A model generated the notes under the pieces. That model worked only from the letters and a program-made list of their open reading frames with translations. It was not told the DNA's origin and ran no database searches. A stretch of DNA of 64,000 bases, taken from assembly GCA_964540055.1 (NCBI GenBank), contig CAZILC010000004.1:13745-77744 (forward strand), written 5' to 3'. The stretch is from an uncultured Gammaproteobacteria bacterium. Its GTDB lineage: Bacteria; Patescibacteriota; Microgenomatia; Levybacterales; UBA12049. The position numbers and the translations under genes were made by a program. This document shows, piece by piece, positions 1 to 64,000 of the stretch (positions within the stretch are counted from its first letter, which is position 1; each line of letters begins with the position of its first letter).

Positions 1-1
1 G

Positions 2-1198
2 ATTCTGAATAATTTCACTAAACTCTCCGGTTCGCTACTTTCTACTTACTCGTGGATCTCCAATACCACATTAACGTACTTTATATCCGATCCAAACCAA
101 GCATTTGACAGTGTGTACTGGAGTCTGGCGGCAGAGGTATTATTCTATATTATCTACCCGATAATTTGTGTTCCTGTCATTCTTTATTTATCTCCAAAAA
201 GCCGACTGATAAAAATTCTGTTTATCATTTCGTTAATTCCATTATTCTTCGGTGCTTCTCGAATGTTGGGTAGGTCTCCGAATATCAATGCTATCCGACC
301 GGTATACTTTTTCTACTTTGTCGGAGGAATGTCTATGGGCTATTTATATAATAAATACTATTCCAAACTTGCAAATTTAAAACCCTCGCACATAAAAGTA
401 GCTTCAATTATCGGGATACTAACAATAGTTGGATATTTTGCATTTATGCAAATACCCCCGCAATGGATCAACTTTTATATCAGGCAATTGGTTGTCACTT
501 TACCGTTTGTAATTATACTTGGTGTGCTTCTTATTCCTGACACAGTGATTGGACGGGTATTCAGTAGCCGCGCAATAGTTTTTATAGGGACAATAAGTTA
601 TTCGCTCTATTTGACTCATAACTGGATTATTTTCTTGATCGTTCGTACAATGGGCAAGTCACAATCAATACTTTTGGACATACTTGCAATCGCAACAATA
701 CTTTGCGTTTGTATACTAATCGCTTCAGCAATGTATTGGCTTCTTGAAAAACCGTATTTCCAAAAACAAAAAGCAAAAAGCATTTCTGTTGCGCAGGTTA
801 AAAATTTTAACACAACCAATGGTCTTGCAGTTTGCATCGGTATATGCATCATTTATTTAGGGTTAACGACAATTTCATATCGAACAAATTTAACATATGA
901 AGACCTGTCTAATCCTAAAATGCTTAAGATGATAGCTTCATCAATCCATACAAAAACCGACTCAGCATTACTCGTAGATGAACGAGTAAAAGTTACTGAT
1001 GAAAGGAACAAAACAATTGAGATGATTCTCCCGTTTGCTCTTATTTTGCTATACTTAATTTGGGATAGAGTATATAAAGCAAGATCAAATCGTATGGTAA
1101 AAACTTTTGCCGTTGATGAAACTATGGTCAGGACTAAAATAAATTCAAAAGAAAAAGCTCAACAGATAAGTTTACTTCGCTTTGGACAAAAGAAATAA
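2..1198 (+). CDS. Acyltransferase family 3 (O-acyltransferase) membrane protein, 5' end cut by the window edge
   Basis: Frame 2 is open from nt 2 with no stop before the listed ORF. It carries VYWSLAAEVLFYIIYP (the WSLxxExxFY-type motif) and ISYSLYLTHNWII, with multiple hydrophobic spans. Confidence 0.65.
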   Translation: MLNNFTKLSGSLLSTYSWISNTTLTYFISDPNQAFDSVYWSLAAEVLFYIIYPIICVPVILYLSPKSRLIKILFIISLIPLFFGASRMLGRSPNINAIRPVYFFYFVGGMSMGYLYNKYYSKLANLKPSHIKVASIIGILTIVGYFAFMQIPPQWINFYIRQLVVTLPFVIILGVLLIPDTVIGRVFSSRAIVFIGTISYSLYLTHNWIIFLIVRTMGKSQSILLDILAIATILCVCILIASAMYWLLEKPYFQKQKAKSISVAQVKNFNTTNGLAVCIGICIIYLGLTTISYRTNLTYEDLSNPKMLKMIASSIHTKTDSALLVDERVKVTDERNKTIEMILPFALILLYLIWDRVYKARSNRMVKTFAVDETMVRTKINSKEKAQQISLLRFGQKK

Positions 1199-1412
1199 TA
1201 AGTATTGCACTATACAAAAATCGTCCATTTAACAATAGCTACGATATATATAATAGTATAATTTTATTTCTAAACTGTTTTTTTGAATGAGATACCGTAG
1301 TTTTGCTCTCACAAAAAAAGAATTAAGTGACATCAGCATTGCAAGAAACAAATCCCTGTCGAGCCATTTAACACTTTAAACTTTTTCACTACTCTGGTAT
1401 AAATACTACAAT

Positions 1413-3077
1413 ATGCAAATAACCATCCATTCACTTTTTAAAACAATACTAAAATTATTCCGGCATCATGGTTTACTTATAATTCTCATAGCCTTTCTTG
1501 TTCTTTATATAGTGGTCCAACTACGTGTCATTGAGTGGGGAATTCCAAGTCAATCAGTTGCTTTCCCTCATGCATTAGATGAATGGCATTTCTTTATGGG
1601 TGATGCATCAATAATTAAGCATTTCACAAACAATGTATCAGGAGCTCAGAGAGGTCCAATGTTTTTCTTAACGACATCGACACTTTATCTTGGGTTTTTT
1701 GTTTTACTGCATGTAATTCATCCATCTCTTCTTTCAGATCGTTTTTCTCCCACAGCTCTAACGGAACTCAATCATATATTTCTCATCCTACGCTCTTTCT
1801 CTCTAATTTTTAGCATTCTGACTCTAATACTTATGTATATTGTTAGTAAACGTCAGTTACGGATAAACCCACTTCTTACGGTAGTACTTCTAGGAACTAT
1901 ACCGCTGTGGGCAGTATGGAGCGACATTTACAAATATGAGATCGCCAATGTATTCTGGATAACAGCAAGCATTTATCTGCTTCTTACATATAAAAGTACC
2001 CCTAAACGACTTATATATTGCTTAGGTGGCGTTACAATTGCTTTAGCCATAGCTACGAAAGTAAGCTCGACACCGCTTCTCCCACTCTACATTGTTGCTT
2101 TTTTTCTCTTTACGCGTAAGCCATTAAAAAACATTAAAACACTTTTGGCAGGATTGCTTATTTCCATTCTTACCTTTGCGGTATTTGGTATCCCTGATGT
2201 TATTTTCCTTAGAACAAATTGGGGTGATTATATCTCGTCTGGCTTTGGCGCAACACCTAACGGCAATTATGGCATGCCCTGGTATTTGTATCTCATTACA
2301 AAACACTATCAAATTATATTTGGTCATGCTTTCTATTTTCTTATCCTGTTAGCCGGTATCTATTACCTCTGGAAATTGCCTAAGGCATTTAGCAAACGAT
2401 CAATTAGTAAGTTTAGCGAACTTTTCTTTTTAGGTATTGGATTACTCCTCTTTTGTGTAACCCTTATACAAATTGGTATTGGCGCTTCAGGCTACCGTTT
2501 GCTTCCTACACTTCCGTTTCTAGTGCTTCTCGTTTCAATTGCGCTGAATCGTCTTTTATCGTCTCACAAGCTACTTTTTACCATTGTTGTCTGTTGTATC
2601 ATAGCTTTCCAAATGTTCGAAAGCTATGCGTGGTTATATGCTCGGTCCGGTGCCGATACACACGTCACATCTTCTATGTGGATAGTAAATCATATTCCTA
2701 AAGGGAGCAAAATTGGCATGCTGAACATACCTCTCTATCAAGCAGAACCAAATATCTTGCTTCTTGATTATTATCGAGGTCAGAACCATACTTATAAAGG
2801 CCTCTATCAATACGAAATCATAGATTACAAAACAAAAAATTTACCTGACTATATTATTATCAGTGATGCAATTGATACAAAAAAGTTTGTAATTATATCG
2901 GACAAGAACTACCTGGTAGATCGACTCAATAAAATGGGCTATAAAATTATTGCCACTTTTAAACCAGACCATACCCTGTACTATTATTTTGCTGATGAAC
3001 GCGATTATTTCTTTTCAGAGATGTTTACAAATAACGCAATCTACGTATATCGTAAAAGTACAATTAATCACAGATGA
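1413..3077 (+). CDS. Polytopic GT-C-type (ArnT/PMT-like) membrane glycosyltransferase candidate
   Basis: 554 aa with at least 10 hydrophobic spans, the acidic first-loop motif HALDEWHF and a soluble C-terminal ~100 aa. The call rests on architecture only. Confidence 0.45.
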   Translation: MQITIHSLFKTILKLFRHHGLLIILIAFLVLYIVVQLRVIEWGIPSQSVAFPHALDEWHFFMGDASIIKHFTNNVSGAQRGPMFFLTTSTLYLGFFVLLHVIHPSLLSDRFSPTALTELNHIFLILRSFSLIFSILTLILMYIVSKRQLRINPLLTVVLLGTIPLWAVWSDIYKYEIANVFWITASIYLLLTYKSTPKRLIYCLGGVTIALAIATKVSSTPLLPLYIVAFFLFTRKPLKNIKTLLAGLLISILTFAVFGIPDVIFLRTNWGDYISSGFGATPNGNYGMPWYLYLITKHYQIIFGHAFYFLILLAGIYYLWKLPKAFSKRSISKFSELFFLGIGLLLFCVTLIQIGIGASGYRLLPTLPFLVLLVSIALNRLLSSHKLLFTIVVCCIIAFQMFESYAWLYARSGADTHVTSSMWIVNHIPKGSKIGMLNIPLYQAEPNILLLDYYRGQNHTYKGLYQYEIIDYKTKNLPDYIIISDAIDTKKFVIISDKNYLVDRLNKMGYKIIATFKPDHTLYYYFADERDYFFSEMFTNNAIYVYRKSTINHR

Positions 3078-3121
3078 ATTTCCTTTTTACCATAAATATA
3101 GAGATACTCTGCTCTCCACGG

Positions 3122-4906
3122 TTATATATTTTTTAGTTTTCTTGTGACTATAACTCCTATCCCTAAAACAATCGTACAAAGACTTATCATCTTGGAAACG
3201 CTCCTTACAAATGAATCCATATAAATAACCTTTACTAGGTATAACCCTTTCTTTAGAGAAAATGTTATGATTCCTACACTGTTGCTTTCTTGATCTTTAT
3301 AATTAATAGGAATCTTTTTGTTGTTCGCAAATGCCATCCATCCTGGGAAGTAAAAAGTATTTTCCCGTAACGTGACAGGTGTTTCCGCATTAATAATATA
3401 TTCATGTGAGGTTTGTAATCTTGAAAGCTCCAAAAATGTCCCTTTACCAGAAAGAATTTTCATTGGTTCTGTTGGGGGATTTGCAATTATCTTCTGACCC
3501 AGAGATTGGTCATGTTGGTATTGTTTAATAAAGAGAGGATTCCGGGGTTCAAAATATTCGGTATATACAGCATCACCCACCTTGAAAGGATCACCCGTAG
3601 CAGGGACCATATATCTGTTTTCCCAATTAAGTATAGTTGATAAAATAGTTATTATACAAATGATTACAACAACTGAGGGTTTCGTAAAATGTTTGACAAC
3701 AATACCAGCTATAGCAGCCGAGATAAAGGAAATTGGGACAAATAATCTAAACGGTCCTAAGAAAGTATAGAGAAGAGGTACATGTGTCCAGATAAAATAT
3801 GATTGCGAGAGTAGCATAAAAAAAAGTAGAGAGAAATAAAGTAGAAGTACGATGAGAAGCGGTTTCAGTTTAGGTTCAATTTTATTTTTAATGAGAATGT
3901 AGATACTAAACAATATAAGTAAGATATGTGGGTATCCAATAATCAATCGAATGTCTCCCTGATGTCCTTGGAAGAGAAAGCCGTAGGCAAACGGAGAAAT
4001 GAAATATTCCCAAATTGGAAAAAAATTTCCAAGTCCGGGGTGGATAAAAACACTACTCCACCATGTATATTTCACCTCAAGTAGTGCCGGTAACCAGTAA
4101 TAAGCTGATAGTAATATTCCATACGGTATAGATGCTAGAGGTATAAGTATGTCTTTACTATTTCTTTTCTTTTTTCGGCGCCAGAGTATGAAACAATATA
4201 GAATTGTTAGAGGCAATGAAAAGTAAGTTGTGCTCGAATGAGAAAGGAGAATAAACCAGACAGAAATTGCCTCAAGGAAAAAATACTTCAATTCTCCTCT
4301 TTCTACAAGTCGCTTCATGAAAAGAAATAGCAACGGTATAAAAACAAAAGAAGTCACCTCACCTACAGATCCTCGAAATTCAAGATTTATTAAATTAAAA
4401 GGGGCAAAGAGATAAAAAATAGCAGCAACGAATCCTGCTGCTGAACCTAATTCTTCTTTAGCCCAGAGATACATGGTAATTCCTGACACTATAAAAGTTG
4501 CCGCTAATTCGAGCTTTAAACTGGTTAAAAAGGAAAATCCAAGTAAATGGAAAAATGAGGCAAGATAATAGGGAAGTACATATTCAATTTCGTATATTGG
4601 GCATCCATACTCACCGCAAAGATTTCCTGCCCATTGGGGTATAATATTTCCTTGCTGCAGGTTGTAGTAAAAATCCATGAATTGAGCAGTATGCGGTCTA
4701 AGATCACCAGCTTGATATGTACCGGGCCTAAAGAGACTGAATGTCGGAATAACGGCAATAATTAAGAGTAAGATGAGACGACTAATGCGTTTTTTAGGAT
4801 AAACAAAACGATAGATTCCAGTCCCGAGTAGAACAATTAACGAGAAAATGACATTAAAAAGAATTATCCAATATGGACCACTTATATCATTTAAGTTTAA
4901 TTGCAT
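3122..4906 (-). CDS. YfhO / 'PTPS-related'-type GT-C-like membrane protein, paralog 1 of 3
   Basis: 594 aa. It aligns by eye over its full length with 37965..39737 and 40761..42581. Shared motifs are the GDLxxH loop, YLFAPxxLIxLxFRxSVGEV and C-terminal ENTFYFPGW. Confidence 0.55.
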   Translation of the reverse strand: MQLNLNDISGPYWIILFNVIFSLIVLLGTGIYRFVYPKKRISRLILLLIIAVIPTFSLFRPGTYQAGDLRPHTAQFMDFYYNLQQGNIIPQWAGNLCGEYGCPIYEIEYVLPYYLASFFHLLGFSFLTSLKLELAATFIVSGITMYLWAKEELGSAAGFVAAIFYLFAPFNLINLEFRGSVGEVTSFVFIPLLFLFMKRLVERGELKYFFLEAISVWFILLSHSSTTYFSLPLTILYCFILWRRKKKRNSKDILIPLASIPYGILLSAYYWLPALLEVKYTWWSSVFIHPGLGNFFPIWEYFISPFAYGFLFQGHQGDIRLIIGYPHILLILFSIYILIKNKIEPKLKPLLIVLLLYFSLLFFMLLSQSYFIWTHVPLLYTFLGPFRLFVPISFISAAIAGIVVKHFTKPSVVVIICIITILSTILNWENRYMVPATGDPFKVGDAVYTEYFEPRNPLFIKQYQHDQSLGQKIIANPPTEPMKILSGKGTFLELSRLQTSHEYIINAETPVTLRENTFYFPGWMAFANNKKIPINYKDQESNSVGIITFSLKKGLYLVKVIYMDSFVRSVSKMISLCTIVLGIGVIVTRKLKNI

Positions 4907-4928
4907 TATTTATTAGATAAATTAAGAA

Positions 4929-4949
4929 CCCTGCGGCAAGACCGCAGGG
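4929..4949 (-). terminator. GC-rich hairpin, likely an intrinsic terminator after the sugar-tailoring operon
   Basis: CCCTGCGG-caaga-CCGCAGGG is a perfect 8-bp stem with a 5-nt loop in an AT-rich spacer. On the minus strand it is followed by TTCTTAATTT. It lies between the stop at 5020 and the next start at 4906. Confidence 0.55.
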
Positions 4950-5019
4950 AAAAGGGATTATATAAATTTGATTAGCCTGTTACAATAGACATGAATATTT
5001 ATTTACGCTTTTAAAACTC

Positions 5020-5832
5020 TTATTTATAAACTTCAGTAATAAATTGAAGAGTTTGCTCAATAACTTTTTCATTTGATTCTGAGTCATCTCTTCGCATTTC
5101 AATGGATAACCACTTGTCAAAATGTAATTTTTTTAAAACGTCAACTATTTTTTTATGATCAACATCAGTTGTTCCAATCTGTTTAAGACCTCTTTCACTG
5201 ATATGGAAATGTTGAAGATAAGATAAGGCATTTGTTAGAGCCGAATTGTAATCCTCACTATTTATCGTTAACGCTCCGGAATCCAGATGTAATCTAAAAT
5301 TTGGATGATTTACATGTTTTACTAAAACGATACCTTCTCTTGTGGTGTTGATAAAATTTGTGCCATACGTTTTGGGAATTGGTTCTATGCAAAAATAGAT
5401 ATTAAATTCCTGTGCAAGTTCACCAACTTTATAAAAAAAATCTGTAGCAATATCTTGTGCTTCATCTATCCCAACTTCTCCTCTGTCTCTGTTACGAGGA
5501 GATCCAAAAATAATATCTTTGACTCCTAAGATTTCACATACTTGTAACATTTTTTCAATATATGCAAGGGTACTTTTTCTTTTTTCACTTGTTTCAAATA
5601 TAGTGAGCTCCGGATGACCAAATAATAATGATTGTATTGAAACGATAGCAATTCCCTCATTATTCCAAAACTTCCTGTAATTTCTAATTCTATCGGTAGA
5701 TTCCTTTGTGGGTTCTTTCCAAATCATAGTTGGCGCGAGTTCAATTGCTTGTAAAGAATATTTTTTTAACAGTGCTACTATTTGTTTGTCTTCATCAGTA
5801 TTCCACGCGATATTTGAGATAGCAATTTTCAT
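5020..5832 (-). CDS. Sugar phosphate isomerase/epimerase, xylose-isomerase-like TIM barrel
   Basis: 270 aa. The N-terminus MKIAISNIAWN...AIELAP and the overall pattern fit the AP_endonuc_2 / TIM-barrel family. Its start overlaps the upstream stop (TAATG). Confidence 0.55.
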   Translation of the reverse strand: MKIAISNIAWNTDEDKQIVALLKKYSLQAIELAPTMIWKEPTKESTDRIRNYRKFWNNEGIAIVSIQSLLFGHPELTIFETSEKRKSTLAYIEKMLQVCEILGVKDIIFGSPRNRDRGEVGIDEAQDIATDFFYKVGELAQEFNIYFCIEPIPKTYGTNFINTTREGIVLVKHVNHPNFRLHLDSGALTINSEDYNSALTNALSYLQHFHISERGLKQIGTTDVDHKKIVDVLKKLHFDKWLSIEMRRDDSESNEKVIEQTLQFITEVYK

Positions 5833-6815
5833 TATTCTTTAATAGTCAATAATTTTCCATTTTGCACAATTGATTGTTCTGCCAAATCAAGCAGTTGTGT
5901 TACTTTTAATCCTAATTCCAATCCCGAATAGGTTATTGCTCTATTAATCGTAATCGCTTTTGCAAATTCTATTATTTCATTTTCAAGTGAAGTTTTAGAA
6001 CTATACTTCGGGTAAGAAATTTTAGCATTTTGGTATCGTATATAAAGATCTTGATTGGGCACAATATCTTTGTAATAAATAATCTTCTTTGTGGCTTCTG
6101 CATCATACATAATACTGTCAGATTCTCCTGTAATAACAAGCTTTCTTCTTTTCTCAGGGAATATCCAATTGAGTCTAATATATGCATAGGTTTCATCTGC
6201 AAACTCGAGTTTAAGAGAAGTTGTGTCAAAAAATTTCGTTTTTGGATAGAGTAAATTTTGGCCCCATGCACTGATTGCTTTCGGATAGCTTTGCGAAATA
6301 TCCACACATAATGAAATTGCATGTGACCCAATATCCCACAATGCAGATGTGTTTTTTCTTAACAAACCATAACTCGTTCCTTCATAATCAATGTAGCGAA
6401 TTTTACCTATATTTTTTACAAGTTCTTTTGTCTTTATATAAGCCGGATCAAAAAGATATACATGTCCTACCTGTAACTTACCTTTAGATTTTTTTGGTAA
6501 TGAAAGTAATTTTTTTGCATTTTGATAATCTTCACTTAAAGGTTTTTCAACCAATACCGTAAAACCTCTTTTCAAAAATTCATAGGTAATTTCATCGTGC
6601 GTTGCATTAGGTGTTGCAATAATTACTCCATCAATATCAGAAAACTTGAATAAATATTGGTAATTTGTGGTTTTAATATAATCTCCCGGGTAAGCTGCAA
6701 AACTTTTTTCATTTGTAGCGCAGAGATATTTAATGCGGATATCAGGAAGTTTTTTAGCTGTCGCTAAATAATTCTTCCCCCAGGAACCAACGCCAATTAA
6801 AGCAAGATTAATCAT
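5832..6815 (-). CDS. Gfo/Idh/MocA-family NAD(P)-dependent sugar oxidoreductase
   Basis: The Rossmann N-terminus MINLALIGVGSWGKNY and later EKPL fit the family. I prefer the ATG at 6815, 2 nt after the upstream stop, over the ORF-track start at 6839. Confidence 0.65.
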   Translation of the reverse strand: MINLALIGVGSWGKNYLATAKKLPDIRIKYLCATNEKSFAAYPGDYIKTTNYQYLFKFSDIDGVIIATPNATHDEITYEFLKRGFTVLVEKPLSEDYQNAKKLLSLPKKSKGKLQVGHVYLFDPAYIKTKELVKNIGKIRYIDYEGTSYGLLRKNTSALWDIGSHAISLCVDISQSYPKAISAWGQNLLYPKTKFFDTTSLKLEFADETYAYIRLNWIFPEKRRKLVITGESDSIMYDAEATKKIIYYKDIVPNQDLYIRYQNAKISYPKYSSKTSLENEIIEFAKAITINRAITYSGLELGLKVTQLLDLAEQSIVQNGKLLTIKE

Positions 6816-6817
6816 AG

Positions 6818-7876
6818 TTAATTTCCTTCCCGAACCCATTCAATTGTTCTTTTTAGCCCGCTTTCCAAATTTATTTGGGGAGAATATCCTGATAATTCTT
6901 TAACTTTGGTGATATCCGGACATCTTCTCTTTGGCTCATCATTTGGATACAAATCAGGATATTTTATTCTTTTTATTTTAAGGGAGTTATTAAATAACTT
7001 ATTCATTTTTTGCGCGAGTTGATTGACAGATACTTCATCTGTATTATTTCCAATATTATAGGCCTCACCATTTTTAGATGAAAGTAAAACTTTAAGTATA
7101 TAAACTATGGCATCAGCGATATAACAATAGCTTCTTGTTTGTTCCCCCTTCTCATACACCTGTAACTCTTGACCATTTATCGAATTAAAAACAAATGAGG
7201 GAATTACTCTAAAATCGTCTTTATGGATTCCTGGACCATAGACATTAAAAGGACGAACCGTTTTTACCGGAGTCTTAAACTTATCAAAATAGACCATGCA
7301 TAAAGTTTCACCAAGTCTTTTTGATTCATCATAACATGACCTTGGACCGGTACACGATACATTTCCGTAGTAATCTTCAGTTGTTGGTACATGTTTATTA
7401 TCCGGATCGCCGTAAATTTCACTTGATGAAAAAAATAAAAAGCTTTGTACTTTTTTCTTTTTTGCATACTCCAGTAAATTTCTTGTACCATTTATCGTGA
7501 CATCAATTGTTTCAAGTGGAAATTGACGATAATATCTTGGTGAAGCAATACCGGCTGCATGCATAATGTAATCAACTTTTTTTCTAATAGCGATAGGTTG
7601 TGAAACATCTGCTTTGATAAAGGTAAAATATTTTTTGTCGAGTTCAAGTTTTGCCACACGGCTGCTTTTACCGGTGAGATAATTATCAATTGAAATTACT
7701 TTGCATTTTTGTTTGAGCTTTTTATTATTTAATTCATTGATGACTGCAAGGATATAACTGCCCAAAAATCCAGCACCACCCGAAATAAGAAGCGTTTTAC
7801 TTTCTAATTTTTTAAAATCTTTTCCTAACGCTGAAATAATTTCATCAATATCCTGAGCAATAATTTGGGATTTCAT
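6818..7876 (-). CDS. UDP-glucuronate decarboxylase (UXS / ArnA-C-terminal-like) extended SDR
   Basis: Motifs are GGAGFLGS and SSSEIYGDP...TEDYYGNVSCTGPRSCYDESKRLGE, which closely parallels the UXS signature STSEVYGDP...GPRACYDEGKR. The ATG at 7876 forms an ATGA overlap with the stop of the upstream gene. The longer 7972 start lies inside that gene. Confidence 0.7.
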   Translation of the reverse strand: MKSQIIAQDIDEIISALGKDFKKLESKTLLISGGAGFLGSYILAVINELNNKKLKQKCKVISIDNYLTGKSSRVAKLELDKKYFTFIKADVSQPIAIRKKVDYIMHAAGIASPRYYRQFPLETIDVTINGTRNLLEYAKKKKVQSFLFFSSSEIYGDPDNKHVPTTEDYYGNVSCTGPRSCYDESKRLGETLCMVYFDKFKTPVKTVRPFNVYGPGIHKDDFRVIPSFVFNSINGQELQVYEKGEQTRSYCYIADAIVYILKVLLSSKNGEAYNIGNNTDEVSVNQLAQKMNKLFNNSLKIKRIKYPDLYPNDEPKRRCPDITKVKELSGYSPQINLESGLKRTIEWVREGN

Positions 7877-9123
7877 TTTTTGATTTTTGGTCGTGGGACC
7901 GGTACAATAAATTTTCCTCCTTTTTTTGAGAAGCTCTGATTCTTTGCAATAATTGAATCGGCAAAATTCCAAGCCAATATCAAAAGATAATCAGCTTTGT
8001 CATTACTAAAAGTCGCGAAATCTTTGACAGGTATTCTTTTCCCGGGGGAATAAAGTCCTTGTTTCCACGGACTATCATCAACGATATACTCAAGCGTCTC
8101 TCGACCGATATTGAAATAATTTAGAAGCGTATTCCCTTTTGCCGGTGCACCATACCCGACAATTTTTCTTCCTGATTTTTTCAATTTATATAAAAGGTTC
8201 AAAAGAAGTATTTTATTTTTTTCTATCTCTTTGGCATAATCGGTATATGTACTTATCTTATTAAGTTTACTTGCTTTTTCCTTAGTAATAAATTTTTTAA
8301 CAGTTGGTCGAACTTTCACATCACTTTCTTTTCTTGCAATATATACTCGTATACTGCCCCCGTGTACCGAAACTTTCTCTACATCGACAACATGCATTTC
8401 AAACCTGTCAAAGATTCGTTGTAATGTCTCAACGCGCCAGTAAGACATATGTTCATGATAAATCAAATCAAAATATCTTTTTTGAATAAAATCAATAAGA
8501 TATGGTGCTTCAATCATAAATACACCATTTTTACCAAGCAGCATTTTAACTGAAAGAATTATTTCATCCAGATCATCAATGTGAGCAAAAACATTGGTTG
8601 CCGTAATTAAGTCTGCTAAGCCATATTTCTGTTTTATTTGCTTTGCAACTTTTCTGTTCATAAACTCTGCAATTGTGTCAATTCCAATGTTCTGTGCAAC
8701 AGTAGCAATCTTTTTTGCAGGCTCTACTCCCAAAACCCTGATCTTTTTTTCTTTAAATGGTTTAAGAAGTATTCCGTCATTGCTACCAATATCAATTACT
8801 AATGATTCATTGTTCAATTGAAATTGTTTTTCAGCTTTGTCTGCAAATTGGATAAAATGATCAATAAAAACTTGCGATGTTGAAGAAACATACACATAGT
8901 TGGAGAATAAAAGCTCCGAAGATATGCTATGACCTAATTGGAGAAAAGTACACGTATTACAAAAATTTACTTCAAGCGGATAATATTTTTCATCTAATTC
9001 AACCTGTTTTTCCGTTAAAAAAGCATTAGCAAGAGGTGTCGATCCAAGTATGATGACCGTTGTGAGATTGGTGTTCAGACATACTCGGCAGCTTTTCCTT
9101 TTATAAATTTGAGGCTGTATCAT
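7873..9123 (-). CDS. NDP-ketosugar C-methyltransferase (Zn-ribbon + class I SAM MTase + C-methyltransferase C-domain), paralog 1 of 3
   Basis: It has an N-terminal CxxC...CxxC (CRVC...CNTC) plus VIDIGSNDG, TATNVFAH and YHEHMSY. This is the TylCIII/NovU-type architecture. Confidence 0.7.
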   Translation of the reverse strand: MIQPQIYKRKSCRVCLNTNLTTVIILGSTPLANAFLTEKQVELDEKYYPLEVNFCNTCTFLQLGHSISSELLFSNYVYVSSTSQVFIDHFIQFADKAEKQFQLNNESLVIDIGSNDGILLKPFKEKKIRVLGVEPAKKIATVAQNIGIDTIAEFMNRKVAKQIKQKYGLADLITATNVFAHIDDLDEIILSVKMLLGKNGVFMIEAPYLIDFIQKRYFDLIYHEHMSYWRVETLQRIFDRFEMHVVDVEKVSVHGGSIRVYIARKESDVKVRPTVKKFITKEKASKLNKISTYTDYAKEIEKNKILLLNLLYKLKKSGRKIVGYGAPAKGNTLLNYFNIGRETLEYIVDDSPWKQGLYSPGKRIPVKDFATFSNDKADYLLILAWNFADSIIAKNQSFSKKGGKFIVPVPRPKIKK

Positions 9124-9497
9124 ACAATCTTAATTCTGATAGTATCTTCTTCATATTTGTCCATGCTCCGTTCTTCTGTTGTTATAGCTATAAAAATAGA
9201 ATCTTGAGTAAATTCCATTGCATGAATTTCTCCGGGGGGTGTATACACAATTTCTCCTTTATGAACAACAACTTTTTTCGGCTTCTTTTTTTCATCGCTA
9301 GTGTAATAGTAGTTCATTCCCCCTTCAAGCATATAAGAATAATGTGCATCTTTTTTGTGATAATGATTTGCCCGTATAGCACCTTTTTTGCAGGTAATAA
9401 GAACAGCGCTGTTGAAAGATGTATCTCCTTCAATTAAATGGTACATTTTGCCTCTGGCATCGGTAAAAAAGGGTTTTATTTTTTTAACAGTTGGCAT
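9120..9497 (-). CDS. Cupin-fold sugar 3,4-ketoisomerase / WxcM-FdtA-like protein
   Basis: 125 aa with FTDARGKMYHL and RANHYHKK motifs. It has an ATGA overlap with the C-methyltransferase. Confidence 0.5.
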   Translation of the reverse strand: MPTVKKIKPFFTDARGKMYHLIEGDTSFNSAVLITCKKGAIRANHYHKKDAHYSYMLEGGMNYYYTSDEKKKPKKVVVHKGEIVYTPPGEIHAMEFTQDSIFIAITTEERSMDKYEEDTIRIKIV

Positions 9498-9690
9498 TCA
9501 GTTTTTAAGGATAACAGAAGCATGTTCTATCGTCAATAGTGATTATTCCAAATGTTTATTTTCTGCAATTACAGCAATATTACCAGCTGTATGATAATTG
9601 GTAATGCATTGATTCGGGCACTTATTTCGAGTTCAAATAACGCACCGAGCGTGATCGTATAGCCTCATCCACCATTTCTACTGGATAATT

Positions 9691-11811
9691 TTATTTCATG
9701 AATTTTTTTAGCATAGTCCAAAAAGAATCATAAAATATTAGTCCTATCATTATACAAACTGCTATGATTTGAAACGCTATACTCCATGATAAATAGTTTG
9801 GATGATAAATTAATGTTATGTCATTTTTACCTTTTTGAAGTTTAAAAGTTGTGAATCCAAAAGCTGCTTGGGATGTGGATTTTGAATATCCGTTTATATA
9901 AAGTTTCCAGTCAGGAGTGTACGTGCTACTCCAAATTAATTGTTGATTTACTTTTCTAGAGTTAACAGTTGCCGATATGGAATTAGGTTCAAATTGCGTA
10001 ATTTTTATTGTTTTTGATAATACTGCAATTGGTTTCTGATTAGTGTCGGGAAAATAAAAAATGTAATGTGTTAGATAAAGGAACTCCTTCTCCCCTAAAG
10101 TCATTCGGAGATGATGCATAGATGGCGCGCTTAATACTGAACGTTCCAAAGAAGACGTAGGAATTTTGGTAATCTGAGAGTTAACTGAGTTTGCTCTGAT
10201 ATTTGATTTGTAGGTAAAATTGTATCGTGCGTTTTTATTTAATTGTGCTACAAAGCTTTTTGCATCCGTATTTATAAAACTTGCCGCCCTATCACGGTAC
10301 GATAAATAATGAAATGAATTCGGAATATATTCGGTAAGACCTACAAAGACAAACAAAATAACAATAAACTTTTTGTCAAACTTTTTAATAGATTTATAAA
10401 CCAAAAAACCATATGAGGTAATAAATATGAATGTCAATAAAAAGATCAATTGTAAAGTGAAAAAATTGTAGGGATGAGGTGATGATTTAACAATTAACAA
10501 AATTATTGAAACTGTCAATAAAACCAATATTATAATTTGTGCTAGTAAAAGCTTTTTAAGCTCTTTTTTATCGAATTGTTTATATAATATCCCAAGACCG
10601 AAGCAAGTTAAGGTTATCATAAAAAATTCAACAAGTACCAAATACCAACCATGCCATCGTGAAAACTGTAAAAATGGCAAGAACTTTGTAGCAAAAAATC
10701 CGGTAGCATAATTACTATCTAAACTTATCGCAAATATAAAAATACTAAAAAAAGCCAAAAGAAGCGTTTGACTAAGATATTTTTTATGAAAGAGCGAATA
10801 AAGAAGCAAACAAAGATTAAAAATTCCTATGTAAATCATATAGGTATTACTTGGTGAAGGAATAATAGCAAACCAAGGAATAAATGAAGGAAAATTATTA
10901 ACAAAAAATAGGGTAAAAATTTCTTTCATATGAGCTGCACCTGAAAAAGGGCTATAAGGAACCCAACGAAGAGAATTTAAAGATAATTTTGTAAATTCCC
11001 ACAACTGCAACCACTCCAAATTTGAGATTCCGATAAAAAGTAAAATTGCCAGAAAAACAGGAACTGACATTTTAACAAGATAGATAAATCTTTTGGAATA
11101 TTTTCCTTGTAATAAAACAAAAAAATGTTCCGAATAAACGAATAGGAAAATTATTGGTAAAAATAAAATGTTCAATCCCAAATACCCTGTCGAAAAAATA
11201 ATTAGTAAAAAAAGCGCGAACAAACCAATATGTCTTTTTGAACCCCCAAGTATTAGTTTTAGCGAATAGGCGAGAAACGGAATCATACTCATTGTTGTCA
11301 GTGGATTTTCTTCAGGAACCGTGGTCACAATCATAGGACAAATACTGAAGCAAAACGCTCCATAGAGAGCAATCCATCTGTTTACATACATTTTAAGCCA
11401 ATAAAACATTCCTAAAAAGCACAGTATTTGTACTATGAAAACGTCAATGGTATATATAGTCATTGTATAGTTACCGAAAAAACTTGAAAAAAGAACTAGT
11501 GGAGAAATGTTATAAAAACTAACATTAAACGAATCAGGCATTCCGTTAAATCTCCATTGATCCCATAATGGATAAATTCCTAAACGAAATGCATTACTTG
11601 TGATAAATTTGTTCGGATAATCATAAACAAGTGAATCTCCAAAAGTAATATGATTACTAGAGGTGCCATAATAAGAATAGAAAATGACAAAAGAAAATCC
11701 AAGCAATAGAATAAACATTAGATAAAAAATGATATTTCCGAAGCGATTTTTTTTATTTTTATTCATTAAAACACAAAAATATTTACCATCGATATTTATG
11801 TTATCATTCAA
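9691..11811 (-). CDS. YfhO-like GT-C membrane protein
   Basis: 706 aa and highly polytopic, with an FGDSLVYDYP...YPLWDQWRFNGMP loop and a C-terminal YTPDWKLYINGY beta-domain plus a final TM. The listed start is TTG; an in-frame ATG lies at 11766. Confidence 0.55.
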   Translation of the reverse strand: MNDNINIDGKYFCVLMNKNKKNRFGNIIFYLMFILLLGFSFVIFYSYYGTSSNHITFGDSLVYDYPNKFITSNAFRLGIYPLWDQWRFNGMPDSFNVSFYNISPLVLFSSFFGNYTMTIYTIDVFIVQILCFLGMFYWLKMYVNRWIALYGAFCFSICPMIVTTVPEENPLTTMSMIPFLAYSLKLILGGSKRHIGLFALFLLIIFSTGYLGLNILFLPIIFLFVYSEHFFVLLQGKYSKRFIYLVKMSVPVFLAILLFIGISNLEWLQLWEFTKLSLNSLRWVPYSPFSGAAHMKEIFTLFFVNNFPSFIPWFAIIPSPSNTYMIYIGIFNLCLLLYSLFHKKYLSQTLLLAFFSIFIFAISLDSNYATGFFATKFLPFLQFSRWHGWYLVLVEFFMITLTCFGLGILYKQFDKKELKKLLLAQIIILVLLTVSIILLIVKSSPHPYNFFTLQLIFLLTFIFITSYGFLVYKSIKKFDKKFIVILFVFVGLTEYIPNSFHYLSYRDRAASFINTDAKSFVAQLNKNARYNFTYKSNIRANSVNSQITKIPTSSLERSVLSAPSMHHLRMTLGEKEFLYLTHYIFYFPDTNQKPIAVLSKTIKITQFEPNSISATVNSRKVNQQLIWSSTYTPDWKLYINGYSKSTSQAAFGFTTFKLQKGKNDITLIYHPNYLSWSIAFQIIAVCIMIGLIFYDSFWTMLKKFMK

Positions 11812-11886
11812 AGTATGATTGAAACAATATTATTAACTGAAATATAAAAAAATAATTTTTAGTAAGATTTCGTGTGCATATACATT

Positions 11887-12951
11887 TTAGAAAGAAGAAG
11901 CCATTTTTATCCCAAATTCAATGCGACCTCGTAATATTTCTCGGTTTTTATGATGATATATACGCGCAACAGCTTTCGCAAGAGAAAGACGAAGGTAATA
12001 ATACCAATACCTTTGCCAAAAATTCTTTGGGAGTTTTTTATTTTGACAATACCCTTCAAAAAGAGCGTCAAACCAGGACTGATTCCCATAAGCACCGCTC
12101 CCGAAAAAAGCGAGGTCATAAATAAAATCACCTGATAATGCATCTCCCCAATCGATAAATACTATTTCCTTATTTCTTACGAATATATTATGATTAGCGA
12201 GATCGCCATGAAGTAATACAGGCTCTATTTTTTTTAATAAAAAGCTTTGTTTGGTAAGAATATCCTTTATTATCTTTCTCTCCTTCACGGAAATTACATT
12301 TTGTTTCTCACAGAATTGCAAATGTGAATCAAGATTGCAAAAAATAAATTGTTCCCAGCTTTCATATGCTCCTGTCAAAAATGTTTTATTTACTTTGAGA
12401 AGATAGGGACCGTATTTTTTTCTTTTTATCTGATGGATTTTTGCAAGTAATTTCCCTGCATTTTGATGAAATTCTTTAGGAATTTTTTTTTGTAATGAAA
12501 TCGTATATAGGGTATTACCATACTGATATTCACTTATTTCATAATCTGTTGGAATTACTTTTCTTGATACATCAACAAAAAGAATATTTTTTCGCGGAAT
12601 ATTTTTTGTTTCGAAAAGTTCATCAATTTGTTTTTCGATAAAAAACTGAAACTCTTTATGTATCCGGGGAAAACTATTAAAACGGACTACATGTGTTACA
12701 TTATTATTATCAGTTACGAAATATACTTTGTGAAGACTCGTATTTGATACCTGTTTAATTGTTCTCGGTTCTCTACCAAAATAAACCTTATAAAGTTTTT
12801 GTATATTCTTTATTGAAATTTCTATTGGGGAATTATGCCTTATTAAACGTGGAAAGTCAGTGGTAGTAATAAAGAGTGATTTTCTAGAATTTTCAAATTC
12901 CAGTATATCTTCTTTATAATCACGCAACACCTTAGAAATTGTCATAACCAA
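11887..12951 (-). CDS. APH/choline-kinase-fold small-molecule (sugar?) kinase
   Basis: LLHGDLANHNIFV matches the HGDxxxxN catalytic loop and FIDWGDA is the DxG-like metal-binding motif. Confidence 0.6.
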   Translation of the reverse strand: MVMTISKVLRDYKEDILEFENSRKSLFITTTDFPRLIRHNSPIEISIKNIQKLYKVYFGREPRTIKQVSNTSLHKVYFVTDNNNVTHVVRFNSFPRIHKEFQFFIEKQIDELFETKNIPRKNILFVDVSRKVIPTDYEISEYQYGNTLYTISLQKKIPKEFHQNAGKLLAKIHQIKRKKYGPYLLKVNKTFLTGAYESWEQFIFCNLDSHLQFCEKQNVISVKERKIIKDILTKQSFLLKKIEPVLLHGDLANHNIFVRNKEIVFIDWGDALSGDFIYDLAFFGSGAYGNQSWFDALFEGYCQNKKLPKNFWQRYWYYYLRLSLAKAVARIYHHKNREILRGRIEFGIKMASSF

Positions 12952-13858
12952 GTTGTTGGCTAATTACTCGTGTATACATTTTAATTTCTGCATATTCCTG
13001 TTTTGTTAATTCTTTACTTGTTTCTTTATTTTCGTGACTTGTAGGTGTTTGAATTGTTCCCCAAGGTGTTGTAAAAGTAAGTCTTTTTCCATTCCATGAA
13101 CGATACGCGAGGCTGTCAGAATAGGTAATTCCGAGTTTTTTAACAAGAGGTAGAAAAAAATTCTCTTTTTTTGCAACGAGGTCTTCAAAAGTTACAAGAT
13201 GAAAATTTTTAGGATATTTTTTTGCAAAAATAAGCGCGTAGTATTGTACAATACTCCATGTAAGAGCATATCTTTTAAGAGAATAAGGAACCGGACGTCT
13301 TTTTGTCTCAGCATATGCGGAATAAGGATTACGAACAATATGGACAATATGCGCTTGCGGAAAATCCGCAAAAATCTTATCAGCATCGACACCAATGATA
13401 GGGCTATAACCCATATAGACTTTTTCCCTACCGCTACGGTTATAATCTTTCCAGGCTTCAAAAGTGGAAATAAAAAAAGATTCGATGATATTTTCTCGTG
13501 TTCTTGGTGACTTTTTAAGTAACTGTAAAAAAATATTTTTACGATCACTATCTGTTAATTTCATTTCTGCGTCTTTAAATTTACTTGCAAGAGGTGTTTT
13601 AATATGTCTTTTGAGTTCTTCGTCGATAATATTTTCGTAATCATTTTCAAATGTATCATTGAGAGAAAATTCAGGCCAACGGTATTTGACAGGAAAACTA
13701 CTTTTCAAATAATCATTAACAAATGGTGTCCCTAACTGAGACTCGAAAGGATATACAAATAATTGTGGGTGACCATCAAAAAAACGATGTATTGTGTTTC
13801 CTCCATTCTCATACATCGCTGAGATCATGATAAATTTGAATGGTAATTTGTTCAACAT
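12932..13858 (-). CDS. Sulfotransferase-family protein (putative)
   Basis: 308 aa and soluble. HIVHIVRNPYSAY resembles the 3'-phosphate-binding RDPxD-type motif, and there is an N-terminal P-loop-like segment SAMYENGGNTIHR. The assignment is moderate only. Confidence 0.4.
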   Translation of the reverse strand: MLNKLPFKFIMISAMYENGGNTIHRFFDGHPQLFVYPFESQLGTPFVNDYLKSSFPVKYRWPEFSLNDTFENDYENIIDEELKRHIKTPLASKFKDAEMKLTDSDRKNIFLQLLKKSPRTRENIIESFFISTFEAWKDYNRSGREKVYMGYSPIIGVDADKIFADFPQAHIVHIVRNPYSAYAETKRRPVPYSLKRYALTWSIVQYYALIFAKKYPKNFHLVTFEDLVAKKENFFLPLVKKLGITYSDSLAYRSWNGKRLTFTTPWGTIQTPTSHENKETSKELTKQEYAEIKMYTRVISQQLGYDNF

Positions 13859-13890
13859 AATTTATATTGTTATAATACACTATTTTATAA

Positions 13891-14586
13891 TTAGTGAAAA
13901 GGCCTAAATCGAAAAATAATCATATATTTAAGCATTTCGAAAATATTTTTTATTGTAGTTGATGAAACACCAGTAGATCTTTTACGTGAAGTAATAGGGA
14001 TTTCAATTATTTTTATTTTTCCTCTAATTTTAAGGAGCAATTCTAAATCAAAACTAACATTTGGTGAAATAAAAGATACTGAAGAGATAACATCTGAAGG
14101 GAGTATTTTTGGCGTACCATTGATATCTCTATAGCGAATGTTAAAAAGTATAAAGGCAAGATTATTATAGAAATTTGAATTGATTTTTCTGATAAGATTT
14201 TCTCGTGTAATGCGTTTCGTTTTAACCAAAACATTTTTTTTTGTGGATGCCAAACGATACATCTTGGGAATAATTGCAGGATCAATTTGATTATCTGAGA
14301 CGGTATAACAAATATATTTTCCTTTCGCATGCCTAATTCCTTTTGCTACTGCTTTTCCCCAGCCTTTCTCAGAGGTATACAGGTAATAATTTTTGTAAAC
14401 TTTTATTAGTTTTTTAAGCACTTCAAAACTTTTATCTGTAGAGCCGTTTTCAATACACAAAACCTCATAAGAGATGGTTGTCTTTGACAGGTAATGATGG
14501 ATATCATGGACAACCTTTTGGATTACTTGTTCTTCATTGTGGACAGGAACAATAATTGATAAGTCAGGTAATGTATTTCTAGACAT
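13891..14586 (-). CDS. Short GT2 glycosyltransferase (DPM1/ArnC/GtrB-like polyprenyl-phosphate sugar synthase candidate)
   Basis: 231 aa with LSIIVPVHNEE, ENGSTD and VSDN (DxD-like). There is no C-terminal TM. Confidence 0.6.
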   Translation of the reverse strand: MSRNTLPDLSIIVPVHNEEQVIQKVVHDIHHYLSKTTISYEVLCIENGSTDKSFEVLKKLIKVYKNYYLYTSEKGWGKAVAKGIRHAKGKYICYTVSDNQIDPAIIPKMYRLASTKKNVLVKTKRITRENLIRKINSNFYNNLAFILFNIRYRDINGTPKILPSDVISSVSFISPNVSFDLELLLKIRGKIKIIEIPITSRKRSTGVSSTTIKNIFEMLKYMIIFRFRPFH

Positions 14587-14821
14587 GTGATTTGTATTAA
14601 TCCATTGCCATTATACATACTGCTCAAAAATATTGCTATTCTTTCGCACAATGATTCCCAACAATAACCATCAGCAATCTCTTCCGTCCTGTTTTGATGT
14701 AAGTCCAATCACCTTAGTTAGTACAATGGGACGGTAATTTACCGGCCACACTAGGTGGAATTAGAATAAATATAGATTGTATTGCTCAAATAAGCATTAT
14801 ATAATAGCAAGCATTGTGAGT

Positions 14822-15775
14822 ATGTCTACAAAAAGCAAAGGACAGGTTTTTATAACCGGTGCAAGCGGTTTTGTCGGAGCAAATCTTACAAGAGCTTTAA
14901 TAAAAAAAAATTACGCAACGCATATTCTCACAAAATCAAAAATTTTCCCATGGAGATTACAAGGTCTTGAAAATAAAATTAGCAATCATATTGGAGATAT
15001 AACTGATTTTTCCTCAGTAAAGAAGACCTTAACAAGCGTTAAACCTGATTATATTATCCATCTTGCAGTCTACGGTGCCTATCACTTTCAAACCGAATTG
15101 GATAAAATTGTAAATGTTAATATTGTCGGTGTAAGAAATCTTCTTGATGCGTCACGTGATATTCCCTATAAGTGTTTTATTAATACTGGAAGCTCATCGG
15201 AATATGGTATTAAAAATGCTCCGATGAAAGAAAATGATTTTTGTGACCCGATTAGTTATTATGCAGCCACCAAACTCGGTGCAACACATATTGGTAAAGT
15301 ATTTGCTCTCATGAATAACAAGCCGGTAGTAACTTTTCGTTTATTTTCAGTGTATGGGCCTTATGAAGCCCCAACAAGACTTGTACCTGTAATGATGAAA
15401 TCGTTAATCACGAGACAAACTATTAATCTCTCTCCTGGAAAACAAAGACGTGATTTTATTTATGTTGAGGATGTTTGTGATGCGTATCTTAAAGCATTAA
15501 CAGTAGGTAAAAAAATCACAGGGGAGATTTTAAACATAGGAACAGGAAGAGAATATACAAATGAAGAAGTCGTCAAAGCACTTTTTGCGGTTACCGGACA
15601 AAAAACAAAGATTGCTAAAGGAGCATATCCCAAAAGACCCTGGGAAGCATTACATTGGAAAGCAAGTATATCCCATACGAAGGAACTATTAGGTTGGACT
15701 CCTAAAGTTACTCTTGACAAAGGCTTGCAAGGAACATATTCTTGGTTTGAAAAAAATGTCCATCTATATCAATAA
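14822..15775 (+). CDS. NAD-dependent nucleotide-sugar epimerase/dehydratase (extended SDR)
   Basis: VFITGASGFVGANL and YYAATK (YxxxK) fit the family. I prefer the ATG at 14822 over the TTG at 14777. Confidence 0.7.
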   Translation: MSTKSKGQVFITGASGFVGANLTRALIKKNYATHILTKSKIFPWRLQGLENKISNHIGDITDFSSVKKTLTSVKPDYIIHLAVYGAYHFQTELDKIVNVNIVGVRNLLDASRDIPYKCFINTGSSSEYGIKNAPMKENDFCDPISYYAATKLGATHIGKVFALMNNKPVVTFRLFSVYGPYEAPTRLVPVMMKSLITRQTINLSPGKQRRDFIYVEDVCDAYLKALTVGKKITGEILNIGTGREYTNEEVVKALFAVTGQKTKIAKGAYPKRPWEALHWKASISHTKELLGWTPKVTLDKGLQGTYSWFEKNVHLYQ

Positions 15776-15777
15776 AA

Positions 15778-16506
15778 ATGTCGAAATTTTCCCTTAAAAA
15801 GTTAACAAAAGAGCAAAAAAAGTTAAGAAAAAGAATCCTTGAAGTAAGTTATGAACAAAAACTTTCTCATATAGGATCTTGTCTCAGTGTCATCGATATT
15901 ATTGCAGCTATTTATAAAATAAAAAAACCTACAGAGAAATTTATTTTATCTAATGGTCATGCCGGAGTTGCCTGGTATATTATTTTGGAAAAATATAAAA
16001 TTATCGATAGTTCCCAGTTAAAAACATTGGGTGTTCATCCCGACAGAAATCCTCTGATTGATATCCATGTTTCAACAGGAAGTTTGGGCCAAGGATTCCC
16101 CATTGCACTTGGCATGGCTCTTGCCAATCGTCATAAAAACGTCTACTGCATGCTATCAGATGGTGAAAGTACCGAAGGAAGTATCTGGGAGACCCTCAGA
16201 ATTATTCAAGAAAATAACGTACTTAATTTAAAAACAGTGATAAATGTTAATGGCTGGTCAGCTTATGCTAAAGTAGCTATTCCTCCTCTGGTAAAACGAT
16301 TTAAAGGTTTTGATTTTAATGTAGATAAAATTGACGGTCATGACATAAAAAAAATTGAACAAGCATTGAAAAAGAAAAATACAAAACCAACAATAATTTT
16401 TGCATATACACAAGTTGAACAATTTTCTTTTCTCAAAGGTTTGGATGCACATTATTATGTCATGAATCAAGACGACTTTGAAAAAGCGCTAAAAAAATTA
16501 ACATGA
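15778..16506 (+). CDS. Transketolase-like ThDP enzyme, N-terminal (PP-binding) subunit
   Basis: 242 aa with SHIGSCLS, SNGHAG and LSDGESTEGSIWE (GDG-type ThDP/Mg motif). It has an ATGA overlap with the next ORF. Confidence 0.65.
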   Translation: MSKFSLKKLTKEQKKLRKRILEVSYEQKLSHIGSCLSVIDIIAAIYKIKKPTEKFILSNGHAGVAWYIILEKYKIIDSSQLKTLGVHPDRNPLIDIHVSTGSLGQGFPIALGMALANRHKNVYCMLSDGESTEGSIWETLRIIQENNVLNLKTVINVNGWSAYAKVAIPPLVKRFKGFDFNVDKIDGHDIKKIEQALKKKNTKPTIIFAYTQVEQFSFLKGLDAHYYVMNQDDFEKALKKLT

Positions 16507-17003
16507 GCAAACATAAATTTCACCGAATGCGGCCTCTTTTTGCCACTAGCATTCACGAACATATGAAAAAAAACAAAGACATATGGGTAATTGTCGGCGA
16601 TTTCGGTTATCGCATGTGGGACGATGTAAAAAAAGATTTCCCGGATCGTTTTATTAATGTTGGTGCATCTGAGCAAGCTATGATCGGAATTGCCGTTGGA
16701 CTAGCTCTTGAAGGGAAAATTCCTGTTGTTTATACAGCCACAACTTTCCTTCTCTATAGACCTTTTGAGACTATCCGTAATTATATAAATTATGAATCAA
16801 TCCCTGTACATCTTATCGGATCGGGAAGAAAAAAAGACTATAAGCATGACGGTATATCCCATTGGGTGCTTGAAGATAAAAAGGTTATGTCTTTATTTAA
16901 AAATATTTCCGCTCATTGGCCGAAAGATGAAAATGAAATTCCAAGACTTGTCGAAAAAATGATTATCAGTAACAAACCATGGTATATTAATTTAAAACGT
17001 TAA
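16503..17003 (+). CDS. Transketolase-like ThDP enzyme, pyrimidine-binding subunit, lacking the usual C-terminal domain
   Basis: 166 aa with FINVGASEQAMIGIAVGLALEG. It ends at KPWYINLKR, about where the Pyr domain normally ends. Confidence 0.55.
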   Translation: MSKHKFHRMRPLFATSIHEHMKKNKDIWVIVGDFGYRMWDDVKKDFPDRFINVGASEQAMIGIAVGLALEGKIPVVYTATTFLLYRPFETIRNYINYESIPVHLIGSGRKKDYKHDGISHWVLEDKKVMSLFKNISAHWPKDENEIPRLVEKMIISNKPWYINLKR

Positions 17004-17203
17004 ACTTACTTAAAAGTTAGAAATCTCATTCCAAAAACCTTGTAGCAAAATTCAAGGTATTAAACATTACCCTAATATATCACATAGATACCTGCTTTAC
17101 CCAATATATTTTACCCCTAATTCGTTCGACAAAAGTATCAACTCCAGAAGCCTCGTATCGACCAAGGATCTCATAACTTGATAGCATAGCAGAGCCGATT
17201 ATC

Positions 17204-17233
17204 TTGCTAAACGCAAGTTACTAGTACTATAAT
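17204..17233 (+). promoter_or_regulatory. Sigma70-like promoter, TTGCTA-18 nt-TATAAT
   Basis: The -35 is at 17204..17209 and the -10 at 17228..17233. The ATG follows 10 nt after the -10 and no SD is visible. Confidence 0.4.
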
Positions 17234-17243
17234 TTTGTAAGCA

Positions 17244-18482
17244 ATGTATCTCGCTAACAAAATTTCTCTCAGCTCAATTCTTCTAGCTTGTTCCTTCTTA
17301 ATCGCTGTAATTATTTCCTTCCACTATATACTTCCTGACATAATTGGATCCCCTGGAGGATACTTTCCGGGAGGTGAAAGTGTCTCAGTTCATATCGCAA
17401 TGGCAAAAATGATCCTTAACGGTTCAATTCTTCATCCGCCAAATCTTATCGAAAACTTTTTATTTCCCGCTTCGAACCATCTACTTCTTGCACTAATTTT
17501 GTTAACCAGAATTCCCGTCAATCTGTTTAATGTAATTGGAATTGCTGCGCTTTTTGCTGTAGCTTTATACACGGGAAAAATATTTAACTTCACTCGCATA
17601 TACGCTGTTTTTTTTGCGATTGCATTATGCTCTATCTATGGCATTCTGCGTTATGCTTTAGCTCAACAAATCGATATATGGTTATTAGTCTGGTTTTTAT
17701 TAACTTTAATACTATTATATAAGCCAAAGCCAACAATGTTATACTATGTTTTTTTGGGGTTTAGTTCGGGGATGTTATTTGGAAGCCGGTATTTCACTTG
17801 TGTGAATTTACTGATTCTACTCATTTTATATTATCGTAACTTTTTTAAGTATCTCACTATTAAGCGGTTTCTCATCTTTGCATGTTTGGTTTGCATCTTG
17901 GGAGTGTCCTGGTATATACGAAATTATATTGCAACGGGTAATCCATTTTATCCGCAAGGATTCCTCATGTTTAAAGGGGCGTGTCAAAACGAATGCTACA
18001 TGAATACTGTACTCAAGACAGTCATCACTCATCCCGCTTTTATAATCAGTGCATTTATTTCAGAATATATGATCTGGTCGTTCGCGTTTGTCCTTCTGCC
18101 AATCTTTTCAATTATTACATTTATAACCAAGCAACATAAAAAATTCACTACGGTAAACAAACTAATTCTTCTGGGAATGATAAATATTCTTATTTATTTA
18201 TTCTTTCCATCATCAGATGTGTATCATGGAGTAGTCTCAAGCGTACGATATTCATTTCCCATATATGGAACATTCATGCTCGCTCTATTCGTACTCGCTA
18301 AGCAATTACATTATGAGAAATTACTCGAGATAATCACTTTTGCAAACATCAGCTTTCTCATATTACCATATCCTTATCATCCAAAACTGTTATATCTTTA
18401 TGTGCCAATAGTAACTTCTGTAATATACTTCCTGGACAAACAAGCTGCTAAGTTTTATATTCTCAAAAACGCCCGTAAATAA
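17244..18482 (+). CDS. Polytopic membrane protein (GT-C or O-antigen-polymerase-like; family unresolved)
   Basis: 412 aa with about 11-12 hydrophobic spans and no soluble domain. Confidence 0.3.
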   Translation: MYLANKISLSSILLACSFLIAVIISFHYILPDIIGSPGGYFPGGESVSVHIAMAKMILNGSILHPPNLIENFLFPASNHLLLALILLTRIPVNLFNVIGIAALFAVALYTGKIFNFTRIYAVFFAIALCSIYGILRYALAQQIDIWLLVWFLLTLILLYKPKPTMLYYVFLGFSSGMLFGSRYFTCVNLLILLILYYRNFFKYLTIKRFLIFACLVCILGVSWYIRNYIATGNPFYPQGFLMFKGACQNECYMNTVLKTVITHPAFIISAFISEYMIWSFAFVLLPIFSIITFITKQHKKFTTVNKLILLGMINILIYLFFPSSDVYHGVVSSVRYSFPIYGTFMLALFVLAKQLHYEKLLEIITFANISFLILPYPYHPKLLYLYVPIVTSVIYFLDKQAAKFYILKNARK

Positions 18483-18606
18483 AGCACTTTTTCTTGGAAA
18501 ATTTTTTAGAATATCCAAGCAATGAAAGTTAACATAAAAACTTTGCCAAATAGCTACTTGCTCTTTACCATCCTGAAGTTGTTGCGTGTCAGGTGAACTA
18601 ACCTTA

Positions 18607-19689
18607 CTACTTTAAAAATTTTTCGAGGTCTTTTGTACGCTGTTCCCAATCCCAAAATTTGCGAATATTTTGTGAAGCATACTTTGACATCTTTTTACGT
18701 TTATTTTCATTACGAAGTAGGAAATTTATTCTATCACAAAATGCTTTTACGTCCCTCTTAATCAGGAAACCATTTTTTTGATCTATGATCGATTCACGAT
18801 ATCCTGCCTCATCAACTGCCAGCACAACAACTCCGCATCCCATTGCTTCAAGCGGAATCATTCCAAGAAGCTCATTATATGATGTAGCAATAAGTATTTT
18901 CGTTTTTCGGTAAAGATCACGTATCTGGATGTCATTCAGCCATTCATTTTCAAATAGTACTTCTCTCACAGTTATATTTTCTTTATATTGTTTTATAACA
19001 TCTTTAAAGAAATCATATCCATCGAATCGATCTCTCGAGCCAACAAATAAAATATCTATAATTCTCTTTTCACGAGTATCGGTAAAAAAATCTGAATGAA
19101 GTCCGACGTATGCAACACCTACATCTTTACCATATACATGTTTTGAAAAATCAGCTGAGTATTTTGAAGGCCCGACAATTTTATTTGCAGCGTTTATATT
19201 TTTTATATCAATTTTTTTTCTAATCAACCTATTAACTTTTTCATAAACATAACGGGTCTTATCAATATTCTCAGGAATACGATTTACAGGATCGTATACA
19301 ATTCTTAGTGGTTCCATTGCAAAGTATACTTTTTTTGGTTTTAGAAATTGGAGTATGAATGGTGCTTGTGTATATCGAGAAGGGAAAACTAAAACAACAT
19401 CATATCTTTTTCGATTAATAGTGTCTGCAATTTCCTTATGTAATTTTTTTAGTTTAAATAATTCAAATGTATCTTTGTAAATTCGAACCTTCCAGTTTTT
19501 ACCCTGCCACTTTGCCGGATTAAAAAGATAAAAATTAACAGAGTTATAAAATATTGTTTCTTTATCATTACTTTCTTCATCTACTATATATAGATCAACA
19601 GTATGTTTTTTCTTAAGACGAATCGCAAATTCATTTGCAGCTCTTCTTGCGCCGCCATTGTGGAGTTCATGAAAAATAGCTATCTTCAT
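18607..19689 (-). CDS. GT4-family (GT-B fold) glycosyltransferase
   Basis: The C-terminal motif is PLEAMGCGVVVLAVDEAGYRESIIDQKNGFL. Confidence 0.65.
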   Translation of the reverse strand: MKIAIFHELHNGGARRAANEFAIRLKKKHTVDLYIVDEESNDKETIFYNSVNFYLFNPAKWQGKNWKVRIYKDTFELFKLKKLHKEIADTINRKRYDVVLVFPSRYTQAPFILQFLKPKKVYFAMEPLRIVYDPVNRIPENIDKTRYVYEKVNRLIRKKIDIKNINAANKIVGPSKYSADFSKHVYGKDVGVAYVGLHSDFFTDTREKRIIDILFVGSRDRFDGYDFFKDVIKQYKENITVREVLFENEWLNDIQIRDLYRKTKILIATSYNELLGMIPLEAMGCGVVVLAVDEAGYRESIIDQKNGFLIKRDVKAFCDRINFLLRNENKRKKMSKYASQNIRKFWDWEQRTKDLEKFLK

Positions 19690-19691
19690 AA

Positions 19692-20945
19692 TTACAAACT
19701 TCCCTTTAAGGCCTTTCCTTTCTTGTAATTAATAAAAACAAGCACAACAAACAAAGTTATAAGAGGTATCTCAACAATAACAGATATCACCTGAGCATAT
19801 CCCGCGCCGACGATTCCATAATAATGAACAAATGGAACAACTGCAATTGCAAGAGTTAAAAACCGAATAAAAACGGTAAAACTCACAATCTTTTGTTTAC
19901 TTAACGAGAGAAATAATGCGGAAGAGGGACCCGCAACTGTTCGCAAAACTCCATAAATAATCAATATTTTAAGTACTGGAATTATAGATAACCACTGATT
20001 ACCGAGAAAAATTCGAATTATTTGTTCAGGAAAGAAAAAGATAATGAACCCTAAGAATGATGCTCCAAAAAAGACTAATATAACTGTTTTTAAAAATGCC
20101 TTACTGAGACGTTTTGTATCGTGCGTAATCTTTGTATAAACAGGAAATGCAACACTGCTGACAACATCTGATATTTCAGTAAGAGGAAGAATCGATATTT
20201 TATAGGCCATTTGATATAAGCCTAAACTCGTTGCCCCCAACAATCTTCCTACAACTACGTTATCTAAATTCTCGGCAAAGTAATTAAATATGGTATATCC
20301 TGTGACCCATATTCCTTTATGGAATATTTCCTTAAAATAACTTTTTTCAATCGCAAAACGGGGTCGGGGTTTTATAAAAGTAAGAGATAGAAAAACTTCA
20401 AATAGAGCACTAATTAGCATCCCCCAAACGATGCTATATACAGAGTGAGTTAAAAAAATTACAAAAACTGCAACAGCTGTATCAATAAGATTAAGCCCCG
20501 AGGTAAACCAAAATTGGAGATTAAAATTAAGATCTTTTTGAAATTTTACTTCTGAGGGATTAATAAATCCACGAACAAACGGAACTATACTAATAAAAAG
20601 TAATATACCGAGCGCATCTGGAGTTCTGAAAAAAATAACCATAAGGGGTGTTAATAAAATAATAAAAATAGAGATGAGTAAGCCTCTGATAATTGAAACA
20701 ACCCATGCGGCATTAATATAATCTTTTAAATCTGCCTTTGACTGAATTAAAACAATATTGATACCAGTTTCAGTAATTGTTTCCAGTAATGCCAATAGAA
20801 GTGAGGCAATACCGAAAAGTCCAAACTGCATCGGTGTTAAAAATCGTGCAAGAATAAAAATTTTTACAAATGAAAAACCGCGAAATACAAAGCGTGAACC
20901 AGACATCCAAGATATCCCTTTGATGGTATTTTTAGTATATCCCAT
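19692..20945 (-). CDS. Wzx-type (MOP superfamily) polysaccharide flippase
   Basis: 417 aa with about 12 TM. The N-terminus ...FVKIFILARFLTPMQFGLFGIA is typical of Polysacc_synt proteins. Confidence 0.6.
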   Translation of the reverse strand: MGYTKNTIKGISWMSGSRFVFRGFSFVKIFILARFLTPMQFGLFGIASLLLALLETITETGINIVLIQSKADLKDYINAAWVVSIIRGLLISIFIILLTPLMVIFFRTPDALGILLFISIVPFVRGFINPSEVKFQKDLNFNLQFWFTSGLNLIDTAVAVFVIFLTHSVYSIVWGMLISALFEVFLSLTFIKPRPRFAIEKSYFKEIFHKGIWVTGYTIFNYFAENLDNVVVGRLLGATSLGLYQMAYKISILPLTEISDVVSSVAFPVYTKITHDTKRLSKAFLKTVILVFFGASFLGFIIFFFPEQIIRIFLGNQWLSIIPVLKILIIYGVLRTVAGPSSALFLSLSKQKIVSFTVFIRFLTLAIAVVPFVHYYGIVGAGYAQVISVIVEIPLITLFVVLVFINYKKGKALKGSL

Positions 20946-20946
20946 A

Positions 20947-21993
20947 TTAGAAACGACCTAACTTCTCTCTTTTTATTATACCTCTACTAAAACCTAATAA
21001 GACAGCTATATCTGAGATGAATTGTAGCGTGGGTAATATATAAAGAGCAGGCAACTTTTTAACGTATCGATAATTTTTTTTAATTGCCCAAAGAATATAC
21101 AAAACTAACATAAAAAAGATCGTAATAAGGAGCAAATAAGATTTAGAAATAATAAAAACAACTAAAAGTATTAATCCTAATACATAACGTAAAAAAAGTA
21201 ATGGTGTTTGGGGCCGGATATACAAAGCTTCTCCATCACCCTTTGCATAAGAATAAAATTGAAAAAATGCTTCTATTAGCGAATGTCTTTGTGGCCAATA
21301 AACGATAGCGTCTTTGCAAAAATAGAAATAAAAGCCAGCATCTTGAAGTTTTCGATCAAATACCAAATCTTCACAGGTATCAAGATTTTCAGGATATCCT
21401 CCAACACTTTCCCAAGCTGATTTTAAAAAAGCAACAGATCGCGAGGAAGGAAGAAAATTGTGAGGATTTATATTATCAGGCATTACACAAGTATATGCTG
21501 CTAAACACTTCTCAAAAACATTATTTGTGATAGGGTGATAAAATCCACTAACAACAGAAACATTTTTACTTTTTTTTATACTTTCTGTAAAACTTTGCAT
21601 TTTTGCTGATAATAAGTTGACATGTGATTTGCTTTTATCTGCTGTTACGGGAATAGTAAACGGCTCTATAATATTTCTTACCCAATCTTTATCCAAAATA
21701 CATCCTGCATCTGAACAAAGAATAATTTCACCACTTGCATGTTTGATAGCTTCATTACGTCCAACTGACCGATTTCCTTTCTTTATCAATAGAGCAAAAT
21801 CAACTTTTTTTTTCTTAATAATTAATTCATAATTCTTAATTCTTGTTCTCGTATTATCATTGCTTCCTCCATCGACAATTATAATTTCATGAGGCTTTAT
21901 AGACTGATTTAGTAAAGAGTCAAGAAATGGTACTATTGATGTCTCTTCATTAAAAATAGTAGTAATAAAAGAAATTTTATACTTAAATATCAT
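20947..21993 (-). CDS. GT2 glycosyltransferase with C-terminal membrane anchor
   Basis: Motifs are SFITTIFNEE, IIIVDGGSNDNT and CSDAGC (DxD-like). The C-terminus has 2 TM. Confidence 0.65.
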   Translation of the reverse strand: MIFKYKISFITTIFNEETSIVPFLDSLLNQSIKPHEIIIVDGGSNDNTRTRIKNYELIIKKKKVDFALLIKKGNRSVGRNEAIKHASGEIILCSDAGCILDKDWVRNIIEPFTIPVTADKSKSHVNLLSAKMQSFTESIKKSKNVSVVSGFYHPITNNVFEKCLAAYTCVMPDNINPHNFLPSSRSVAFLKSAWESVGGYPENLDTCEDLVFDRKLQDAGFYFYFCKDAIVYWPQRHSLIEAFFQFYSYAKGDGEALYIRPQTPLLFLRYVLGLILLVVFIISKSYLLLITIFFMLVLYILWAIKKNYRYVKKLPALYILPTLQFISDIAVLLGFSRGIIKREKLGRF

Positions 21994-22051
21994 GTTTACA
22001 TTGGTCTTGCAGACGTTTATAATTCTACCATACTACTGTTAGTTACTATCA

Positions 22052-23314
22052 ATGAATAAAAGTATTGTCACTGTTATTGGTATAGGAAGAGTTGGATTAC
22101 CGTTTGCCCTCGTTATCGCTAATGAAGGATATAAAGTTTTTGGTATTGGAAGAGACGAAGAAAAAATTGAAAGTCTAAAAAAAGGAAAAATGCCGTTTGT
22201 TGAGGAAGGAGCAGAACTGCTTAAAGAACATGAGAATAAAAATTTTTTCCCTACTACCTCTTATGACTCAATAAAAAAATCGGACATCATTATTCTTACC
22301 TTGGGTACCCCGATTGATGAAAATATGAATCCGGTATTGGGACAGATCAATACTGTAATTCAAAAAATCACCCCGCTTTTAAGGAATGGTCAACTAATAA
22401 TTCTACGAAGTACTGTTTCACCAAATACAACAAAATATGTGAAAGAAACCCTAGAAATCAAAACAAAACTCAAAGTAGGACGAGATATCTTCCTCGCTTT
22501 TTGTCCTGAACGGATCGCAGAAGGAAAAGCGGTAAAAGAAATTAAAGAAATTCCTCAAATTATTGGGGGTATTGATATTCGTTCAACAAAACGGGCTAGA
22601 CTTTTTTTTGAAAGTTTGGGAATTGAATGTATTACAACAGATGCGACAAGCGCAGAATTGGCGAAATTATTTACTAATATGTACCGGTATATTTCTTTTG
22701 CGATAGCAAATGAATTTTTTGTGATTGCGGAAAATTTTAACAGAGATATCAGTGAAATCGTAACGCTTGTTAACCAGGGATATAAAAGAAACGGATTGGC
22801 AATCCCAGGATTCAGCGCGGGCCCATGTCTTTTTAAAGATGGTTTCTTCCTAATAAACGATAATCCTTATCTGGATCTGATTACAGCAAGCTGGAAAATC
22901 AATGAAGCGATGCCTCTTTTCCTAGTAAAAAAATTAAAAGAACGGATTAACTTAAAAGGAAAAAAGGTAGTTATCTTAGGCGTTGCGTTTAAAGCGGAAA
23001 TTGATGATATTAGAGAATCATTAAGTTTTAAACTAAGAAAAGCGCTTCTGAGGGATCATGCTGAAGTAGTACTTCATGATCCTTATGTTAAATTCTATTC
23101 TCAGCAAAAAATTTATCATTCTTTATCTGAAGCATTAGAAGGAGCCGATGCGGTCATAATTGGTACAAATCATAAAATGTATAACGAGAAAAAAAGTGAA
23201 ATTATTGCATCTGTAAAAGGAAAAACGTATATTTGCGATATTTGGAATTCTCTAGAAACTAATAAATTACTATTTACTGCGAATCAGATGAAAACAAAAA
23301 AGAACTACACTTGA
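22052..23314 (+). CDS. UDP-glucose/GDP-mannose dehydrogenase-family nucleotide-sugar 6-dehydrogenase
   Basis: It has the Rossmann motif VTVIGIGRVGLPFA, a catalytic-Cys region GFSAGPCLFKDG and a C-terminal VILGVAFKAEIDDIRES. Confidence 0.7.
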   Translation: MNKSIVTVIGIGRVGLPFALVIANEGYKVFGIGRDEEKIESLKKGKMPFVEEGAELLKEHENKNFFPTTSYDSIKKSDIIILTLGTPIDENMNPVLGQINTVIQKITPLLRNGQLIILRSTVSPNTTKYVKETLEIKTKLKVGRDIFLAFCPERIAEGKAVKEIKEIPQIIGGIDIRSTKRARLFFESLGIECITTDATSAELAKLFTNMYRYISFAIANEFFVIAENFNRDISEIVTLVNQGYKRNGLAIPGFSAGPCLFKDGFFLINDNPYLDLITASWKINEAMPLFLVKKLKERINLKGKKVVILGVAFKAEIDDIRESLSFKLRKALLRDHAEVVLHDPYVKFYSQQKIYHSLSEALEGADAVIIGTNHKMYNEKKSEIIASVKGKTYICDIWNSLETNKLLFTANQMKTKKNYT

Positions 23315-23337
23315 ACTGCTGACAAAGATTACTCAGC

Positions 23338-23997
23338 CTACTTTTTTCTATATTTTCCAAATTGAAAAAATAATCTATGGCGATGCCAAATTTTTACAAA
23401 ATATTTTTCTAAAGCTTTACCAAAAAGAACCTGATTGTCAAGAAAATAAGGATACATCCCAGTTTCCATTTCAAGTTTCATGACTTCATAGCGGGTATTA
23501 ATTGGACCTATCCATTCAGGGAGGATGGTATGAAAAGTAATCATATCCATTAGTCGACGCACTAATGTTGGCGAAGGCTCCAAAAAACATAATAAACCGC
23601 CAGGTTTTAATATTCTGACGATTTCTTTCATTGCTTCATCATACTTATCTATATGATGAAATACCTGACTCACAATAACAACGTCCGCGAAATTTTTTGG
23701 CAATCCTGTTTTACCGATAAGACCTTTTCGGACATCTAAACCGTCTTTTATGCAGCTATTTCTACACAGATCATCTGGTTCAATACCAATTATATGTTTA
23801 AAAGAGCGATCACGAAGTGTTTTTAATAAATCTCCATATCCACAACCAACATCAACAATTATATTTTTTTTATCCAAATCAAACATTTCTGGATCATGTC
23901 TCAATAATTTTACTAATAGATTCCTATAGGTTCCAAAATGAACAGCATATTCTGGAACCTGAACAAAACTATTATTGTTTCTATTTGATGACTTCAT
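23338..23997 (-). CDS. Class I SAM-dependent methyltransferase
   Basis: It carries VDVGCGYGDLL (motif I). I prefer the ATG at 23997 (MKSSNRNN) because the longer ORF runs into the upstream gene. Confidence 0.6.
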   Translation of the reverse strand: MKSSNRNNNSFVQVPEYAVHFGTYRNLLVKLLRHDPEMFDLDKKNIIVDVGCGYGDLLKTLRDRSFKHIIGIEPDDLCRNSCIKDGLDVRKGLIGKTGLPKNFADVVIVSQVFHHIDKYDEAMKEIVRILKPGGLLCFLEPSPTLVRRLMDMITFHTILPEWIGPINTRYEVMKLEMETGMYPYFLDNQVLFGKALEKYFVKIWHRHRLFFQFGKYRKK

Positions 23998-24004
23998 AAT
24001 GTAA

Positions 24005-24712
24005 TTATATTTTATGTCGAAAAAATGCAAATAAGAACCAAGGCATATAAACAACAAGTGACTTTCCAAATTTAAATTTACTTTTACCATGAACTCGTTG
24101 GTGCCACACCGTCGGTATCTCAATTAGTTTATACCCTAATGCCTTAGACTTTACAACTATCTCCAAAGTGACACTAAAACTTGTCTTACTTTTTAATTCA
24201 AGTTTTTCTAACATTTCTTTTGAATACATTTTATAACTATTTGTTGGATCATAGGTGTTTATACCTGCAAAATTTTTTAACAGAAAGCCTGCTATCCGAG
24301 GAGCAAGTACTTTTAGAGTAAAATTTATTTGCTGTTTTCCACCAGGCATATATCGAGAAGGACAAGCTATTGCGGCAAATTCAGGAACTATCTTTAGCAT
24401 ATCTTTAACTTGCGATAAATCATCACATAAATCTCCCATTGTTACCAGCACTCTAGGAGCTTTTGCCCGCTTTATACCTGTCCTTATTGCACCAGAAGGG
24501 CCAGGTGTCACAATATTTTTCATCACAAAAAGATTCTTTTTACTCTTTAAAACATGTTTTAAAACAGGCAGAGTTGTATCTCCATCAAAATCATAAATTA
24601 TGAGTATCTCATGAGGTATATGAATATGTTTTTTTATTTCATTTAATGTCTTAAGTATATTCTCACTTTCGTTGTAAACAGGAATTATTATTGATAACTG
24701 TAGATTCTTCAT
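24005..24712 (-). CDS. Short GT2 (DPM1/ArnC/GtrB-like polyprenyl-phosphate sugar synthase candidate)
   Basis: 235 aa with LSIIIPVYNESENI and YDFDGD/MGDLCDD acidic motifs. It has an ATGA overlap with the upstream C-methyltransferase. Confidence 0.6.
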   Translation of the reverse strand: MKNLQLSIIIPVYNESENILKTLNEIKKHIHIPHEILIIYDFDGDTTLPVLKHVLKSKKNLFVMKNIVTPGPSGAIRTGIKRAKAPRVLVTMGDLCDDLSQVKDMLKIVPEFAAIACPSRYMPGGKQQINFTLKVLAPRIAGFLLKNFAGINTYDPTNSYKMYSKEMLEKLELKSKTSFSVTLEIVVKSKALGYKLIEIPTVWHQRVHGKSKFKFGKSLVVYMPWFLFAFFRHKI

Positions 24713-25965
24713 GGGACAATTCTTGGTTTGGGAAGAGGTACAATAAACTTCCCTCCTTTTCTAATATATTCACTTTTTTCTAGAAAAAAATCAAGATAAT
24801 TCCAGGTGAGTAATAATGCATATTCGGGCATTTTTTTAAGAAATGTTTCATCACTAATAATCGGAATATGTGACATTGGTGTAATAAGTCCTTGCTTTAA
24901 CGTATTATTTTCAGCGATATATGCAATATCTTTCTGTGTTAATTCAAAATAGTTAAGAAGGGTATTACCTTTTGCGGATGCACCAAATCCTCCTATATGA
25001 ACCCCAGTGCTTTGCAGTTTAACTATTATTGCTAATAATTCTTTTTTTACTTTTGCTATTTTTTTTGCGTAGTTTAAATATGTTTCAATATTTGCTATAC
25101 CCCATTTCTTTTCAAAAGTTGTAATTGTACTAACGGATTTATCTAATGTTCTTTTTCCTTCTTTTTTTTGTACGAAAACACGTATTGCTGGACCTGATGC
25201 CCCAAACGGTATGCGATCAACTTTGAAAATTTCAAGACCAAATTTTTCGAATAATCTAATCATCGGTGTAACGCTTAAATAGCTTAAATGTTCATGATAT
25301 ATGGTATCAAAAAGCGTTTGATCTATTAAATCTATCAAATATGGCGCTTCAATTACAAAAATGCCATTAACATCTAATAGAAAATGTAGACCTTTTACAA
25401 AGCTCGCTAAGTCATCAACATGCGCAAATACATTTGTCGCTGTAACAACTTTAGCTTTACCATATTTTTCCAGAATTTTTTCGGCTATTTTTAAACTAAA
25501 GAAATCTTTAAACACATCAAATCCTTCAGCTATTGCAATATCCGCAACTTTTGATGGTTCGACTCCGAGACGGATAATCCCAGGTTTTTTGTAACCATCC
25601 AATAAAATTCCATCATTGCTACCAATATCAACTACGACATCACCTGATTCAAGCGTATACTCTTTCGTAAGTAATTCAGCAAGCTCATGATAATGATTTT
25701 TTAGTGCTTTTGATGTAGAAGATAAATAAACATAATCATCAAAAATAATCTCAGCTGGAACAACATCTAATAATTGAACAAGATAACAATTTTGGCAAAA
25801 GTAGACATCCAATGGGTATGCAATTTCATTAGCTATTTGATCTGAACGAATAAAGCTATTTGAAGGTGGCTGATCTCCAAGTGAAAGAAATCTCTTAAGC
25901 TCTTTTGACCCACAGTATCTACATTTTTCATTTTTTTTCGCTAAAATACTTTTTTTAAGAGGCAT
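24709..25965 (-). CDS. NDP-ketosugar C-methyltransferase, paralog 2 of 3
   Basis: Motifs are CRYC...CQNC, VVDIGSNDG, TATNVFAH and YHEHLSY. It aligns colinearly with 7873..9123 and 30536..31804. Confidence 0.7.
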   Translation of the reverse strand: MPLKKSILAKKNEKCRYCGSKELKRFLSLGDQPPSNSFIRSDQIANEIAYPLDVYFCQNCYLVQLLDVVPAEIIFDDYVYLSSTSKALKNHYHELAELLTKEYTLESGDVVVDIGSNDGILLDGYKKPGIIRLGVEPSKVADIAIAEGFDVFKDFFSLKIAEKILEKYGKAKVVTATNVFAHVDDLASFVKGLHFLLDVNGIFVIEAPYLIDLIDQTLFDTIYHEHLSYLSVTPMIRLFEKFGLEIFKVDRIPFGASGPAIRVFVQKKEGKRTLDKSVSTITTFEKKWGIANIETYLNYAKKIAKVKKELLAIIVKLQSTGVHIGGFGASAKGNTLLNYFELTQKDIAYIAENNTLKQGLITPMSHIPIISDETFLKKMPEYALLLTWNYLDFFLEKSEYIRKGGKFIVPLPKPRIVP

Positions 25966-26068
25966 ATTGATTTACTATTTATATCACTACAATATATGAT
26001 AAGTAAATAGTACATTAAAAAATGAATAATACTAACAATATAAAATCATTTAAATTTTATTGTGTAAT

Positions 26069-27625
26069 TTATTTCGTAATAAGAATTGAGTGATAATTAT
26101 ATTTAATGACAGAACCTGGTAAAACAGTAACTTCACTTATTTCACTGTTAGCCGGCAAATGATAAACATTTACCTGATATCTCTTAATCCACGATGCGGA
26201 CTCATCATCAAGAAAAAGAATAGTTGATATTCCTTTTGGAACTTTAAATGAAAAATACTTTGTTTGGTACCAGTTCATATTCCAATTAATAGAGTCAATT
26301 CTGTAATGTAGATAAAGATAAGAAGCATTAATATTATTAAGTCCAAATAAAACTGTCATGGGATACATTTTAAGATAGTATGTATATGGTCTCCAAAGTG
26401 TTTCTGTAGATATTAACAAGGTGGAATGAGGATTAAATTTTTGTTTTATTAAGGCAACTTTCGCACTCATTCTGATATCATTTTTTCTAATTTCCGAGTA
26501 ATGGAAAGATTGTGTGATATACTCCTTCTTATCTCCTGGATCACGGTCCCTAAAAAAAGTAAATAAATTAAATAGAACTAGTAGCGAAAGAATAATCCAA
26601 AGAAGACTATTTTTATTTTTGAAACTACTCCATATTGCAAATGAAATAAGCATCAGAATACCTGACAAATATGTCATTTGGTGTGCTGCAGAATCACTTC
26701 TAACAAATGAATTAAATACTAGCGAAGGAATTATCCAAAGAATAAAAATCACTATGAGTTTATTTTCTGCCAATTGTTTAAACATATTTTTCCCCCGGAA
26801 GAAACGTATAGTTATTGGAATATAATAAACCAAAAACAAATTCGCTATCCCAAAACTCAGGAATAAACCTTTAACTTGTATAAACCACACCGAGAAAAAA
26901 TGAATAAACGAAATTCCTGGTAAAGCTGTCTCACTATACTTATTGAGTAAGTTGAGATAATTAAATAATCCTCCTGCCTGCAGCAAGAGGGGTATTAACC
27001 AAGAAAGCGTACCTATTAGACAACTGAATAATGCAAATACTCTATTCTTTTTATCACTCAGGTATAATCCAAAAATAAATAACGGAGTTAAAAAAAATGC
27101 ATCTTGAGGTCTTATTCCTATAGAGAATGCGTAAACGAGTCCTAAAAGAATCCCCTTGGCTTTGTTCTTATACTGCATTTCATAAACGATAAGTGCTAAA
27201 ATACCGGCGGTGGTAGGCAGAATTCCATATGGATTTGCAGTAATACCAAAATAAAAAAAAGTTGGACCTGATAATAACAAAAATGCTGCAATAATCCCTA
27301 CAGATCTGTTAAAAAACCTTTTTCCGATAATATAATACACAATAGCTCCAACTGCACTAAAAAAAACACTTACCAAAAGTATTGAAAAATATGGGTCTTT
27401 AAAAAATAGGTGGAACGCTTTACCCACGGCAATATATAAAGGATATCCAGGAACCGACGGAGTATCTTGTATTAAGGTGTAACGAAAAATCGCAATTGTA
27501 TACTCCGCAGCATCCCAGTGCGTCATCATTTTTGGCAAAAGAAGTAATCTGGTCAGGATACCCAGCAGAAATAATAATATTAGTATTAAATAATCTTTTT
27601 TATTCAAAATAATACAGTAGTGCAA
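26069..27625 (-). CDS. GT-C-type membrane glycosyltransferase candidate (DUF2723/PMT-like)
   Basis: 518 aa and polytopic, with the first-loop motif MTHWDAAEY and a soluble C-terminal ~130 aa. The listed start is TTG. Confidence 0.45.
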   Translation of the reverse strand: MHYCIILNKKDYLILILLFLLGILTRLLLLPKMMTHWDAAEYTIAIFRYTLIQDTPSVPGYPLYIAVGKAFHLFFKDPYFSILLVSVFFSAVGAIVYYIIGKRFFNRSVGIIAAFLLLSGPTFFYFGITANPYGILPTTAGILALIVYEMQYKNKAKGILLGLVYAFSIGIRPQDAFFLTPLFIFGLYLSDKKNRVFALFSCLIGTLSWLIPLLLQAGGLFNYLNLLNKYSETALPGISFIHFFSVWFIQVKGLFLSFGIANLFLVYYIPITIRFFRGKNMFKQLAENKLIVIFILWIIPSLVFNSFVRSDSAAHQMTYLSGILMLISFAIWSSFKNKNSLLWIILSLLVLFNLFTFFRDRDPGDKKEYITQSFHYSEIRKNDIRMSAKVALIKQKFNPHSTLLISTETLWRPYTYYLKMYPMTVLFGLNNINASYLYLHYRIDSINWNMNWYQTKYFSFKVPKGISTILFLDDESASWIKRYQVNVYHLPANSEISEVTVLPGSVIKYNYHSILITK

Positions 27626-27733
27626 GCATATATTTTTTACGATCTATTATAAAGAAAAAAAGTAAGTCAAACAACATAAATCTTGTTTATAGAACATAAT
27701 ATACAGTATAATACCCTTCAGACAAAGCTAATA

Positions 27734-29620
27734 ATGTATACTCAAAAGTTTATTAATTTTTTCAATAAAAGTTATGGTAAGTTTCTGCTATTTTTATTTT
27801 CATTTTTATTTCTCATTTTACTAATCTTAAACAATATCGGTCTTTCGTTTCGTCAAAAAATAATTATCGATTCTACATTAGACTTTTCCTGGTTTACAGA
27901 TATTATTGAACGAATGCTGCATGGATATGTTTTGGGTAAAGATTTTATATTCACCTATGGCCCTCTTTTCCAATATATTTATTCTTTACCATCTCTTATT
28001 TTTCATGTGCCATCCTATATATCCTTTGCACTTTCGCCTCTTATATCATTCATCATCATTTTTTTTCTATTTGTTATTATTGCTTCCTTTCTCACAAAAA
28101 ATTCTTTCGAGCAAATTGCATATATTTTTTTTGTTTTTATCCCATTAGGTTTACTTACCTCAAGCGGGACTGATACTATTAAAGCATTCATACCAATCTG
28201 CTATTCATTTCTTTTTTATTTTACAATAAAAAAAGAATTTAGCTGGATAAGAATAATCTTTATCTCAATTCTCCCAAGTTTATTCGGTTTTTATACTTAC
28301 AATCTTTTTTTTACAACTATTGTTATCAGTTTTTTGTTATCTGTATTTGTTTCACTAAAAAATAGAATAATAGGAAAAAATTTACTTGCAATATGGATAA
28401 ATTTACCTCTTATAGTATTCTTCCATATTATTTTTAGTTTTGCTCTAGCGCACAATTTGAATTACATAACGGATTCGTTAGAGGCAATTAGTAATTATCG
28501 GTATGAGCTTAATCTTCCTTGGACCACAGATAGGATAAATATTCTTCTTATCTTCCCAATGATTATTTTATTTCTAACATATTATATTTGGAAAACAAAA
28601 AACTTTTCATCAGCTCATAAAGAAACTCTTCTTCTCTTTATTTTTACTGCTCTAATAGAGCTTGATTATTTAGTTAGCAGATCCGATGCAGGTCATTTAC
28701 TCTACGCTCTATTACCAAGCATCATAGCATTTTATACCGTTGTCTTTTTCTCTTACAAGAAGATTCCATGGATTGCCATATTTGGAATTATTTTGTATGT
28801 ATTCGTGCCATTTAAACCAAATTTTTCAGATACATATTCTCTTAAGAATGTTATTACTGTATATAAAATAATTCATCAAAAACCAGCTTTTTTTCAAATA
28901 TATACCTTGCCCGATGACTATTATTTCAAAGAAAACGAAATTAATTATCTAGCACAATTTGTGCAAAAAAATAAAGGCAATATACTTATTTATCCATATG
29001 ACAGTTTTATTTTAAATATGGAAGAATCAACCTTCAATACCTATGCACTTGCACTTTATCTCTATTCAAATTCACCCGTTGAAGAAAAAACGATAAGAGA
29101 ATTAGCTCGAAATAAACCTAAGTATATTATACTAGACATTGACACAAAAGGAGCACTTAATTTAGATAATATACCAAATTTTACGAGAAACCCCCTTTTT
29201 ACAAAGTGGCTGATTGATAATTATACAATCAGCAAAAAATCAAAAAAATATTTGATTCTGCAATATTCTGGCCACAAAAATACTTTTAATAGCAGTTGTG
29301 ATGCCTATAAATTGAAAGTTAATTTAAGTCTTCATGAAACAATACCGCAAAAAATTCTTGACATGATTAAGCCTCCAATTTATTATTGGAACTATAGCCG
29401 CCTGCCATATAATACCTGGTCAAAAAGCTATACTGTCTTTCCTGAGATTTATTCCGAAACAAATGTTACTTCATTATTTAATAATTCCAGCAATGTTAAA
29501 AATAAAGACTTGCTTAAAAAAATGAATAAAACATTATATATTATTAGGGTAAGTCCGTTTACCGGAAGTAAAGAGAAAATTTTATTTAATACAAATGAAT
29601 ACACATTAAATTGTTTATAA
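27734..29620 (+). CDS. Large polytopic membrane protein with soluble C-terminal domain (unknown family, GT-C-like architecture)
   Basis: About 628 aa from the ATG at 27734. It has about 12 TM followed by ~240 aa of soluble sequence, and the loop motif GKDFIFTYGPLFQY. Confidence 0.3.
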   Translation: MYTQKFINFFNKSYGKFLLFLFSFLFLILLILNNIGLSFRQKIIIDSTLDFSWFTDIIERMLHGYVLGKDFIFTYGPLFQYIYSLPSLIFHVPSYISFALSPLISFIIIFFLFVIIASFLTKNSFEQIAYIFFVFIPLGLLTSSGTDTIKAFIPICYSFLFYFTIKKEFSWIRIIFISILPSLFGFYTYNLFFTTIVISFLLSVFVSLKNRIIGKNLLAIWINLPLIVFFHIIFSFALAHNLNYITDSLEAISNYRYELNLPWTTDRINILLIFPMIILFLTYYIWKTKNFSSAHKETLLLFIFTALIELDYLVSRSDAGHLLYALLPSIIAFYTVVFFSYKKIPWIAIFGIILYVFVPFKPNFSDTYSLKNVITVYKIIHQKPAFFQIYTLPDDYYFKENEINYLAQFVQKNKGNILIYPYDSFILNMEESTFNTYALALYLYSNSPVEEKTIRELARNKPKYIILDIDTKGALNLDNIPNFTRNPLFTKWLIDNYTISKKSKKYLILQYSGHKNTFNSSCDAYKLKVNLSLHETIPQKILDMIKPPIYYWNYSRLPYNTWSKSYTVFPEIYSETNVTSLFNNSSNVKNKDLLKKMNKTLYIIRVSPFTGSKEKILFNTNEYTLNCL

Positions 29621-29667
29621 AAAAATGCCAAGGGTCACTAATTAATATCCAAAAAACACTTTAATCA

Positions 29668-30546
29668 ATGAGAAAACAAAAAATACTTTTATTTGGTGGA
29701 AATGGTTTTTTAGGAAAGAAACTTATCAAGGAGTTAAAAAACAATTTTACTGTCGCTCCATCACACACTGAATTGGATTTACTACAAATTGATAAAGTAT
29801 ATGAATTAATTGATAAAACTATTCCTGATGTAATTATCTATACCGCTGGAATAACCAGAATTGATCAAGCAGAAGCAGATGAAAAACTTGCTTTTACTCT
29901 TAATGCAGAGATACCTGCAAAAATTTCACAATTTATTTCTCGCCAAAGAACATCATTTATCTATATTTCTTCAGATGCAGTATTTGATGGATATACAAAT
30001 AAATATATGTTTATCGAGACAGATAGACCAAAACCTAAAAGTATCTATGGAAAAAGTAAACAACAAGGTGAAGATAAAATTTTGAATAGTAACACAAATA
30101 ATACTGTAATCAGACTTATTACACTATTTGGATATGATAATATAAGGCAAAATTTTTTGACAAGAACTTTAACAGATTTGAAAAATAACAAAAAGATTTT
30201 TGGGATTATTGATCAGGTACAAAATCCCTTGTATGTTGAGGCAGCAGCACAGGCAATTTCATTCAGTATAAAAAAGCAATTATCAGGTATTTATCATTTC
30301 GGTTCCCTGGATTGGAATACTAATTATAATTTTATTACTAATCTCGCAGATGTATTTAGTTTAGATAAGAGTTTGATTGAAAGAATCTCTTTTAAAGATT
30401 TTATGAGGACAAGAAATGGATACAGAAAAAAAAAGAGTGTTTTGTTATGTGAAAAATTCAAAAGTATTTCTGATAATAAAATTCTTATAACTACAAATGA
30501 ATCTTTTGAGTTATTATATAAGGAATATAAAAAAATTACTCAATGA
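29668..30546 (+). CDS. RmlD-like NDP-4-ketosugar reductase (dTDP-4-dehydrorhamnose reductase family)
   Basis: Motifs are KILLFGGNGFLGKKL, SSDAVFDG and YGKSKQQGE (YxxxK). Confidence 0.65.
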   Translation: MRKQKILLFGGNGFLGKKLIKELKNNFTVAPSHTELDLLQIDKVYELIDKTIPDVIIYTAGITRIDQAEADEKLAFTLNAEIPAKISQFISRQRTSFIYISSDAVFDGYTNKYMFIETDRPKPKSIYGKSKQQGEDKILNSNTNNTVIRLITLFGYDNIRQNFLTRTLTDLKNNKKIFGIIDQVQNPLYVEAAAQAISFSIKKQLSGIYHFGSLDWNTNYNFITNLADVFSLDKSLIERISFKDFMRTRNGYRKKKSVLLCEKFKSISDNKILITTNESFELLYKEYKKITQ

Positions 30547-31804
30547 TTTTGGGGACTGGTAATGGTTTGATAAATTTCCCTTTAAATCCTTTCTCTTTTA
30601 ATTTGGTAATTAATTCATCTGCGATATGCCATGAAAGAAGAAATGCATATTCTGGTTGATCTTCGATCAACTTATCCTCATTGAGTACAGGTATGATTGT
30701 CCCCGGAATATAATGACCTATTTTATGTGAACCCTTAATTTCAACAACTGCATCAATTATTCCATCATCTAGTCCGAGATAATTTATCAAAGTCGTGCCG
30801 CGAGAAGGTGCACTAATACCATAAATTTTCTCTCCTTTTAATTTAATATTGCCCAGTAATTTATATAATCGTAATTTTGAATCTATGACATTTTTCCTAA
30901 ACACAGCAAAAGACTTTGTATCTGTTACTGCTGATTTCTCCTTTTTAAGAAGTTTTTGTACGGTTTTTTGAATAGGATATAATCCTTTTTTTGCCGAATA
31001 CACGCGTATTGAACCACCATGTGAAGGAATTTCTTTAGCATGAAAAACCTCTAAACCATGTAATTTAAGAAGATAAATTAAGCTATGGAGTGAATAGTAG
31101 CGTAAATGTTCATGATAGATAGTATCATATTGCACATTAGTGATAAAGGGTAAAAGGTAATGAGATTCACTTATAAACACCCCATCTTTTTCAAGAAGAG
31201 AAACAATATTTTCAATCACTTCGTGAATATTTTCCATGTGTGCAAAAACATTGGTAGCGGTGATAATCTTTGCCTTTCCATACTTTTCTTTAACGGCTTT
31301 CGTTGTGCTTTTATTAAAATACTCAAGAATTGTCGGTATCCCTTGTTTGATGGCCAATTTTCCGATATCCTCAGGTGTTATCCCTAAAACAATATGATTT
31401 TCTTTAAAATTTTTTAACAGATTGCCATCATTTGATCCGATATCGATAACGAGATCATCTTTTTTTAGATTAATCAATTTTGTACTTTCCGTATAAAGCT
31501 CTGCGAAATTTTCTCTTAAAACTTTGGTCGTACTACTAGTGTAAGGATAACTTTCAGAAAATAATATTTTTGGATCTACGATAAGACCAATCTGGACAAG
31601 TTTGCACTTACTACAAAAAAGTAATTCTGCCGGGTAACTTGGTTGTTCATGCGGTTTTGTGCCGATTTTTGGCATTGTATTCACTGGAGGCATGTATCCT
31701 AAAAAAATTATAGATTTAAGTTTTGGATTTTGACAAGTTTGACAAGAAGTAACAACGATAGCTGTATTTGATCCGAACGCTCGTGGTAAAATATCTTTCA
31801 TCAA
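30536..31804 (-). CDS. NDP-ketosugar C-methyltransferase, paralog 3 of 3
   Basis: Motifs are CQTC...CSKC, VIDIGSNDG, TATNVFAH and YHEHLRY. Confidence 0.7.
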   Translation of the reverse strand: MMKDILPRAFGSNTAIVVTSCQTCQNPKLKSIIFLGYMPPVNTMPKIGTKPHEQPSYPAELLFCSKCKLVQIGLIVDPKILFSESYPYTSSTTKVLRENFAELYTESTKLINLKKDDLVIDIGSNDGNLLKNFKENHIVLGITPEDIGKLAIKQGIPTILEYFNKSTTKAVKEKYGKAKIITATNVFAHMENIHEVIENIVSLLEKDGVFISESHYLLPFITNVQYDTIYHEHLRYYSLHSLIYLLKLHGLEVFHAKEIPSHGGSIRVYSAKKGLYPIQKTVQKLLKKEKSAVTDTKSFAVFRKNVIDSKLRLYKLLGNIKLKGEKIYGISAPSRGTTLINYLGLDDGIIDAVVEIKGSHKIGHYIPGTIIPVLNEDKLIEDQPEYAFLLSWHIADELITKLKEKGFKGKFIKPLPVPKIIE

Positions 31805-31828
31805 TTTCTTTTCTAGTTATACTATAAC

Positions 31829-32794
31829 TTATTCTTTTTGTCCAGATTGAATGTACCACTCGACTGTTTTTTTTAATCCTTCATCCAATGTAACATTTTC
31901 TTTGAATCCCAATTTTTTAATTTTTGTAATATCTGCTAGGCGTTTTGTCGTACTTCCTGGTTGTAGTTTGCCCGGTTGGATAGTAATAGTACAATTAAAA
32001 AGTTTTCCTATTTTTTGCGCTAACATTTTTGTCGTAGTTTCAATCTCTGTACCAACATTATAAATTTCTAAATGCTTTCCTTTCCTTAACAATAAATCAA
32101 TTCCGTCAATAAAATCATCAACATAGATATATGCTCTTGTTTCTTTTCCGGTTCCTTGTATAGGAAAAATAATTTTGTTTCCATTTATTTTCTTTAGTTC
32201 ATTCATTCGCAGACTAAACTGTGGTATTACATGCTCGCCGCCCATATCAGGACCATACACATTATGTGGTCTAAAAATTATAGCCCGTTTAAAGTGTTTT
32301 CTTCCATAATTAATTACCATCAGTTCACTGATAATTTTACCACCACCATAAGAAAACCGTGGATTGAGAGGATCAGGAATAATCATCGGAACATTTTCAG
32401 GTGTAGGAATAATAGGTGGTTCGTTATAAACTTCGGAACTTGATGCAAGAAATAATTCGGGTACTTTATATTTTATACATCCATCTAAAACATTTATCAT
32501 TCCTTTTACACCTACTTCCAAAACTAATTCCGGTTTGGAATAAAAGTATTCTGTTCCGTTGATGTAAGCCAAATGAAAAACTACGTCCTTATTTTTGCAT
32601 GCATTTATAATGCTTTCGGGATCCCTAATATCCCCTTTCAAAAATTCAATATCTTTGTGAATATTTTGTAGTCGGGATACTTTTCCACGATAGTCATTAT
32701 CAAAAATTGTTACGTTATACCCTTTTGATACGAGTTTATGAGTAAGCGCGCTTCCAAGAAAACCAGTACCTCCGGTTATTAATACATTTTTCAT
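31829..32794 (-). CDS. NAD-dependent nucleotide-sugar epimerase/dehydratase (extended SDR)
   Basis: Motifs are VLITGGTGFLGSAL, SSSEVY and YGGGK (YxxxK). Confidence 0.7.
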   Translation of the reverse strand: MKNVLITGGTGFLGSALTHKLVSKGYNVTIFDNDYRGKVSRLQNIHKDIEFLKGDIRDPESIINACKNKDVVFHLAYINGTEYFYSKPELVLEVGVKGMINVLDGCIKYKVPELFLASSSEVYNEPPIIPTPENVPMIIPDPLNPRFSYGGGKIISELMVINYGRKHFKRAIIFRPHNVYGPDMGGEHVIPQFSLRMNELKKINGNKIIFPIQGTGKETRAYIYVDDFIDGIDLLLRKGKHLEIYNVGTEIETTTKMLAQKIGKLFNCTITIQPGKLQPGSTTKRLADITKIKKLGFKENVTLDEGLKKTVEWYIQSGQKE

Positions 32795-32889
32795 AAATAT
32801 TTAACGGTATTATTAGAAATAATCGCTTAATCAGTTTCTCTATTTTATAAAACGTATTAGCAAATTTGTTGTTATGTTTAAAGCTTTTA

Positions 32890-33606
32890 TTATACTTTTT
32901 CAAATCTAACTTTTATAATTGTTTTAAGAAACGATATTCCATCTTTTATAGGCATCAATTTCGATTCGCCTTCAATTCTTTTTTTATATTCTATTGGTAC
33001 ATTAATTATTTTATATCCTTTTTTTGCGGCTTTTATTATTTCTTCTGCTTCATATCCATAATCATCTATGGTAATGTTTATATCTCTTAAAACGTTCGTC
33101 TTGAATGCCTTAAAACCAGCTAACATATCTGTAACACGTTGTCCGCATGCGATAGATGTAGCTAAAGACAAAAAATGAATGCCGAATTGACGAAGAGGTG
33201 TTACTGAGTCATTCTCCATTTTTGCTCCTTTTTCAAACCTACTTGCTAATGCTACATCATAACCATCGACAAGAGATTTTATAAGTTTTGGGATATCTCT
33301 CGGCAAAAACTGATAATCTGCGTCTATCTGTACAACGTAGTCACCCTTTATATATTTTTGAGCTAAACGTAGAGCAGCTCCCTTCCCTTTCCATTTCCCC
33401 GTATGGATAACTTTTGCCCCAGCTTTTTCTGCTACTTCTTTAGTAGCATCGGTTGTCTTACTATCTATTACAACAAAAATTTCTGTTTTTAGATTTTTTA
33501 GACTGATACATTCCTTAACGACTTTTGTAATATTTTTTTCTTCATTAAGCGCGGCAATTAGTATTGTGACAAATGGAGATTTACTTGTTTGTTTTTTAAT
33601 ACTCAT
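32890..33606 (-). CDS. Short GT2 (DPM1/ArnC/GtrB-like polyprenyl-phosphate sugar synthase candidate)
   Basis: 238 aa with VTILIAALNEEKNI and QIDADYQ (DxD). There is no TM tail. Confidence 0.6.
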   Translation of the reverse strand: MSIKKQTSKSPFVTILIAALNEEKNITKVVKECISLKNLKTEIFVVIDSKTTDATKEVAEKAGAKVIHTGKWKGKGAALRLAQKYIKGDYVVQIDADYQFLPRDIPKLIKSLVDGYDVALASRFEKGAKMENDSVTPLRQFGIHFLSLATSIACGQRVTDMLAGFKAFKTNVLRDINITIDDYGYEAEEIIKAAKKGYKIINVPIEYKKRIEGESKLMPIKDGISFLKTIIKVRFEKV

Positions 33607-33766
33607 ATATAATTTCCATTATAACAGAGGAAATTAATTTGAACAATAAAAATAAATACACTGTATTTATTCTTTTTTTAACAGGTATCATTATGACAAC
33701 CATTTCTGTTAGCCCCGGAGATAAAATTTACTACTGTTATCATTTCATTAAAGTATAAAAAAACCC

Positions 33767-34252
33767 ATGAAAACAAAATATTATTCATTACTACAAAAAT
33801 TATTTTGGATAACTATCGCAGCATGGATTATTATCGCGAGTATAAGATTCTTTTATAATATGTCAAAAGTTATTACAGAAGAAAACGCTTGGATTTATTT
33901 AAAACCAGAAGAAAAAAGAATTAAGCTCTACGGTAACCTTGAACCTATATACGTAAAATTAAATACCATTACAAATAACTCAGATTGTGTCTCTCTTATT
34001 ACATTCGATGATACACCTTATTTTTTTCTACGCTATCAACTCTATCCGAAACATATTTATTGGATAAATAATATTGATCATGCAATTAATACTCCTCCTC
34101 ACCCGTGCAGATTTATTTTACTCTATAATGCAAAACCGGATAAAAATACTGATAGATATTTGAATGAGTGGAATAAACATCCCAGAAAAATAGTTATCTT
34201 TTCAAATGCACAAACAAAAGAACAACCATCTGCGCTTTATCAAATAAAGTAA
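33767..34252 (+). CDS. Hypothetical protein with a single N-terminal TM anchor
   Basis: 161 aa with one hydrophobic span, LFWITIAAWIIIASI. It is the first gene of a plus-strand operon. Confidence 0.4.
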   Translation: MKTKYYSLLQKLFWITIAAWIIIASIRFFYNMSKVITEENAWIYLKPEEKRIKLYGNLEPIYVKLNTITNNSDCVSLITFDDTPYFFLRYQLYPKHIYWINNIDHAINTPPHPCRFILLYNAKPDKNTDRYLNEWNKHPRKIVIFSNAQTKEQPSALYQIK

Positions 34253-34253
34253 T

Positions 34254-35564
34254 ATGTTTTTACTATTTCTTATACCATTATTATTTATATTGTTTGTCGG
34301 CTTTACAATTATTGCAGCAGCGAACGAACTTCGGGATAATCCTTTCTTAAAAACTATCGCTTTATCATATGGTGCAGGAGTTGGCGCAATTGCAATGCAG
34401 ATGATGCTTTATTCATTTTTTGCTATCCCATGGTCAAGTTATTCAATACTTTTACCTTGGGTAGGTCTTCTTATTTTTGCTTGTCTAAAACACGGGAAAA
34501 TTCAAATACATTTTTCAAAATATAAAATAACTTCTCATCCGATAGAAAAACTTTTGATTCTCGGTATTCTCTTAACAATAGCTTTTGTAATAATTGAATC
34601 GCTACTTAGACCACTCAGCGCTTTCGATGCTTGGGCAAACTGGTTTATATCGGGAAAAGCATATTATCTGAGCGGACATATTGACCCACAATATGTTAAA
34701 TACGCAAATAATTCAAACGCTCCTGTTCTTAATTTATTGGTTGCTTTTATTTACCAAACTATCGGTCAAGCAAATGAGCAAATAGCTATGCTCTTTTTTA
34801 CATTTTTTTATGTTAGTCAAATTATTATCTTTTTCTTTACCGCAAAATATTATATGTCGACAAAAAGAGCTCTCTTATTTACATTTCTTCTTGCGACAAC
34901 TGAAAATCTTATCCGTCATGGCGGACGATATGATGTTGGCTATGGAGACTTGCCTCTTGGATATTTTATTTTCTGTGCGGTTGTATACCTATTAGAAATA
35001 ACTAAAACAAAATCCGTAAAAAAGCTACTCCTTTTCAATCTTTTTATTACAGCAGCAGCACTTATTAAAAGTGAAGGTATACCAATTTATATTATTACCC
35101 AATTAGTTGTCTTGTATTTAATGAGCAAGAACAAAAAAAACTATTTTACTTTTGGAGGAAGCGCTCTTTTAGTATTATCCTGGTATATTTTTTCCTACAT
35201 CTACCATCTCCCAGAAAATCCATTTATTCAGTCAAGTATAAAACTCTACAGGGTCCCTTCTGTCTTTTACTATATGATTAAAGAATTTTTTAACATAGGC
35301 AGATGGAATTTACTTTGGATAGGATTTCTCGTAAGCCTTCCTTTTATAAAAAATAAATACATTTCAAAGATATTGAGCATCATAATTTTATTACAATTAT
35401 CTGTGTATTTTCTCGTTTATCTCATGACACCTATACCAGTTGCGCAACATATTCCGAATTCTTTTGACCGGCTCTTATTGCAAATTGCACCTTTGGCTAT
35501 GCTATTGATCAGCACTGTGGTAACTACCAACAATAATAAAGAAGGTAGAATTAATCGTAAATAA
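34254..35564 (+). CDS. Polytopic membrane protein (GT-C-like candidate)
   Basis: 436 aa with about 11 TM and the loop motif SAFDAWANWF. It starts 1 nt after the upstream stop. Confidence 0.35.
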   Translation: MFLLFLIPLLFILFVGFTIIAAANELRDNPFLKTIALSYGAGVGAIAMQMMLYSFFAIPWSSYSILLPWVGLLIFACLKHGKIQIHFSKYKITSHPIEKLLILGILLTIAFVIIESLLRPLSAFDAWANWFISGKAYYLSGHIDPQYVKYANNSNAPVLNLLVAFIYQTIGQANEQIAMLFFTFFYVSQIIIFFFTAKYYMSTKRALLFTFLLATTENLIRHGGRYDVGYGDLPLGYFIFCAVVYLLEITKTKSVKKLLLFNLFITAAALIKSEGIPIYIITQLVVLYLMSKNKKNYFTFGGSALLVLSWYIFSYIYHLPENPFIQSSIKLYRVPSVFYYMIKEFFNIGRWNLLWIGFLVSLPFIKNKYISKILSIIILLQLSVYFLVYLMTPIPVAQHIPNSFDRLLLQIAPLAMLLISTVVTTNNNKEGRINRK

Positions 35565-35669
35565 TATCAATTTACTAAAATAATTCGTGTCTTTTTTTAA
35601 CCACAATAAGTTGATACTATTAAGCGAAAATATTAAAATACTAATTCAATTATTTCGTTTTAACGTCAT

Positions 35670-37232
35670 ATGTATAAAACTTCATTATTTAAAAAAAATT
35701 ATATAATTATTTTATTACTGATCATATTTTCGTTTTGTTTTGTTGCGATTAATATTGGTGGCCAAGGTTACAGTCTTGATGAACCTCAAACTGTTGGCGT
35801 CGCGAGAACTATTTTAACTTTTGGCTATCCTTCTCCTGGCGATGGGAGAAATATTTTTGCAGATTTTCCAAGTCAATATAATAAAATACACGGTATGTAT
35901 TTCTGGACATGGCATCCTTGGCTTCAGTTTTATCTGATCGCTCCAATGTATGCGTTTTTTGGGAACAATGTCGGAATGCTGCGTCTTCCCTTTGTTATTT
36001 TCGGAGCGCTTACTGTCGGCTTGTTATACATTGTCTCTAAAGATCTTTTTAACAATAAATTCGTTGCCTTATTGATTAGTCTGCAATTGGTATTCCTTCT
36101 TCCTTTTTTCCTCTATGTCCGTCAAACCCATTATTATAGTCCAACCACATTTTTTTCTTTGTTATTATTATGGCTTACTTTCAAGAGTGTTAAAACTTCA
36201 TTTAATAAAAAACTATTCCTTTGGATAACTATTGTAGGATTACTGCTTTTTCAATCCAATACTCTTGTATGGTTGAGCGATATGATACTTCTGTTTATTT
36301 TAGCTTGTTGGAAAAAACGGGTATCATATTTTGTACTTTCAGCAATTCAAGGATTATTTGGTTATATATGGTTTCAAATATTTCAACCATACGGAGGTCA
36401 TCCAATGGATGCATATTTAGGACACCCCAATTTGTTAAAGACAATTTTTCTTAACTTATCATACACAAATAATTTTATTTTCCCTGCAATTCTGGGAATT
36501 TTAAGCTTCTTTGCCGCAAAAAAACTTTCTCGAATACGATTATTTTATTTACTGGTCACTGTTATTGCGACAAAAATATTTATTTATTCAGTAATAGTTG
36601 ACCCTCACGGAAGATTTTTGGTCGACATAATGCCACTATGTTTACTTTTGTGTGGATTTGTATATAGCTTTCTGTTACAAGCGCGACTTGGTTTTTTGGC
36701 AATATTACTTTTCTTCTTCATAACCACAACCAATACTCTTTCACTTATTCCTGTCTACATTCTTAATTCGCATGAAAGAATATTCAGATTTTATCCGGAG
36801 GAATTTATGTCAGAATTTACAGCAACCACTCAATATGAATCAGTTCAAATTGCCAATTATATTTCAAAACATGCACATAAGGGTGATATCTTTTGGGCCA
36901 ATATGTATACCTTGCCAATTGAACTTTATACGAGTGTCCCGACGCTTGACCCAATGTGCGACAAGCAAACAGACAAATTTACAGGACTTTCTTCTTTTAA
37001 AGATCCAACTAAAGTGCGTTGGTACTTTTTTGATGATTATTTTTCATCTTCTTTAACCTCTACGCCATGTCTAGGAAAGAAATGGGAAGAATATCTAACA
37101 AAAAACTACACGAAAAAAACATTCCGGCTTGACGCAGAAATATATCGAATCAATGATACGGATATTGTCAACAGATCCTTTCCCCCAATAAAGCAACCAG
37201 AGAATTCAGTAATTATCTATGAAAAAAAATGA
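35670..37232 (+). CDS. GT-C (ArnT/PMT_2-like, GT39/GT83-type) membrane glycosyltransferase candidate
   Basis: 520 aa. It has the first-loop motif GQGYSLDEPQTVGVARTIL (the DE motif of ArnT-like enzymes), about 11 TM and a soluble C-terminal domain. Confidence 0.5.
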   Translation: MYKTSLFKKNYIIILLLIIFSFCFVAINIGGQGYSLDEPQTVGVARTILTFGYPSPGDGRNIFADFPSQYNKIHGMYFWTWHPWLQFYLIAPMYAFFGNNVGMLRLPFVIFGALTVGLLYIVSKDLFNNKFVALLISLQLVFLLPFFLYVRQTHYYSPTTFFSLLLLWLTFKSVKTSFNKKLFLWITIVGLLLFQSNTLVWLSDMILLFILACWKKRVSYFVLSAIQGLFGYIWFQIFQPYGGHPMDAYLGHPNLLKTIFLNLSYTNNFIFPAILGILSFFAAKKLSRIRLFYLLVTVIATKIFIYSVIVDPHGRFLVDIMPLCLLLCGFVYSFLLQARLGFLAILLFFFITTTNTLSLIPVYILNSHERIFRFYPEEFMSEFTATTQYESVQIANYISKHAHKGDIFWANMYTLPIELYTSVPTLDPMCDKQTDKFTGLSSFKDPTKVRWYFFDDYFSSSLTSTPCLGKKWEEYLTKNYTKKTFRLDAEIYRINDTDIVNRSFPPIKQPENSVIIYEKK

Positions 37233-37333
37233 AACAATGACCTATTTTAAAATTTTTAAGATCTTTCATCTAGATATGATATACTCAAATTTAAATTATT
37301 GCTTAGTTTAAAAATTTTGCATTTATTAAAATA

Positions 37334-37921
37334 ATGCTTACCATAAAAAAAATTTCAGAAGAAACAATTAAGATACGGAGTCGTTTAGTTGTCGGAGTTT
37401 ATCAATCTTGGGTTAAAAAACGAAGCAAAGTTTTAGATGTGGGTTGTGGAAATGCCGTGTTATCAAATATTCTCAGAAATGAACTCACAATTTCTCTCAC
37501 GGGCTGTGATATAGAAAAATATATTAAAAAAGACATTCCTTTTGTACTATTAAAGAACCCCACTATACTGCCTTTTGAGAACAATTCTTTTGATATTGTA
37601 ATGTTCAACGATATGTTACATCATACGAGTTATGCTAATCAAAAAAAACTACTTAAAGAAGGACTACGAGTTTCAAATAAAGTATTAATTTATGAAGATG
37701 AGCCTAACTTAATCGAAACAATAGTAGATTGGGGCATCAACAAAATTCATAACAGGCATATGCCTGTTATTTTAAGCTTTCGCAAACCAGCAGAATGGAT
37801 TAAGCTATTTACGGAACTTGAGTTAACATATGAATATAAAAAAGTACCAAAGCATTTTTTCTATCCACTTATTCATGAAGCATTTTGTGTATCGAAAAAA
37901 ATAAAAAATAAAAGGAGTTAA
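37334..37921 (+). CDS. Class I SAM-dependent methyltransferase
   Basis: VLDVGCGNAVLS is motif I and FDIVMFNDMLHH is post-I/III. Confidence 0.6.
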   Translation: MLTIKKISEETIKIRSRLVVGVYQSWVKKRSKVLDVGCGNAVLSNILRNELTISLTGCDIEKYIKKDIPFVLLKNPTILPFENNSFDIVMFNDMLHHTSYANQKKLLKEGLRVSNKVLIYEDEPNLIETIVDWGINKIHNRHMPVILSFRKPAEWIKLFTELELTYEYKKVPKHFFYPLIHEAFCVSKKIKNKRS

Positions 37922-37964
37922 TTTTTTTGTCAATGTTTATATTGTACAGTACAATTTATCGCAT

Positions 37965-39737
37965 ATGAATGGTCCATTCTGGATGGTTTTTGTTAATGTA
38001 CTTGCCTCAATTACTTTACTTGCCGGTTGTCTTATTTTTCGTTTTATTTATCCTAAAAAAAAGATCCATCTTTTTTATCTACTTATTCTGATCAGTCTGT
38101 TACCACTTATTAGCATTCTCAGAACTGGGGTTTACGAAAGTGGAGACTTTACTACACACGTGATGGAAGAAATGTCTTTTTATCAGGCTCTGCAGCATGG
38201 AGAATTTATTCCCAGATGGGCAGGAGAGATGAATGCAACCTATGGCTATCCGGCATTTATTTTTACCTATCCGCTACCGTTCTATCTTATGGCTGTTTTT
38301 CATACAATTGGCTTTTCGTTTATCACAAGTGTGAAATTGCTTTTGGCAGCGTCTTTCTTTTTTTCAGGAATTTTTATGTATCTTTTTTTGAAAAAGGAAG
38401 TTTCAAAAATGGCAGCATTCGTGGGTAGCGTATTTTATTTATTTGCTCCCTATCATTTAATTGACTTGCATTTTCGGGCTGATGTTGGTGAGGTACTGGC
38501 TTTTGTTTTTTTCCCATTAACACTTTTTGCCGCAAAAAGTCTTATACATTCGAAATCGTTGAAATGGTTTTTTCTTGAGATTATTTCATATTCTTTACTG
38601 CTGCTTTCTCATCCCGCGCTTTCTTTTGTAGGATTTGTAATAGTGCCATTGTATACTGCAGTTTTTATCATTAATCAAAAAAAAGGGTGGAAAATACTTA
38701 TTCTCCAGCAAATTTTGTGTGTAATATCCGCTCTTTTGTTAACGACATTTTATTGGTATCCCATTCTCAACGAATTACCATTTACCCACTCACATGTATT
38801 TGAACATACAGTTACATTCATAAAGCCTACTGAATTACTGTTTTCGCCCTGGCGATTTGGGTTGTTATTCCAAGGACACAAAGGAGAGCTATCATTTCTG
38901 CTGGGTTATGCGCAATTACTTATTCTCCTTTTTGCGATAATACTTCTTTTCAAAAAACGCATTCACGAAAAAGAAAAAAAATTATTACTTATATCATTAC
39001 TTATTACATTTTTTGCAATTTTTATGGCGCTTAATATTTCAAAGCCGCTTTGGACCAATATTCCATTTATTATGAGTTTCCAATATTCTTATCGTTTTTT
39101 GGGAATTATTATTGTATCTGTCTCAATTGTTGCGGCGATTGTGGCTAACAATATAAAAAAGAAATGGTTAATTATTTTTCTTTGCTTCATTGCCATTTTC
39201 CAAACTATTCTTAATTGGGGGAACAGAAAAGTATTACCAAATGTTAATGATACAATAGTTCAAAGTGAAATCCCGTTTATTGCGTTTAAGGGATCCCCTT
39301 TGGCTCAGGCAATTACTGTCTGGTCAGATAGCAAATATCCCTGGGCAACCACAATTCCAACACGGCATCTTGAGATTATAAAAGGAATAGGAACAATAAA
39401 AGATTTAGAAAGAACCAACATTGAACATGAGTATATAGTGGAAGCAAACATACCTCTCACAGTGCGAGAAAATACGCTTTATTTTCCTGGCTGGACTGCT
39501 TATATTGACTATAAACAACAACCTATTCATATTCTCACAAAATCTAAACCAAAGGGGTTAATTTCTTTTACAATACCTCATGGATTACATAAGATAACAG
39601 TCACTTTTTCAGATACAGTTGCAGTTAGTTTAGGCAAAATTATTAGCGCGACTTCTGTAGTACTTCTGCTTTTCAGTACTATTTTTTATAATTTTTTAAA
39701 ACGAAGAACTTTGCTTTTTATAAAATCTAAAAAGTAA
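37965..39737 (+). CDS. YfhO / 'PTPS-related'-type GT-C-like membrane protein, paralog 2 of 3
   Basis: 590 aa with ESGDFTTH, YLFAPYHLIDLHFRADVGEV and C-terminal ENTLYFPGW. Confidence 0.55.
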   Translation: MNGPFWMVFVNVLASITLLAGCLIFRFIYPKKKIHLFYLLILISLLPLISILRTGVYESGDFTTHVMEEMSFYQALQHGEFIPRWAGEMNATYGYPAFIFTYPLPFYLMAVFHTIGFSFITSVKLLLAASFFFSGIFMYLFLKKEVSKMAAFVGSVFYLFAPYHLIDLHFRADVGEVLAFVFFPLTLFAAKSLIHSKSLKWFFLEIISYSLLLLSHPALSFVGFVIVPLYTAVFIINQKKGWKILILQQILCVISALLLTTFYWYPILNELPFTHSHVFEHTVTFIKPTELLFSPWRFGLLFQGHKGELSFLLGYAQLLILLFAIILLFKKRIHEKEKKLLLISLLITFFAIFMALNISKPLWTNIPFIMSFQYSYRFLGIIIVSVSIVAAIVANNIKKKWLIIFLCFIAIFQTILNWGNRKVLPNVNDTIVQSEIPFIAFKGSPLAQAITVWSDSKYPWATTIPTRHLEIIKGIGTIKDLERTNIEHEYIVEANIPLTVRENTLYFPGWTAYIDYKQQPIHILTKSKPKGLISFTIPHGLHKITVTFSDTVAVSLGKIISATSVVLLLFSTIFYNFLKRRTLLFIKSKK

Positions 39738-40764
39738 TTTTCTTTCTACTGTTCCATAGTTTGAGATACATTGTTGCCATATTATCCCAAGTTTGTTTTG
39801 TAACCCACTGATATGATTTTTCAATCAATTTATTTTCTTCTTGAGGATGTGTTAAAAAATATGAAATTTTTTCAGCAAGTTTTTGAGTAGAATTTTCTAT
39901 GATAATCCATTCCGCATAAGGTGCCAATTTCAAATAATCTTCTTTCACGGGATTATCATATACTGCAAAGACTAATCGTTTTGCCGCAAATGCTTCAAGA
40001 ATCGAAAGATAGCGTGAAACAAAAGCGAAATGATATTGGGGGAAATATCTTTCAGGATTTTCTATGAAACCGGACAGTTTAAAATTTTTTCCTAACTTCT
40101 TTCTATCAGGTCCATCGCCAATAATAGTAAATACAAATTTTGGAAATTTTTTCCTAACTAATTCAATCGCTTTGGAGTATGTTAAAACCCCTGTTTGTTC
40201 ATCCAAACGTCCCATGAATACAGCAGATTCTTTCTTCATTTTTATTTCTCTAGAATTTTTTTTCGGAATGTCTACTGCACCATATGAAACAACTGTAGGT
40301 TTTGTCCCGTACCATTTCGGAATAAAATCGCCAATACAAATGTTCCCCCATGATAACTTCTCTGAAATTTTTCTCGTCCAAATAGCACCTTTTCTAATCG
40401 GATAAGTTTCATACCCATGGAATGTAGTATATACAGGATTTTGGAGATAGAGAAAACGAAAAGGCAAATACCAAAAAAAGACATCATGACAATGAACGAC
40501 ATCAGCTTCTTGTAAAAGAGAACGAAATCGCCACATTTCTTTCCAAATGGTGATTTTTCGCTTACCCGATTTATCATTAACAGCAATTCGATTAACAATT
40601 ATTCGATTAACTATTTCTGTTTTAGGCAATGACTTATCAAACTGTTCTGTTATTACAGTAACCTGATGCCCTTTTTCTATTAATCTCTTTGAAATCTCCA
40701 TAACGTGCTTTTCTACTCCACCAATGTGAGGATAAAAAAGTCGAGAAAGAAAAAGTATTTTCAT
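39727..40764 (-). CDS. GT4-family glycosyltransferase
   Basis: The N-terminus is MKILFLSRLFYPHIGGVEKHV. It has an ATGA overlap with the upstream membrane protein gene. Confidence 0.6.
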   Translation of the reverse strand: MKILFLSRLFYPHIGGVEKHVMEISKRLIEKGHQVTVITEQFDKSLPKTEIVNRIIVNRIAVNDKSGKRKITIWKEMWRFRSLLQEADVVHCHDVFFWYLPFRFLYLQNPVYTTFHGYETYPIRKGAIWTRKISEKLSWGNICIGDFIPKWYGTKPTVVSYGAVDIPKKNSREIKMKKESAVFMGRLDEQTGVLTYSKAIELVRKKFPKFVFTIIGDGPDRKKLGKNFKLSGFIENPERYFPQYHFAFVSRYLSILEAFAAKRLVFAVYDNPVKEDYLKLAPYAEWIIIENSTQKLAEKISYFLTHPQEENKLIEKSYQWVTKQTWDNMATMYLKLWNSRKKITF

Positions 40765-42581
40765 AGATTCAAAATTTTTTTGTTAGAAATTTTTTTGGAT
40801 ATTTTAATATAAATGCAACTTAAAACTAATATTATTAAAGAGACTAAACTGATACATTTGCCTAAAAAAGTAAATATAGTATCAGTAAATATCACTTTAA
40901 CATCATATAACCCCTTAGGCAGAATAAAAATAATTTTGCCAATATCTTTTTGATTTTTATAATTTATAGTTATCTCTTTATTATTAGCAATTACCCTCCA
41001 TCCAGGAAAATAAAATGTATTCTCCTTTATTACAGAGTCTTTATTGACCATTATAATATATTCATGGAGCTGAGGAGTTCGAATAATTTGTTTATATGAC
41101 AAGTTGCCGGAAATCAATTCAATAGGACTTTTTCTCCTATACTTTAAAGAAGCTAAATCTTTAATTTGACTTCTTTGTCGATATAACTTTTCATAAAAAG
41201 GATCTCCACTAATCATATATTCAGTATACTCATCACTATGAATAAAATAATCGTTCGGATTGTAAGATACCATTTTTCTACTACCCCAATTAAGCATTGT
41301 TATAACAACTGTCAAAAAACAAATTACAATAATAATTTTTAATTCTTTGATTTTACTTATTATGATTCCGGCTATAAAAGCAGTAATAAATCCTATCACT
41401 ACAAGAAGTCTCCATACCATAAGGAAGAAATTTAAAAAAGTAAAATAGTCCCAAAAAAATTTTGCATAAGTCTGCATCAGAAAAAAATAGAAAACAAAGG
41501 CTATAAGAAGATATACAAGAAGCAATTTTATATAACTATTAAATAGATTTCTTTTTCTGAATAGAAGGAATATAGTAATGATAACTATCAAAAGCTGTGA
41601 ATAACCTACAATGAGTCGGTATTCAGCATTATTGCCTTGAAAGAGAAACCCATACCTCGAAGGTGAATACAAATAATTTTGTAAAGGTTCAATATAATCC
41701 GTTGGGCCATTATGAGCTGTCCATGTGTATTTTGCTTCAAAAAAAGCAGGCAACCAATAATATGCCGAGAGCATAATGCCTGTTAAATATGAAAGTGCAA
41801 GTATAAATATTCGTCTAATAGAAAAATTTTTATACGTTTTTTTTAATATTATTAAATCGTATCCAATAAGAAGCGGTATCGTGGAAAATGTTGTAACTGA
41901 ATGCGAATATAAAAGAAAAATTATTGATGCAGTTACGAATAAAAAGTTTCGGATATTTTGCTGTAGTATCAGTCTTCTGCTAAAAAGAAACACTAAAGGA
42001 ATAAAAACATATGAAAGTACTTCTCCTACTGATGCACGAAAATAGAGATCTATTAAGTGATATGGAGAAAACAAATAAAAAATTGCTGCTATCACTCCAG
42101 CCCTTTCATTTAATTCTTCTTTTATAAACAAATACATAAAAATTCCCGAAAAAATGAAAGAGAATGCTAATACAAGCTTTATACTATTTAAAAATGAAAA
42201 TCCTATCAAATGAAACACGGATCCAAAATAATAGGAAAGAATGTATGAAAAAATAAATACTGGGCACCCGTTACCAGCACAAAAATCAGCTGCCCAACGA
42301 GGAACAAATATACCAAAAGATAAATTCTGATAAAAAGCCCGTAGATATTCTGTATGATTAGATAAATCTCCACCTTGAAAGGTTCCAGTTTTAAAAATGT
42401 TAAGAATTGCTGGAATGGATAGTAAAAATAGCAATATCAAAGGATTGATATTTTTTTTAGGAAAGATAAAATGGTATGCCAGTAAAGCAAAAATTGTGAC
42501 TACGGATAAAAGGAAAGGTATAAAAATTACTGATTGCTGACCTAAAATAATTATTTGATAAAAATTCTCAAAAATCCTCAT
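40761..42581 (-). CDS. YfhO / 'PTPS-related'-type GT-C-like membrane protein, paralog 3 of 3
   Basis: 606 aa with QGGDLSNH, YLFSPYHLIDLYFRASVGEV and C-terminal ENTFYFPGW. Confidence 0.55.
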   Translation of the reverse strand: MRIFENFYQIIILGQQSVIFIPFLLSVVTIFALLAYHFIFPKKNINPLILLFLLSIPAILNIFKTGTFQGGDLSNHTEYLRAFYQNLSFGIFVPRWAADFCAGNGCPVFIFSYILSYYFGSVFHLIGFSFLNSIKLVLAFSFIFSGIFMYLFIKEELNERAGVIAAIFYLFSPYHLIDLYFRASVGEVLSYVFIPLVFLFSRRLILQQNIRNFLFVTASIIFLLYSHSVTTFSTIPLLIGYDLIILKKTYKNFSIRRIFILALSYLTGIMLSAYYWLPAFFEAKYTWTAHNGPTDYIEPLQNYLYSPSRYGFLFQGNNAEYRLIVGYSQLLIVIITIFLLFRKRNLFNSYIKLLLVYLLIAFVFYFFLMQTYAKFFWDYFTFLNFFLMVWRLLVVIGFITAFIAGIIISKIKELKIIIVICFLTVVITMLNWGSRKMVSYNPNDYFIHSDEYTEYMISGDPFYEKLYRQRSQIKDLASLKYRRKSPIELISGNLSYKQIIRTPQLHEYIIMVNKDSVIKENTFYFPGWRVIANNKEITINYKNQKDIGKIIFILPKGLYDVKVIFTDTIFTFLGKCISLVSLIILVLSCIYIKISKKISNKKILNL

Positions 42582-42712
42582 TTTAAATACTATTTTATAA
42601 GTTATTATATATCAGTTAATAAAAATTATATTGTCAATAAAAGATAATTGCAATATTTCATCTATTAAAATCCCTGTTCACATGAAATTTTTTTTAATTG
42701 TGCTCCTACCCA

Positions 42713-42741
42713 TTGTCCGGAAAAGCTCAGTATGGTAAGAT
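42713..42741 (+). promoter_or_regulatory. Sigma70-like promoter, TTGTCC-17 nt-TAAGAT
   Basis: It lies in the divergent spacer exactly where base composition switches, 15 nt upstream of the ATG at 42757. Confidence 0.35.
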
Positions 42742-42756
42742 AAAGAGATATTTTTC

Positions 42757-43998
42757 ATGAAAATCGCGTTCTTCACTGACACGTATTACCCGCAATTAAA
42801 TGGCGTCACCATCTCCGTTGATAATTTCGCAAAAGAACTTCGCAAAAGAGGACATACTGTTTATATCTATGCACCCAAAATAAAAAAAAGACGAAGCCAT
42901 AATGACGTAGACCTCACCAATCTCACCACCATAAAACTCCTCTCAACCGAATCCCCCATCTATATCCCCACTCCTTCAACCTACACAGAATACAAAAAAT
43001 TATTCCGACTCGATTTTGACATCGTCCATGCACATGGCAACGGCGCATTTTCTCTCCTCGGCTATCAAGTCGCACGAATGAAACGCGTCCCGTATATCCT
43101 CACCTTTCATACCCTTCTCACAAAATACACCCACTACTTCCTCAGGGGTAAAGTAATCAAACCAAGAATGGTCGAGACAGGTCTTCGGGTGTTTGCCAAT
43201 CTCTGTGACAGTGTCATTACTCCATCAGAAAAAATGAAAAAAGAACTGGTACGGTATGGCGTTAAAAAACCTATCAATGTCGTTCCCAATTTTATTGAAA
43301 AAGATGATTTCACCAAAGTCGAGAAAAATTATCTGCATAAAAAATTAAAACTCCCTGCGGATACACCAATACTTCTCAGTGTCGGACGCCTTGGGAAAGA
43401 AAAAAATTTTGAATTCGTTCTGGAGGTATTTAAAGAGCTAACGCTTACTGATAATAAAACTCATCTCGTAATTGTCGGACATGGAACCGACAGCAGAAAT
43501 CTCAAAAAACTTGCCGACAATTTTGGAATTGCCAAAAGAGTCCATTTTACTGGAAAAGTAAATAAAAAATATATGCCTTCAATTTATAAAGACGCCACAC
43601 TCTTTGTCTTCGCATCAGTCAGTGAAGTCCATCCTCTTGTGACACTTGAAGCATGCGCTGCGGGACTTCCCCTTATTGTTGCAAAAGACGCGGCATTTAC
43701 GAATGTAGTAATTGATAAAAAAAATGGATTTGCTTTGCCTCTTCAGAAAAAACAATTTGTTGAAAAAATTCAGTTATTGTTAAACGATGAGAAATTGCGA
43801 ACGGCAATGGGAAAATATTCAACTGAGTTGATTGAAAAGAATTTCCCGGCAGAAGTACTCACTGATAATCTGTTAAAAATCTATAACCAAGTGCTTGAAG
43901 AAAAACGCGAAACCAAACGCCTACAGCGTATCAACAACAGTGCCGTCAGAAGACTGGTACAAACCACAAAAATGCTTGACCGATTCTTTACAGGATAA
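42757..43998 (+). CDS. GT4-family glycosyltransferase
   Basis: Motifs are MKIAFFTDTYYPQLNGV and EACAAGLPLIVAKDAAFTNVVIDKKNG. GC is about 45% (27/60 hand-counted at its 5' end). Confidence 0.7.
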   Translation: MKIAFFTDTYYPQLNGVTISVDNFAKELRKRGHTVYIYAPKIKKRRSHNDVDLTNLTTIKLLSTESPIYIPTPSTYTEYKKLFRLDFDIVHAHGNGAFSLLGYQVARMKRVPYILTFHTLLTKYTHYFLRGKVIKPRMVETGLRVFANLCDSVITPSEKMKKELVRYGVKKPINVVPNFIEKDDFTKVEKNYLHKKLKLPADTPILLSVGRLGKEKNFEFVLEVFKELTLTDNKTHLVIVGHGTDSRNLKKLADNFGIAKRVHFTGKVNKKYMPSIYKDATLFVFASVSEVHPLVTLEACAAGLPLIVAKDAAFTNVVIDKKNGFALPLQKKQFVEKIQLLLNDEKLRTAMGKYSTELIEKNFPAEVLTDNLLKIYNQVLEEKRETKRLQRINNSAVRRLVQTTKMLDRFFTG

Positions 43999-44014
43999 AC
44001 CACAAAATCTCCGG

Positions 44015-44033
44015 ATCCTGGACAAGCCAGGAT
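44015..44033 (+). terminator. Hairpin ATCCTGG-acaag-CCAGGAT, a possible terminator overlapping the next promoter
   Basis: It has a 7-bp perfect stem and starts 17 nt after the stop at 43998. The downstream T-tract is weak. Confidence 0.3.
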
Positions 44034-44047
44034 GACAAATTTATAAT
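44019..44047 (+). promoter_or_regulatory. Sigma70-like promoter, TGGACA-17 nt-TATAAT
   Basis: The -10 ends 6 nt before the ATG at 44054, which gives a leaderless geometry. Confidence 0.4.
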
Positions 44048-44053
44048 AAAAGT

Positions 44054-45283
44054 ATGAAATTACTTTTTATCAGCGAAGTCTATACACCCTGGCAGGGTGG
44101 GGCTATCGTTGCGATTAGAAACTTGATGAGGCAACTCGGAGAAGATGGGCATGAAGTCTCTATCGTCACAGGTGAAAAAAGAAAGCGCTGGCGGCTTTGG
44201 GGAGTGCGAAAAGAATATGATCAAGAATGCAAAGCAACTGTGTATCGAATTCCGGCAGTTCCCTATCCGTTTAACACCATGGCGACGATGACAATTCCGG
44301 ACTATACAGGAATTAAAAAAATTATCCAAGATGTGAAGCCCGACTGCATGCATATTTTCTCGCCCATTGGCATTGCCGAAAAAATAGCCCTTAAATATGC
44401 AAAAAAATTCCATTTGCCAGTGATCGTCACCAATCACATCATGCCGGAAAATTTCACCTTTAATGTCAAACTCCCAAGGTCCATGGAAACACTTGCTGAC
44501 AAACTCATTTATGATGATTTGATAAATTTCTGCAATCAAGCAAAAGTGGTCACAGCACCCACGAAAACTGCAGTCGGATTGTTAAAAAAACACGGACTGA
44601 GGACAGCGAGTATGGCAATAACTAATGGTGTAGACGCAGATTATTTCCATCCCGGCAAACCTGATGCCCAGACGCTTAGTCGATTTAATCTGGATAAAAC
44701 GAATCAGTATATTATCTATGTTGGAAGACTAGATGGTGAAAAACGGGTTGATTTACTGATCAAGGCAATGCCACATATCCTCAATCGTAATCCACACGCT
44801 AAACTTCTTATTGCCGGAAAAGGACTACAAAAATCTATTTTGGAAGAATTAGTAGCAGCATTACAAATTAAAGACTCAGTTGCCTTACTTGGGAAAATAA
44901 CTGAAGATGAAAAACGTGCGCTTTTACAAATGTCAGATATTTTTGTCATTGCCTCACCATCTGAGCTGCAATGTATCTCGGCCCTTGAAGCACTTAGCTG
45001 TGGTATACCAGTTGTCGTTGCTGACCAAATGGCGCTACAGGAATTGACAGATGGAGAGAAAAACGGATTACAATTTAGCTATCCCAATGAAAAAAATCTC
45101 GCTGAGAAAGTGAATACCTTGCTGGAAGATCCCAAACTCAGAGGCGAAAATGGGAAAAATGGCCGAGCATGGATTGAACAAAATCACCGGTTGTCACACT
45201 CATTGAAACTATATGAAAAAGCATATCAGCAGGCAATCGAGGCAAATCAAAATCTCAACGTTTCTTTACATACGAGTGATTAA
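44054..45283 (+). CDS. GT4-family glycosyltransferase
   Basis: Motifs are MKLLFISEVYTPWQGGA and EALSCGIPVVVADQMALQELTDGEKNG. Confidence 0.7.
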   Translation: MKLLFISEVYTPWQGGAIVAIRNLMRQLGEDGHEVSIVTGEKRKRWRLWGVRKEYDQECKATVYRIPAVPYPFNTMATMTIPDYTGIKKIIQDVKPDCMHIFSPIGIAEKIALKYAKKFHLPVIVTNHIMPENFTFNVKLPRSMETLADKLIYDDLINFCNQAKVVTAPTKTAVGLLKKHGLRTASMAITNGVDADYFHPGKPDAQTLSRFNLDKTNQYIIYVGRLDGEKRVDLLIKAMPHILNRNPHAKLLIAGKGLQKSILEELVAALQIKDSVALLGKITEDEKRALLQMSDIFVIASPSELQCISALEALSCGIPVVVADQMALQELTDGEKNGLQFSYPNEKNLAEKVNTLLEDPKLRGENGKNGRAWIEQNHRLSHSLKLYEKAYQQAIEANQNLNVSLHTSD

Positions 45284-45980
45284 AATTGTAAGGAATTTTC
45301 CCGTGGGTTATTTTTATTTTCAACAGCAAAAAGAGTGAGACATACATATATTTTACAAACAATCTGATTCTCCCTTCCTGCTCATAACGCCGGATGGAAA
45401 CAATAATTTTTTTGTCTCGCAGAAAACGAAATTTCCCCAATTTACTTGCGCGCGCGACATAATCCTGATCTTCGGTAATGAAAATTTCTTCATCAAATCC
45501 GCCAATCGAATCATGAATGCTCTTTTTGATAAAGGTACAATACCCAACCCCATTTTTAAGAAAGCGTTCAGTCGCAGCAAAATAGGTATTAATCATTCCG
45601 ACACCAAACCTGTCAATTACATTTTTTGAAATCGTGCTGGCTAAACAACAGGCAACACCTAATTTTTTACGATTAAATTCATTGGTAGTCACTTCCAAAA
45701 AATCATCATCCGGTAATAATGAATCCGCATCCAGAAATAACAATAACGGCGAAGTCGCAAATTTCTCTCCTTTATTCCTCCCGATCCCCGGATGATTCCC
45801 CCCCTGAACGACTTTGCAACCATACTCCTTCGCAATCTCGCGCGTCCTGTCAGTTGAATCTGCATCAGCAACTATAATTTCAGCGGGTTGAACAGTCTGT
45901 GATTTGATCGACTGAAGCAATCTCGAAAGATATGGTTCTTCGTTTTTGGTCGGGATAATGATACTAAGGGGGATGCTCAT
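45255..45980 (-). CDS. Short GT2 glycosyltransferase
   Basis: 241 aa with LSIIIPTKNEE, IIVADADSTD and FLDADS (DxD). Confidence 0.65.
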   Translation of the reverse strand: MSIPLSIIIPTKNEEPYLSRLLQSIKSQTVQPAEIIVADADSTDRTREIAKEYGCKVVQGGNHPGIGRNKGEKFATSPLLLFLDADSLLPDDDFLEVTTNEFNRKKLGVACCLASTISKNVIDRFGVGMINTYFAATERFLKNGVGYCTFIKKSIHDSIGGFDEEIFITEDQDYVARASKLGKFRFLRDKKIIVSIRRYEQEGRIRLFVKYMYVSLFLLLKIKITHGKIPYNFNHSYVKKR

Positions 45981-46026
45981 AAAGTCTATTGTACTATATA
46001 AGTCAATAACAAGTACAACTCAACAA

Positions 46027-46056
46027 TTGCCAATACTATAAGCCATGTGATACAAT
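46027..46056 (+). promoter_or_regulatory. Sigma70-like promoter, TTGCCA-18 nt-TACAAT with a TG extension
   Basis: The -10 overlaps the GTG at 46047 offered by the ORF track, which argues for the ATG at 46068 as the true start. Confidence 0.4.
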
Positions 46057-46067
46057 CCTACTTTACT

Positions 46068-47288
46068 ATGTCTCATGAAAGAAGATCACCTTTGGTAAGA
46101 AGAATCAGAAGTACTCGAGATATTTCGGTTGGTACCGCTCTGGACACTCCAGCTAGCACTGAAATAAGGCGGGAAAATCACAAAAGAATGTTCCCGCATT
46201 TTATGCATGGTGAATCTTGGACACTAGGTGATGTAGCTCGGGATATCCCTGTTGTTCCAAATGTATATCCAGATGTCTATTTTAGAGGTGTTAATGGTGA
46301 AACTCGATTTGCCGTGTCAGATTTTACTGGCTCCGTTTCTCCCCACCTTCAAAATCTTATTGTTGAAGCAGCTGCACTTACTTTACATACTTATCGTGGA
46401 CCCAAGGAAGTAGAAATTTTTCTTGTTGAAAATATGATTGATATTTCAACAAGACGCAAAGTAAACGCCGCAGGCTCTCATACGCGCATAAATGGCCATT
46501 CGTTTATAACAGTCGCAACTGAAACAATGCGTCGATATACTGATGGGACACTACTGCCCTCATATGTTTTAGAAGAGAAAGCTGCGGGTGTGGGTGCACA
46601 TGAAGCATGGCATGCAATAATGAGAAACAATGGAGTAGCTTATACGCATGCTCCAAATAGAACTCAAGCAGAATATGAAGCACATCCCGAAGAGACACAA
46701 GCGAGGAGTGTTGCAAGAGATATTGTCCAGCAGATGAGAGTAAGTAATCAATTACATCATTTGGATATTCATCACGCACAAACAGGATTTCATGGCGTTA
46801 GTACTGAGCCGGTTTCAGCAGGACAGCGGGGAACAAAAGAAGTTTGGCTGCCCAGTGAAATGATGGATACCTGGTATCCGGGTCCTTTGCGAAGACTTGA
46901 GACAGGTGATGCAATTATGTATGAACATCTTGTTTTTCCACCCGATACGCACACCTTTCCTAGAATACGTCAAATGAATCATGGCACTATGCCGTTTCAA
47001 ATAGCTGAACTTGTGGATACACCTGAGCATGTGGTAGATACAGTTCTGCAATCAAGCGCACAAACTCTGCAGGATCACGGAATAATTCCCACAAGACCTA
47101 TGAGAATTATTTTTAGTGATGTTATTGCTGGAACTCCTCTTTCCAATCCCGCCCGATATCTCCCGCAAAGTGGCATTATCGCAGTCGGTCTAGATAATCT
47201 CGCACGAGAAAGTCAGCAATTACACGCTGCTTCGCAACTCGCCCGAGGAGTCACAGAAGAATTTTTAGCGAGTAGCTTCCGTCCATAA
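46068..47288 (+). CDS. Hypothetical protein with an HExxH motif (possible Zn-metallopeptidase-like fold)
   Basis: About 406 aa with no TM or signal peptide. It carries GVGAHEAWHAIM. The N- and C-terminal halves look weakly similar to each other by eye. Confidence 0.35.
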   Translation: MSHERRSPLVRRIRSTRDISVGTALDTPASTEIRRENHKRMFPHFMHGESWTLGDVARDIPVVPNVYPDVYFRGVNGETRFAVSDFTGSVSPHLQNLIVEAAALTLHTYRGPKEVEIFLVENMIDISTRRKVNAAGSHTRINGHSFITVATETMRRYTDGTLLPSYVLEEKAAGVGAHEAWHAIMRNNGVAYTHAPNRTQAEYEAHPEETQARSVARDIVQQMRVSNQLHHLDIHHAQTGFHGVSTEPVSAGQRGTKEVWLPSEMMDTWYPGPLRRLETGDAIMYEHLVFPPDTHTFPRIRQMNHGTMPFQIAELVDTPEHVVDTVLQSSAQTLQDHGIIPTRPMRIIFSDVIAGTPLSNPARYLPQSGIIAVGLDNLARESQQLHAASQLARGVTEEFLASSFRP

Positions 47289-47308
47289 ACTTATATTCTT
47301 AAATATCA

Positions 47309-47337
47309 TTGACCTAACAAAACGGATAAACTATCAT
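47309..47337 (+). promoter_or_regulatory. Sigma70-like promoter, TTGACC-17 nt-TATCAT
   Basis: It lies 11 nt upstream of the ATG at 47349. Confidence 0.4.
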
Positions 47338-47348
47338 ATAGCTATTAT

Positions 47349-47903
47349 ATGGGTGAAGCTGATCAACATCCAATACCAGAACCAAAAAGAGAAGAAAGAC
47401 CTATACTTCCCGTGAGCGAAAACGCTGCAAAAAAAGCACTTGGAGATATAAAGGAAAATCCTGACAGAGCATATAGCAGTGAATATGCAGAATTAGCAAA
47501 ATCGGAAGCGGTATTTCGTTTTCTTATTGGTGAGCCGAATGCCCCCCCTAAAGTAAATCCTGATTTTACAGAAGGCGCATTATGGGCACACAGAATATTA
47601 CGAGAATCAGCCATTGCTTCTGGCCAACCACTTCCTAACATTACTGAAGATGATATCCCAGCCCTTGCAAGAAATATGGATGATGAGGTAAGTGCTGCCA
47701 CTGATCTGGCTAACTATTATCCCAACAAATTACGTGAAATTGGAGAAAATGATAAAGCATTTGGTGATGCTATAAATACCTTAAAAGCATACCGGATGGA
47801 TTCAAAAACTCTCATTACTGGTGCTGTATCCGTCTACCTTGCATATGATTCGATAATTAAAACTCGAAATATGGATAAACAATTCGGAACAGGTCAACAG
47901 TAG
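47349..47903 (+). CDS. Hypothetical protein (soluble, helical-looking, no recognisable motif)
   Basis: A 184-aa ORF with its own promoter. Its codon composition resembles the core region. Confidence 0.4.
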   Translation: MGEADQHPIPEPKREERPILPVSENAAKKALGDIKENPDRAYSSEYAELAKSEAVFRFLIGEPNAPPKVNPDFTEGALWAHRILRESAIASGQPLPNITEDDIPALARNMDDEVSAATDLANYYPNKLREIGENDKAFGDAINTLKAYRMDSKTLITGAVSVYLAYDSIIKTRNMDKQFGTGQQ

Positions 47904-47911
47904 CCTTGAGT

Positions 47912-47983
47912 GGACCCGAGAGGATTTGAACCTCTGACCTATGCAATGTGAATGCAGCGCTCTACCGCTGAGCTACGAGTCCG
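47912..47983 (-). tRNA. tRNA-Val (anticodon CAC)
   Basis: The reverse complement folds by hand into a cloverleaf. The parts are acceptor GGACTCG/CGGGTCC, D arm GCTC-AGCGGTA-GAGC, anticodon arm CTGCA-TTCACAT-TGCAT (one C:U at 27:43), variable loop AGGTC and T arm AGAGG-TTCAAAT-CCTCT. The discriminator is A and no CCA is encoded. Confidence 0.85.
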
Positions 47984-48007
47984 TGCCCCTATCTTAACAA
48001 AATTCAA

Positions 48008-48037
48008 TTGACAAATAAATGCATAAATTGAGATAAT
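48008..48037 (+). promoter_or_regulatory. Sigma70-like promoter, TTGACA-18 nt-GATAAT with a TG extension
   Basis: The -10 ends 6 nt before the lepB ATG at 48044, giving a leaderless geometry. Confidence 0.45.
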
Positions 48038-48043
48038 ACGTAG

Positions 48044-48619
48044 ATGGAATTTGCTCGAAAAGCCTACTTCTTCACTCTCGATCTGTTACAAACCGTTCTG
48101 CTGGCAGCATCCATTTTTCTGGTAATTTATATTTTCCTCTTCCGCCCCTTCCAGGTAAGCGGTGACTCCATGTACCCGACATTCAAAAACGGCGAATATA
48201 TCCTGACTAATCTCATCGCACTTCGCACCAACGGTCTCCAGCGGGGAGACGTCATTGTTTTCCAGGCGCCGCCTGATGCTGAAAAAGACTTTATCAAACG
48301 CGTCATCGGACTTCCCGGGGATACAGTGGAGCTCAAAAACGGTTTTGTGTATGTGAACGGCAAGAAGCTCGATGAAAGTGTCTATTTGCACAGTGATGTA
48401 CGAACGTATGGAGGAGCATTTCTGAAGGACAATCAACCGATTACCGTCCCCGCGGACAATTATTTCGTAATGGGAGATAATAGGCCTTTCAGTTCGGATT
48501 CACGTGAATGGGGCTTACTCCCCCGTCCCAAAGTCATAGGAAAATCCTTCTTCGTCTATTGGCCGGTAACGAACATGAGACTAGTACATAATCCATTCCC
48601 TCCGGACTTACAGAAGTAA
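48044..48619 (+). CDS. lepB: Signal peptidase I
   Basis: It has an N-terminal TM, SGDSMYPTF (catalytic Ser), KRVIGLPGD (Lys) and GDNRPFSSDSREWG. Confidence 0.9.
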   Translation: MEFARKAYFFTLDLLQTVLLAASIFLVIYIFLFRPFQVSGDSMYPTFKNGEYILTNLIALRTNGLQRGDVIVFQAPPDAEKDFIKRVIGLPGDTVELKNGFVYVNGKKLDESVYLHSDVRTYGGAFLKDNQPITVPADNYFVMGDNRPFSSDSREWGLLPRPKVIGKSFFVYWPVTNMRLVHNPFPPDLQK

Positions 48620-48725
48620 GATTGCAATTTTTCCCAAAGGGATCCCTTCGGGACAATCAATTCAAATATTTAAAATTTGCAAAATTGCGTAATTGGAACC
48701 TTCAATGACAATTGGAAATTGTAAA

Positions 48726-49547
48726 TTATTTAGTGAGGATTTCGTGGATTTGTTTTAGTTTTTCTGTTGTCACATCAGGTGTTCCTTTCATGATGACGGT
48801 AACACGAGCGAGTTTGCTTGACTGGAAGATCTGAACTTTATCAAAGGTGTATCGCTCTTCAATTTCTTTTGCCATCTGGTCCTGTTCTGGAACCCAGAGC
48901 TGATCTTTTGGTGCTGGTGGCTCTTTCTTCTGAACTTCACCTTTAACTTTTCTTGCCAACTCTTCAGTCTGACGTACCGTGTAATTATCGCGTAGAATTG
49001 TTTTAAACACATCCAACATCAACTTTGTGTCTCCAAGTGACAACAAAGGCCTTACATGACCTTCTGTGATAACTCCTGCAACCAATGCATCTTTGATAGC
49101 ATCAGGCAATGATAACAATCTAATCGTGTTACTAACAGCCGGGACACTTTTACCAACTCTTTTTGCAACTTCTGTCGTTCCGAGCCCGAATTCATCAATC
49201 AGTCTTCGATATGCGAGAGCTTTTTCAATTGGATTGAGGTCTTCACGCTGAACGTTCTCAACGATTGACATTTCAAGCATTCTTTGAGGAGTCGTCTCTT
49301 TAACAACGACCGGCACATGTTGCAAACCAAGCACTTTTGCTGCTCTCCAGCGGCGTTCTCCCGCAATAATCTGAAACCCTGCAGGAGTTTTTGCAACGAC
49401 TATTGGTTCAAGAATTCCCTGTTCACGGATGGATTCTACGAGATCAGTGAGAGAGTCGGGGGTGATAACGCCACGTGGTTGAAGAGGATTTGATTGTAAT
49501 TGACTTGTTTCTAATTCGTGTATTTTGTCGCTTGCTAAGTTATCCAT
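48726..49547 (-). CDS. parB: ParB/Spo0J-family partition protein
   Basis: Motifs are EPIVV...IIAGERRWRAAK and an HTH region LGTTEVAKRVGKSVPAVSNTIRLL. Confidence 0.85.
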   Translation of the reverse strand: MDNLASDKIHELETSQLQSNPLQPRGVITPDSLTDLVESIREQGILEPIVVAKTPAGFQIIAGERRWRAAKVLGLQHVPVVVKETTPQRMLEMSIVENVQREDLNPIEKALAYRRLIDEFGLGTTEVAKRVGKSVPAVSNTIRLLSLPDAIKDALVAGVITEGHVRPLLSLGDTKLMLDVFKTILRDNYTVRQTEELARKVKGEVQKKEPPAPKDQLWVPEQDQMAKEIEERYTFDKVQIFQSSKLARVTVIMKGTPDVTTEKLKQIHEILTK

Positions 49548-49791
49548 GGATTACCTCAACATATTTCTTGCCTCTGAGAGTCTTAAAATTGACTTTGCCG
49601 TCACTGATTGCAAATAAGGTGAAATCTTTTCCCATTGCAACGCCTACTCCGGCATTAAATTTGCTACCTTTTTGACGGACGAGAATATTACCGATTGCTG
49701 CTGATTCTCCACCGTACATTTTGACACCACGGCGTTTTGGACGTGAGTCTCTATTTCCTTTTACCGATCCTTGTGCTTTTGTATGTGCCAT
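49540..49791 (-). CDS. rpmA: 50S ribosomal protein L27
   Basis: MAHTKAQGSVKGNRDSRPKRRGVK...RQKGSKFNAGVGVGMGKD-type sequence. Confidence 0.95.
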   Translation of the reverse strand: MAHTKAQGSVKGNRDSRPKRRGVKMYGGESAAIGNILVRQKGSKFNAGVGVAMGKDFTLFAISDGKVNFKTLRGKKYVEVIHG

Positions 49792-49880
49792 ATTTTTCTT
49801 TCTGTGAAAATTTAACTTATCTTACGATACCTTTTCACATATGTCAAGCCCCTGTTATCGTATAATCTTTTGGAAAGTCG

Positions 49881-50225
49881 CTATTTTTTCGGGGCTGTTT
49901 TCTTTTCTGGTTTTGCATCCAGACTGGTGATCTCAACTCGGGTTAACTGTGCTCGAAATCCATTAACTTTACGATATCGTGCTTTTGCTTTGAATTTCGC
50001 AACGCGAATTTTATCACCTTTCACTTGCTCCAGAACCTTTGCCGCAACGGCAACATTTTCAAGATATGGTGCCCCAATAGTGACAGTATCGCCATCAACT
50101 GCGAGTAACACTTTATCAAGTGCATACATTGCCCCAGGCTCTGCTTGTACTTTATCAATCTCCAAAACCTGTCCCTGAGTAACTTTATATTGCTTGCCGC
50201 CGCTTGTAACTATCGCGTATTTCAT
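49881..50225 (-). CDS. rplU: 50S ribosomal protein L21
   Basis: Motifs are MKYAIVTSGGKQYKV and RVAKFKAKARYRK. An extended -10 TGGTATAAT (50237..50245) lies 11 nt upstream of the ATG. Confidence 0.9.
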   Translation of the reverse strand: MKYAIVTSGGKQYKVTQGQVLEIDKVQAEPGAMYALDKVLLAVDGDTVTIGAPYLENVAVAAKVLEQVKGDKIRVAKFKAKARYRKVNGFRAQLTRVEITSLDAKPEKKTAPKK

Positions 50226-50251
50226 AGATATTGCAAATTATACCAGACTTA

Positions 50252-51328
50252 CTATCTAATTTCCAGCACATTCTTGTGTTTTTCACCACGAAGCATAGCA
50301 GTGAGCATTCCTAGGAAAATAAAATTAGAAAGAAGCGAACTGCCGCCGAATGAGACAAATGGTAATGGAACTCCCACTATCGGCATAATGCCCAGATTCA
50401 TACCAATATTTACAAATGCCGGCAAGAGAAAAAATCCAAAAGCACACGCTGCAAAAATTCGAACAAACCTATCCTTACTGCCTCCAAAAATTTTGAAAAT
50501 CCGATAACAAAGAACAAGTAATGAAGCAAGAATAATTACCGCACCGATAAAGCCTAGTCCTTCGGAAATCGTTGCAAAAATAAAATCTGTCTGGCGCTCA
50601 GGAAGAAAGCGCAGACCTGATTGTGTTCCTTCAGACAAACCTTTTCCTAGAAACGTTCCGGAACCGACCGCGATGAGTGCTTGAATGCTGTTATAGGAAA
50701 CTCCAAGCGGATCGGCTTGAGGATTGAGAAATGTTAAAATTCTCGTTCGCTGATACGCGTGTAATTTCTCCCAAATGACCGGCATAAGAATAAGTACCGG
50801 CAAAAAAAGATAGACAAACCACCTATACGGATACCCGTCAATTAGCAGTGCAAATAACGCTACCAATATATAAAGAAGCGCACTTCCCAAATCCGGCTGA
50901 AAATAAACAAGAAAAAAGATCGGCAGGACAAAGAGAAAGGACATGAGAAACGACTTACGCTCAACAGTGGTTTGTTCGGCTAGATATGCAGCAAAAATGA
51001 GAGACAAAAACGGTTTGAGAATTTCAGAAAATTGCAGACGAATCCCGAGAATATCAATCCACCTCACTGCTCCATGACTTTCAATACCAATGGCAAGGGT
51101 AATTAATAAAAAAACTACAGCAAGTATATAAATAGAACCTTTAAATTGCTTAAAAAAGGCAATATTTATTTGAGAAAACGCAAAAAAAGCAACTAATGCG
51201 ATGATAAGTGAAATAAGCTGCGTTTTGAAATAAGCGAAATTAAGAGAAAGCAGCGTCACGAGACTAATTGAAATAAGAATAATAACCGGAAGTAACAAAA
51301 AAAAATCAATACGGAGAAGATTCTTCAT
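50252..51328 (-). CDS. SEDS-family peptidoglycan glycosyltransferase (RodA/FtsW)
   Basis: 358 aa with about 10 TM, PERQTDFIFATISEGLGFIGA and MPIVGVPLPFVSFGGSS. Confidence 0.85.
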   Translation of the reverse strand: MKNLLRIDFFLLLPVIILISISLVTLLSLNFAYFKTQLISLIIALVAFFAFSQINIAFFKQFKGSIYILAVVFLLITLAIGIESHGAVRWIDILGIRLQFSEILKPFLSLIFAAYLAEQTTVERKSFLMSFLFVLPIFFLVYFQPDLGSALLYILVALFALLIDGYPYRWFVYLFLPVLILMPVIWEKLHAYQRTRILTFLNPQADPLGVSYNSIQALIAVGSGTFLGKGLSEGTQSGLRFLPERQTDFIFATISEGLGFIGAVIILASLLVLCYRIFKIFGGSKDRFVRIFAACAFGFFLLPAFVNIGMNLGIMPIVGVPLPFVSFGGSSLLSNFIFLGMLTAMLRGEKHKNVLEIR

Positions 51329-51405
51329 AAATTTTCAATTTTCAAATTTGAAACATTGTATCATTGTACATTGATTGAAAATTGGAAATTGGAAATTAAC
51401 CAACG

Positions 51406-54234
51406 CTACTCAAGCCTTTTAACTCCAAACTCACCCTTACTTAGTTTATTAACCAATGCCTGTTGCTTGATATACTCTTCAAATGAAGCAGGCCAACTCT
51501 CAAGTGTTACCGAAACTTCTTCATCCAAACTTGTACCAAGTTTCTTTCGTTCTTCCTGAATCGAGCGAACTATTTCGCGAGCTTTTCCCTCAGCGATCAG
51601 CTCGTCAGTCAATTTGGTATCCAGTTTCACCACAGTTTCACCCATCAAGATATCACTAAACGTTACTTTTTTAACATTTAATTCATCGCGGATCAGATGA
51701 TCGAGATTGTCTTTGAACTTCGCTTCTTTATCCCCTGGTGAAATGGTAATTTGTGCCAAAGGCTGTTTGACTTTGATTTGCTGTTCTTTACGTTGAGCAA
51801 GACCCAATTCAACAATTTTTCTGACATACTGCATTTGCGCGATTAATGTTTTATTGATGCGTTTAGTATCAACATCAGGCCAGTACGAAAGATGCACCGA
51901 TTCCTCGCCGGTCAAATTTTTGTAGATTTCTTCTGAGATGAAAGGAACAATCGGTGCCAATAATTGCGTCACTGTTGTCAGAACTTCATAGGTTGTCTGA
52001 TAAAAAGCATGTTTATCATCCTCATCCGGCGCAGACGGACCCACTCGATCTCGACTTCTTCTGATGTACCAGGTTGAAAAATCAGTCACAAAATCCCGGA
52101 TTTTGTCAATCGCGACCACACAATCATAAGAATCCAAATTTTTCGTCACATCAGCTTTTAATTGTTCAAGCAGACTGAGAATCCACTCATCCAAAACATT
52201 TTGACTCGTCATTTTATCTTTTCCTAAACTCGGTTTCCATTTATCCAAGTTGGCATAGGTCACAAAAAAGTTGTAGACATTCCAAAGAATCAACATTGTT
52301 GAGCGTACCTGCATTTTGTACTGCTCTTCTGAAATAAGCACATCTTCCCCATGCATGACAGGACTGCCGAGAAGGTACAAACGCAACGCATCACCGCCAT
52401 ATTTCTCAAGCATTTCCCGTGGATCCGGATAATTCTTGAAATTCTTACTCATCTTGCGCCCATCCGAGCCCAAAATAACGCCCGTTACGGTAACATTTTT
52501 AAATGCTTTGGATTTATACAATGCCGCACCGATGACATGCAAAACATAAAACCATGCCCGGATTTGTCCTGTGTACTCGGAAATGAAATCAGGTGGGAAG
52601 AAATCTTCGAGCTTTTCTGATGTTTCAAATGGGAAATGCCTTTCAGCAAACGATGCAGATCCTGCCTCAATCCAGCTGTCTAACACTTCAGGAACACGTT
52701 TCACTTTTTTTCCGCATTTCTCACATGTGACTGTCACGTCATCAATCTCGGGTTTGTGCAGTTCTTTAATCTTTTTGCCAGATGCTTCCTCTAATTCTTT
52801 GATTGATCCGGGGACAAATCTTTCACCACATTCACATTCCCAGACTGGGACAGGCGATCCCCAGTAGCGATTGCGCGAGATATTCCAGTCCGGTGCATTT
52901 TCCAAACTTTTAAGAAAGCGGCCATTTTTGAAATGCTTAGGGAACCAATTAACCTGCTCATTGGTCTCCTTCATCAACGGCTTTAATTTTTGAACATCCA
53001 CAAACCACGCATCAATTGGGGCATAGTACAACCTTGTGTGACAGCGCCAGCAAAGTGGGACACGATGCGGTTGGGTTTGAATTTTATACAGGAGTCCTCG
53101 CTTTTGAAGATCTTCATCAACGAGTTTGTTGGCTTTCAAATAATATAATCCTCCGAAATGTGGCACATCTTCTTTGATATGTCCTTCTTCATCCAAATGC
53201 ATCTCGACATGGACATTGAATTCCCGCATCACCTTCATGTCTTCCTCACCATAAGCAGCAATCGTTACAATACCTGTTCCTTCCTCTGCAGTGACAAAAT
53301 CGCCAAGAATTATTTCAAAAATCTTTTTACCCTTTTGGACCTTATTTTTATAATAATCATAATGAGGCTCAAATTTGATTTCGGCCAGATCTTTTCCTTT
53401 GATATGTTCAACAATATCAAATTTGCCATTTAACGTTTTTATTGTCGACTCAGCAAGAATATAATATTCGTCACCTTGTTTTACCTTAACGTAGGTTAAT
53501 TTTGGATTGACAGCGAGAGCGGTTGTAACTAATTTATTCCATGGAGTAGTTGACCATGCAAGAAAGTATGTGTCTTTTTCACCTTCTAATCTGTATTTAT
53601 AGGTAGTTGTATCATCCTGAATTTCTTTATAATTATCAGCATCCATCGCGACTTCGAAATTTGAGATCGGTGTTGCGCAATGAGGGCAATATAATGAAAC
53701 CCGAAGGCCTTTATAGACAAATCCTTTATCATACATTTGTTTGAACACCCACATCACGGATTCCATATAATCCGTATCCCAGGTTTTGTAGGCATTTTTG
53801 AAATCAACCCAACGGCCGATGTGATCGACATACCATTCCCAGTCGCCTGAAATGACATTGACATAATGCTTGCACTCTTCAATAAATTTCTTAACGCCGA
53901 CAACTTCCTCGATATCTTTTTTACTCTTAAGTTCCAACTCGTTCTCAACCTTATTCTCAATCGGCAACCCATGCCCATCCCATCCCCAAACGCGTCTGAC
54001 CTGATACCCTTTCATCGTCCAGTATCGCCCAAACAAATCCTTAGACAAACTTGATAGTAATGAACCATAATGGGGCATACCCGTGACGAAGGGAGGACCA
54101 TCTAAAAATGTCCAGCGTTTATCCGCAGGTCGTGAAGTAATGGATTTTTCGAAAATATTATTTTTTTTCCAGTATGCGTTAATTTCCTCTTCCAATTTCG
54201 CAAATTCAACTTTAGGAGTGACGGGTTTAAACAT
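51406..54234 (-). CDS. ileS: Isoleucine--tRNA ligase, type 2 (eukaryote-like)
   Basis: Motifs are GPPFVTGMPHYGS, GWDGHGLPIE and KMSKNFKNYPDP. I prefer the ATG at 54234 (MFKPVTPK) because a promoter sits directly upstream of it. Confidence 0.9.
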   Translation of the reverse strand: MFKPVTPKVEFAKLEEEINAYWKKNNIFEKSITSRPADKRWTFLDGPPFVTGMPHYGSLLSSLSKDLFGRYWTMKGYQVRRVWGWDGHGLPIENKVENELELKSKKDIEEVVGVKKFIEECKHYVNVISGDWEWYVDHIGRWVDFKNAYKTWDTDYMESVMWVFKQMYDKGFVYKGLRVSLYCPHCATPISNFEVAMDADNYKEIQDDTTTYKYRLEGEKDTYFLAWSTTPWNKLVTTALAVNPKLTYVKVKQGDEYYILAESTIKTLNGKFDIVEHIKGKDLAEIKFEPHYDYYKNKVQKGKKIFEIILGDFVTAEEGTGIVTIAAYGEEDMKVMREFNVHVEMHLDEEGHIKEDVPHFGGLYYLKANKLVDEDLQKRGLLYKIQTQPHRVPLCWRCHTRLYYAPIDAWFVDVQKLKPLMKETNEQVNWFPKHFKNGRFLKSLENAPDWNISRNRYWGSPVPVWECECGERFVPGSIKELEEASGKKIKELHKPEIDDVTVTCEKCGKKVKRVPEVLDSWIEAGSASFAERHFPFETSEKLEDFFPPDFISEYTGQIRAWFYVLHVIGAALYKSKAFKNVTVTGVILGSDGRKMSKNFKNYPDPREMLEKYGGDALRLYLLGSPVMHGEDVLISEEQYKMQVRSTMLILWNVYNFFVTYANLDKWKPSLGKDKMTSQNVLDEWILSLLEQLKADVTKNLDSYDCVVAIDKIRDFVTDFSTWYIRRSRDRVGPSAPDEDDKHAFYQTTYEVLTTVTQLLAPIVPFISEEIYKNLTGEESVHLSYWPDVDTKRINKTLIAQMQYVRKIVELGLAQRKEQQIKVKQPLAQITISPGDKEAKFKDNLDHLIRDELNVKKVTFSDILMGETVVKLDTKLTDELIAEGKAREIVRSIQEERKKLGTSLDEEVSVTLESWPASFEEYIKQQALVNKLSKGEFGVKRLE

Positions 54235-54241
54235 GAATACA

Positions 54242-54270
54242 ATTCTACTTGAAATGCCACGACAATTCAA
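54242..54270 (-). promoter_or_regulatory. Sigma70-like promoter, TTGAAT-17 nt-TAGAAT
   Basis: On the minus strand the -10 ends 7 nt before the ileS ATG, giving a leaderless geometry. Confidence 0.45.
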
Positions 54271-54329
54271 GGCTAATACATTATCTCATATCTATTGAAA
54301 ATTTAGTCGTGAAAAATTAGTCGAAGAAA

Positions 54330-54884
54330 CTACCTTGCACACCAATAACAGAGATTAGTCCCACCTTGGGATTTACATGAGGTTCCCTGAGCACCTCCTT
54401 GGGTGTATTTAGTATTTGGATCCAGCTGTTGCGAATTTGACTGCGGCTCAAAACAAGCTACTGTATCGGTAGCATTTCCGCTTTGCGGGTCAGGATTGGT
54501 AATAATAACTTTTGAGAGATTTGCTGTCTGTGAGAATGATGCTTTCAGTTCTCCATTTGAAACGAGGGTGGTGATACAATTCGCAAGACTGTTCAATGGT
54601 ACTGCATTGAGGGTGTTTCCCCCACTGTAACAGTTGGCGCCACCATTGGCTACACTAAACCATGGCAGAGCATTGATTGTTGAATAATAACTGGTATTTG
54701 CTCCAACAAATTCAGTCGCAATATTTTTAAGACTGGTATCCTGACCTTTTCGAAGCTGTTCAACAGGATTGATAGCTGCAAGAAGTGCTGCCGCAAGGAT
54801 ACCGAGAATACCGAGTACAACAAGAAGTTCGATAAGGGTAAACCCTTTATGTGAAGAAAATAAGTTTCGAAACTTTATACTCAT
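54330..54884 (-). CDS. Type IV pilin-like protein (prepilin N-terminal cleavage/methylation domain)
   Basis: It carries KGFTLIELLVVLGILGILAA and C-terminal Cys residues. I prefer the ATG at 54884 because the GTG at 54923 falls inside the promoter spacer. Confidence 0.8.
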   Translation of the reverse strand: MSIKFRNLFSSHKGFTLIELLVVLGILGILAAALLAAINPVEQLRKGQDTSLKNIATEFVGANTSYYSTINALPWFSVANGGANCYSGGNTLNAVPLNSLANCITTLVSNGELKASFSQTANLSKVIITNPDPQSGNATDTVACFEPQSNSQQLDPNTKYTQGGAQGTSCKSQGGTNLCYWCAR

Positions 54885-54900
54885 AGTATCTATCACAATA

Positions 54901-54930
54901 ATTACAACATACTTTGAATTCACTTGTCAA
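54901..54930 (-). promoter_or_regulatory. Sigma70-like promoter, TTGACA-18 nt-TGTAAT
   Basis: On the minus strand it lies 16 nt upstream of the pilin ATG. Confidence 0.4.
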
Positions 54931-54975
54931 TAAGAAATAGTAGAGCCAATTCTTTTCTTACAATTGTGACTTTTA

Positions 54976-55794
54976 TCACTTAATTTGCTCTCTGCCGAAG
55001 ACATACAAACTGGCAAGCAGAATAAATAATTGGAGAATACTAATAATATAATCAAAACCGGATGCTCCCGACTGAGAAATAGATGGTGCTAGTACACCAT
55101 AAATAAGAGATCCACTGTAAAATAAGCCATTCGCGACCAGGGTTGTTCTCCACCAATTCCATCGATACATTTTATACTGCAAAATTACCCACAACCAGAA
55201 GATAACCATGGGGACAAAAAGAATTACGATAAAAGTGAATGAATACGTATCAACAGTTGCTTTCGAATTTCCGCCACCTATCATAAAAAAAGATGCAATA
55301 AATAGAAATACCGAAATTACAAATGAATATCCCCACAAAGCCATCTGGATCATTCCCCATTTAGGAAAAGTTTTATGTTTTGGAACTTTTTTTTCTTCAG
55401 GGTACACCTGCTCCTTAGTCAGTCGGTACATAGCATACAAAAGCGGTATATCTATGGCGACACCGGCGATTGCATTAATAAGCAAATTGTTATCATCTTT
55501 ATAAATTGTTAAAAAGCTAAGTGATGATAGGATCGGAACAGTAGGAAATAAAGCGTAAATGAGGTATATAATATCAATCAAAATATAAATTCCCAAAAAA
55601 TACTGCCAGAAAAGTCTGGGAACAAATCGCTCATGAAATACATATTCAAATAACCCAAAAAGAGCAATTAAAAATATAACTGTCATCACAACTTGGGTAA
55701 AGATATGATATCCTGGGTCAAGGAACAAACCAGAAACCCCAAGTATCGCCTCCCCAACCGCAAGAAGAAAATACAATCTCCACAATATATTCAT
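54976..55794 (-). CDS. Hypothetical polytopic membrane protein
   Basis: 272 aa with about 8 hydrophobic spans and no recognisable motif. Confidence 0.45.
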   Translation of the reverse strand: MNILWRLYFLLAVGEAILGVSGLFLDPGYHIFTQVVMTVIFLIALFGLFEYVFHERFVPRLFWQYFLGIYILIDIIYLIYALFPTVPILSSLSFLTIYKDDNNLLINAIAGVAIDIPLLYAMYRLTKEQVYPEEKKVPKHKTFPKWGMIQMALWGYSFVISVFLFIASFFMIGGGNSKATVDTYSFTFIVILFVPMVIFWLWVILQYKMYRWNWWRTTLVANGLFYSGSLIYGVLAPSISQSGASGFDYIISILQLFILLASLYVFGREQIK

Positions 55795-55857
55795 AATTAA
55801 ATCTTTGAAATTATAGCAAACTATAACAAAAAATGTGAAAATGAAGACTTTCTGAAA

Positions 55858-55873
55858 CCTGCCTGCCGGCAGG
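55858..55873 (-). terminator. GC-rich hairpin CCTGCC-nnnn-GGCAGG (16-mer CCTGCCTGCCGGCAGG), copy 1
   Basis: It lies 8 nt downstream of the stop at 55882. The transcript reads CCUGCC-GGCA-GGCAGG followed by UUUC. The same 16-mer recurs inverted at 62639..62654. Confidence 0.4.
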
Positions 55874-55881
55874 GCTTTAGC

Positions 55882-57198
55882 TTAAAGGCAGGAGTAATCG
55901 TAGTCGAAATTATTAAGGGTGAATTGCGTGATTTGAATTGTACCGCCAGTTGTGAGAGACGAGAGGGAACAATTTGATTGTGCTCCTGGCAAATCTGATG
56001 CGCCTGGTCTCCAATTGGCAAGACCGTTAAGATTGCTGTCTGATGGGACTGTGCCGACAATGGTTGACCACATGAATGTTGTTGAATAAATGCCGACTTT
56101 GATATTTTGCGACTGAAGATAGGTCACCATGGCTTCAAGATCTACTCTGTTTCTCATTAACGCATCATCCGATCCACTATCCCATGAATTTGCCGTCTCA
56201 ACATCAAGCCACCATTGATAATCACTTGGTGTCGTATCAACTCCTACAGCTTGTGCAGCCGGGATAAATTTATTCTGTATATCATCAACAGCTCTATTCC
56301 AGCCGTATTGCCATGCACATGCGTTTGAGACTGAGCCATCACAGGTACCGTAAGGATTTGGCGAGGAATTACCTCTTGGGTCCGTATTGTTTGATGGCCA
56401 TTGCCCAGCTTGTCCCGGATTACCAGTGTTGAGATACAATTGTACTTTTGCCTGATTTTGAGTACCCAATGATTGTTGTGCCCAGAGAAGCTGCGTACTC
56501 AAACAAGGATTTGTCGTGGTCGCAATTCCTCCATTTACTCCAACTATGCCAAACCCCTGCCCAGTGGGTAGTGTCTGGCCGCATTGAGGATAGGAAATAT
56601 CATTGCCGAGTTTGGTAATTGTTGGCGTGGGAGTCGGAATTGCAGTTGGAGTCGCCGTAGGAGTCAAATCAGTCGTTGGAGTGGGAGTAACAGTTGCTGT
56701 AGGTGTCGGTGTGAGGGTCATTGTTGGAGTTGGTGTGGCAGTAGGCGTTGGTGAAACTGAAACCGTAGGCGTTGCGGTTGGAGTAGCAGTTGGTGTTGGA
56801 GTGACACGCATCGTTGGCGTTGGTGTTGCAGTTGGTGTAACTGAAACAGTTGGTGTTGGCGTAAGTGTCATTATGGACGTTGGCGTAGCATTTGGAGTAA
56901 TAGAAACTGTTGGTGTTGGCGTAGGTGTTGCTGAAATCGTAGGAGTAGGTGTCATCGTTGCTGCTGGAGTTACACTAACCGTGGGTGTTGGCATATCTGT
57001 CGGCAGCGGATCAGCTGTCGGAGTAAGTGAAGGTTCATCGCTAATGATTGGAGAAGGCATATCGGTAGGAGTACCTGAAACTACAATTGTCGGTGTCGGG
57101 GTGATATTTGTTGGGAAATCTACTGGGGTGAAAGGAAATGATGAAGAGCTGAGAAAGAGCGAAAGGAAGTGAAAACACGTGAGCAGCAAGTGATACAT
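55882..57198 (-). CDS. Secreted protein: signal peptide + ~165-aa Thr/Pro repeat stalk + GH25-like (lysozyme-type) C-terminal domain
   Basis: It has the hydrophobic N-terminus MYHLLLTCFHFLSLFL. The TPTPT(V/A)... repeats span residues ~30-194. The C-domain carries GNDISYPQCG, FGIVGVNGG and WWLDVE. The GH25-like call comes from motif memory only. Confidence 0.45.
   Translation of the reverse strand: MYHLLLTCFHFLSLFLSSSSFPFTPVDFPTNITPTPTIVVSGTPTDMPSPIISDEPSLTPTADPLPTDMPTPTVSVTPAATMTPTPTISATPTPTPTVSITPNATPTSIMTLTPTPTVSVTPTATPTPTMRVTPTPTATPTATPTVSVSPTPTATPTPTMTLTPTPTATVTPTPTTDLTPTATPTAIPTPTPTITKLGNDISYPQCGQTLPTGQGFGIVGVNGGIATTTNPCLSTQLLWAQQSLGTQNQAKVQLYLNTGNPGQAGQWPSNNTDPRGNSSPNPYGTCDGSVSNACAWQYGWNRAVDDIQNKFIPAAQAVGVDTTPSDYQWWLDVETANSWDSGSDDALMRNRVDLEAMVTYLQSQNIKVGIYSTTFMWSTIVGTVPSDSNLNGLANWRPGASDLPGAQSNCSLSSLTTGGTIQITQFTLNNFDYDYSCL
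56617..57111 (-). repeat. Coding tandem low-complexity repeat (TPTPTxSVTPTATP units)
   Basis: The DNA is visibly periodic (ggtgttgg / gttggagt units on the plus strand). It generates the GVGVGV shadow ORF at 56603..57172. Confidence 0.8.
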
Positions 57199-57277
57199 AA
57201 ATAAAATTAAACCACAATTTATATTGTCCTGTCAAGCTTTATTTATCTACGCATAAAATGAACGTACATTGATCAGT

Positions 57278-58159
57278 TTATGCAACTAAATTATTCCAGT
57301 CACTTGAAAATGCCTCAATACCTTTAGCAGTCAGAGGATGAGAGATGTCATAATTCGACCAATCCTGGGACATATCTATCCGCTGGTATGGAATCGCCGT
57401 TAGATTGTGAGGATTATACACATAATGCTCATCCGGTATTTGCATACCTTTTTCAATCCATTCCTTATACACTTTCAACGGCGCCGTCACAATGTCAGCC
57501 CCATACGAAAAACACGCGAGCAAATGATCCACAGACCGGATACTTGCTGCCAAAACAGCTACATGATGATCACCTTCATCATACATCCTGACACAATTTT
57601 TAATAAAATCCATTCCGTTTTCTCCCCGATCATCTAGCCGTCCGGCAAATGGTGAGAGAAACACATTTTTATGACCAATTAACGTTGCCTCACCGCTTTC
57701 TTTTGTCGCAGAATAAACCGCAGCAGCTTGCTCTTGCGAGAAAACTAATGTCATATTTACTCTCATTCCCTCTTTGACAGACCGTTGTGCTGCCTCAAGC
57801 CCTGCAGTTGTCGTCGGATATTTTACATGTGCGTTGGGAATCCAGGTGAACATATCATTACCCTGCTCAAATAATTTATCAGGATCAGATTGCGCATTAG
57901 CATCAACTTCAATCGAGATCGAACCTTGTGGGATAAGACCGGAAATTTCACTTACTACATCTTTATAAAACGACATCACTTCATCGCGAGAAAACTTTTT
58001 CCCGCTCGCGACCCGCTCTTTTGCTTTAGGATTTTTTGCGATCAAAGTTGGATTGGTCGTCTGTCCGTCAAGAAAACCGAGCATTCCAATCAGTTCTCGG
58101 GTTTCATTCGGATCGCCACTGTCTAAAAATATTTTTGTCTTCAAATTCGCTGGCCGCAT
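57278..58159 (-). CDS. tal: Transaldolase-family protein
   Basis: Motifs are KIFLDSGDPNETRE and GQTTNPTLIAK. The protein is 293 aa. Confidence 0.75.
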   Translation of the reverse strand: MRPANLKTKIFLDSGDPNETRELIGMLGFLDGQTTNPTLIAKNPKAKERVASGKKFSRDEVMSFYKDVVSEISGLIPQGSISIEVDANAQSDPDKLFEQGNDMFTWIPNAHVKYPTTTAGLEAAQRSVKEGMRVNMTLVFSQEQAAAVYSATKESGEATLIGHKNVFLSPFAGRLDDRGENGMDFIKNCVRMYDEGDHHVAVLAASIRSVDHLLACFSYGADIVTAPLKVYKEWIEKGMQIPDEHYVYNPHNLTAIPYQRIDMSQDWSNYDISHPLTAKGIEAFSSDWNNLVA

Positions 58160-58194
58160 ACTTTAAGAAATCTATTTTACCACATGTTTTGTAG

Positions 58195-59019
58195 TTAAAA
58201 TGTAACAGGTTGTACCAATAATTCAGCTTCTCTTTCTTTAAAGGGAAAAACTGGTATTGTATCAAGGCTATTAGGGCCAACAAAAGGGAACATTCCCGAC
58301 AAAATTCTTTCGAGTATCTCTCTATTTGCTTTTTCTTCCTGTGGGGACCAGGTTCCATCTATTCTGTCTTCTAACTGTCCAAAAGCACGCGTATTTGGTA
58401 AATAATCTTCTGCAACTTTGCCTACTGCGCAAATATCTTGAGCCCATGCATCATTCATTGCCCGCGGCAAATGATCTTCAGAGGTTACAACAATAGCCTC
58501 ACTAGATTTTGTGTCGCGCATAATTTTTTTCAATCGCGTCATATTGGAAATAGTATCATACGATTGGGAATCAACGACCAAGTCCCGATCCCGCAATCTT
58601 TTATGGGTAAATCGTTTATATACTTTTTTTAAATAGCTTTCACCCTTTGCAGGTAAATCTACCTCGCCATCAACAAGCGCAATTTTAGGATTCATTCCCG
58701 GAGTAAGCTGTTCTTTAGCAAAGATTACAGCCCCTGCCTCAATTCTCTTTTTTTGTTTCATACTAAGATATCCTTCCCATCCGGCTGAGCCAAGAACAGC
58801 AACAATTGGACGATTTGTCCCCGCGTCAGGCTGCATACAGGAAATACCCGTAGGTGCAGTTGTATCTGCGCTTGCAGAAGGTACCGAACCTGCAACAGGA
58901 CCCAATAACAGTGATCCAGCCACAACAGCATTAACAGTTTTTCGAAACCCAGGCTTGAAAAAAGGTTCTTTTGAACTATGTTTGCCGGCATATCCCGCTC
59001 GATTTTCAGATCGTCCCAT
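58195..59019 (-). CDS. DUF218 (YdcF/ElyC-like) domain protein with N-terminal signal/anchor
   Basis: It carries AVVAGSLLLGPVAGSVPSASA and then IVVTSEDHLPRA, the DUF218 TSxxH motif. I prefer the ATG at 59019 over the TTG at 59058. Confidence 0.55.
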   Translation of the reverse strand: MGRSENRAGYAGKHSSKEPFFKPGFRKTVNAVVAGSLLLGPVAGSVPSASADTTAPTGISCMQPDAGTNRPIVAVLGSAGWEGYLSMKQKKRIEAGAVIFAKEQLTPGMNPKIALVDGEVDLPAKGESYLKKVYKRFTHKRLRDRDLVVDSQSYDTISNMTRLKKIMRDTKSSEAIVVTSEDHLPRAMNDAWAQDICAVGKVAEDYLPNTRAFGQLEDRIDGTWSPQEEKANREILERILSGMFPFVGPNSLDTIPVFPFKEREAELLVQPVTF

Positions 59020-59218
59020 AGTAGTGGATATTATAGCAAAAATGTACGTATTAAGCAAATATAATATGAGGTTTGAGTCAATAGTTTTTTGATATATTCA
59101 TTCGCCAAGATGCTAAATAGGTTCCGATAAATTACGACCGGGATTTTTTAGATCAATGGCGTGAAGACCAGAAATAAGACTCAGAGGTTGAATTCTTTGT
59201 ATATACGCTTATTCTTTA

Positions 59219-59851
59219 TTATTTGAGAGGCGGTAGTTTTGTCGGAGACTTTGCAACTTGTAAAATATGTTGTACTCCCTCTTGAACGATGCCAGCAAAT
59301 CCTCGATGTACAGTAGGATTATGAGGCTCATGCGCCGGAAAAAAACTTTTTATGTCCCAACCACGCCAATCTACAGCTTGCGCAATCATGATATTCATCT
59401 GAGAATATGGTTCAGGATCCACGGTAATGATACCAGTTAATGGCATGCCGGCATCATAAATGTACGTGCCGCGTGGGTTGCTTTTTGTTATGTGTACAGA
59501 ATTTCCCATAATTCCAGCTTTGATGAAATTTCCATCAGAAAGCGGTTCTTTCAGTTCGCGGCTTCTAAAATATACATCCGCCTCACCTTCCGGAAGTGTT
59601 GTTTCAAGTTTAAGTTCTTGTATTCCTCCACTTGAGAGAACTACTGCACGCAAAGCTGGGGCTACAAACATCATCTGAAATGAGAGATCCTCCAGGGTAG
59701 CAATTTCGGAAAGATCCATAACAGAAAATCTTTTCAGATTTTCGAGTGCAATTTCATAATCTTGCCCGGTTACATTTTCTATTGGTAGAGGCCCCCCAAA
59801 TTCTGCTTGAATTCTAGGTCGGCCTTTCGGTGCTTCAGATGGTGTTCCCAT
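59219..59851 (-). CDS. Hypothetical soluble protein
   Basis: About 210 aa from the ATG at 59851. It has no recognisable motif and sits immediately downstream of ftsZ. Confidence 0.4.
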   Translation of the reverse strand: MGTPSEAPKGRPRIQAEFGGPLPIENVTGQDYEIALENLKRFSVMDLSEIATLEDLSFQMMFVAPALRAVVLSSGGIQELKLETTLPEGEADVYFRSRELKEPLSDGNFIKAGIMGNSVHITKSNPRGTYIYDAGMPLTGIITVDPEPYSQMNIMIAQAVDWRGWDIKSFFPAHEPHNPTVHRGFAGIVQEGVQHILQVAKSPTKLPPLK

Positions 59852-59926
59852 AGGAGAGCTATTATAACCTATCAGACACTGAAAAAGCAATATATTATAG
59901 GATATTATACTGCATTATCCGGCTCC

Positions 59927-61165
59927 TTAGTTTCTCTGTCTGAGGAATGCGGGGATATCCCATTCGTCTTCGGCGCTTTTTTCTTCTTTTTTGTCATTCT
60001 GCTGCTGTTGTTGCTGCATTTGCGGTTGGTTGGTGAATGGATTGTGATCATCAGGATCTTGTTGCTGTTGCTGATTTTGCTGGTTTTGCTGCTGCTGTTG
60101 ATTTTGTTGGTTTTGTTGCTGTTGCATAAAAGGATCTTGTTGCCTACTCAAAGGGGTCGAACTAATCTCAGGTGTTGGTTGTGGGATGACAAATTGCTGT
60201 AGACGCTGTTTGGCCTGATCAAAGCCTGTCGCGACAACGGTGATTCTGATCTGATCATGCATTGATTCATCAATGGTGGCACCAAAAATAATATTCGCAT
60301 CAGGATCCGCTGCAGCTGAGATGATCTTTGCTGCTTCATCAACTTCAGACATGGTCAAATCAGGACCTCCGACTACATTAAACAAAACGCCTCGTGCCCC
60401 ATCCATTGAGACTTCAAGAAGCGGTGAAGCAATAGCAGAACGAGCTGCAGTTTGTGCGCGATTTTCGCCGATTCCTGAACCAATACCCATCAACGAGGAA
60501 CCTGCGTTGACCATAATATTTCGGACATCGGCAAAGTCCACGTTGATCAAACCCGGCATGGTAATAATTTCTGAAATTCCTTGAACTCCTTGGGTAAGAA
60601 CACTATCTGCGACCTTGAATGCGTCCAGAAGTGACAATTTACGATCAACTACTTCAAGAATCCGCTGATTTGGGATAACAATCAATGTATCGACTTTGTC
60701 TTTCAAATTGTCAATTCCCTCTTCAGCAGAAACCATCCTTCGGGTTCCCTCAAACATAAACGGCTTGGTAACAACCGCTACTGTCAAAGCACCGATTTCT
60801 TTTGCGACTTCAGCAACAACAGGTGTCGCGCCTGTTCCCGTACCGCCGCCCATACCAGCTGTGAGAAAGACCATATCTGATCCTTCAAGCACTGCCTTAA
60901 TTTTGTCACGAGATTCTTCAGCTGCCTCACGACCAATCTCAGGATCACCACCTGAACCGAGCCCTTTGGTGAATTGTTCACCAATTTGGATTTTGGTTTC
61001 AGCTTTGTTAAGAAGGAGTGCTTGCGCATCAGTATTGACGGTAACAAAATCGACTCCGGAAATATTTGCGCTTGAAATCATGGAGCCGATAGCATTGCTT
61101 CCACCGCCGCCAATTCCTATAACACGGATCTTGGCAAAATTGGTAGATTGAGGTCGAATCAACAT
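59927..61165 (-). CDS. ftsZ: Cell division protein FtsZ with a Q/N-rich C-terminal linker
   Basis: Motifs are [20 protein letters not shown] and the C-terminal peptide [10 protein letters not shown] prefer the ATG at 61165 because the TTG at 61183 abuts the predicted -10. Confidence 0.95.
59999..60142 (-). repeat. Coding CAG/CAA-rich low-complexity tract (FtsZ linker [22 protein letters not shown]...QQQQQQ)
   Basis: The plus strand shows ttgctg/ttgttg repeats, which generate the poly-Leu shadow ORF at 59807..60202. Confidence 0.85.
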
Positions 61166-61183
61166 AGTAGTGGACTTTGTCAA

Positions 61184-61212
61184 ATCCTACCAGATGTCCT
61201 AGGTAATTGCAA
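61184..61212 (-). promoter_or_regulatory. Sigma70-like promoter, TTGCAA-17 nt-TAGGAT upstream of ftsZ
   Basis: On the minus strand it would give a leader of only about 12 nt to the ATG at 61165. Confidence 0.35.
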
Positions 61213-61320
61213 GCCCGTAAAACACATTTTTTTATTGAATACTGTTCAAAGTCATCCCAACCAAAACAAAAACCGAAAGTAAATAAAAGAAGATGCATGG
61301 AACAGCTAATCTGATAATAC

Positions 61321-62601
61321 CTAGGGAATGAATGTTTTGACGAGGTTTAGGAGTTTTTTGACGACTTTGCCAACATTCATATTGCCGCCGGGGATGCCGA
61401 TTCGAAGAGTTGATTCTTTAGAAGTCGTTGATGTCATACCGTAGCGGATCAAACCAACCGCTGTTGAAAATGCAGGATGCTGGACTTCATCAATAATTCC
61501 CTTCACGTCTGTTGGCATACCAATTCTGACTGGCATCGCAAGCGTTCGTCGTGCCGCATCACGCAGACCCACTGTCAACGCTCCGCCGCCGGTGAAGACT
61601 ACACCTGCTGGAGTTTGAGCTGCGAATCCACTTTTCTTAATTTCTAAAGCAATCATTGTACAAATTTCATTCAGGCGCGGCCTGATAATCCCATCAACCA
61701 ATGTCTTCTGTGAAACTTTACGAATATCCTCAGCCAAATTGAGCGATGAGAGATCTACCTCATCAGATGGTTTCTGCTCCTTTTCACCTTCATCGGGCCG
61801 TGCAACACGTTTGCTTTGGGTTTGGGAGAAATACAGTTTGATCTTTTCAGCACTTTCAAGGGAGATTCGAAGGCCAATTGCGAGGTCGTTGGTGACATGG
61901 CGGGCGCCAATTGCCAAAACACTGGAGTATGCCATTGACCCTTCGGTATAAATGGCAATATCTGTTGTCCCTGCTCCGATATCAACCAGCACAACTCCCA
62001 ACTCCTTTTCAGTGTCGGACAAAACTGAAAGTGAGCTTGCATATCCACTGAAAGCAAAACTATCCACATCCACTCCCACCTCTGAAAAAGCTTTCTCCAG
62101 ATTGCGAAGTGAAACCGTATTTGCAGTAACTATATGCGTATCTACTTCTAAACGTGTGCCAGACATGCCGACAGGATCTTTAATCCCTTCCTGTCCATCA
62201 ACGATATAATTGCGGGGCAATACATGAATAATATCCCGTGTTGAGGGGATTGAGATTGCTTTTGCAGCATCAATCACCCGTTGCAGATCACTTTCGGTTA
62301 TTTCACCATTTGGTGTCGCGACAGCGACTACACCGCGGGAATTTTGGCAGCTGATCTGGCTTCCACCAAGTGAAACAATGACATGGGATGCTGAATAGCC
62401 AGCCATTCTTTCTGCTGATTCGAGTGAACTATTAATTGCATGTACTGCTTCTTCAATATCAACGACCTGACCTTTGCGGATACCTTGGGATTTTACTTCA
62501 GAAACACCAAGAACACTAATAACATTTTCTACTACTTTAGCAATGACTGTGACGATTTTATAGGTGCCGACATCAATTGCAACAATTATTCTTCCTTCCA
62601 T
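61321..62601 (-). CDS. ftsA: Cell division protein FtsA
   Basis: Actin-fold motifs VAIDVGTYKI, VLVDIGAGTTDIA and VFTGGGALTVGL. Confidence 0.9.
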   Translation of the reverse strand: MEGRIIVAIDVGTYKIVTVIAKVVENVISVLGVSEVKSQGIRKGQVVDIEEAVHAINSSLESAERMAGYSASHVIVSLGGSQISCQNSRGVVAVATPNGEITESDLQRVIDAAKAISIPSTRDIIHVLPRNYIVDGQEGIKDPVGMSGTRLEVDTHIVTANTVSLRNLEKAFSEVGVDVDSFAFSGYASSLSVLSDTEKELGVVLVDIGAGTTDIAIYTEGSMAYSSVLAIGARHVTNDLAIGLRISLESAEKIKLYFSQTQSKRVARPDEGEKEQKPSDEVDLSSLNLAEDIRKVSQKTLVDGIIRPRLNEICTMIALEIKKSGFAAQTPAGVVFTGGGALTVGLRDAARRTLAMPVRIGMPTDVKGIIDEVQHPAFSTAVGLIRYGMTSTTSKESTLRIGIPGGNMNVGKVVKKLLNLVKTFIP

Positions 62602-62638
62602 AATTTTGTAAACACGTACTTACGATGAACTTAACTTG

Positions 62639-62654
62639 CCTGCCGGCAGGCAGG
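62639..62654 (-). terminator. GC-rich hairpin, copy 2 (CCTGCCGGCAGGCAGG, the reverse complement of copy 1), between ftsQ-like and ftsA
   Basis: The minus-strand transcript reads CCUGCC-UGCC-GGCAGG. It lies 52 nt after the ftsQ-like stop and 37 nt before the ftsA ATG. It could be an attenuator or an RNA-stability element rather than a full terminator. Confidence 0.35.
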
Positions 62655-62705
62655 CACAAAACAGAGCGGAAAACTCCGCATCTTTAGGCAGTTGTGAACA
62701 AGCCT

Positions 62706-63152
62706 CTAAGGTTTTATCACAATAACGGGTTGTGCGAACCTTAGGTCCAATGAACTGAACTGTCTCCCTTCCATTGTAAGATGTGAAAGGATATATTGTA
62801 AAGAGGCTATTTGCGCCATTATATCCTTTTGCGCCGAAAAAGTCACTTTACTATCATCAGCAAGAGTTATTACATAAGAATCACTTTGTTTTTCAACTGA
62901 TTGAAATACTATTTGCTTTTTTCGCAATCCATTTTCAATTTGTCCAACTTCCAATTCTCCTTGATCAGCCGCTTGTGCAATCTGCGTCGTGGGAAGTGGA
63001 CTCACAAAAAGCGGCTTTTCTAATTTGGCAAGTAAGGAATAAAATCCTATGCCGAGAAGAACAATTCCAATCGCAAAAAAGAACGATGAATAGAACAGTA
63101 CTCTTTTAATATGGCGCCGGCGTTTACGCGGCAATTCTTGTTTCTTTTTCAT
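62706..63152 (-). CDS. Short FtsQ/DivIB-like bitopic protein (call by position)
   Basis: 148 aa with a basic N-terminus, one TM (VLFYSSFFFAIGIVLLGIGFYSLL) and ~95 aa outside. It occupies the ftsQ slot between murG and ftsA. Confidence 0.4.
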   Translation of the reverse strand: MKKKQELPRKRRRHIKRVLFYSSFFFAIGIVLLGIGFYSLLAKLEKPLFVSPLPTTQIAQAADQGELEVGQIENGLRKKQIVFQSVEKQSDSYVITLADDSKVTFSAQKDIMAQIASLQYILSHLTMEGRQFSSLDLRFAQPVIVIKP

Positions 63153-64000
63153 GGGCAGCCAGGACTACTTTAATAATTTTTCCAGCAGCTTCAGGATGGA
63201 TCAATTTTCTTGCCTCTTCTTTATGTTTTTTGTAATTTTGTAAACTGGACATCATAGCGTTAACTCTTTCATACAAATCATCTGGAGCAGTTGTAAGCTG
63301 ATCGACGAATTCTGCCAAACCGATCTTTTTAACAAATGCAGCGTTTGTCAGCTGCTCATTTTTCTGACCATAAGGTAGAGGGATAAACAAACTTGGTTTG
63401 CCCAGATACAACAATTCAGTGACAGTATTAATACCAGAACGCGCAATCACAAGATCAGCTCGATCCATAATAGACAAGACATCTTCAGGTTTGACGAATT
63501 TTTGCGGCAAATACTTTTTCTGCAAATCTTCTGGAAGCGTTGCTTGTAAACGTTGCAGCCGTTCAAAATCACCAAATTCTTTCGCGTCACCTGTCTGATG
63601 TACAACCGTAAACTTCTCCAACAATTTCTCCAAACACCCCTCAACCAACAGATTAATCCCATGCGCCCCCCCACTGCCACCGGTAATATAAATCAATGGC
63701 AATGAGGAAATTCCATTTCCTATTCCTGACTCCTTATTCCCTTGCATAAACTCTTTTCTTAATGGATTCCCCGTCAGCACAATTTTATTCTTGGGAAAAA
63801 ACTGCGCCGAATCAACCCATGAAATACAAATTTTCTTTGCAAACTTTGCAGCTATTTTATTTGCCAAACCAGCGTGCAGTGTCTGCTCATGAATGACAAT
63901 TGGCACACTGCTTCCTGCTGCTGCCAAAACGACGGGAACACTCACATAACCCCCAAAGGAGAGTACAACGTCCGGTTTGAATTGTGAAAGTATCTTTTTT
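63124..64000 (-). CDS. murG: MurG (UDP-GlcNAc:lipid I GlcNAc transferase), N-terminus beyond the right window edge
   Basis: The frame stays open upstream of the listed GTG (...KKILSQFKPDVVLSFGGYVSVPVVLAA). It carries ITGGSGGAHGIN and ARSGINTVTELL. Confidence 0.85.
   Translation of the reverse strand, partial: KKILSQFKPDVVLSFGGYVSVPVVLAAAGSSVPIVIHEQTLHAGLANKIAAKFAKKICISWVDSAQFFPKNKIVLTGNPLRKEFMQGNKESGIGNGISSLPLIYITGGSGGAHGINLLVEGCLEKLLEKFTVVHQTGDAKEFGDFERLQRLQATLPEDLQKKYLPQKFVKPEDVLSIMDRADLVIARSGINTVTELLYLGKPSLFIPLPYGQKNEQLTNAAFVKKIGLAEFVDQLTTAPDDLYERVNAMMSSLQNYKKHKEEARKLIHPEAAGKIIKVVLAAHEKETRIAA

Follow-up and report, generated by a model that had tools for sequence, protein, structure and literature searches.

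An AT-rich, variable cell-surface glycan locus beside a conserved housekeeping flank in an uncultured Microgenomates bacterium

AT-rich, variable islands of surface-glycan genes are textbook features of Gram-negative and marine free-living bacteria. In enterobacteria, the O-antigen and capsule loci are low-GC clusters flanked by conserved genes, galF and gnd among them; they encode a Wzx flippase, nucleotide-sugar tailoring cassettes, and glycosyltransferases, arranged as a mosaic of cassettes. Replacement flexible islands occupy the same location and have an equivalent function in different genomes, with different genes (PMC4033161), and O-chain clusters have a GC content below that of their own genomes (PMC11898729). 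Our literature search found no description of an AT-rich variable surface-glycan island in CPR/Patescibacteria.

Here we analyze a window of 64,000 nucleotides from an uncultured member of the Microgenomates (Patescibacteria/CPR), a placement that comes from named homologues of two of its genes, g37 and g7. The AT-rich 42.7 kb on its left is most of a very large locus for cell-surface glycans or glycosylation. This kind of variable island is already well known; the host lineage is little studied. Our best reading, to which we give a probability of about 65%, is that this is a replacement-type flexible glycan island whose AT-richness most likely came about via cassette exchange among Microgenomates.

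A composition step at a synteny breakpoint

GC content is 0.319 over positions 1-42,756 and 0.412 over 42,757-64,000, with the 21 kb of flank in the window serving as the baseline for the genome. The maximum-likelihood change point lies at ~42,700, within the divergent spacer (42,582-42,756) where a first-pass annotation, working from hand counts in 60-nt samples, had placed the switch. Seven of its eight counts are reproduced exactly, the exception being 26,401-26,460, with 16 rather than 17. The core, which it had put at ~45-53% GC, is in fact at 41%, making the step smaller than first put; the sample with 32/60 belongs to the top 4% of core 60-mers. Nor is the island patchy, as had been claimed: the ratio of the standard deviation to the binomial value is ~1.5 in island and core alike, with 14% of island 60-mers at 24/60 or above, and segmentation finds only one internal break, at ~4,780 (GC 0.354 to its left, 0.315 to its right).

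The step is seen in per-gene GC (0.322 left, 0.416 right; Mann-Whitney p=2e-9) and at each of the three codon positions. Four-fold degenerate sites (0.254 left, 0.382 right) and intergenic DNA (0.279 and 0.360) show it too. Mean GC3 is 0.246 for all 36 island genes. The dinucleotide signature distance between island and flank is 73-85, compared to 22-53 inside each compartment; tetranucleotide correlations discriminate weakly (0.30-0.52 between island and core, 0.43-0.66 within the island). Given that the island encodes many membrane proteins and that the share of FYMINK residues is 0.389 there versus 0.280 in the core, the shift might be a by-product of protein composition, either of hydrophobic membrane proteins or of the enzyme families present. 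But the shift is as large at four-fold sites and in intergenic DNA as it is in coding sequence, so that it is not an amino-acid effect. Indeed, soluble enzymes in the island are as AT-rich as its membrane proteins (GC 0.320 vs 0.325), as first noted by hand, and genes of the same family on the two sides of the step differ by ~0.15 in GC3 (for GT4 and GT2, 0.21-0.23 in the island and 0.37-0.39 right of it). These results refute the protein-composition reading.

DNA homology to seven relatives begins at 42,709-42,713, ~10 bp from the GC change point; within the spacer, GC is 18% before the start of homology and 37.5% after it. The edge is thus base-pair sharp and coincides with a synteny breakpoint. 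The features at and to the right of this edge are:

42582-42708: non-conserved stretch of the divergent spacer at 18% GC, where the AT-rich block and the non-homology end
42709-43998, + strand: conserved 48-bp upstream region and g37 (GT4), the right-hand anchor
44054-47903: second variable slot, GC 0.40, with GT4 g38, GT2 g39, and g40 and g41, both without a family match
47910-47982, - strand: tRNA-Val (CAC), from ARAGORN, 5.2 kb right of the GC step
48044-64000: housekeeping flank, GC 0.415, with lepB, parB, rpmA, rplU, ftsW, ileS, a pilin-like gene, transaldolase, ftsZ, ftsA, and murG (Pfam, ORFs)

The picture of a glycan island abutting a core segment holds for GC but not for gene content, because glycan genes run on past the step (GT4, GT4, and GT2 at 42,757-45,980) at a core-like GC. 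The best NCBIfam match of g37 is MGlcDAG synthase (153.5 bits over a full-length alignment, below the 400-bit cut-off), and JGI labels its homologues 1,2-diacylglycerol 3-alpha-glucosyltransferase; this resemblance, short of the equivalog cut-off, is a lead toward a possible monoglucosyl-diacylglycerol synthase (Mgs). Homology resumes at 47,910-47,949 in L083, L085, L164, and L165, and tRNA-Val is the first conserved flank element in the relatives whose contigs extend that far. The order tRNA-Val-lepB-parB-rpmA-rplU-ftsW-ileS is kept in relatives, with 78-95% amino acid identity in the best case (in L085, LepB 91%, ParB 95%, FtsW 84%, and IleRS 78%).

The source is a metagenome assembly, and the assembly breaks of relatives cluster at the boundary, several of them exactly on it; both would fit a chimera of a low-GC organism and a 41%-GC organism made during assembly or binning. 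We consider such a chimera highly improbable: an independent Logan contig of the same run spans the junction and is 100% identical over 12.6 kb (32,757-45,335), and four other relatives likewise have g35, which lies on the AT-rich side, linked to g37.

Gene content of the AT-rich part

The left part carries 36 glycan genes (g1-g36). At least seven encode putative GT-C-type membrane glycosyltransferases and three encode sugar 3-C-methyltransferases; small polyprenyl-phosphate sugar synthases and a Wzx flippase are also present:

1-4780: left sub-block, GC 0.354 (segmentation)
Off the left edge, stop at 1198, + strand: O-acyltransferase (Pfam), full length 559 aa on Logan contig L001
1413-3077, + strand: g2, PMT_2 GT-C-like membrane protein (Pfam)
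3122-4906, - strand: g3, PTPS_related membrane protein (Pfam)
4781-42708: main AT-rich block, GC 0.315, with 33 glycan genes, g4-g36
5020-9497, - strand: NDP-sugar tailoring cassette g4-g8, with TIM-barrel isomerase, GFO/IDH/MocA oxidoreductase, 4,6-dehydratase/epimerase, sugar 3-C-methyltransferase, and cupin (Pfam)
9691-11811, - strand: g9, YfhO-like GT-C membrane protein with 13 hydrophobic segments (Pfam PF09586)
11887-14586, - strand: APH-family kinase g10, sulfotransferase g11, small GT2 g12 (Pfam)
14777-17003, + strand: g13-g15, epimerase/dehydratase and split transketolase-like N and C subunits (Pfam)
17244-18482, + strand: g16, 9-segment membrane protein, no family match (Pfam, NCBIfam)
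18607-21993, - strand: GT4 g17, Wzx-type flippase g18, GT2 g19 (Pfam)
22052-23314, + strand: g20, UDP-glucose/GDP-mannose dehydrogenase family enzyme (Pfam)
23338-29620: methyltransferase g21, small GT2 g22, second C-methyltransferase g23, PMT_2 GT-C g24, and g25, an 8-segment membrane protein of no known family (Pfam)
29668-33606: RmlD-like reductase g26, third C-methyltransferase g27, epimerase/dehydratase g28, polyprenyl-phosphate sugar synthase-like GT2 g29 (Pfam)
33767-39737, + strand: g30 without family, 8-segment membrane protein g31, PMT_2 GT-C g32, methyltransferase g33, PTPS_related membrane protein g34 (Pfam)
39727-40764, - strand: g35 (GT4), conserved anchor in the AT-rich block
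40761-42581, - strand: g36, PTPS_related membrane protein, GC 0.278 (Pfam)

As the first-pass annotation had stated, the island runs off the left edge of the window; L001 extends it by 808 bp and carries the N-terminus of another GT2, bringing the locus to more than 43.5 kb. The putative GT-C proteins are assigned by Pfam, as PMT_2 (g2, g24, and g32, the last just under the cut-off), YfhO (g9), or PTPS_related (g3, g34, and g36); a PDB sequence search with them returned no match, and the AlphaFold model of g36 has a pLDDT of 42.5, too low for fold assignment. GT2 g29 matches dolichol-P-mannose synthase 5mlz (E=4.7e-20) and ArnC, and g12, g22, and g39 are of similar size with the same Pfam domain. 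Among the soluble enzymes, g7 matches the TylC3/KijD1/TcaB9 3-C-methyltransferases in the PDB (E=8e-94). The flippase g18 matches Polysacc_synt_3 (E=3.5e-63).

Two further assignments are candidates. Genes g13-g15 may form a module for a two-carbon branch or ketol transfer; a comparable epimerase-TK_N-TK_C run adjoins a PTPS_related gene in the "80%" relative. Membrane protein g16, which has a homologue at 62% near g37 on the relative contig L096, is a candidate polymerase or ligase. No gene in the window matched a Wzy polymerase or an initiating phosphoglycosyltransferase in Pfam or NCBIfam; g16 and g31 are both polytopic in the membrane but match no family, and the genes for a polymerase and an initiating transferase may lie beyond the window.

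We infer the glycan chemistry of the locus from these protein families. Unusual nucleotide sugars would be made in the cytoplasm by the dehydratases/epimerases, the three 3-C-methyltransferases, the split transketolase, the UDP-sugar dehydrogenase, and the RmlD-like reductase. The small GT2 enzymes would load sugars onto polyprenyl phosphate, and the Wzx-type flippase and lipid carriers would take them outside the membrane, where the many GT-C-type transferases (PMT_2, PTPS_related, YfhO-like) may join them to surface polymers or proteins.

Variation among relatives and the origin of the AT-rich DNA

In every relative examined, glycan genes of the same families lie left of g37, and the set differs each time. 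Cassettes differ in three places, to the left of g37, in the g35-g37 interval, and from g37 to tRNA-Val; the right flank, g35, and g37 are kept. Orthologues of g35 with 58-64% amino acid identity lie left of g37 in L085, L086/L165, L087, and L169, and DNA homology at g35 spans 39,762-40,781. Like g37, g35 is closest to its counterpart in L085 and looks vertically inherited. The slot between these anchors is occupied in the window by g36, which is specific to it; elsewhere the slot holds GT2 and a C39-like gene (L085), MT and DUF5122 (L165), or epimerase, STELLO, and GT2 (L169), and in L087 it is empty. Right of g37, L082/L083 have g38 and g39 at 72-74% identity, L083 lacks g40 and g41, and other relatives have GT2/Glf/Rce1-like genes.

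This variability is seen among relatives at the genus/family level, and the left boundary of the island lies beyond the window. The closest relatives are 83-86% identical at g37, on contigs of less than 5 kb; five contigs with an identical g37 orthologue have one shared context, with no replacement seen among these five. The earlier proposal of a hypervariable locus exchanged between lineages is therefore borne out for variability, while exchange is indicated indirectly, by the collinear modules described below.

Could the locus have been inherited vertically and become AT-rich in place? Accessory genes under weaker selection or with less recombination would drift under GC-to-AT mutation bias, which is universal, and transfer would not be needed. 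Several observations speak for drift. Anchor g35 is phylogenetically congruent yet AT-rich (GC 0.328 in the window, compared to 0.373 in L085 and 0.411 in L165), which fits drift as well as import, and L085 has a weaker form of the same GC contrast (0.348 vs 0.411). Glycan DNA of different genomes is alike in signature and the non-glycan DNA of L169 is unlike it. Likewise, the O-chain clusters of Pelagibacterales have a higher AT content than the genome, even though donors of still lower GC are difficult to envisage (PMC11898729). Against drift, the step is abrupt within ~10 bp at a synteny breakpoint, the g38-g41 slot right of g37 is equally variable but not AT-rich, and the glycan locus that L165 carries at this site lacks the GC contrast (0.368 vs 0.379). 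Gene content left of the step also differs completely between relatives, which means that much of that DNA is not orthologous. We regard drift without transfer as an unlikely account, though one to be taken seriously.

The other alternative offered by the first-pass annotation was foreign DNA. A recent island from a distant phylum, carried in by a phage or by a mobile or integrative element, would fit the sharp composition step, the transposase genes at the same site in relatives, and the tRNA-Val gene 5.2 kb away; moreover, archaea and other phyla have C-methyltransferases of the g27 type at 66-70% identity, showing that this gene type moves widely. However, we found no integrase, transposase, recombinase, or conjugation gene in the window by Pfam, in agreement with the earlier reading (which had also reported no flanking tRNA, a point that the tRNA-Val gene corrects), and no direct or inverted repeats flanking the AT-rich block or long repeats in the window. 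All relatives examined have a glycan locus here, with the g35 and g37 anchors. For g7, g27, and g37, identity to the closest homologues falls off gradually within Microgenomates (from 86% to 46% for g37), the named homologues of g7 being Levybacteria, and the homologues on viral contigs reach at most 47% identity. A distant foreign origin is thus largely refuted and very improbable.

Instead, much of the island has ordered counterparts in other Microgenomates. Its backbone (g29-g28-g27 / g26-g20 / g19-g18-g17 / g8..g4) is collinear, at 45-79% amino acid identity, with the AT-rich glycan loci of L163/L167 (GC 0.30) and L168 (0.33). The g4-g8 cassette has the same five genes in the same order in L163/L167 (45-68%), where the order g17-g19 is also kept (47-56%); g20 is 67-71% identical in L167 and L168; and the g26-g29 module is collinear in L167 (48-71%) and L168 (52-79%). 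The g21-g25 block (23338-29620) has no ordered counterpart in L163/L167. These collinear modules argue that the island is typical of its lineage and not from a distant phylum. The L163/L167 and L168 contigs (201,693 and 751,017 bp) are absent among the best 120 matches of g37, and contigs of the closest g37 relatives are absent among the best matches of g7 and g27. Modules shared with contigs outside the closest g37 relatives point, if indirectly, to exchange between lineages.

An AT-rich close relative exists, L169, with GC of 0.31 and 0.33 on the two sides of g37. The dinucleotide signature of the island is close to that of glycan DNA from L169 (distance 21) and L168 (31-39), but the non-glycan DNA of L169 is not island-like, so that the common signature may reflect gene class rather than ancestry. 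The stepwise assembly proposed earlier fits the cassette mosaic and the old paralogues of the island (35-42% identity), but there is no GC patchiness showing assembly.

For our preferred reading, cassette exchange among Microgenomates, we infer a recombination mechanism and a direction of exchange. The island holds a fixed chromosomal site beside tRNA-Val-lepB-parB-rpmA-rplU-ftsW-ileS, and the cassettes of which it is built are gained, lost, or swapped between relatives around the two conserved GT4 anchors, g35 and g37, most likely by homologous recombination at the anchor genes. The candidate source is a pool of AT-rich glycan loci common to Microgenomates lineages. The AT-rich composition would then mark DNA with a history unlike that of the flank, and a general AT bias of such loci would add to the low GC. 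More speculatively, and we think improbably, Microgenomates and perhaps CPR/DPANN more widely might share an AT-rich glycan cassette pool that has its own composition, from which cassettes would be inserted between g35, g37, and tRNA-Val by homologous recombination; small-genome, probably host-dependent cells would thus devote at least 4% of the genome to surface-glycan diversification, so as to attach to hosts or evade phages.

For a small genome, the locus is very large, and it is unusually rich in putative GT-C-type transferases and enzymes for C-methylated sugars. It changes no general concept; it may be of use to those studying the CPR cell surface, attachment to hosts, and interactions with phages, and the anchor genes could be markers to recover alternative versions from long-read metagenomes.

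Comparison with known systems

Like tRNA-linked integrative islands and ICEs, the locus has a sharp composition step, and a tRNA gene bounds the wider variable region. Unlike them, it has no integrase or direct repeats in the window (its left end lies beyond), tRNA-Val is 5.2 kb from the step, and the locus is at the site in all relatives examined. We rejected an integrative island or ICE on the lack of an integrase or recombinase (Pfam), of flanking repeats, and of insertion directly at the tRNA.

The small GT2s resembling dolichol-P-mannose synthase and ArnC, which the locus pairs with polytopic proteins of putative GT-C fold (PMT_2, YfhO-like, and PTPS_related), recall three-component lipid-linked modules (GtrA/GtrB/GtrC, CsbB/YfhO on teichoic acids, and Ppm1/Pmt O-mannosylation). 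In contrast to those modules, one locus here holds at least seven such membrane proteins, and no GtrA-type small flippase was found.

With enterobacterial O-antigen and capsule loci, the island shares AT-richness relative to the chromosome, Wzx, tailoring cassettes with glycosyltransferases, and a mosaic of cassettes. It differs in that the window yielded no initiating phosphoglycosyltransferase, Wzy, or Wzz, and in that putative GT-C membrane transferases and small polyprenyl-phosphate GT2 synthases dominate rather than a single repeat-unit assembly line. CPR bacteria are expected to lack LPS, and the product is therefore probably not an O-chain.

Replacement flexible or glycotype islands (O-chain, S-layer, and flagellar glycosylation clusters of Pelagibacter, Alteromonas, Vibrio, and Haloquadratum; PMC4033161, PMC11898729) differ from this one in that here the host is a CPR bacterium, variability is between genus/family relatives only, not strains of one species, and two conserved anchors lie inside the variable region. 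In other respects the likeness is extensive: a position fixed by conserved genes, equivalent function with different gene sets, no mobility genes, GC below that of the genome (the baseline here being 21 kb), a size of tens of kb (52 kb in Pelagibacter), and assemblies that fragment at the edges.

The composition step and the genes beside it

A two-segment likelihood scan places a change point in GC content near position 42,700, with GC of 0.319 in 1-42,756 and 0.412 in 42,757-64,000; recursive segmentation yields three blocks, 1-4,780 (0.354), 4,781-42,700 (0.315) and 42,701-64,000 (0.412). The first-pass annotation had described a patchy, AT-rich glycan island abutting a segment of 45-53% GC, based on 60-nt samples whose GC counts we could reproduce (seven of eight exactly, one off by one). 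The step is real and falls in the spacer where it had been placed, but its magnitude and the patchiness were both overstated. The right side measures 41% GC, and the sample with 32/60 belongs to the top 4% of right-side 60-mers. Variation within the island is unremarkable: both compartments show a dispersion of about 1.5 times binomial, and 60-mers with at least 24/60 GC make up 14% of those in the island.

The shift lies in the DNA itself rather than in the encoded proteins, since GC1, GC2 and GC3 are all shifted between compartments, as are four-fold degenerate sites (0.254 in the island and 0.382 on the right side) and intergenic DNA (0.279 and 0.360); island genes for soluble and for membrane proteins are equal in GC (0.320 and 0.325), and GC3 differs by about 0.15 between genes of one family located on opposite sides of the step. 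Two Logan contigs of run SRR9179560 match the window at 100% identity. Because one of them, covering 32,757-45,335, crosses the step, the junction is not peculiar to one assembler.

The 36 genes left of the step (g1-g36, numbered in order along the window) are essentially all glycan-related by Pfam.

Genes left of the step
PMT_2 membrane proteins (Pfam): g2, g24, g32
PTPS_related membrane proteins (Pfam): g3, g34, g36
YfhO-like protein (Pfam): g9
Polytopic proteins without a family: g16, g25, g31
Small GT2 enzymes: g12, g22, g29
NDP-sugar 3-C-methyltransferases (three): g7, g23, g27
Sugar-modifying enzymes: dehydratases and epimerases, an RmlD-like reductase, a UDP-sugar dehydrogenase, a split transketolase
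Others: a kinase, a sulfotransferase, an acyltransferase, GT4 enzymes, a Wzx-type flippase

The solved structures nearest to g29 are dolichol-phosphate mannose synthase and ArnC, and g7 matches TylC3/KijD1/TcaB9 with E=8e-94. Paralogues within the island are 35-42% identical to each other and are old. The GT-C fold of the PTPS_related proteins is predicted from Pfam alone; a PDB sequence search gave no match for g2 or g36, and a structure model of g36 built from a three-sequence alignment reached a pLDDT of only 42.5. NCBIfam gave no match for g16, g25, g30, g40, g41 or g48. Searches of the window, with Pfam for genes and a repeat search for DNA, found no integrase, transposase or long repeats.

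Neither a nucleotidyltransferase nor an initiating phosphoglycosyltransferase was found among the glycan genes of the window (1-45980), so the genes for these steps must lie elsewhere or in the left part of the locus beyond the window. An NTP_transferase is present in the glycan locus of the relative with 80% identity in g37. The Logan contig overlapping the left end of the window (L001) extends it leftward by 808 bp, which include the remainder of the acyltransferase gene and, to its left (L001 1-119), the N-terminus of a further GT2; the glycan locus thus exceeds 43.5 kb, and its left end lies beyond the window.

Glycan genes run on past the step at core-like GC, with two GT4 genes (g37, g38) and a GT2 gene (g39).

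Features further right
46047-47903: g40 (413 aa) and g41 (184 aa), no Pfam or NCBIfam match
47,910-47,982: tRNA-Val, right of g41
Then a housekeeping run: lepB, parB, rpmA, rplU, ftsW, ileS, a pilin-like gene, transaldolase, ftsZ, ftsA, murG
54330-54923: the pilin-like gene, of type IV
55882-57198, minus strand: g48, a repeat-containing protein
63124-63945, minus strand: MurG ORF

Both g40 and g41 have high GC1 and low GC3. They are missing in one relative (L083), in which tRNA-Val and lepB come straight after g39, and thus form a window-specific insert of about 1.9 kb adjoining the tRNA. In the g48 protein a globular domain is preceded by about 190 residues of TPTPT-type Thr/Pro repeats, for which six 60-nt direct repeats (56649-56936) code; the g48 gene adjoins the pilin-like gene and a gene for a 7-segment membrane protein. 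It is plausible that g48 and the pilin-like protein are O-glycosylation substrates of the PMT-type enzymes of the island. In the MurG ORF, only the final 40 positions of the GT28 N-terminal domain are matched, which may reflect a wrongly called start or a frameshift close to the right end of the window.

A synteny breakpoint at the same position

Metagenome and protein-database searches recovered relatives in which g37 is 86, 85, 83, 80, 76, 73, 72, 72, 64 and 55% identical. The right flank is conserved wherever their contigs extend far enough: in L085, LepB is 91%, ParB 95%, FtsW 84% and IleRS 78% identical to the window, and gene order is kept in L164, L165 and the relative at 80%. Left of g37, the relatives all have glycan genes drawn from the same families, in a selection that differs each time. 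In seven relatives (L082, L083, L084, L096, L085, L165, L169) DNA homology to the window starts at 42,709-42,713. The change point in composition is about 10 bp away, and the g37 start codon follows some 45 bp downstream. The spacer before g37 has 18% GC up to the start of homology and 37.5% after it. These differing gene sets bear out the earlier suggestion of a hypervariable locus.

Orthologues of g35, a GT4 gene of the AT-rich block, lie left of g37 in L085, L086/L165, L087 and L169 (58-64% amino acid identity), and identity matrices of g35 and g37 reveal no incongruence. What lies in the slot between these two anchors differs from genome to genome; L087 has nothing there. The stretch from g37 to tRNA-Val is also variable, with GT2, Glf or Rce1-like genes in other relatives, and is not AT-rich. 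One particular g37 orthologue, present on five contigs, has a single context on all of them. Assemblies of the relatives tend to end at the edge of the island: L164 begins 198 bp upstream of g37, and L170, L171 and L173 end about 700 bp upstream of its orthologue. Such clustered breaks are expected if the population is heterogeneous there.

Several features of the relatives are absent from the window. An ORF with an integrase-core (rve) domain adjoins the g37 orthologue in L113 (506-1807), and a Transposase_mut gene lies between lepB and parB in L164 (7176-8183). In four relatives a Peptidase_C39_2-like protein is encoded directly upstream of g37 on the same strand (L082 3-1352, L083 1-753, L096 645-2171, L085 8180-9940), with 55-62% identity among the three closest relatives; the window has g36 there instead, on the opposite strand.

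Affinities and source of the AT-rich DNA

In species-representative genomes, g37 has homologues of about 50% identity or less, without synteny, and all whose names are informative belong to Microgenomates (Woyke-, Curtiss-, Davies- and Levyibacteria). The closest named match in a large protein database is from Roizmanbacteria (55%), and named homologues of the island gene g7 are from Levybacteria. These names place the window, as judged from protein similarity, in an uncultured member of the Microgenomates (Patescibacteria/CPR), without a close representative genome. Homologues of g37 with 38-50% identity also occur in several TPA MAG records titled 'uncultured Gammaproteobacteria' (L002-L005, L010, L011, L015, L016, L028). 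Most fall at 46-50%, where named Microgenomates MAGs lie as well, and the Gammaproteobacteria titles are probably placeholder taxonomy.

Homologues of g7 form a graded series from 83 down to 64% followed by a plateau, and those of g27 run from 93 down to 71%. A 201,693-bp JGI contig (L163/L167) carries g29, g28, g27, g26, g20, g19, g18, g17, g8, g7, g6, g5 and g4 in the same relative order as the window, at 45-71% amino acid identity, within a glycan locus of at least 30 kb and GC 0.30; a 751,017-bp contig (L168) carries g29-g28-g27-g26-g20 at 52-79%, with GC 0.33. The 120 best g37 homologues (46% or higher) include neither contig, and the top homologues of g7 and g27 do not include the contigs of the closest g37 relatives. 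Since the match lists share no such contigs, they argue indirectly that the island modules and the flank have had different histories. Enzymes of the g27 type (30536-31804) are 66-70% identical in Woesearchaeota, Methanoperedens, Omnitrophica and Syntrophus, which implies that this putative C-methyltransferase is widely shared between phyla and domains. A scan of viral contigs found distant homologues only, and no close ones.

GC content left and right of g37
Window: left 0.319, right 0.412
L085: left 0.348, right 0.411 (housekeeping flank from lepB)
L165: left 0.368, right 0.379
L169: left 0.310, right 0.334

From the varying contrast among relatives it follows that some close relatives are AT-rich and that locus composition does not follow that of the host. 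Dinucleotide signatures separate the island from its own flank by 73-85, compared with 22-53 within each compartment; glycan DNA of L169 (21) and of L168 (31-39) matches the island signature, whereas L169's non-glycan DNA (76) does not. A donor resembling L169 was considered and dropped when its contig was split, as only its glycan DNA resembles the island. Tetranucleotide z-score correlations over 10 kb were weakly discriminating and too noisy to tell native from foreign DNA.

Cassettes may have been imported from AT-richer relatives via recombination at the anchor genes. We favor this import over AT drift in place because the step is abrupt, it matches the synteny breakpoint, and AT-richness does not extend to the variable slot right of g37. 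Drift is possible, and would fit the fact that g35 is AT-rich in the window despite its lack of phylogenetic incongruence, but the same three observations make it the less favored explanation. The other first-pass alternative, foreign DNA, is not supported where it means DNA from outside the lineage.

Comparison with known systems

Replacement flexible genomic islands, or glycotype islands, occupy the same location and have equivalent function with different genes and no mobility genes (PMC4033161). The locus fits this type in all four traits, as compared among relatives at genus or family distance. This type of island is already known, and searches of the literature turned up no account of one in CPR; the locus is of value mainly as a well-delimited CPR example with anchor genes usable for follow-up. 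It is not a classical integrative island, since the window holds no integrase and no repeats flanking the block, and 5.2 kb separate the tRNA from the step. Lower GC than the genome is the general rule for O-chain clusters, as in Pelagibacterales with 23.8 versus 29.4% (PMC11898729), and the locus conforms to it. Like the Gtr, CsbB/YfhO and Pmt systems, it pairs a polyprenyl-phosphate sugar synthase with a GT-C-type transferase, here predicted by Pfam, and it combines many such synthase/GT-C-type modules with a partial Wzx-type set.

Follow-up and report, generated by a model that had tools for sequence, protein, structure and literature searches.

In the dTDP-sugar 3-C-methyl pathways of mycarose, tetronitrose, and kijanose (TylC3, MtmC, TcaB9, KijD1), an SDR produces an NDP-4-keto sugar, a cupin and a C-methyltransferase tailor it, and a reductase, in this case an SDR 4-ketoreductase, finishes it; these genes belong to antibiotic gene clusters. 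The CDP-cereose/cillose operon of Bacillus cereus and the virenose genes of Coxiella similarly combine a dehydratase, a TylC3-type C-methyltransferase, and a reductase, but their products are cell-surface sugars, namely 6-deoxyhexoses built on CDP or GDP scaffolds without a decarboxylase. During modification of lipid A with 4-amino-4-deoxy-L-arabinose by ArnA-ArnB-ArnC-ArnT, a pentose is loaded onto polyprenyl phosphate by a GT2 enzyme and transferred by a GT-C enzyme. The branch point of the ArnA pathway is UDP-4-keto-pentose released by an NDP-glucuronic acid (NDP-GlcA) decarboxylase, and in the biosynthesis of everninomicin (EvdS6) and calicheamicin (CalS8/CalS9) UXS-type enzymes also release an NDP-4-keto-pentose for tailoring (PMC10338323). 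In everninomicin D, the released intermediate is the proposed precursor of the branched sugar eurekanate, and the acetyl-branched pentose-derived sugar has been called unique to this compound (PMC10338323).

Here we report the analysis of a five-gene operon within a 64,000-nucleotide stretch of DNA (the window) from an uncultured bacterium, which encodes a small cupin, a Zn-ribbon C-methyltransferase (MT), a UXS-type SDR, a Gfo/Idh/MocA oxidoreductase (Gfo), and a TIM-barrel protein. The operon is located in a cell-surface sugar island, and we propose, with a probability of roughly 0.6, that its four-gene core makes a C-methyl-branched pentose from NDP-GlcA, most likely UDP-GlcA. The MT shares its architecture, and the proposed route its overall scheme, with the dTDP-sugar pathways. 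However, the keto sugar is predicted to come from a UXS-type decarboxylase, which would make the substrate a pentose lacking C6; the reductase is of the Gfo/Idh/MocA type; and the genes lie in a cell-envelope glycan island rather than in an antibiotic gene cluster. The flanking GT2 and GT-C genes would suit an Arn-like pathway, but the SDR of the operon is not ArnA-like, C-methylation would replace transamination, and the unit has neither an aminotransferase nor a formyltransferase. The EvdS6 and CalS8/CalS9 products carry as their branch either a two-carbon unit derived from ThDP or an amino group, whereas the methyl branch proposed here would come from SAM. Finally, in contrast to human UXS1 and its bacterial homologues, the SDR belongs to a clade linked to MT and Gfo genes rather than to a dehydrogenase, and is expected to hand on its keto intermediate.

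Organization of the operon and its surroundings

The five genes named in the preliminary description were recovered by ORF calling as a run on the minus strand (Table 1), and the four junctions that it listed are read directly in the sequence: GT-ATGA between cupin and MT, AAAA-ATGA between MT and SDR, a 2-nt gap (TAA-ct-ATG) between SDR and Gfo, and TAATG between Gfo and the TIM barrel. The longest ORF of the SDR begins at TTG 7972, and ATG 7876 gives a protein of 352 aa, compared with about 353 aa in its relatives. That of Gfo begins at 6839, and ATG 6815, preceded by the Shine-Dalgarno-like stretch GGAAGGAAA, gives 327 aa (322-326 aa in relatives).

Table 1. Features of the operon and of the neighboring island genes
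Feature	Coordinates	Strand	Evidence
YfhO-like GT-C membrane glycosyltransferase, directly upstream of the operon	9691-11811	(-)	PF09586, 51 bits
Promoter-like site, TTGACG + 17 nt + TATCCT, with TG	9508-9536	(-)	Consensus scan
Small cupin, 125 aa	9120-9497	(-)	Cupin_2, 34 bits
Zn-ribbon sugar C-methyltransferase (MT), SAM-dependent	7873-9123	(-)	PF08421, PF13489, PF08484
UXS-type extended SDR, NDP-glucuronic acid decarboxylase by homology	6818-7876	(-)	199 bits to human UXS1
Gfo/Idh/MocA NAD(P) oxidoreductase	5832-6815	(-)	PF01408, 67 bits
Xylose-isomerase-like TIM barrel, ketose-3-epimerase/IolO type	5020-5832	(-)	PF01261, 96 bits
Terminator-like hairpin	4929-4949	(-)	9-bp stem, 3-nt loop, T-rich tail
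PTPS_related GT-C-like membrane protein, directly downstream of the operon	3122-4906	(-)	PF10131, 43 bits
GT2, polyprenyl-phosphate sugar synthase kind	13891-14586	(-)	PF00535, 78 bits
Nucleotide-sugar 6-dehydrogenase, UDP-ManNAc-dehydrogenase/CalS8-like	22052-23314	(+)	TIGR03026, 325 bits

The strong hairpin previously taken as the end of the unit is present; it consists of CCCTGCGGTCTTGCCGCAGGG followed by TTCTTAATTT, and has nine pairs, seven of them G-C. Within a 51-nt context its energy is about -17 kcal/mol. Region 4700-9900 contains no other terminator-like match, and a count of one is no higher than the 2.5 +/- 1.8 found in shuffled sequences, so only the placement of the hairpin, between the stop of the TIM-barrel gene (5020) and the start of the next gene (4906), speaks for a terminator. 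The promoter-like site lies just 5' of the cupin start, inside the 193-nt gap to the YfhO-like gene, and is weak evidence given 33 such matches in the region versus 25 +/- 5 in shuffles.

Among the surrounding genes, the YfhO-like protein might transfer the finished sugar, and the PTPS_related protein may be associated with the operon. Attachment of the sugar to a lipid carrier could fall to the GT2 enzyme, which matches the NCBIfam models of PgfS (58 bits) and ArnC (45 bits) far below their cut-offs. The island additionally encodes two further C-methyltransferases, three in all, and a minimum of three more extended SDRs, which could serve other pathways. Scanning approximately 57 window ORFs (and three further ORFs with NCBIfam only) revealed no sugar-1-phosphate nucleotidyltransferase, which counts against the proposed route.

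A predicted UXS-type decarboxylase next to a sugar C-methyltransferase

Human UXS1 is the best match of the SDR among solved structures (199 bits, 36% identity over 325 residues), ahead of RmlB (about 85 bits) and of ArnA and UAXS (about 63 bits each). The motif GPRSCYDESKRLGE is present, and residues S151, S152, E153, Y182, K186, N211, and R317/R318 correspond to T118, S119, E120, Y147, K151, N176, and R277 of human UXS1, whose roles are taken from PMC3438964. These catalytic and UXS-specific residues are kept in 50-51 of 51 cassette relatives. The earlier assignment to the UXS rather than the RmlB type is thereby upheld, and homology identifies the SDR as a predicted decarboxylase. In human UXS1, a Glu/Arg pair closes the active site and blocks escape of the 4-keto intermediate (PMC3438964). 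This pair is also kept in the window SDR, so release of the 4-keto sugar cannot be assumed; moreover, according to the EvdS6 study, the product outcome cannot be deduced from structure (PMC10338323). In a rough neighbor-joining tree (BLOSUM62 distances, without support values), the SDRs linked to MT and Gfo genes form a clade apart from the dehydrogenase-adjacent SDRs, and the window SDR falls into the MT-linked clade. We infer that the enzyme passes on or releases an NDP-4-keto-pentose rather than reducing it.

The MT combines an N-terminal four-Cys Zn ribbon (Methyltransf_13, PF08421, 72 bits), a class I methyltransferase domain (Methyltransf_23, PF13489, 57 bits), and the C-terminal domain of its family (Methyltransf_14, PF08484, 192 bits). 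It matches the solved sugar 3-C-methyltransferases 4rv9 (D-mycarose; 318 bits), 5t64 (261 bits), and TcaB9 (248 bits), and its Y-x-E-H stretch (YHEH) and FAHID align with the equivalent stretches of these enzymes. The domain architecture and these alignments place it in the TylC3/TcaB9/MtmC type of sugar C-methyltransferases, as the preliminary description had it, and by analogy with the solved relatives the methylated carbon would be C3. That the enzyme instead methylates O or N, or acts on something other than a sugar, leaving the operon to make an ordinary methylated xylose, is hardly credible: nothing specific favors it, the source annotations of MT relatives being a generic 'class I SAM-dependent methyltransferase', and against it stand the complete three-domain architecture, the strength of the match to 4rv9, the aligned catalytic stretches, and the fact that all 10 solved relatives found are sugar C-methyltransferases.

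Conservation of the cassette and exchange of the proposed keto-sugar supplier

We compared 69 loci anchored on the SDR gene, each with room on both sides. In 43 of them the MT gene is directly upstream of the SDR gene, in 33 Gfo follows it directly, and in 23 the complete four-gene order is present, in lineages spanning CPR bacteria, DPANN archaea, Omnitrophota, Elusimicrobia, Alphaproteobacteria, and Prochlorococcus. The conserved core, as judged from these gene orders, is cupin-MT-SDR-Gfo. The TIM-barrel gene was found in 0/69 of these loci, although four further cassettes of five genes (L083, L084, L090, and L091) do contain it; it is a rare accessory to the core, probably lineage-specific. 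The five-gene operon described previously therefore holds for the window, but not as a conserved unit. Two different proteins, P0070 and P0103, are in-frame MT-SDR fusions. Among the best 120 MT relatives, 37 apparently share a contig with one of the best 120 SDR relatives, equal contig size serving as a proxy.

In two contigs (L084 and L091) the order is cupin-MT-X-Gfo-TIM, where X is a genuine dTDP-glucose 4,6-dehydratase (TIGR01181, 383 bits with a cut-off of 365; 313 bits to solved RmlB), and these sister cassettes resemble ordinary members of the dTDP-sugar 3-C-methyl pathways. Their Gfo and TIM-barrel proteins are 50-55% identical to those of the window, compared with 46-54% in the UXS-type cassettes L083 and L090, whereas the identity of cupin and MT is 42-46% with a dehydratase in the slot and 57-68% with a UXS-type enzyme. 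Since a 4,6-dehydratase yields only a released 4-keto sugar, this swap, seen in only two RmlB-type contigs, argues that the SDR position is that of a keto-sugar supplier to the MT.

Xylose genes and C-methyl-sugar genes are joined in mycobacterial lipooligosaccharide loci, and the products of the operon might likewise meet only in a common glycan, the SDR making plain UDP-xylose while cupin, MT, and Gfo tailor a 4-keto-6-deoxyhexose from a dehydratase encoded elsewhere. The three C-methyltransferases and additional extended SDRs of the island would accommodate such a division, as would the further SDR found in the flanks of 16 of the 31 cassette loci that have 6 kb or more of sequence to either side. 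The other 15, however, have no other extended SDR in their flanks; the ATGA overlaps, the fusions, the MT-linked SDR clade, and the divergence of cupin and MT with slot type are hard to explain by separate pathways; and the L084/L091 dehydratase occupies exactly the position of the UXS-type enzyme. We regard this division of labor as very unlikely.

Tailoring enzymes, scaffold, and the proposed route

In the cupin family, residues D13, R15, G16, R42, N44, H45, and H92 are invariant (alignment A2), and the family profile matches RmlC-like 2b9u, QdtA 4zu7, FdtA 2pa7, and Cap5F. Of 32 relatives, 20 match the Pfam FdtA model and 31 the CapF-type cupin, which indicates a relationship of the family to RmlC, FdtA/QdtA, and the CapF C-terminal domain, cupins whose substrates are nucleotide-linked 4-keto sugars. 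The FdtA/WxcM-like label given earlier thus fits the family, but the window protein itself stays below the Pfam FdtA threshold and matches only generic cupin models. Remote homology makes it a candidate epimerase or 3,4-ketoisomerase. For the TIM barrel, the IolO and psicose 3-epimerase models score 80 and 63 bits, respectively, each under its cut-off. Residues E150, D184, H210, and E245 are invariant (alignment A4), and the protein probably works beside a carbonyl as a metal-dependent epimerase or isomerase.

The Gfo family has an invariant EKP motif and H165 (alignment A3), and we propose that it is the sugar-finishing keto-reductase, at C4 or C3. Its profile matches the PDB entries 3c1a (function unknown; 326 bits), 7bvj (136 bits), and the sugar 3-ketoreductase 3rbv (75 bits), and 31 of 32 relatives match the NCBIfam model of archaeal UDP-GlcNAc 3-dehydrogenase, though with scores far under its cut-off. 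The nearest characterized relatives hence work at C3, which counts against reduction at C4. A further difficulty for our reading is that C3 methylation of a 4-keto-pentose leaves no stereocentre beside the carbonyl, C5 being a CH2, so that the conserved cupin and the TIM barrel have no obvious role. Both points would be explained if the SDR were a full UDP-xylose synthase, in line with its Glu/Arg lid, and Gfo re-oxidized UDP-xylose at C3 for methylation at C2 or C4 and a subsequent re-reduction; the product would still be a C-methyl pentose, made without a released 4-keto-pentose, and cupin and TIM barrel would have stereocentres to act on. We consider this scheme distinctly unlikely, as the dehydratase of L084/L091 delivers a keto group already at C4 and makes re-oxidation needless, the solved MT relatives and the cupin relatives all use 4-keto sugars, the MT-SDR fusions point to direct hand-over, and the Gfo matches to C3 enzymes are all far under the family cut-off (105 versus 450 bits).

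The nucleotide of the scaffold, most likely UDP, is less certain than the preliminary description implied in favoring UDP over dTDP. The dehydrogenase at 22052-23314 did not prove to be a recognizable UDP-glucose dehydrogenase, as its suggested role as source of UDP-GlcA would imply: among specific models it scores highest with UDP-ManNAc dehydrogenase (228 bits, cut-off 750), followed by the UDP-glucose dehydrogenase AglM (151 bits, cut-off 670), and in the PDB it matches Cap5O (187 bits) and CalS8 (148 bits), a TDP-glucose dehydrogenase, better than UDP-glucose dehydrogenases (at most 96 bits). It may nonetheless supply the uronic acid. The same chemistry could accordingly run on dTDP-GlcA, as with CalS8/CalS9, or on a UDP-N-acetylhexosaminuronic acid, giving a dTDP-linked or a 2-acetamido C-methyl pentose. 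In keeping with this, a TviB-like UDP-GlcNAc dehydrogenase is encoded near the cassette in L082, the RmlB-type enzyme of the sister cassettes exceeds the dTDP-glucose dehydratase cut-off, and TDP-GlcA decarboxylases such as CalS9 are known (PMC10338323). We nevertheless judge another scaffold fairly unlikely, because genuine UDP-glucose dehydrogenases lie at or near the cassette in Prochlorococcus (L065), Mycobacterium sp. (L029), and others (L058, L009), the SDR is nearest to UXS enzymes that use UDP-GlcA, and the diverged cupin and MT of the RmlB-type cassettes fit a different substrate there.

The route to a C-methyl pentose is favored by the conserved gene order, the MT-linked SDR clade, the MT-SDR fusions, and the 4,6-dehydratase swap. 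The SDR would oxidize C4 with NAD+, decarboxylate, and hand over the NDP-4-keto-pentose unreduced; the MT would then form an enolate beside the keto group and add a methyl from SAM, at C3 by analogy. The cupin would work on the keto sugar as epimerase or 3,4-ketoisomerase, Gfo would reduce the last keto group with NAD(P)H, and the TIM barrel, paired with the reductase, would probably isomerize or epimerize beside the carbonyl. Judging from the gene context, the product would probably be loaded onto polyprenyl phosphate by the GT2 enzyme and transferred outside the membrane by the flanking GT-C proteins, in an Arn-like manner.

The central idea of the preliminary description, a UXS-type SDR feeding a TylC3-type MT toward an uncharacterized branched pentose, thus gains support across phyla, at the level of comparative genomics, and the literature searched contained no characterized precedent for a C-methyl pentose route fed by a UXS-type decarboxylase. 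A branched five-carbon sugar of this type would seem to be undescribed, while each enzyme in the proposed route is of a familiar kind.

The operon and its predicted UXS-type decarboxylase

An ORF scan of the window recovered five minus-strand genes, encoding a cupin, a Zn-ribbon TylC3-type C-methyltransferase (MT), an SDR, a Gfo/Idh/MocA oxidoreductase (Gfo), and a TIM-barrel protein, where the preliminary description had placed them (see table below). The junctions, as read off the sequence, are also those it had claimed, namely ATGA for cupin/MT and MT/SDR, TAA-ct-ATG for SDR/Gfo, and TAATG for Gfo/TIM; the sequence upstream of the Gfo ATG at the SDR/Gfo junction is GGAAGGAAA. The start codons it had chosen are right (ATG 7876, giving a 352-aa SDR, and ATG 6815, giving a 327-aa Gfo), because the resulting SDR and Gfo lengths match those of their relatives; the longest ORFs, by contrast, would run into the genes before them. 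The 193-nt gap before the cupin gene contains one promoter-like match. After the TIM-barrel stop codon, and before the next gene, comes a G+C-rich hairpin of 9 bp that has a T-rich tail. This hairpin is the sole terminator-like site of the region; since one site is not above chance expectation, only its position speaks for a function.

Coordinates of the operon, of other island features in the window, and of one related locus
Feature	Position	Strand	Comment
Cupin	9120-9497	minus	operon
MT	7873-9123	minus	operon
SDR	6818-7876	minus	operon
Gfo	5832-6815	minus	operon
TIM barrel	5020-5832	minus	operon
Seven large GT-C-like membrane proteins	1413-3077, 3122-4906, 9691-11811, 26069-27625, 35670-37232, 37965-39737, 40761-42581		PMT_2, PTPS_related, YfhO
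Three small GT2s	13891-14586, 24005-24712, 32890-33606		polyprenyl-phosphate sugar synthase kind; weak similarity for the upstream GT2
APH-type kinase-like protein	11887-12951	minus	overlaps sulfotransferase gene
Sulfotransferase	12932-13858	minus	
Extended SDR	14777-15775	plus	
Transketolase-like ThDP enzyme, N half	15778-16506		
Transketolase-like ThDP enzyme, C half	16503-17003		overlaps N half; both halves on the plus strand
Nucleotide-sugar dehydrogenase	22052-23314		
Two further Zn-ribbon TylC3-type C-methyltransferases	24709-25965, 30536-31804		both on the minus strand; share 35-42% identity with one another and with the operon MT
RmlD-like reductase	29668-30546		flanks MT 30536-31804
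Extended SDR	31829-32794		SSSEVY motif; flanks MT 30536-31804
Cassette of Prochlorococcus sp. AG-355-A09 (locus L065)	6292-11614		cupin-MT-SDR-Gfo, then directly a TuaD-like UDP-glucose dehydrogenase

The SDR was placed by PDB bit scores and by an internal neighbor-joining (NJ) tree without support values. It scores 199 bits, with 36% identity, against human UDP-xylose synthase UXS1 (hUXS1), and only ~85 bits against RmlB and ~63 bits against ArnA and UDP-apiose/xylose synthase (UAXS). The Rossmann GxxGxxG motif is present as GGAGFLG, and the triad S151, Y182, and K186, invariant in the SDR family alignment, aligns with T118, Y147, and K151 of hUXS1. Residues T118, S119, E120, Y147, K151, and R277 have been called catalytic or UXS-specific in hUXS1, and Ser119, Glu120, and Arg277 of UXS are absent from 4-epimerases (Eixelsberger et al., PMC3438964). 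The UXS-specific S119, E120, and R277 correspond to S152, E153, and R317/R318 of the window SDR, and the catalytic and UXS-specific positions are kept in 50-51 of 51 cassette relatives. We predict that the window SDR is a UXS-type NDP-glucuronic acid decarboxylase; by score, UXS is nearer to it than RmlB, ArnA, or UAXS. Grouping with dTDP-glucose dehydratases, named in the preliminary description as the outcome that would speak against this assignment, was looked for and not found for the window enzyme, which has UXS-like scores and UXS residues. Classification as a 4,6-dehydratase or 4-epimerase was likewise rejected, as the enzyme lacks the T-D-E motif (it reads SSE) and has the UXS Glu/Arg pair.

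The E120-R277 pair of hUXS1 closes the active site and stops the 4-keto intermediate from escaping (PMC3438964), and this Glu/Arg lid pair is conserved in the window SDR. EvdS6, CalS9, and ArnA release the keto sugar, and the authors of the EvdS6 study stated that the product outcome could not be explained from the structures (PMC10338323). The window enzyme might be read in two ways, more probably as a supplier of free NDP-4-keto-pentose, less probably as a full UDP-xylose synthase, whose product Gfo would re-oxidize at C3 before methylation.

All MT domains score above cut-off (Zn-ribbon PF08421, 72 bits; class I SAM domain, 57 bits; C-terminal PF08484, 192 bits), and the Cys pairs of the Zn ribbon read CRVC and CNTC. 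The protein scores 318 bits against the solved D-mycarose 3-C-methyltransferase and ~250-260 bits against KijD1 and TcaB9, and its YHEH and FAHID motifs align with YHEH/FAHID of 4rv9 and YDEH/MCHIP of 5t64. The active-site roles of Y-x-E-H and of the His in F/C-x-H-I have reportedly been assigned in work on TcaB9. These matches point to a sugar C-methyltransferase of the TylC3/TcaB9 type with a complete three-domain architecture. The best named relatives belong to Levy-, Gottesman-, and Daviesbacteria, and on this ground the source is described as CPR-like.

Gene linkage and exchange of the slot enzyme

A scan for SDR relatives, using one genome per species, yielded 80 loci with 42-57% identity to the window SDR, hosted by CPR phyla, DPANN archaea, Omnitrophota, Elusimicrobia, many Alphaproteobacteria, two Prochlorococcus single-cell genomes, one Mycobacterium, and one Sorangium. 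Gene order was counted over the 69 SDR-anchored loci with room on both sides: MT lies directly upstream of the SDR on the same strand in 43, Gfo directly downstream in 33, and cupin-MT-SDR-Gfo all occur in the window order in 23. Cupin-MT-SDR-Gfo is found in the marine Prochlorococcus single-cell genomes L065 and L068, L065 being a compact five-gene version that includes the uronic acid supply. The NJ tree, which is rough and carries no support values, places the MT/Gfo-linked SDRs in a clade of their own, and dehydrogenase-adjacent SDRs without MT in a second clade branching nearer human UXS1. Two metagenomic proteins, P0070 (435 aa) and P0103 (531 aa), are in-frame fusions of an MT C-terminus with an SDR 58% identical to that of the window; they differ in sequence, and both are on short contigs, so a sequencing error is possible. 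When the hit tables were compared, 37 of the 120 best MT relatives proved to lie on a contig whose length exactly equals that of the contig of one of the 120 best SDR relatives, which we take as a proxy for a shared contig. No other extended SDR is found nearby in 15 of 31 well-flanked cassette loci; at these, no local gene product other than the UXS-type enzyme is a candidate for making the keto sugar.

The five-gene operon of the preliminary description exists as laid out in the window but is not conserved as five, the TIM barrel being found at none of the 69 SDR-anchored loci. The notion of a conserved five-gene operon was rejected on this count and because the TIM family occurs mostly in another module. 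A search restarted from the TIM barrel, which gives a less biased sample, returned four other five-gene cassettes, in which the SDR position (hereafter, the slot) is filled in two different ways (see table below).

Identity to the window proteins in four other five-gene cassettes
Locus	Slot enzyme	Slot vs window SDR	Cupin	MT	Gfo	TIM barrel
L083	UXS-type	60%	68%	64%	46%	50%
L090	UXS-type	61%	57%	57%	52%	54%
L084	RmlB-type 4,6-dehydratase	23%	46%	44%	55%	55%
L091	RmlB-type 4,6-dehydratase	25%	44%	42%	50%	54%

The slot enzyme of L084 and L091, scoring 383 bits against TIGR01181 (cut-off 365) and 313 bits against solved RmlB, is by these scores a bona fide dTDP-glucose 4,6-dehydratase. Gfo and TIM barrel resemble those of the window equally in dehydratase and UXS-type cassettes, and the divergence of cupin and MT tracks the slot type. 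The sole job of a 4,6-dehydratase is the delivery of a free NDP-4-keto sugar. As predicted from its genes, the dehydratase cassette is a textbook C-methyl-6-deoxyhexose pathway; on the simplest reading, the window version would be the same pathway run on the decarboxylase product, and the slot enzyme of the window is therefore read as a supplier of NDP-4-keto-pentose. This exchange is the strongest support for the route idea of the preliminary description. It also argues against the view that the genes are neighbors merely because two separate pathways serve the same glycan, which we regard as unlikely. Our main reading is that the SDR passes NDP-4-keto-pentose to MT and a C-methyl pentose results, with a probability of roughly 0.6; that a C-methyl pentose would be formed by either route, re-oxidation of a UDP-xylose synthase product included, appears distinctly probable. 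The RmlB-type and UXS-type cassettes together constitute a natural experiment on the adaptation of tailoring enzymes to a substrate without C6.

Tailoring enzymes and the methylated carbon

Taken alone, the window cupin matches generic cupin models only. It had been described as FdtA/WxcM-like, and this membership was dropped as a claim for the window protein, which has no match to Pfam FdtA (PF05523) at E <= 0.1; 20 of 32 cassette relatives do match (best E 2e-11), and 31 of 32 family members match the CapF-type cupin Polysacc_synt_C. What stands is a relationship at the level of the family, of much the same closeness to RmlC, FdtA/QdtA, and CapF: the family profile scores 30.6 bits against RmlC-like, 27.5 bits against QdtA, and 26.2 bits against FdtA structures, Cap5F also being found. 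The 32-member alignment has an N-terminal D-x-R-G and an R-x-N-H-Y-H motif, which reads RANHYH in the window protein, with H45 invariant and H47 nearly so; the latter motif is also a generic cupin metal-binding motif and thus non-discriminating. The substrates of RmlC-like, QdtA, FdtA, and Cap5F proteins are nucleotide-linked 4-keto sugars.

Gfo matches PF01408 (67 bits), and its EKP motif (E90, K91, P92) is invariant in the family alignment. It scores 105 bits against the NCBIfam UDP-GlcNAc 3-dehydrogenase model (cut-off 450), and the family profile gives 326 bits to PDB 3c1a, 136 bits to 7bvj, presumably a UDP-GlcNAc 3-dehydrogenase, and 75 bits to the sugar 3-ketoreductase 3rbv. By these scores Gfo is related to the UDP-GlcNAc 3-dehydrogenase group but no member of it. 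Evidently 3c1a, deposited as a "putative oxidoreductase" without assigned function, belongs to the cassette Gfo family, so a structure for this step would already exist, for which the cassette in turn provides a context.

The TIM barrel matches PF01261 (96 bits), and E150, D184, H210, and E245, which we take by analogy to be metal ligands, are invariant in its family alignment. It remains below the scores of the curated equivalogs (IolO, 80 bits vs 300; psicose 3-epimerase, 63 bits vs 300) and is best described as a putative ketose-3-epimerase/IolO-like protein. The family occurs mainly in a separate, widespread, apparently uncharacterized module (loci L085-L089 and L092-L169). In 69 of 76 informative loci, the TIM-barrel gene is joined by translational coupling to a gene for a short SDR (256-272 aa). 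Usually found near this pair are a DAO-type FAD oxidoreductase, GT2s, a small GtrA/EamA-type membrane protein, and a PMT_2 GT-C. The module resembles a system for editing sugars, possibly lipid-linked ones.

Homology of MT predicts C3 as the methylated carbon. A C3-methylated 4-keto-pentose would have no epimerizable center by the carbonyl, so that neither the TIM barrel nor the conserved cupin would have a step to catalyze. Every enzyme would be used in an alternative with the cupin as a 3,4-ketoisomerase, the methyl group at C4 or C2, and Gfo as a 3-ketoreductase; this alternative fits the C3 specificity of the nearest characterized relatives of Gfo, but is without known precedent in this MT family. 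Methylation at C5 may rebuild a 6-deoxyhexose skeleton without a dehydratase.

Sugar supply, glycosylation context, and significance

A UDP-sugar 6-dehydrogenase elsewhere in the island had been proposed as a possible source of UDP-GlcA; it may supply the uronic acid, but its reading as a UDP-glucose dehydrogenase was not borne out. The candidate can be placed no more narrowly than among nucleotide-sugar dehydrogenases in general (TIGR03026, 325 bits vs 190), and its assignment as a UDP-glucose dehydrogenase was rejected on model scores far under cut-off. It scores 228 bits against the UDP-ManNAc dehydrogenase model (cut-off 750), 151 against AglM (670), and 132 against TuaD (700), and in PDB 187 bits against Cap5O, 148 bits against CalS8, which we take to be a TDP-glucose dehydrogenase, and <=96 bits against UDP-glucose dehydrogenases; UDP-ManNAc dehydrogenases and CalS8 are therefore its nearer relatives. 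In other carriers, true UDP-glucose dehydrogenases (TuaD/AglM-like) are encoded beside or near the cassette, namely in L065 and Mycobacterium L029, in both directly after Gfo, and in L058 and L009, and L082 has a TviB-like enzyme near the cassette. A Pfam scan found no sugar-1-phosphate nucleotidyltransferase among ~57 window ORFs, three further ORFs being covered by NCBIfam only.

The island takes up the first 43 kb of the window at 28-35% G+C and is followed at 44000-64000 by housekeeping genes (IleRS, FtsW, FtsZ, FtsA, ParB, signal peptidase, transaldolase) at 38-45%. A drop of about 10 points in G+C is a typical mark of surface-polysaccharide loci that vary or have been acquired horizontally. 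On the operon strand, the neighboring genes encode a YfhO-like GT-C enzyme upstream and a PTPS_related GT-C-like enzyme downstream, and with its GT-Cs and GT2s the island is unusually rich in systems for extracytoplasmic glycosylation. This gene set resembles the ArnC/ArnT and CsbB/YfhO three-component systems, which transfer a sugar from a nucleotide to a lipid carrier, flip it, and transfer it outside the membrane. From this context, the finished sugar would be loaded onto a lipid carrier by a GT2 and then transferred outside the membrane by a GT-C.

Other genes of the island bear on its glycans. The APH-type kinase-like and sulfotransferase genes overlap and lie between a GT2 and the YfhO-like gene on the operon strand, a hint that the same glycan may be phosphorylated or sulfated. 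An extended SDR followed by the split ThDP enzyme, an arrangement with a similar counterpart in only one of 86 related loci (L078), recalls, by analogy, enzymes that add two-carbon branches to keto sugars. With three C-methyltransferases in the island, the organism may make up to three different C-methyl sugars.

The operon enzymes are ordinary members or close relatives of known families, and the single steps are chemically unsurprising. The known fate of NDP-4-keto-pentose is transamination (Ara4N, calicheamicin). C-acetylation leading to eurekanate has been proposed as another, and an acetyl-branched pentose-derived sugar was called unique to everninomicin D in the EvdS6 paper of 2023 (PMC10338323). 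The proposed route would differ from these branches in C-methylation by a TylC3-type enzyme. As the preliminary description had supposed, the route appears uncharacterized: full-text literature searches brought up no pairing of a UXS-type decarboxylase with a TylC3-type C-methyltransferase, and the literature searched gave no precedent for a UDP- or NDP-pentose C-methyltransferase, C-methyl-xylose, or CPR sugar C-methyltransferases. For the PDB entries 8VR2 and 8V4G, only a paper on CDP-glucitol of Campylobacter came up, which is unrelated. The observation made in the preliminary description holds, and its interpretation finds partial support; readings of the operon as a conserved five-gene unit, of the window cupin as a member of the FdtA/WxcM group, and of the dehydrogenase as a UDP-glucose dehydrogenase are given up.

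As a prediction from genomes, the route is well supported, and it is widely distributed, the cassette being carried by CPR bacteria, DPANN archaea, Omnitrophota, Elusimicrobia, marine and freshwater Alphaproteobacteria, and Prochlorococcus. More tentatively, at slightly short of even odds, cupin-MT-SDR-Gfo would be a widespread route to C-methyl-branched pentoses, a class unreported in any glycan, with the UXS-type enzyme as a dedicated 4-keto-pentose supplier, the methyl group perhaps at C4/C2 (after keto-isomerization) or C5, and display on the cell envelope via polyprenyl-phosphate and GT-C enzymes. The route is open to direct test, since its four enzymes are small and soluble and UDP-GlcA, NAD+, and SAM can be bought. 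If true, it would be a new branch point in nucleotide-sugar metabolism and would place an undescribed surface sugar on very abundant but little-studied organisms, CPR bacteria, DPANN archaea, and Prochlorococcus among them, whose surface glycans probably mediate host attachment and phage recognition.

Follow-up and report, generated by a model that had tools for sequence, protein, structure and literature searches.

What sugar, if any, is made by a run of four genes encoding a short glycosyltransferase (GT2), a sulfotransferase-fold protein (ST), a kinase and a large membrane protein, and are these four genes the whole of the unit that makes it? They lie within the 64-kb stretch of DNA that was analysed (the window), part of a Patescibacteria genome, probably of Levyibacteriota. 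An earlier note had assigned them to the GT2, sulfotransferase, APH kinase and YfhO families. Pfam searches agree with all four assignments, and the open reading frames are confirmed as co-directional on the minus strand. Divergent from them is a second group of genes (14777–17003), encoding an SDR enzyme and a split transketolase. The features are as follows.

9691–11811, minus strand: YfhO-like polytopic membrane protein (706 aa), presumed GT-C transferase (PF09586)
11887–12945 (ATG) or 11887–12951 (TTG), minus strand: APH/ELK-fold small-molecule kinase (PF01636, PF03881)
12932–13858, minus strand: ST (308 aa), encoded by the hallmark gene of the cassette (PF13469 Sulfotransfer_3)
13891–14586, minus strand: short GT2 (231 aa; PF00535, E = 1e-21)
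14587–14776: divergent intergenic region between the GT2-ST-kinase-YfhO and SDR-transketolase operons, a presumed shared promoter from the gene layout
14777–15775, plus strand: extended SDR of the NDP-sugar epimerase/dehydratase/reductase family (PF01370, E = 1e-46)
15778–16506, plus strand: split transketolase, N-terminal (ThDP/PP) subunit (PF00456, PF13292)
16503–17003, plus strand: split transketolase, Pyr-domain subunit, 166 aa, truncated (PF02779, E = 6e-20)

The GT2 gene is separated from that of ST by a 32-nt gap, and the kinase gene from that of the YfhO-like protein by 75–120 nt. The ST and kinase genes overlap. The 20-nt overlap described previously holds if the kinase begins at TTG 12951 (354 aa), but becomes 14 nt from ATG 12945 (352 aa), the start annotated in public assemblies and preserved in homologous loci. 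The YfhO-like protein would have 691 aa if ATG 11766 were its start, and the SDR has 317 aa from ATG 14822. The gene order is identical in a second public assembly. No terminator-like intergenic sites were found in the four-gene operon, and the numbers of promoter and terminator matches at the locus, including 14587–14776, are at chance level.

The survey of the partners of ST covered 82 non-redundant loci, which represent more than 15 phyla; many of the contigs are short, so the counts are lower bounds. The SDR is present in 65 loci, the transketolase Pyr/C subunit in 55, its N subunit in 51 and the GT2 in 55. An APH kinase is found in 36 and a DUF4915 protein in 30, never both. Judged by this gene content, the conserved unit comprises the GT2, ST, either the kinase or DUF4915, the extended SDR and the split transketolase. 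We therefore read the four genes, tentatively and with a probability of about 0.45, as one half of an uncharacterised sugar-biosynthesis cassette, with the divergent SDR and split transketolase as the other half, acting by the route set out below.

In some genomes the genes beside the cassette include those for glucose-1-phosphate cytidylyltransferase and a 4,6-dehydratase, for a larger GT2 of conventional type and for a Wzm/Wzt exporter. In one locus (L002) a glucose-1-phosphate cytidylyltransferase (TIGR02623, 345 bits, above cutoff) and a CDP-glucose-4,6-dehydratase-like SDR are encoded upstream of ST, and in another (L005) a dTDP-glucose-4,6-dehydratase-like SDR follows the kinase. Loci from Acidobacteriota and Planctomycetota lack the short GT2, and encode a conventional one together with a nucleotidyltransferase and an ABC exporter. 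Judged by these neighbours, the target of the modifications is probably a nucleotide-sugar and not the lipid-linked sugar.

A second explanation, close to that of the earlier note, takes the four genes as complete in themselves, with a canonical PAPS-dependent sulfotransferase and the kinase decorating a polyprenyl-phosphate-linked sugar made by the GT2 and transferred by YfhO. The family assignments, the DPMS-like GT2 and the short or overlapping junctions are in keeping with this, and sat, cysC and cysN can be encoded in CPR genomes. However, ST is linked to the SDR and split transketolase rather than to YfhO, DUF4915 takes the place of the kinase in many loci, and the loci lacking the short GT2 indicate that a lipid-linked sugar is not required as the substrate of the modification. 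Moreover an invariant Glu replaces the P-loop Arg/Lys of ST. The unit was thus drawn too narrowly, missing the SDR/transketolase linkage and including a kinase that is optional, and we regard this explanation as unlikely.

ST matches Sulfotransfer_3 with 47.9 bits (cutoff 27) and contains the sequence HIVRNPYSAY. Its AF2 model (pLDDT 89.8) is predicted to adopt the sulfotransferase fold; the top Foldseek matches are the CurM sulfotransferase (4gbm, E = 1e-8), the olefin synthase (OLS) sulfotransferase (4gox) and TPST1/2, with E values of 1e-8 to 1e-6 and TM scores of ~0.56–0.59. ST resembles these proteins in its R-x-P-Y-S sequence, a probable counterpart of their 3′-phosphate motif, and in a Glu at the position of the base. 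In contrast, sequence identity is 12–17%, and where their P-loop is PRSG(S/T)T, ST has YENGGN. The context also differs, being glycan biosynthesis here and a PKS or protein substrate there.

The earlier suspicion that this is an unusual sulfotransferase is borne out by the 5′-PSB loop. This has the sequence M15-Y-E17-N-G-G-N21-T, of which Y-E17-N-G-G-N21 is invariant among all 29 family members aligned. The canonical loop (PKxGTT or PRSG[ST]T, with Lys/Arg followed by Ser/Thr) is not present. In a profile alignment with TPST1, E17 is aligned with the P-loop Arg, while the two Thr correspond to G20 and N21. To our knowledge Arg or Lys occupies this P-loop position in every characterised sulfotransferase, where it is needed for sulfuryl transfer. 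A comparison of clades shows that distant relatives of ST retain QRSGG[ST]. Of the two PAPS-binding loops named in the original proposal, the canonical 5′-PSB loop is absent, and of the 3′-PB loop the Arg (R176) is present. R176-N-P is invariant, and aligns with RHPYS of CurM and RDGRAS of TPST. The 3′-phosphate-binding motif is taken as Arg and Ser ~8 residues apart; in ST the Ser position is occupied by D/E184, with the invariant T185 next and K186 and R188 after it. The putative catalytic base, E39, is invariant and is conserved in all three clades; its distance beyond the P-loop position, 21–22 residues, matches that between R78 and E99 of TPST2. Two further basic residues, R25 and K93, are invariant in a clade-specific manner.

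Sequence identity of ST between loci is 50–66%, compared with 22–47% for its neighbours, and the protein is almost the same whether the kinase or DUF4915 accompanies it. This is consistent with a fixed, small soluble substrate. It also argues that the kinase cannot be the source of the donor, since loci without the kinase have essentially the same ST.

ST might alternatively have ceased to sulfate, using another 3′-phosphorylated nucleotide donor (possibly in a metal-dependent manner) or catalysing an 'activating' or eliminating reaction as part of a ThDP-dependent pathway to a branched sugar, with the kinase or DUF4915 providing alternative activation steps. Activating or eliminating enzymes of this fold have precedents in the CurM sulfotransferase, retinol dehydratase and LGS1. 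Throughout a large clade Arg is replaced by Glu/Asp, an invariant and derived change; QRSGG persists in the relatives that are most distant, and the nearest solved structures are the activating CurM and OLS enzymes. The extreme conservation of ST fits such a change, as does the loss of canonical motifs in the neighbouring GT2, and genes for PAPS synthesis are co-located in 0 of 84 loci. Yet ST retains the 3′-PB Arg and the catalytic-base Glu, the invariant R25 and K93 could replace the lost Arg, and the cassette encodes no alternative donor pathway. While this explanation is possible, we consider it doubtful. Within the cassette reading, a rearranged PAPS site in which R25 and K93 compensate for E17 is slightly more likely than a new donor. 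CysC and CysD homologues were found neither in the 64-kb window nor in 1.39 Mb of homologous loci (84 loci). This is weak evidence because such genes usually sit elsewhere in the genome; the earlier argument from a streamlined organism lacking PAPS is weak.

The kinase matches APH (PF01636, E = 2e-17) and Fructosamin_kin (PF03881, E = 2.5e-9), and has the motifs HGDLANHN and IDWGDA. H246-G-D248...N253 and D265-W-x-D268 are invariant in sets of 15 and 36 homologues, and the catalytic motifs (HxDxxxxN and the Mg-binding Asp) are intact. In many loci the kinase ATG sits within conserved TAT-GA(Y/D) codons of ST; the kinase start either overlaps the C-terminal codons of ST by 14 or 17 nt, or follows the stop by no more than 10 nt. 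From this arrangement the kinase is evidently translationally coupled to ST.

In its AF2 model (pLDDT 91.6) the closest folds are APH(4)-Ia (TM 0.63/0.74, 18% identity) and, equally good, fructosamine-3-kinase. The fold, the HxDxxxxN motif and the D-x-G-type motif are shared with these and with choline/ethanolamine kinases, while identity to such APH/ELK-fold kinases is no more than 18%. Could it therefore be an aminoglycoside or macrolide resistance enzyme, adjacent to ST by chance in a cluster with no joint function? Its best solved structural neighbour is the hygromycin B kinase APH(4)-Ia, and there are weak sequence matches to Mph(B). However, the scores fall far below the curated NCBIfam resistance cutoffs (APH_3p 24 versus 205, Mph(B) 22.6 versus 615, APH(3′)-IIIa 16.7 versus 530), and indeed below that of every curated family. 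Across many phyla the kinase gene begins before the ST stop codon, and 36 loci preserve the two genes as a pair. Such a role is highly improbable. The kinase belongs to no resistance family, clustering with antibiotic kinases being the outcome that had been named as refuting the original proposal; it is a distinct family found only adjoining the ST gene. Decoration with phosphocholine or phosphoethanolamine, also suggested earlier, is unsupported, the 1–45 kb island having no cytidylyltransferase and no gene with a LicD-type Pfam match.

The best PDB match of the short GT2 is Pyrococcus Dol-P-Man synthase (5mlz, E = 1.7e-13; residues 9–222 aligned with 25–243), the alignment reaching through the juxtamembrane interface helices. 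GtrB (5ekp) and ArnC (9hwj) are also matched. It has no TM segments, the 231-aa protein stopping past the amphipathic helices. It is 44–47% identical to the ST-adjoining GT2s of five other loci (L005, L006, L008, L010 and L015), and in the family D154, N156 and K160 show little or no variation. We assign it as a DPMS/GtrB/ArnC-like catalytic domain, a conserved member of the cassette. With a YfhO-like GT-C following, a route through a lipid-linked sugar is plausible, as had been proposed. At the position of the DxD motif the window GT2 has V96-S-D98 where DPMS has D-A-D; the consensus in 42 cassette GT2s is N-S-A, with Asp in only 11. Glycosyl transfer to polyprenyl phosphate is insecure because most cassette GT2s lack this motif.

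The YfhO-like protein matches PF09586 with 50.9 bits (cutoff 28.5), over residues 592–678 only, and NCBIfam PgfM2 weakly, with E = 6e-6; 13 TM segments are predicted from hydropathy. It gave no tblastn match in the 84 cassette loci. Proteins with Pfam-detectable YfhO or PMT_2 domains flank the cassette in four loci (L009, L015, L050 and L081), and polytopic membrane proteins do so in 40 of 59 long loci. As far as such searches indicate, the YfhO gene itself is not conserved with the cassette, and GT-C-like membrane proteins often flank it. No ORF of at least 110 aa between 1 and 45 kb has a Pfam match to a GtrA/GtcA-type flippase. A Wzx-like protein is encoded at 19692–20945, the only candidate of that kind in the same 1–45 kb.

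A DPMS/GtrB/ArnC-type GT2 beside a large polytopic GT-C-like protein is the arrangement of known three-component glycosylation systems (CsbB/GtcA/YfhO of Bacillus and Listeria, PgfS/PgfM of Streptococcus mutans, GtrA/B/V and ArnC/ArnEF/ArnT), and the Arn pathway, too, has enzymes for sugar-nucleotide tailoring encoded alongside. The present GT2 differs from theirs in being short, without TM helices and with a degenerate DxD; there is no adjoining GtrA/GtcA, and conservation across loci does not extend to the GT-C partner. The ST-fold protein, kinase, SDR and split transketolase are found in none of the known systems.

The best PDB matches of the SDR are UDP-GlcA 4-epimerase (6zl6) and dTDP-glucose 4,6-dehydratases, and that of the transketolase N subunit is the split-chain transketolase 6yak (E = 1.8e-21). 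In the N subunit the motifs H-I-G, G-H, GSLGQG, (S/G)DGE..EG, N and DGH are conserved (51 homologues), and the Arg10 and Glu57 conserved among 55 Pyr-subunit homologues are kept in the window copy. The pair has the ThDP/Mg motif, the catalytic His residues and the cofactor-activating Glu. The Pyr homologues are ~300–310 aa in length and include PF02780, while the window copy has 166 aa and lacks Transketolase_C, of which no remnant was found downstream.

On the cassette reading the likely product is a deoxyhexose, branched or extended by two carbons, which would bear sulfate and/or phosphate and reach the envelope on a polyprenyl-phosphate carrier. SDR enzymes would oxidise or dehydrate an NDP-hexose to a keto-deoxy intermediate, to which the ThDP-dependent split transketolase would add a two-carbon unit, and the cassette SDR would then reduce or epimerise the product. 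ST and its coupled kinase would esterify hydroxyls of the soluble intermediate with sulfate and phosphate, which might be lasting decorations or leaving groups. The DPMS-like GT2 would load the sugar onto polyprenyl phosphate and, after flipping, the YfhO-like GT-C would move it to an envelope acceptor.

The entry-substrate genes of L002 and L005, the conserved transketolase and kinase motifs, the DPMS-like GT2 and the GT-C neighbours speak for this scheme, as do the fold of ST, its retention of R176 and E39, and its coupling to the kinase. Against it stand the substitution in ST of Glu for Arg/Lys, and of Gly and Asn for the two Ser/Thr, the GT2 DxD that is mostly missing, the Pyr subunit of the window without its C domain, the lack of an adjoining GtrA/GtcA flippase and, weakly, the lack of co-located cysC/cysD; in addition no published biochemistry of the members was found.

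The sequence of keto-deoxy NDP-sugar, ThDP-dependent C2 addition and reduction follows the logic of CDP-yersiniose (YerE/YerF) and branched octose biosynthesis. In some cassette loci, likewise, genes for glucose-1-phosphate cytidylyltransferase and a 4,6-dehydratase accompany those for a ThDP enzyme and a reductase-type SDR. For its ThDP enzyme the cassette has a split transketolase/DXS-like protein, whereas that of yersiniose is an acetolactate-synthase-like flavoenzyme; the cassette has no E1/E3 3-deoxygenation genes, and has ST and the kinase or DUF4915 in addition. No description of the cassette or of its glycan structure was found in the literature. The cassette is widespread and uncharacterised, and its ST lacks the residue that known sulfotransferases use for the sulfate donor.

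Four co-directional genes lie on the minus strand of the window, as the earlier note had described:

14586–13891, minus strand: GT2, 231 aa (PF00535, E = 1e-21)
13858–12932, minus strand: Sulfotransfer_3-type protein (ST), 308 aa (PF13469, 47.9 bits)
12951/12945–11887, minus strand: APH-fold kinase (PF01636, E = 2e-17)
11811–9691, minus strand: YfhO-like membrane protein, 706 aa (PF09586, 50.9 bits)

All four matches exceed the Pfam gathering score, bearing out the families proposed from the sequence, and that to PF09586 covers the last 87 residues only of the YfhO-like protein. NCBIfam holds no model that finds the ST, and gives sub-threshold matches only for the kinase. No terminator-like site was found between the genes of the operon, though the counts from the promoter and terminator scan are at chance level. 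The overlap between ST and kinase is 20 nt, as first reported, if counted from a TTG, but only 14 nt from ATG 12945, which is the conserved start. In many loci this ATG is embedded in TATGA, where the conserved ST-terminal codons Tyr305–Asp/Glu (TAT GAx) create it; with TAC as the tyrosine codon, the kinase instead begins just past the ST stop, with a gap of ≤10 nt. The start of the kinase (12932–12945 in the window, and in homologous loci) is thus tied to conserved residues of its neighbor.

The ST is the signature of a larger cassette. It has 3,359 relatives in the database at E ≤ 1e-3, and the family is present in at least 268 of ~185,000 species genomes. Carriers include Levyibacteriota, Gottesmanbacteria, Gammaproteobacteria, Planctomycetota, Solirubrobacterales, Melainabacteria, Bacteroidota, Acidobacteriota, Babeliales and one Micrarchaeota archaeon, at 50–66% ST identity. 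Matches also come from Chthonomonas, Hyphomicrobium, Variibacter and Taibaiella MAG relatives. Our comparison covered 82 non-redundant loci, a large number of which are on short contigs. Along with ST, 65 of the 82 have an extended SDR, 55 and 51 respectively the Pyr/C and N subunits of a split transketolase, 55 a GT2 and 22 a sugar-1-phosphate nucleotidyltransferase. An APH kinase lies directly downstream of ST in 36 loci, and a DUF4915/TIGR03032 protein directly upstream in 30. The two are strictly exclusive, co-occurring in none of the 82. Whichever is present, the ST sequence is nearly the same, only one column being type-specific. The window has its SDR and split transketolase genes at 14777–17003, transcribed divergently from the operon. 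The earlier note had not linked them to it, and the functional unit is therefore larger than the four genes that it considered.

The DUF4915/TIGR03032 protein (~400 aa) has the short GT2 on one side and ST on the other in the 30 loci of this second type (L025–L083; e.g. 8743–9996 in L051). Its sole sequence similarity in the PDB, to the chloroplast protein SOQ1, is non-significant (E = 0.15). The YfhO, cupin, C-methyltransferase, Gfo/Idh/MocA and TIM-barrel genes of the window have no detectable homologue in the other cassette loci. Nevertheless, a large polytopic membrane protein is found near the cassette in 40 of 59 long loci. Among ten of these that were scanned, three match YfhO at the C-terminus (loci L009, L015 and L050), one matches PMT_2 and two combine transmembrane segments with TPR. 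Given this count and the mixed families, a GT-C-type partner is recurrent but not orthologous. Our literature search found nothing on the cassette or on DUF4915/TIGR03032. In Actinoplanes a sulfotransferase adjoins a kinase-like gene (wps-1) and there is a split transketolase (wps-2), in separate clusters (PMC13390465). The cassette is widespread, highly conserved and uncharacterized.

The AF2 model of ST (pLDDT 89.8) was compared with known structures using Foldseek. It matches the CurM sulfotransferase, the olefin-synthase sulfotransferase and tyrosylprotein sulfotransferases (TPST) with E = 1e-8 to 1e-6, TM-scores of 0.56–0.59 and 12–17% identity. The family keeps R176-N-P-Y-S, aligned with RHPYS of CurM and RDGRAS of TPST, and an invariant glutamate (E39) in the catalytic-base position. 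The 5′-phosphosulfate loop is an invariant S-A-M-Y-E17-N-G-G-N21-T, and in a profile alignment to TPST1 E17 falls on the catalytic arginine, with G20 and N21 on two threonines. To our knowledge, every characterized sulfotransferase requires its P-loop lysine or arginine for sulfuryl transfer. With E17 in its place the ST belongs to the fold but lacks one of its defining catalytic features. The original assignment as a putative sulfotransferase is upheld by PF13469, by the fold and by E39, but not by the loop expected to bind the donor, which departs at E17, G20 and N21.

When 1.84 billion cluster representatives were searched exhaustively, 783 ST-family clusters emerged at E ≤ 1e-3, of which the full-length ones were aligned. 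The most distant relatives (25–30% identity) keep a Q-R-S-G-G-[ST] loop, a large intermediate clade has N-D-S-G-G-G, and the clade of the window ST has Y-E-N-G-G-N. From this gradient the change from arginine to an acidic residue is both derived and fixed. The two acidic-loop clades together comprise hundreds of clusters at 50% identity, from bacteria, CPR and DPANN. R25 and K93 are invariant solely in these clades, and on the alignment might compensate for the lost arginine. In six of the QRSGG relatives (P0260, P0262, P0263, P0273, P0280 and P0284) the ST domain is C-terminal, with an ABC-transporter ATPase (P0260) or long TPR arrays as the fusion partner.

With E. coli CysC and CysD as queries, neither the window nor 84 related loci (1.39 Mb) gave a match, and CysN gave two of ~30% identity (L007 and L058), which are probably other GTPases. 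The genes sat, cysC and cysN can be present in genomes of CPR bacteria (PMC7906910). That the acidic-loop clade performs non-canonical chemistry is a tentative reading, to which we assign a probability of about 0.3. It is possible, though we would not bet on it, that these proteins use another 3′-phospho-nucleotide donor, or are activating or eliminating enzymes, instead of catalyzing canonical PAPS-dependent sulfation, and that together with the split transketolase, SDR, DxD-poor GT2 and kinase or DUF4915 they make an undescribed class of envelope sugar.

The kinase has an invariant H246-G-D248…N253 and D265-W-x-D268. Its AF2 model (pLDDT 91.6) resembles APH(4)-Ia (hygromycin B kinase) and fructosamine-3-kinase about equally, at ≤18% identity. 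Membership of the antibiotic kinases, which the earlier note had allowed for, is rejected on scores far under the cutoffs of curated resistance models and on gene context; the enzyme is a dedicated partner of ST and not a resistance gene. The suggestion that it adds a phosphocholine or phosphoethanolamine decoration fares no better, as the island of glycan genes has none with LicC- or LicD-type Pfam matches. A few kinase homologues cross-match Choline_kinase, which we judge to be generic to the APH clan. A role in making the donor of ST by 3′-phosphorylation, as in APS kinase, was set aside, as the 30 loci with no kinase have essentially the same ST.

Among solved structures the GT2 is closest to Pyrococcus dolichyl-phosphate-mannose synthase, residues 9–222 aligning with it through the interface helices; GtrB and ArnC come next. 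The position of the DxD motif reads V-S-D in the window and N-S-A in the family consensus, most cassette GT2s have asparagine (V-x-N-G-S) at the usual nucleotide-binding aspartate, and D154, N156 and K160 show little or no variation. The GT-A active site of these enzymes is atypical. Since the GT2 has no transmembrane helices, and V-S-D or N-S-A in place of DxD, its transfer to polyprenyl phosphate is a step that we infer. The SDR resembles UDP-GlcA 4-epimerase and NDP-glucose 4,6-dehydratases. The transketolase subunits resemble a solved split transketolase, with ThDP and catalytic motifs kept. The Pyr subunit of the window (16503–17003, plus strand) has 166 aa and lacks the Transketolase_C domain present in ~55 homologues of ~300–310 aa; no remnant of it is detectable downstream, and the short protein may be a minimal functional form or a product of decay. 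In the Acidobacteriota locus L002 a glucose-1-phosphate cytidylyltransferase (above the equivalog cutoff) and a CDP-glucose-4,6-dehydratase-like SDR lie upstream of ST, and a GT2 of conventional type (371 aa) and a Wzm/Wzt(Wzt_C) exporter adjoin them. In L005, from Levyibacteriota, a dTDP-glucose-4,6-dehydratase-like SDR follows the kinase.

A pathway may be proposed on this basis. An NDP-hexose would be converted to a keto-deoxy intermediate, to which the split transketolase would add a C2 unit, on the model of ThDP-dependent branching in pathways of the yersiniose type. The product would be reduced or epimerized by the SDR, and hydroxyls of the soluble intermediate esterified by ST and kinase. 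Incorporation would be direct, by a conventional GT2 (as in Acidobacteriota), or via a polyprenyl-phosphate carrier and GT-C (as in the window). The earlier note saw here a hint of a phosphorylated or sulfated lipid-linked sugar; its observation holds and its interpretation does in part. ST is highly conserved and independent of the mode of delivery, which argues for the nucleotide-sugar as its substrate rather than a lipid-linked sugar.

The first ~45 kb of the window form a glycan island with 28–35% GC, while 45000–64000 has 38–45% GC and carries core genes (ParB, FtsW, an aminoacyl-tRNA synthetase, transaldolase, FtsZ, FtsA and tRNA-Val). The FtsZ is 86–89% identical to proteins of Levyibacteriota/Patescibacteria MAGs, which places the source of the window among the CPR bacteria. 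The sharp step in GC suggests that the island was horizontally acquired or is a fast-evolving surface-glycan region. Several families are present in multiple copies:

13891–14586, 24005–24712, 32890–33606, 45255–45980: four short GT2s, 22–33% identical
7873–9123, 24709–25965, 30536–31804: three paralogous sugar C-methyltransferases, 35–42% identical
3122–4906, 37965–39737, 40761–42581: three paralogous PTPS_related membrane proteins, 38–42% identical
1413–3077, 26069–27625, 35670–37232: three PMT_2 proteins

These sets (1413–45980) suggest several lipid-carrier/GT-C glycosylation modules in parallel. The genes downstream of YfhO on its strand (5020–9497, minus) encode a cupin (WbuC-like, a weak match), a C-methyltransferase, an SDR of 384 aa, a Gfo/Idh/MocA oxidoreductase resembling UDP-GlcNAc 3-dehydrogenase and a TIM barrel of xylose-isomerase type. 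They look like a second sugar-tailoring set, and are not conserved with the cassette.

The arrangement of GT2 and GT-C is like that of the CsbB/YfhO, PgfS/PgfM, Gtr and Arn systems, and as a system for tailoring and delivery of envelope glycans it is of a known kind and no surprise. It differs in the added cassette, for which our literature search found no described counterpart, and which poses a directly testable enzymological question. Among the genomes with the ST family are those of ultra-small CPR bacteria, Babeliales and one Micrarchaeota archaeon, organisms that attach to hosts by their surfaces. If its product is a sulfated, phosphorylated or C2-branched sugar, the cassette would be a new way of diversifying envelope glycans, and a very widespread one. 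It would give functions to three orphan families, the YENGGN clade of the sulfotransferase fold, its partner kinase and DUF4915/TIGR03032, and would tell whether that fold works without its hallmark P-loop arginine or lysine.
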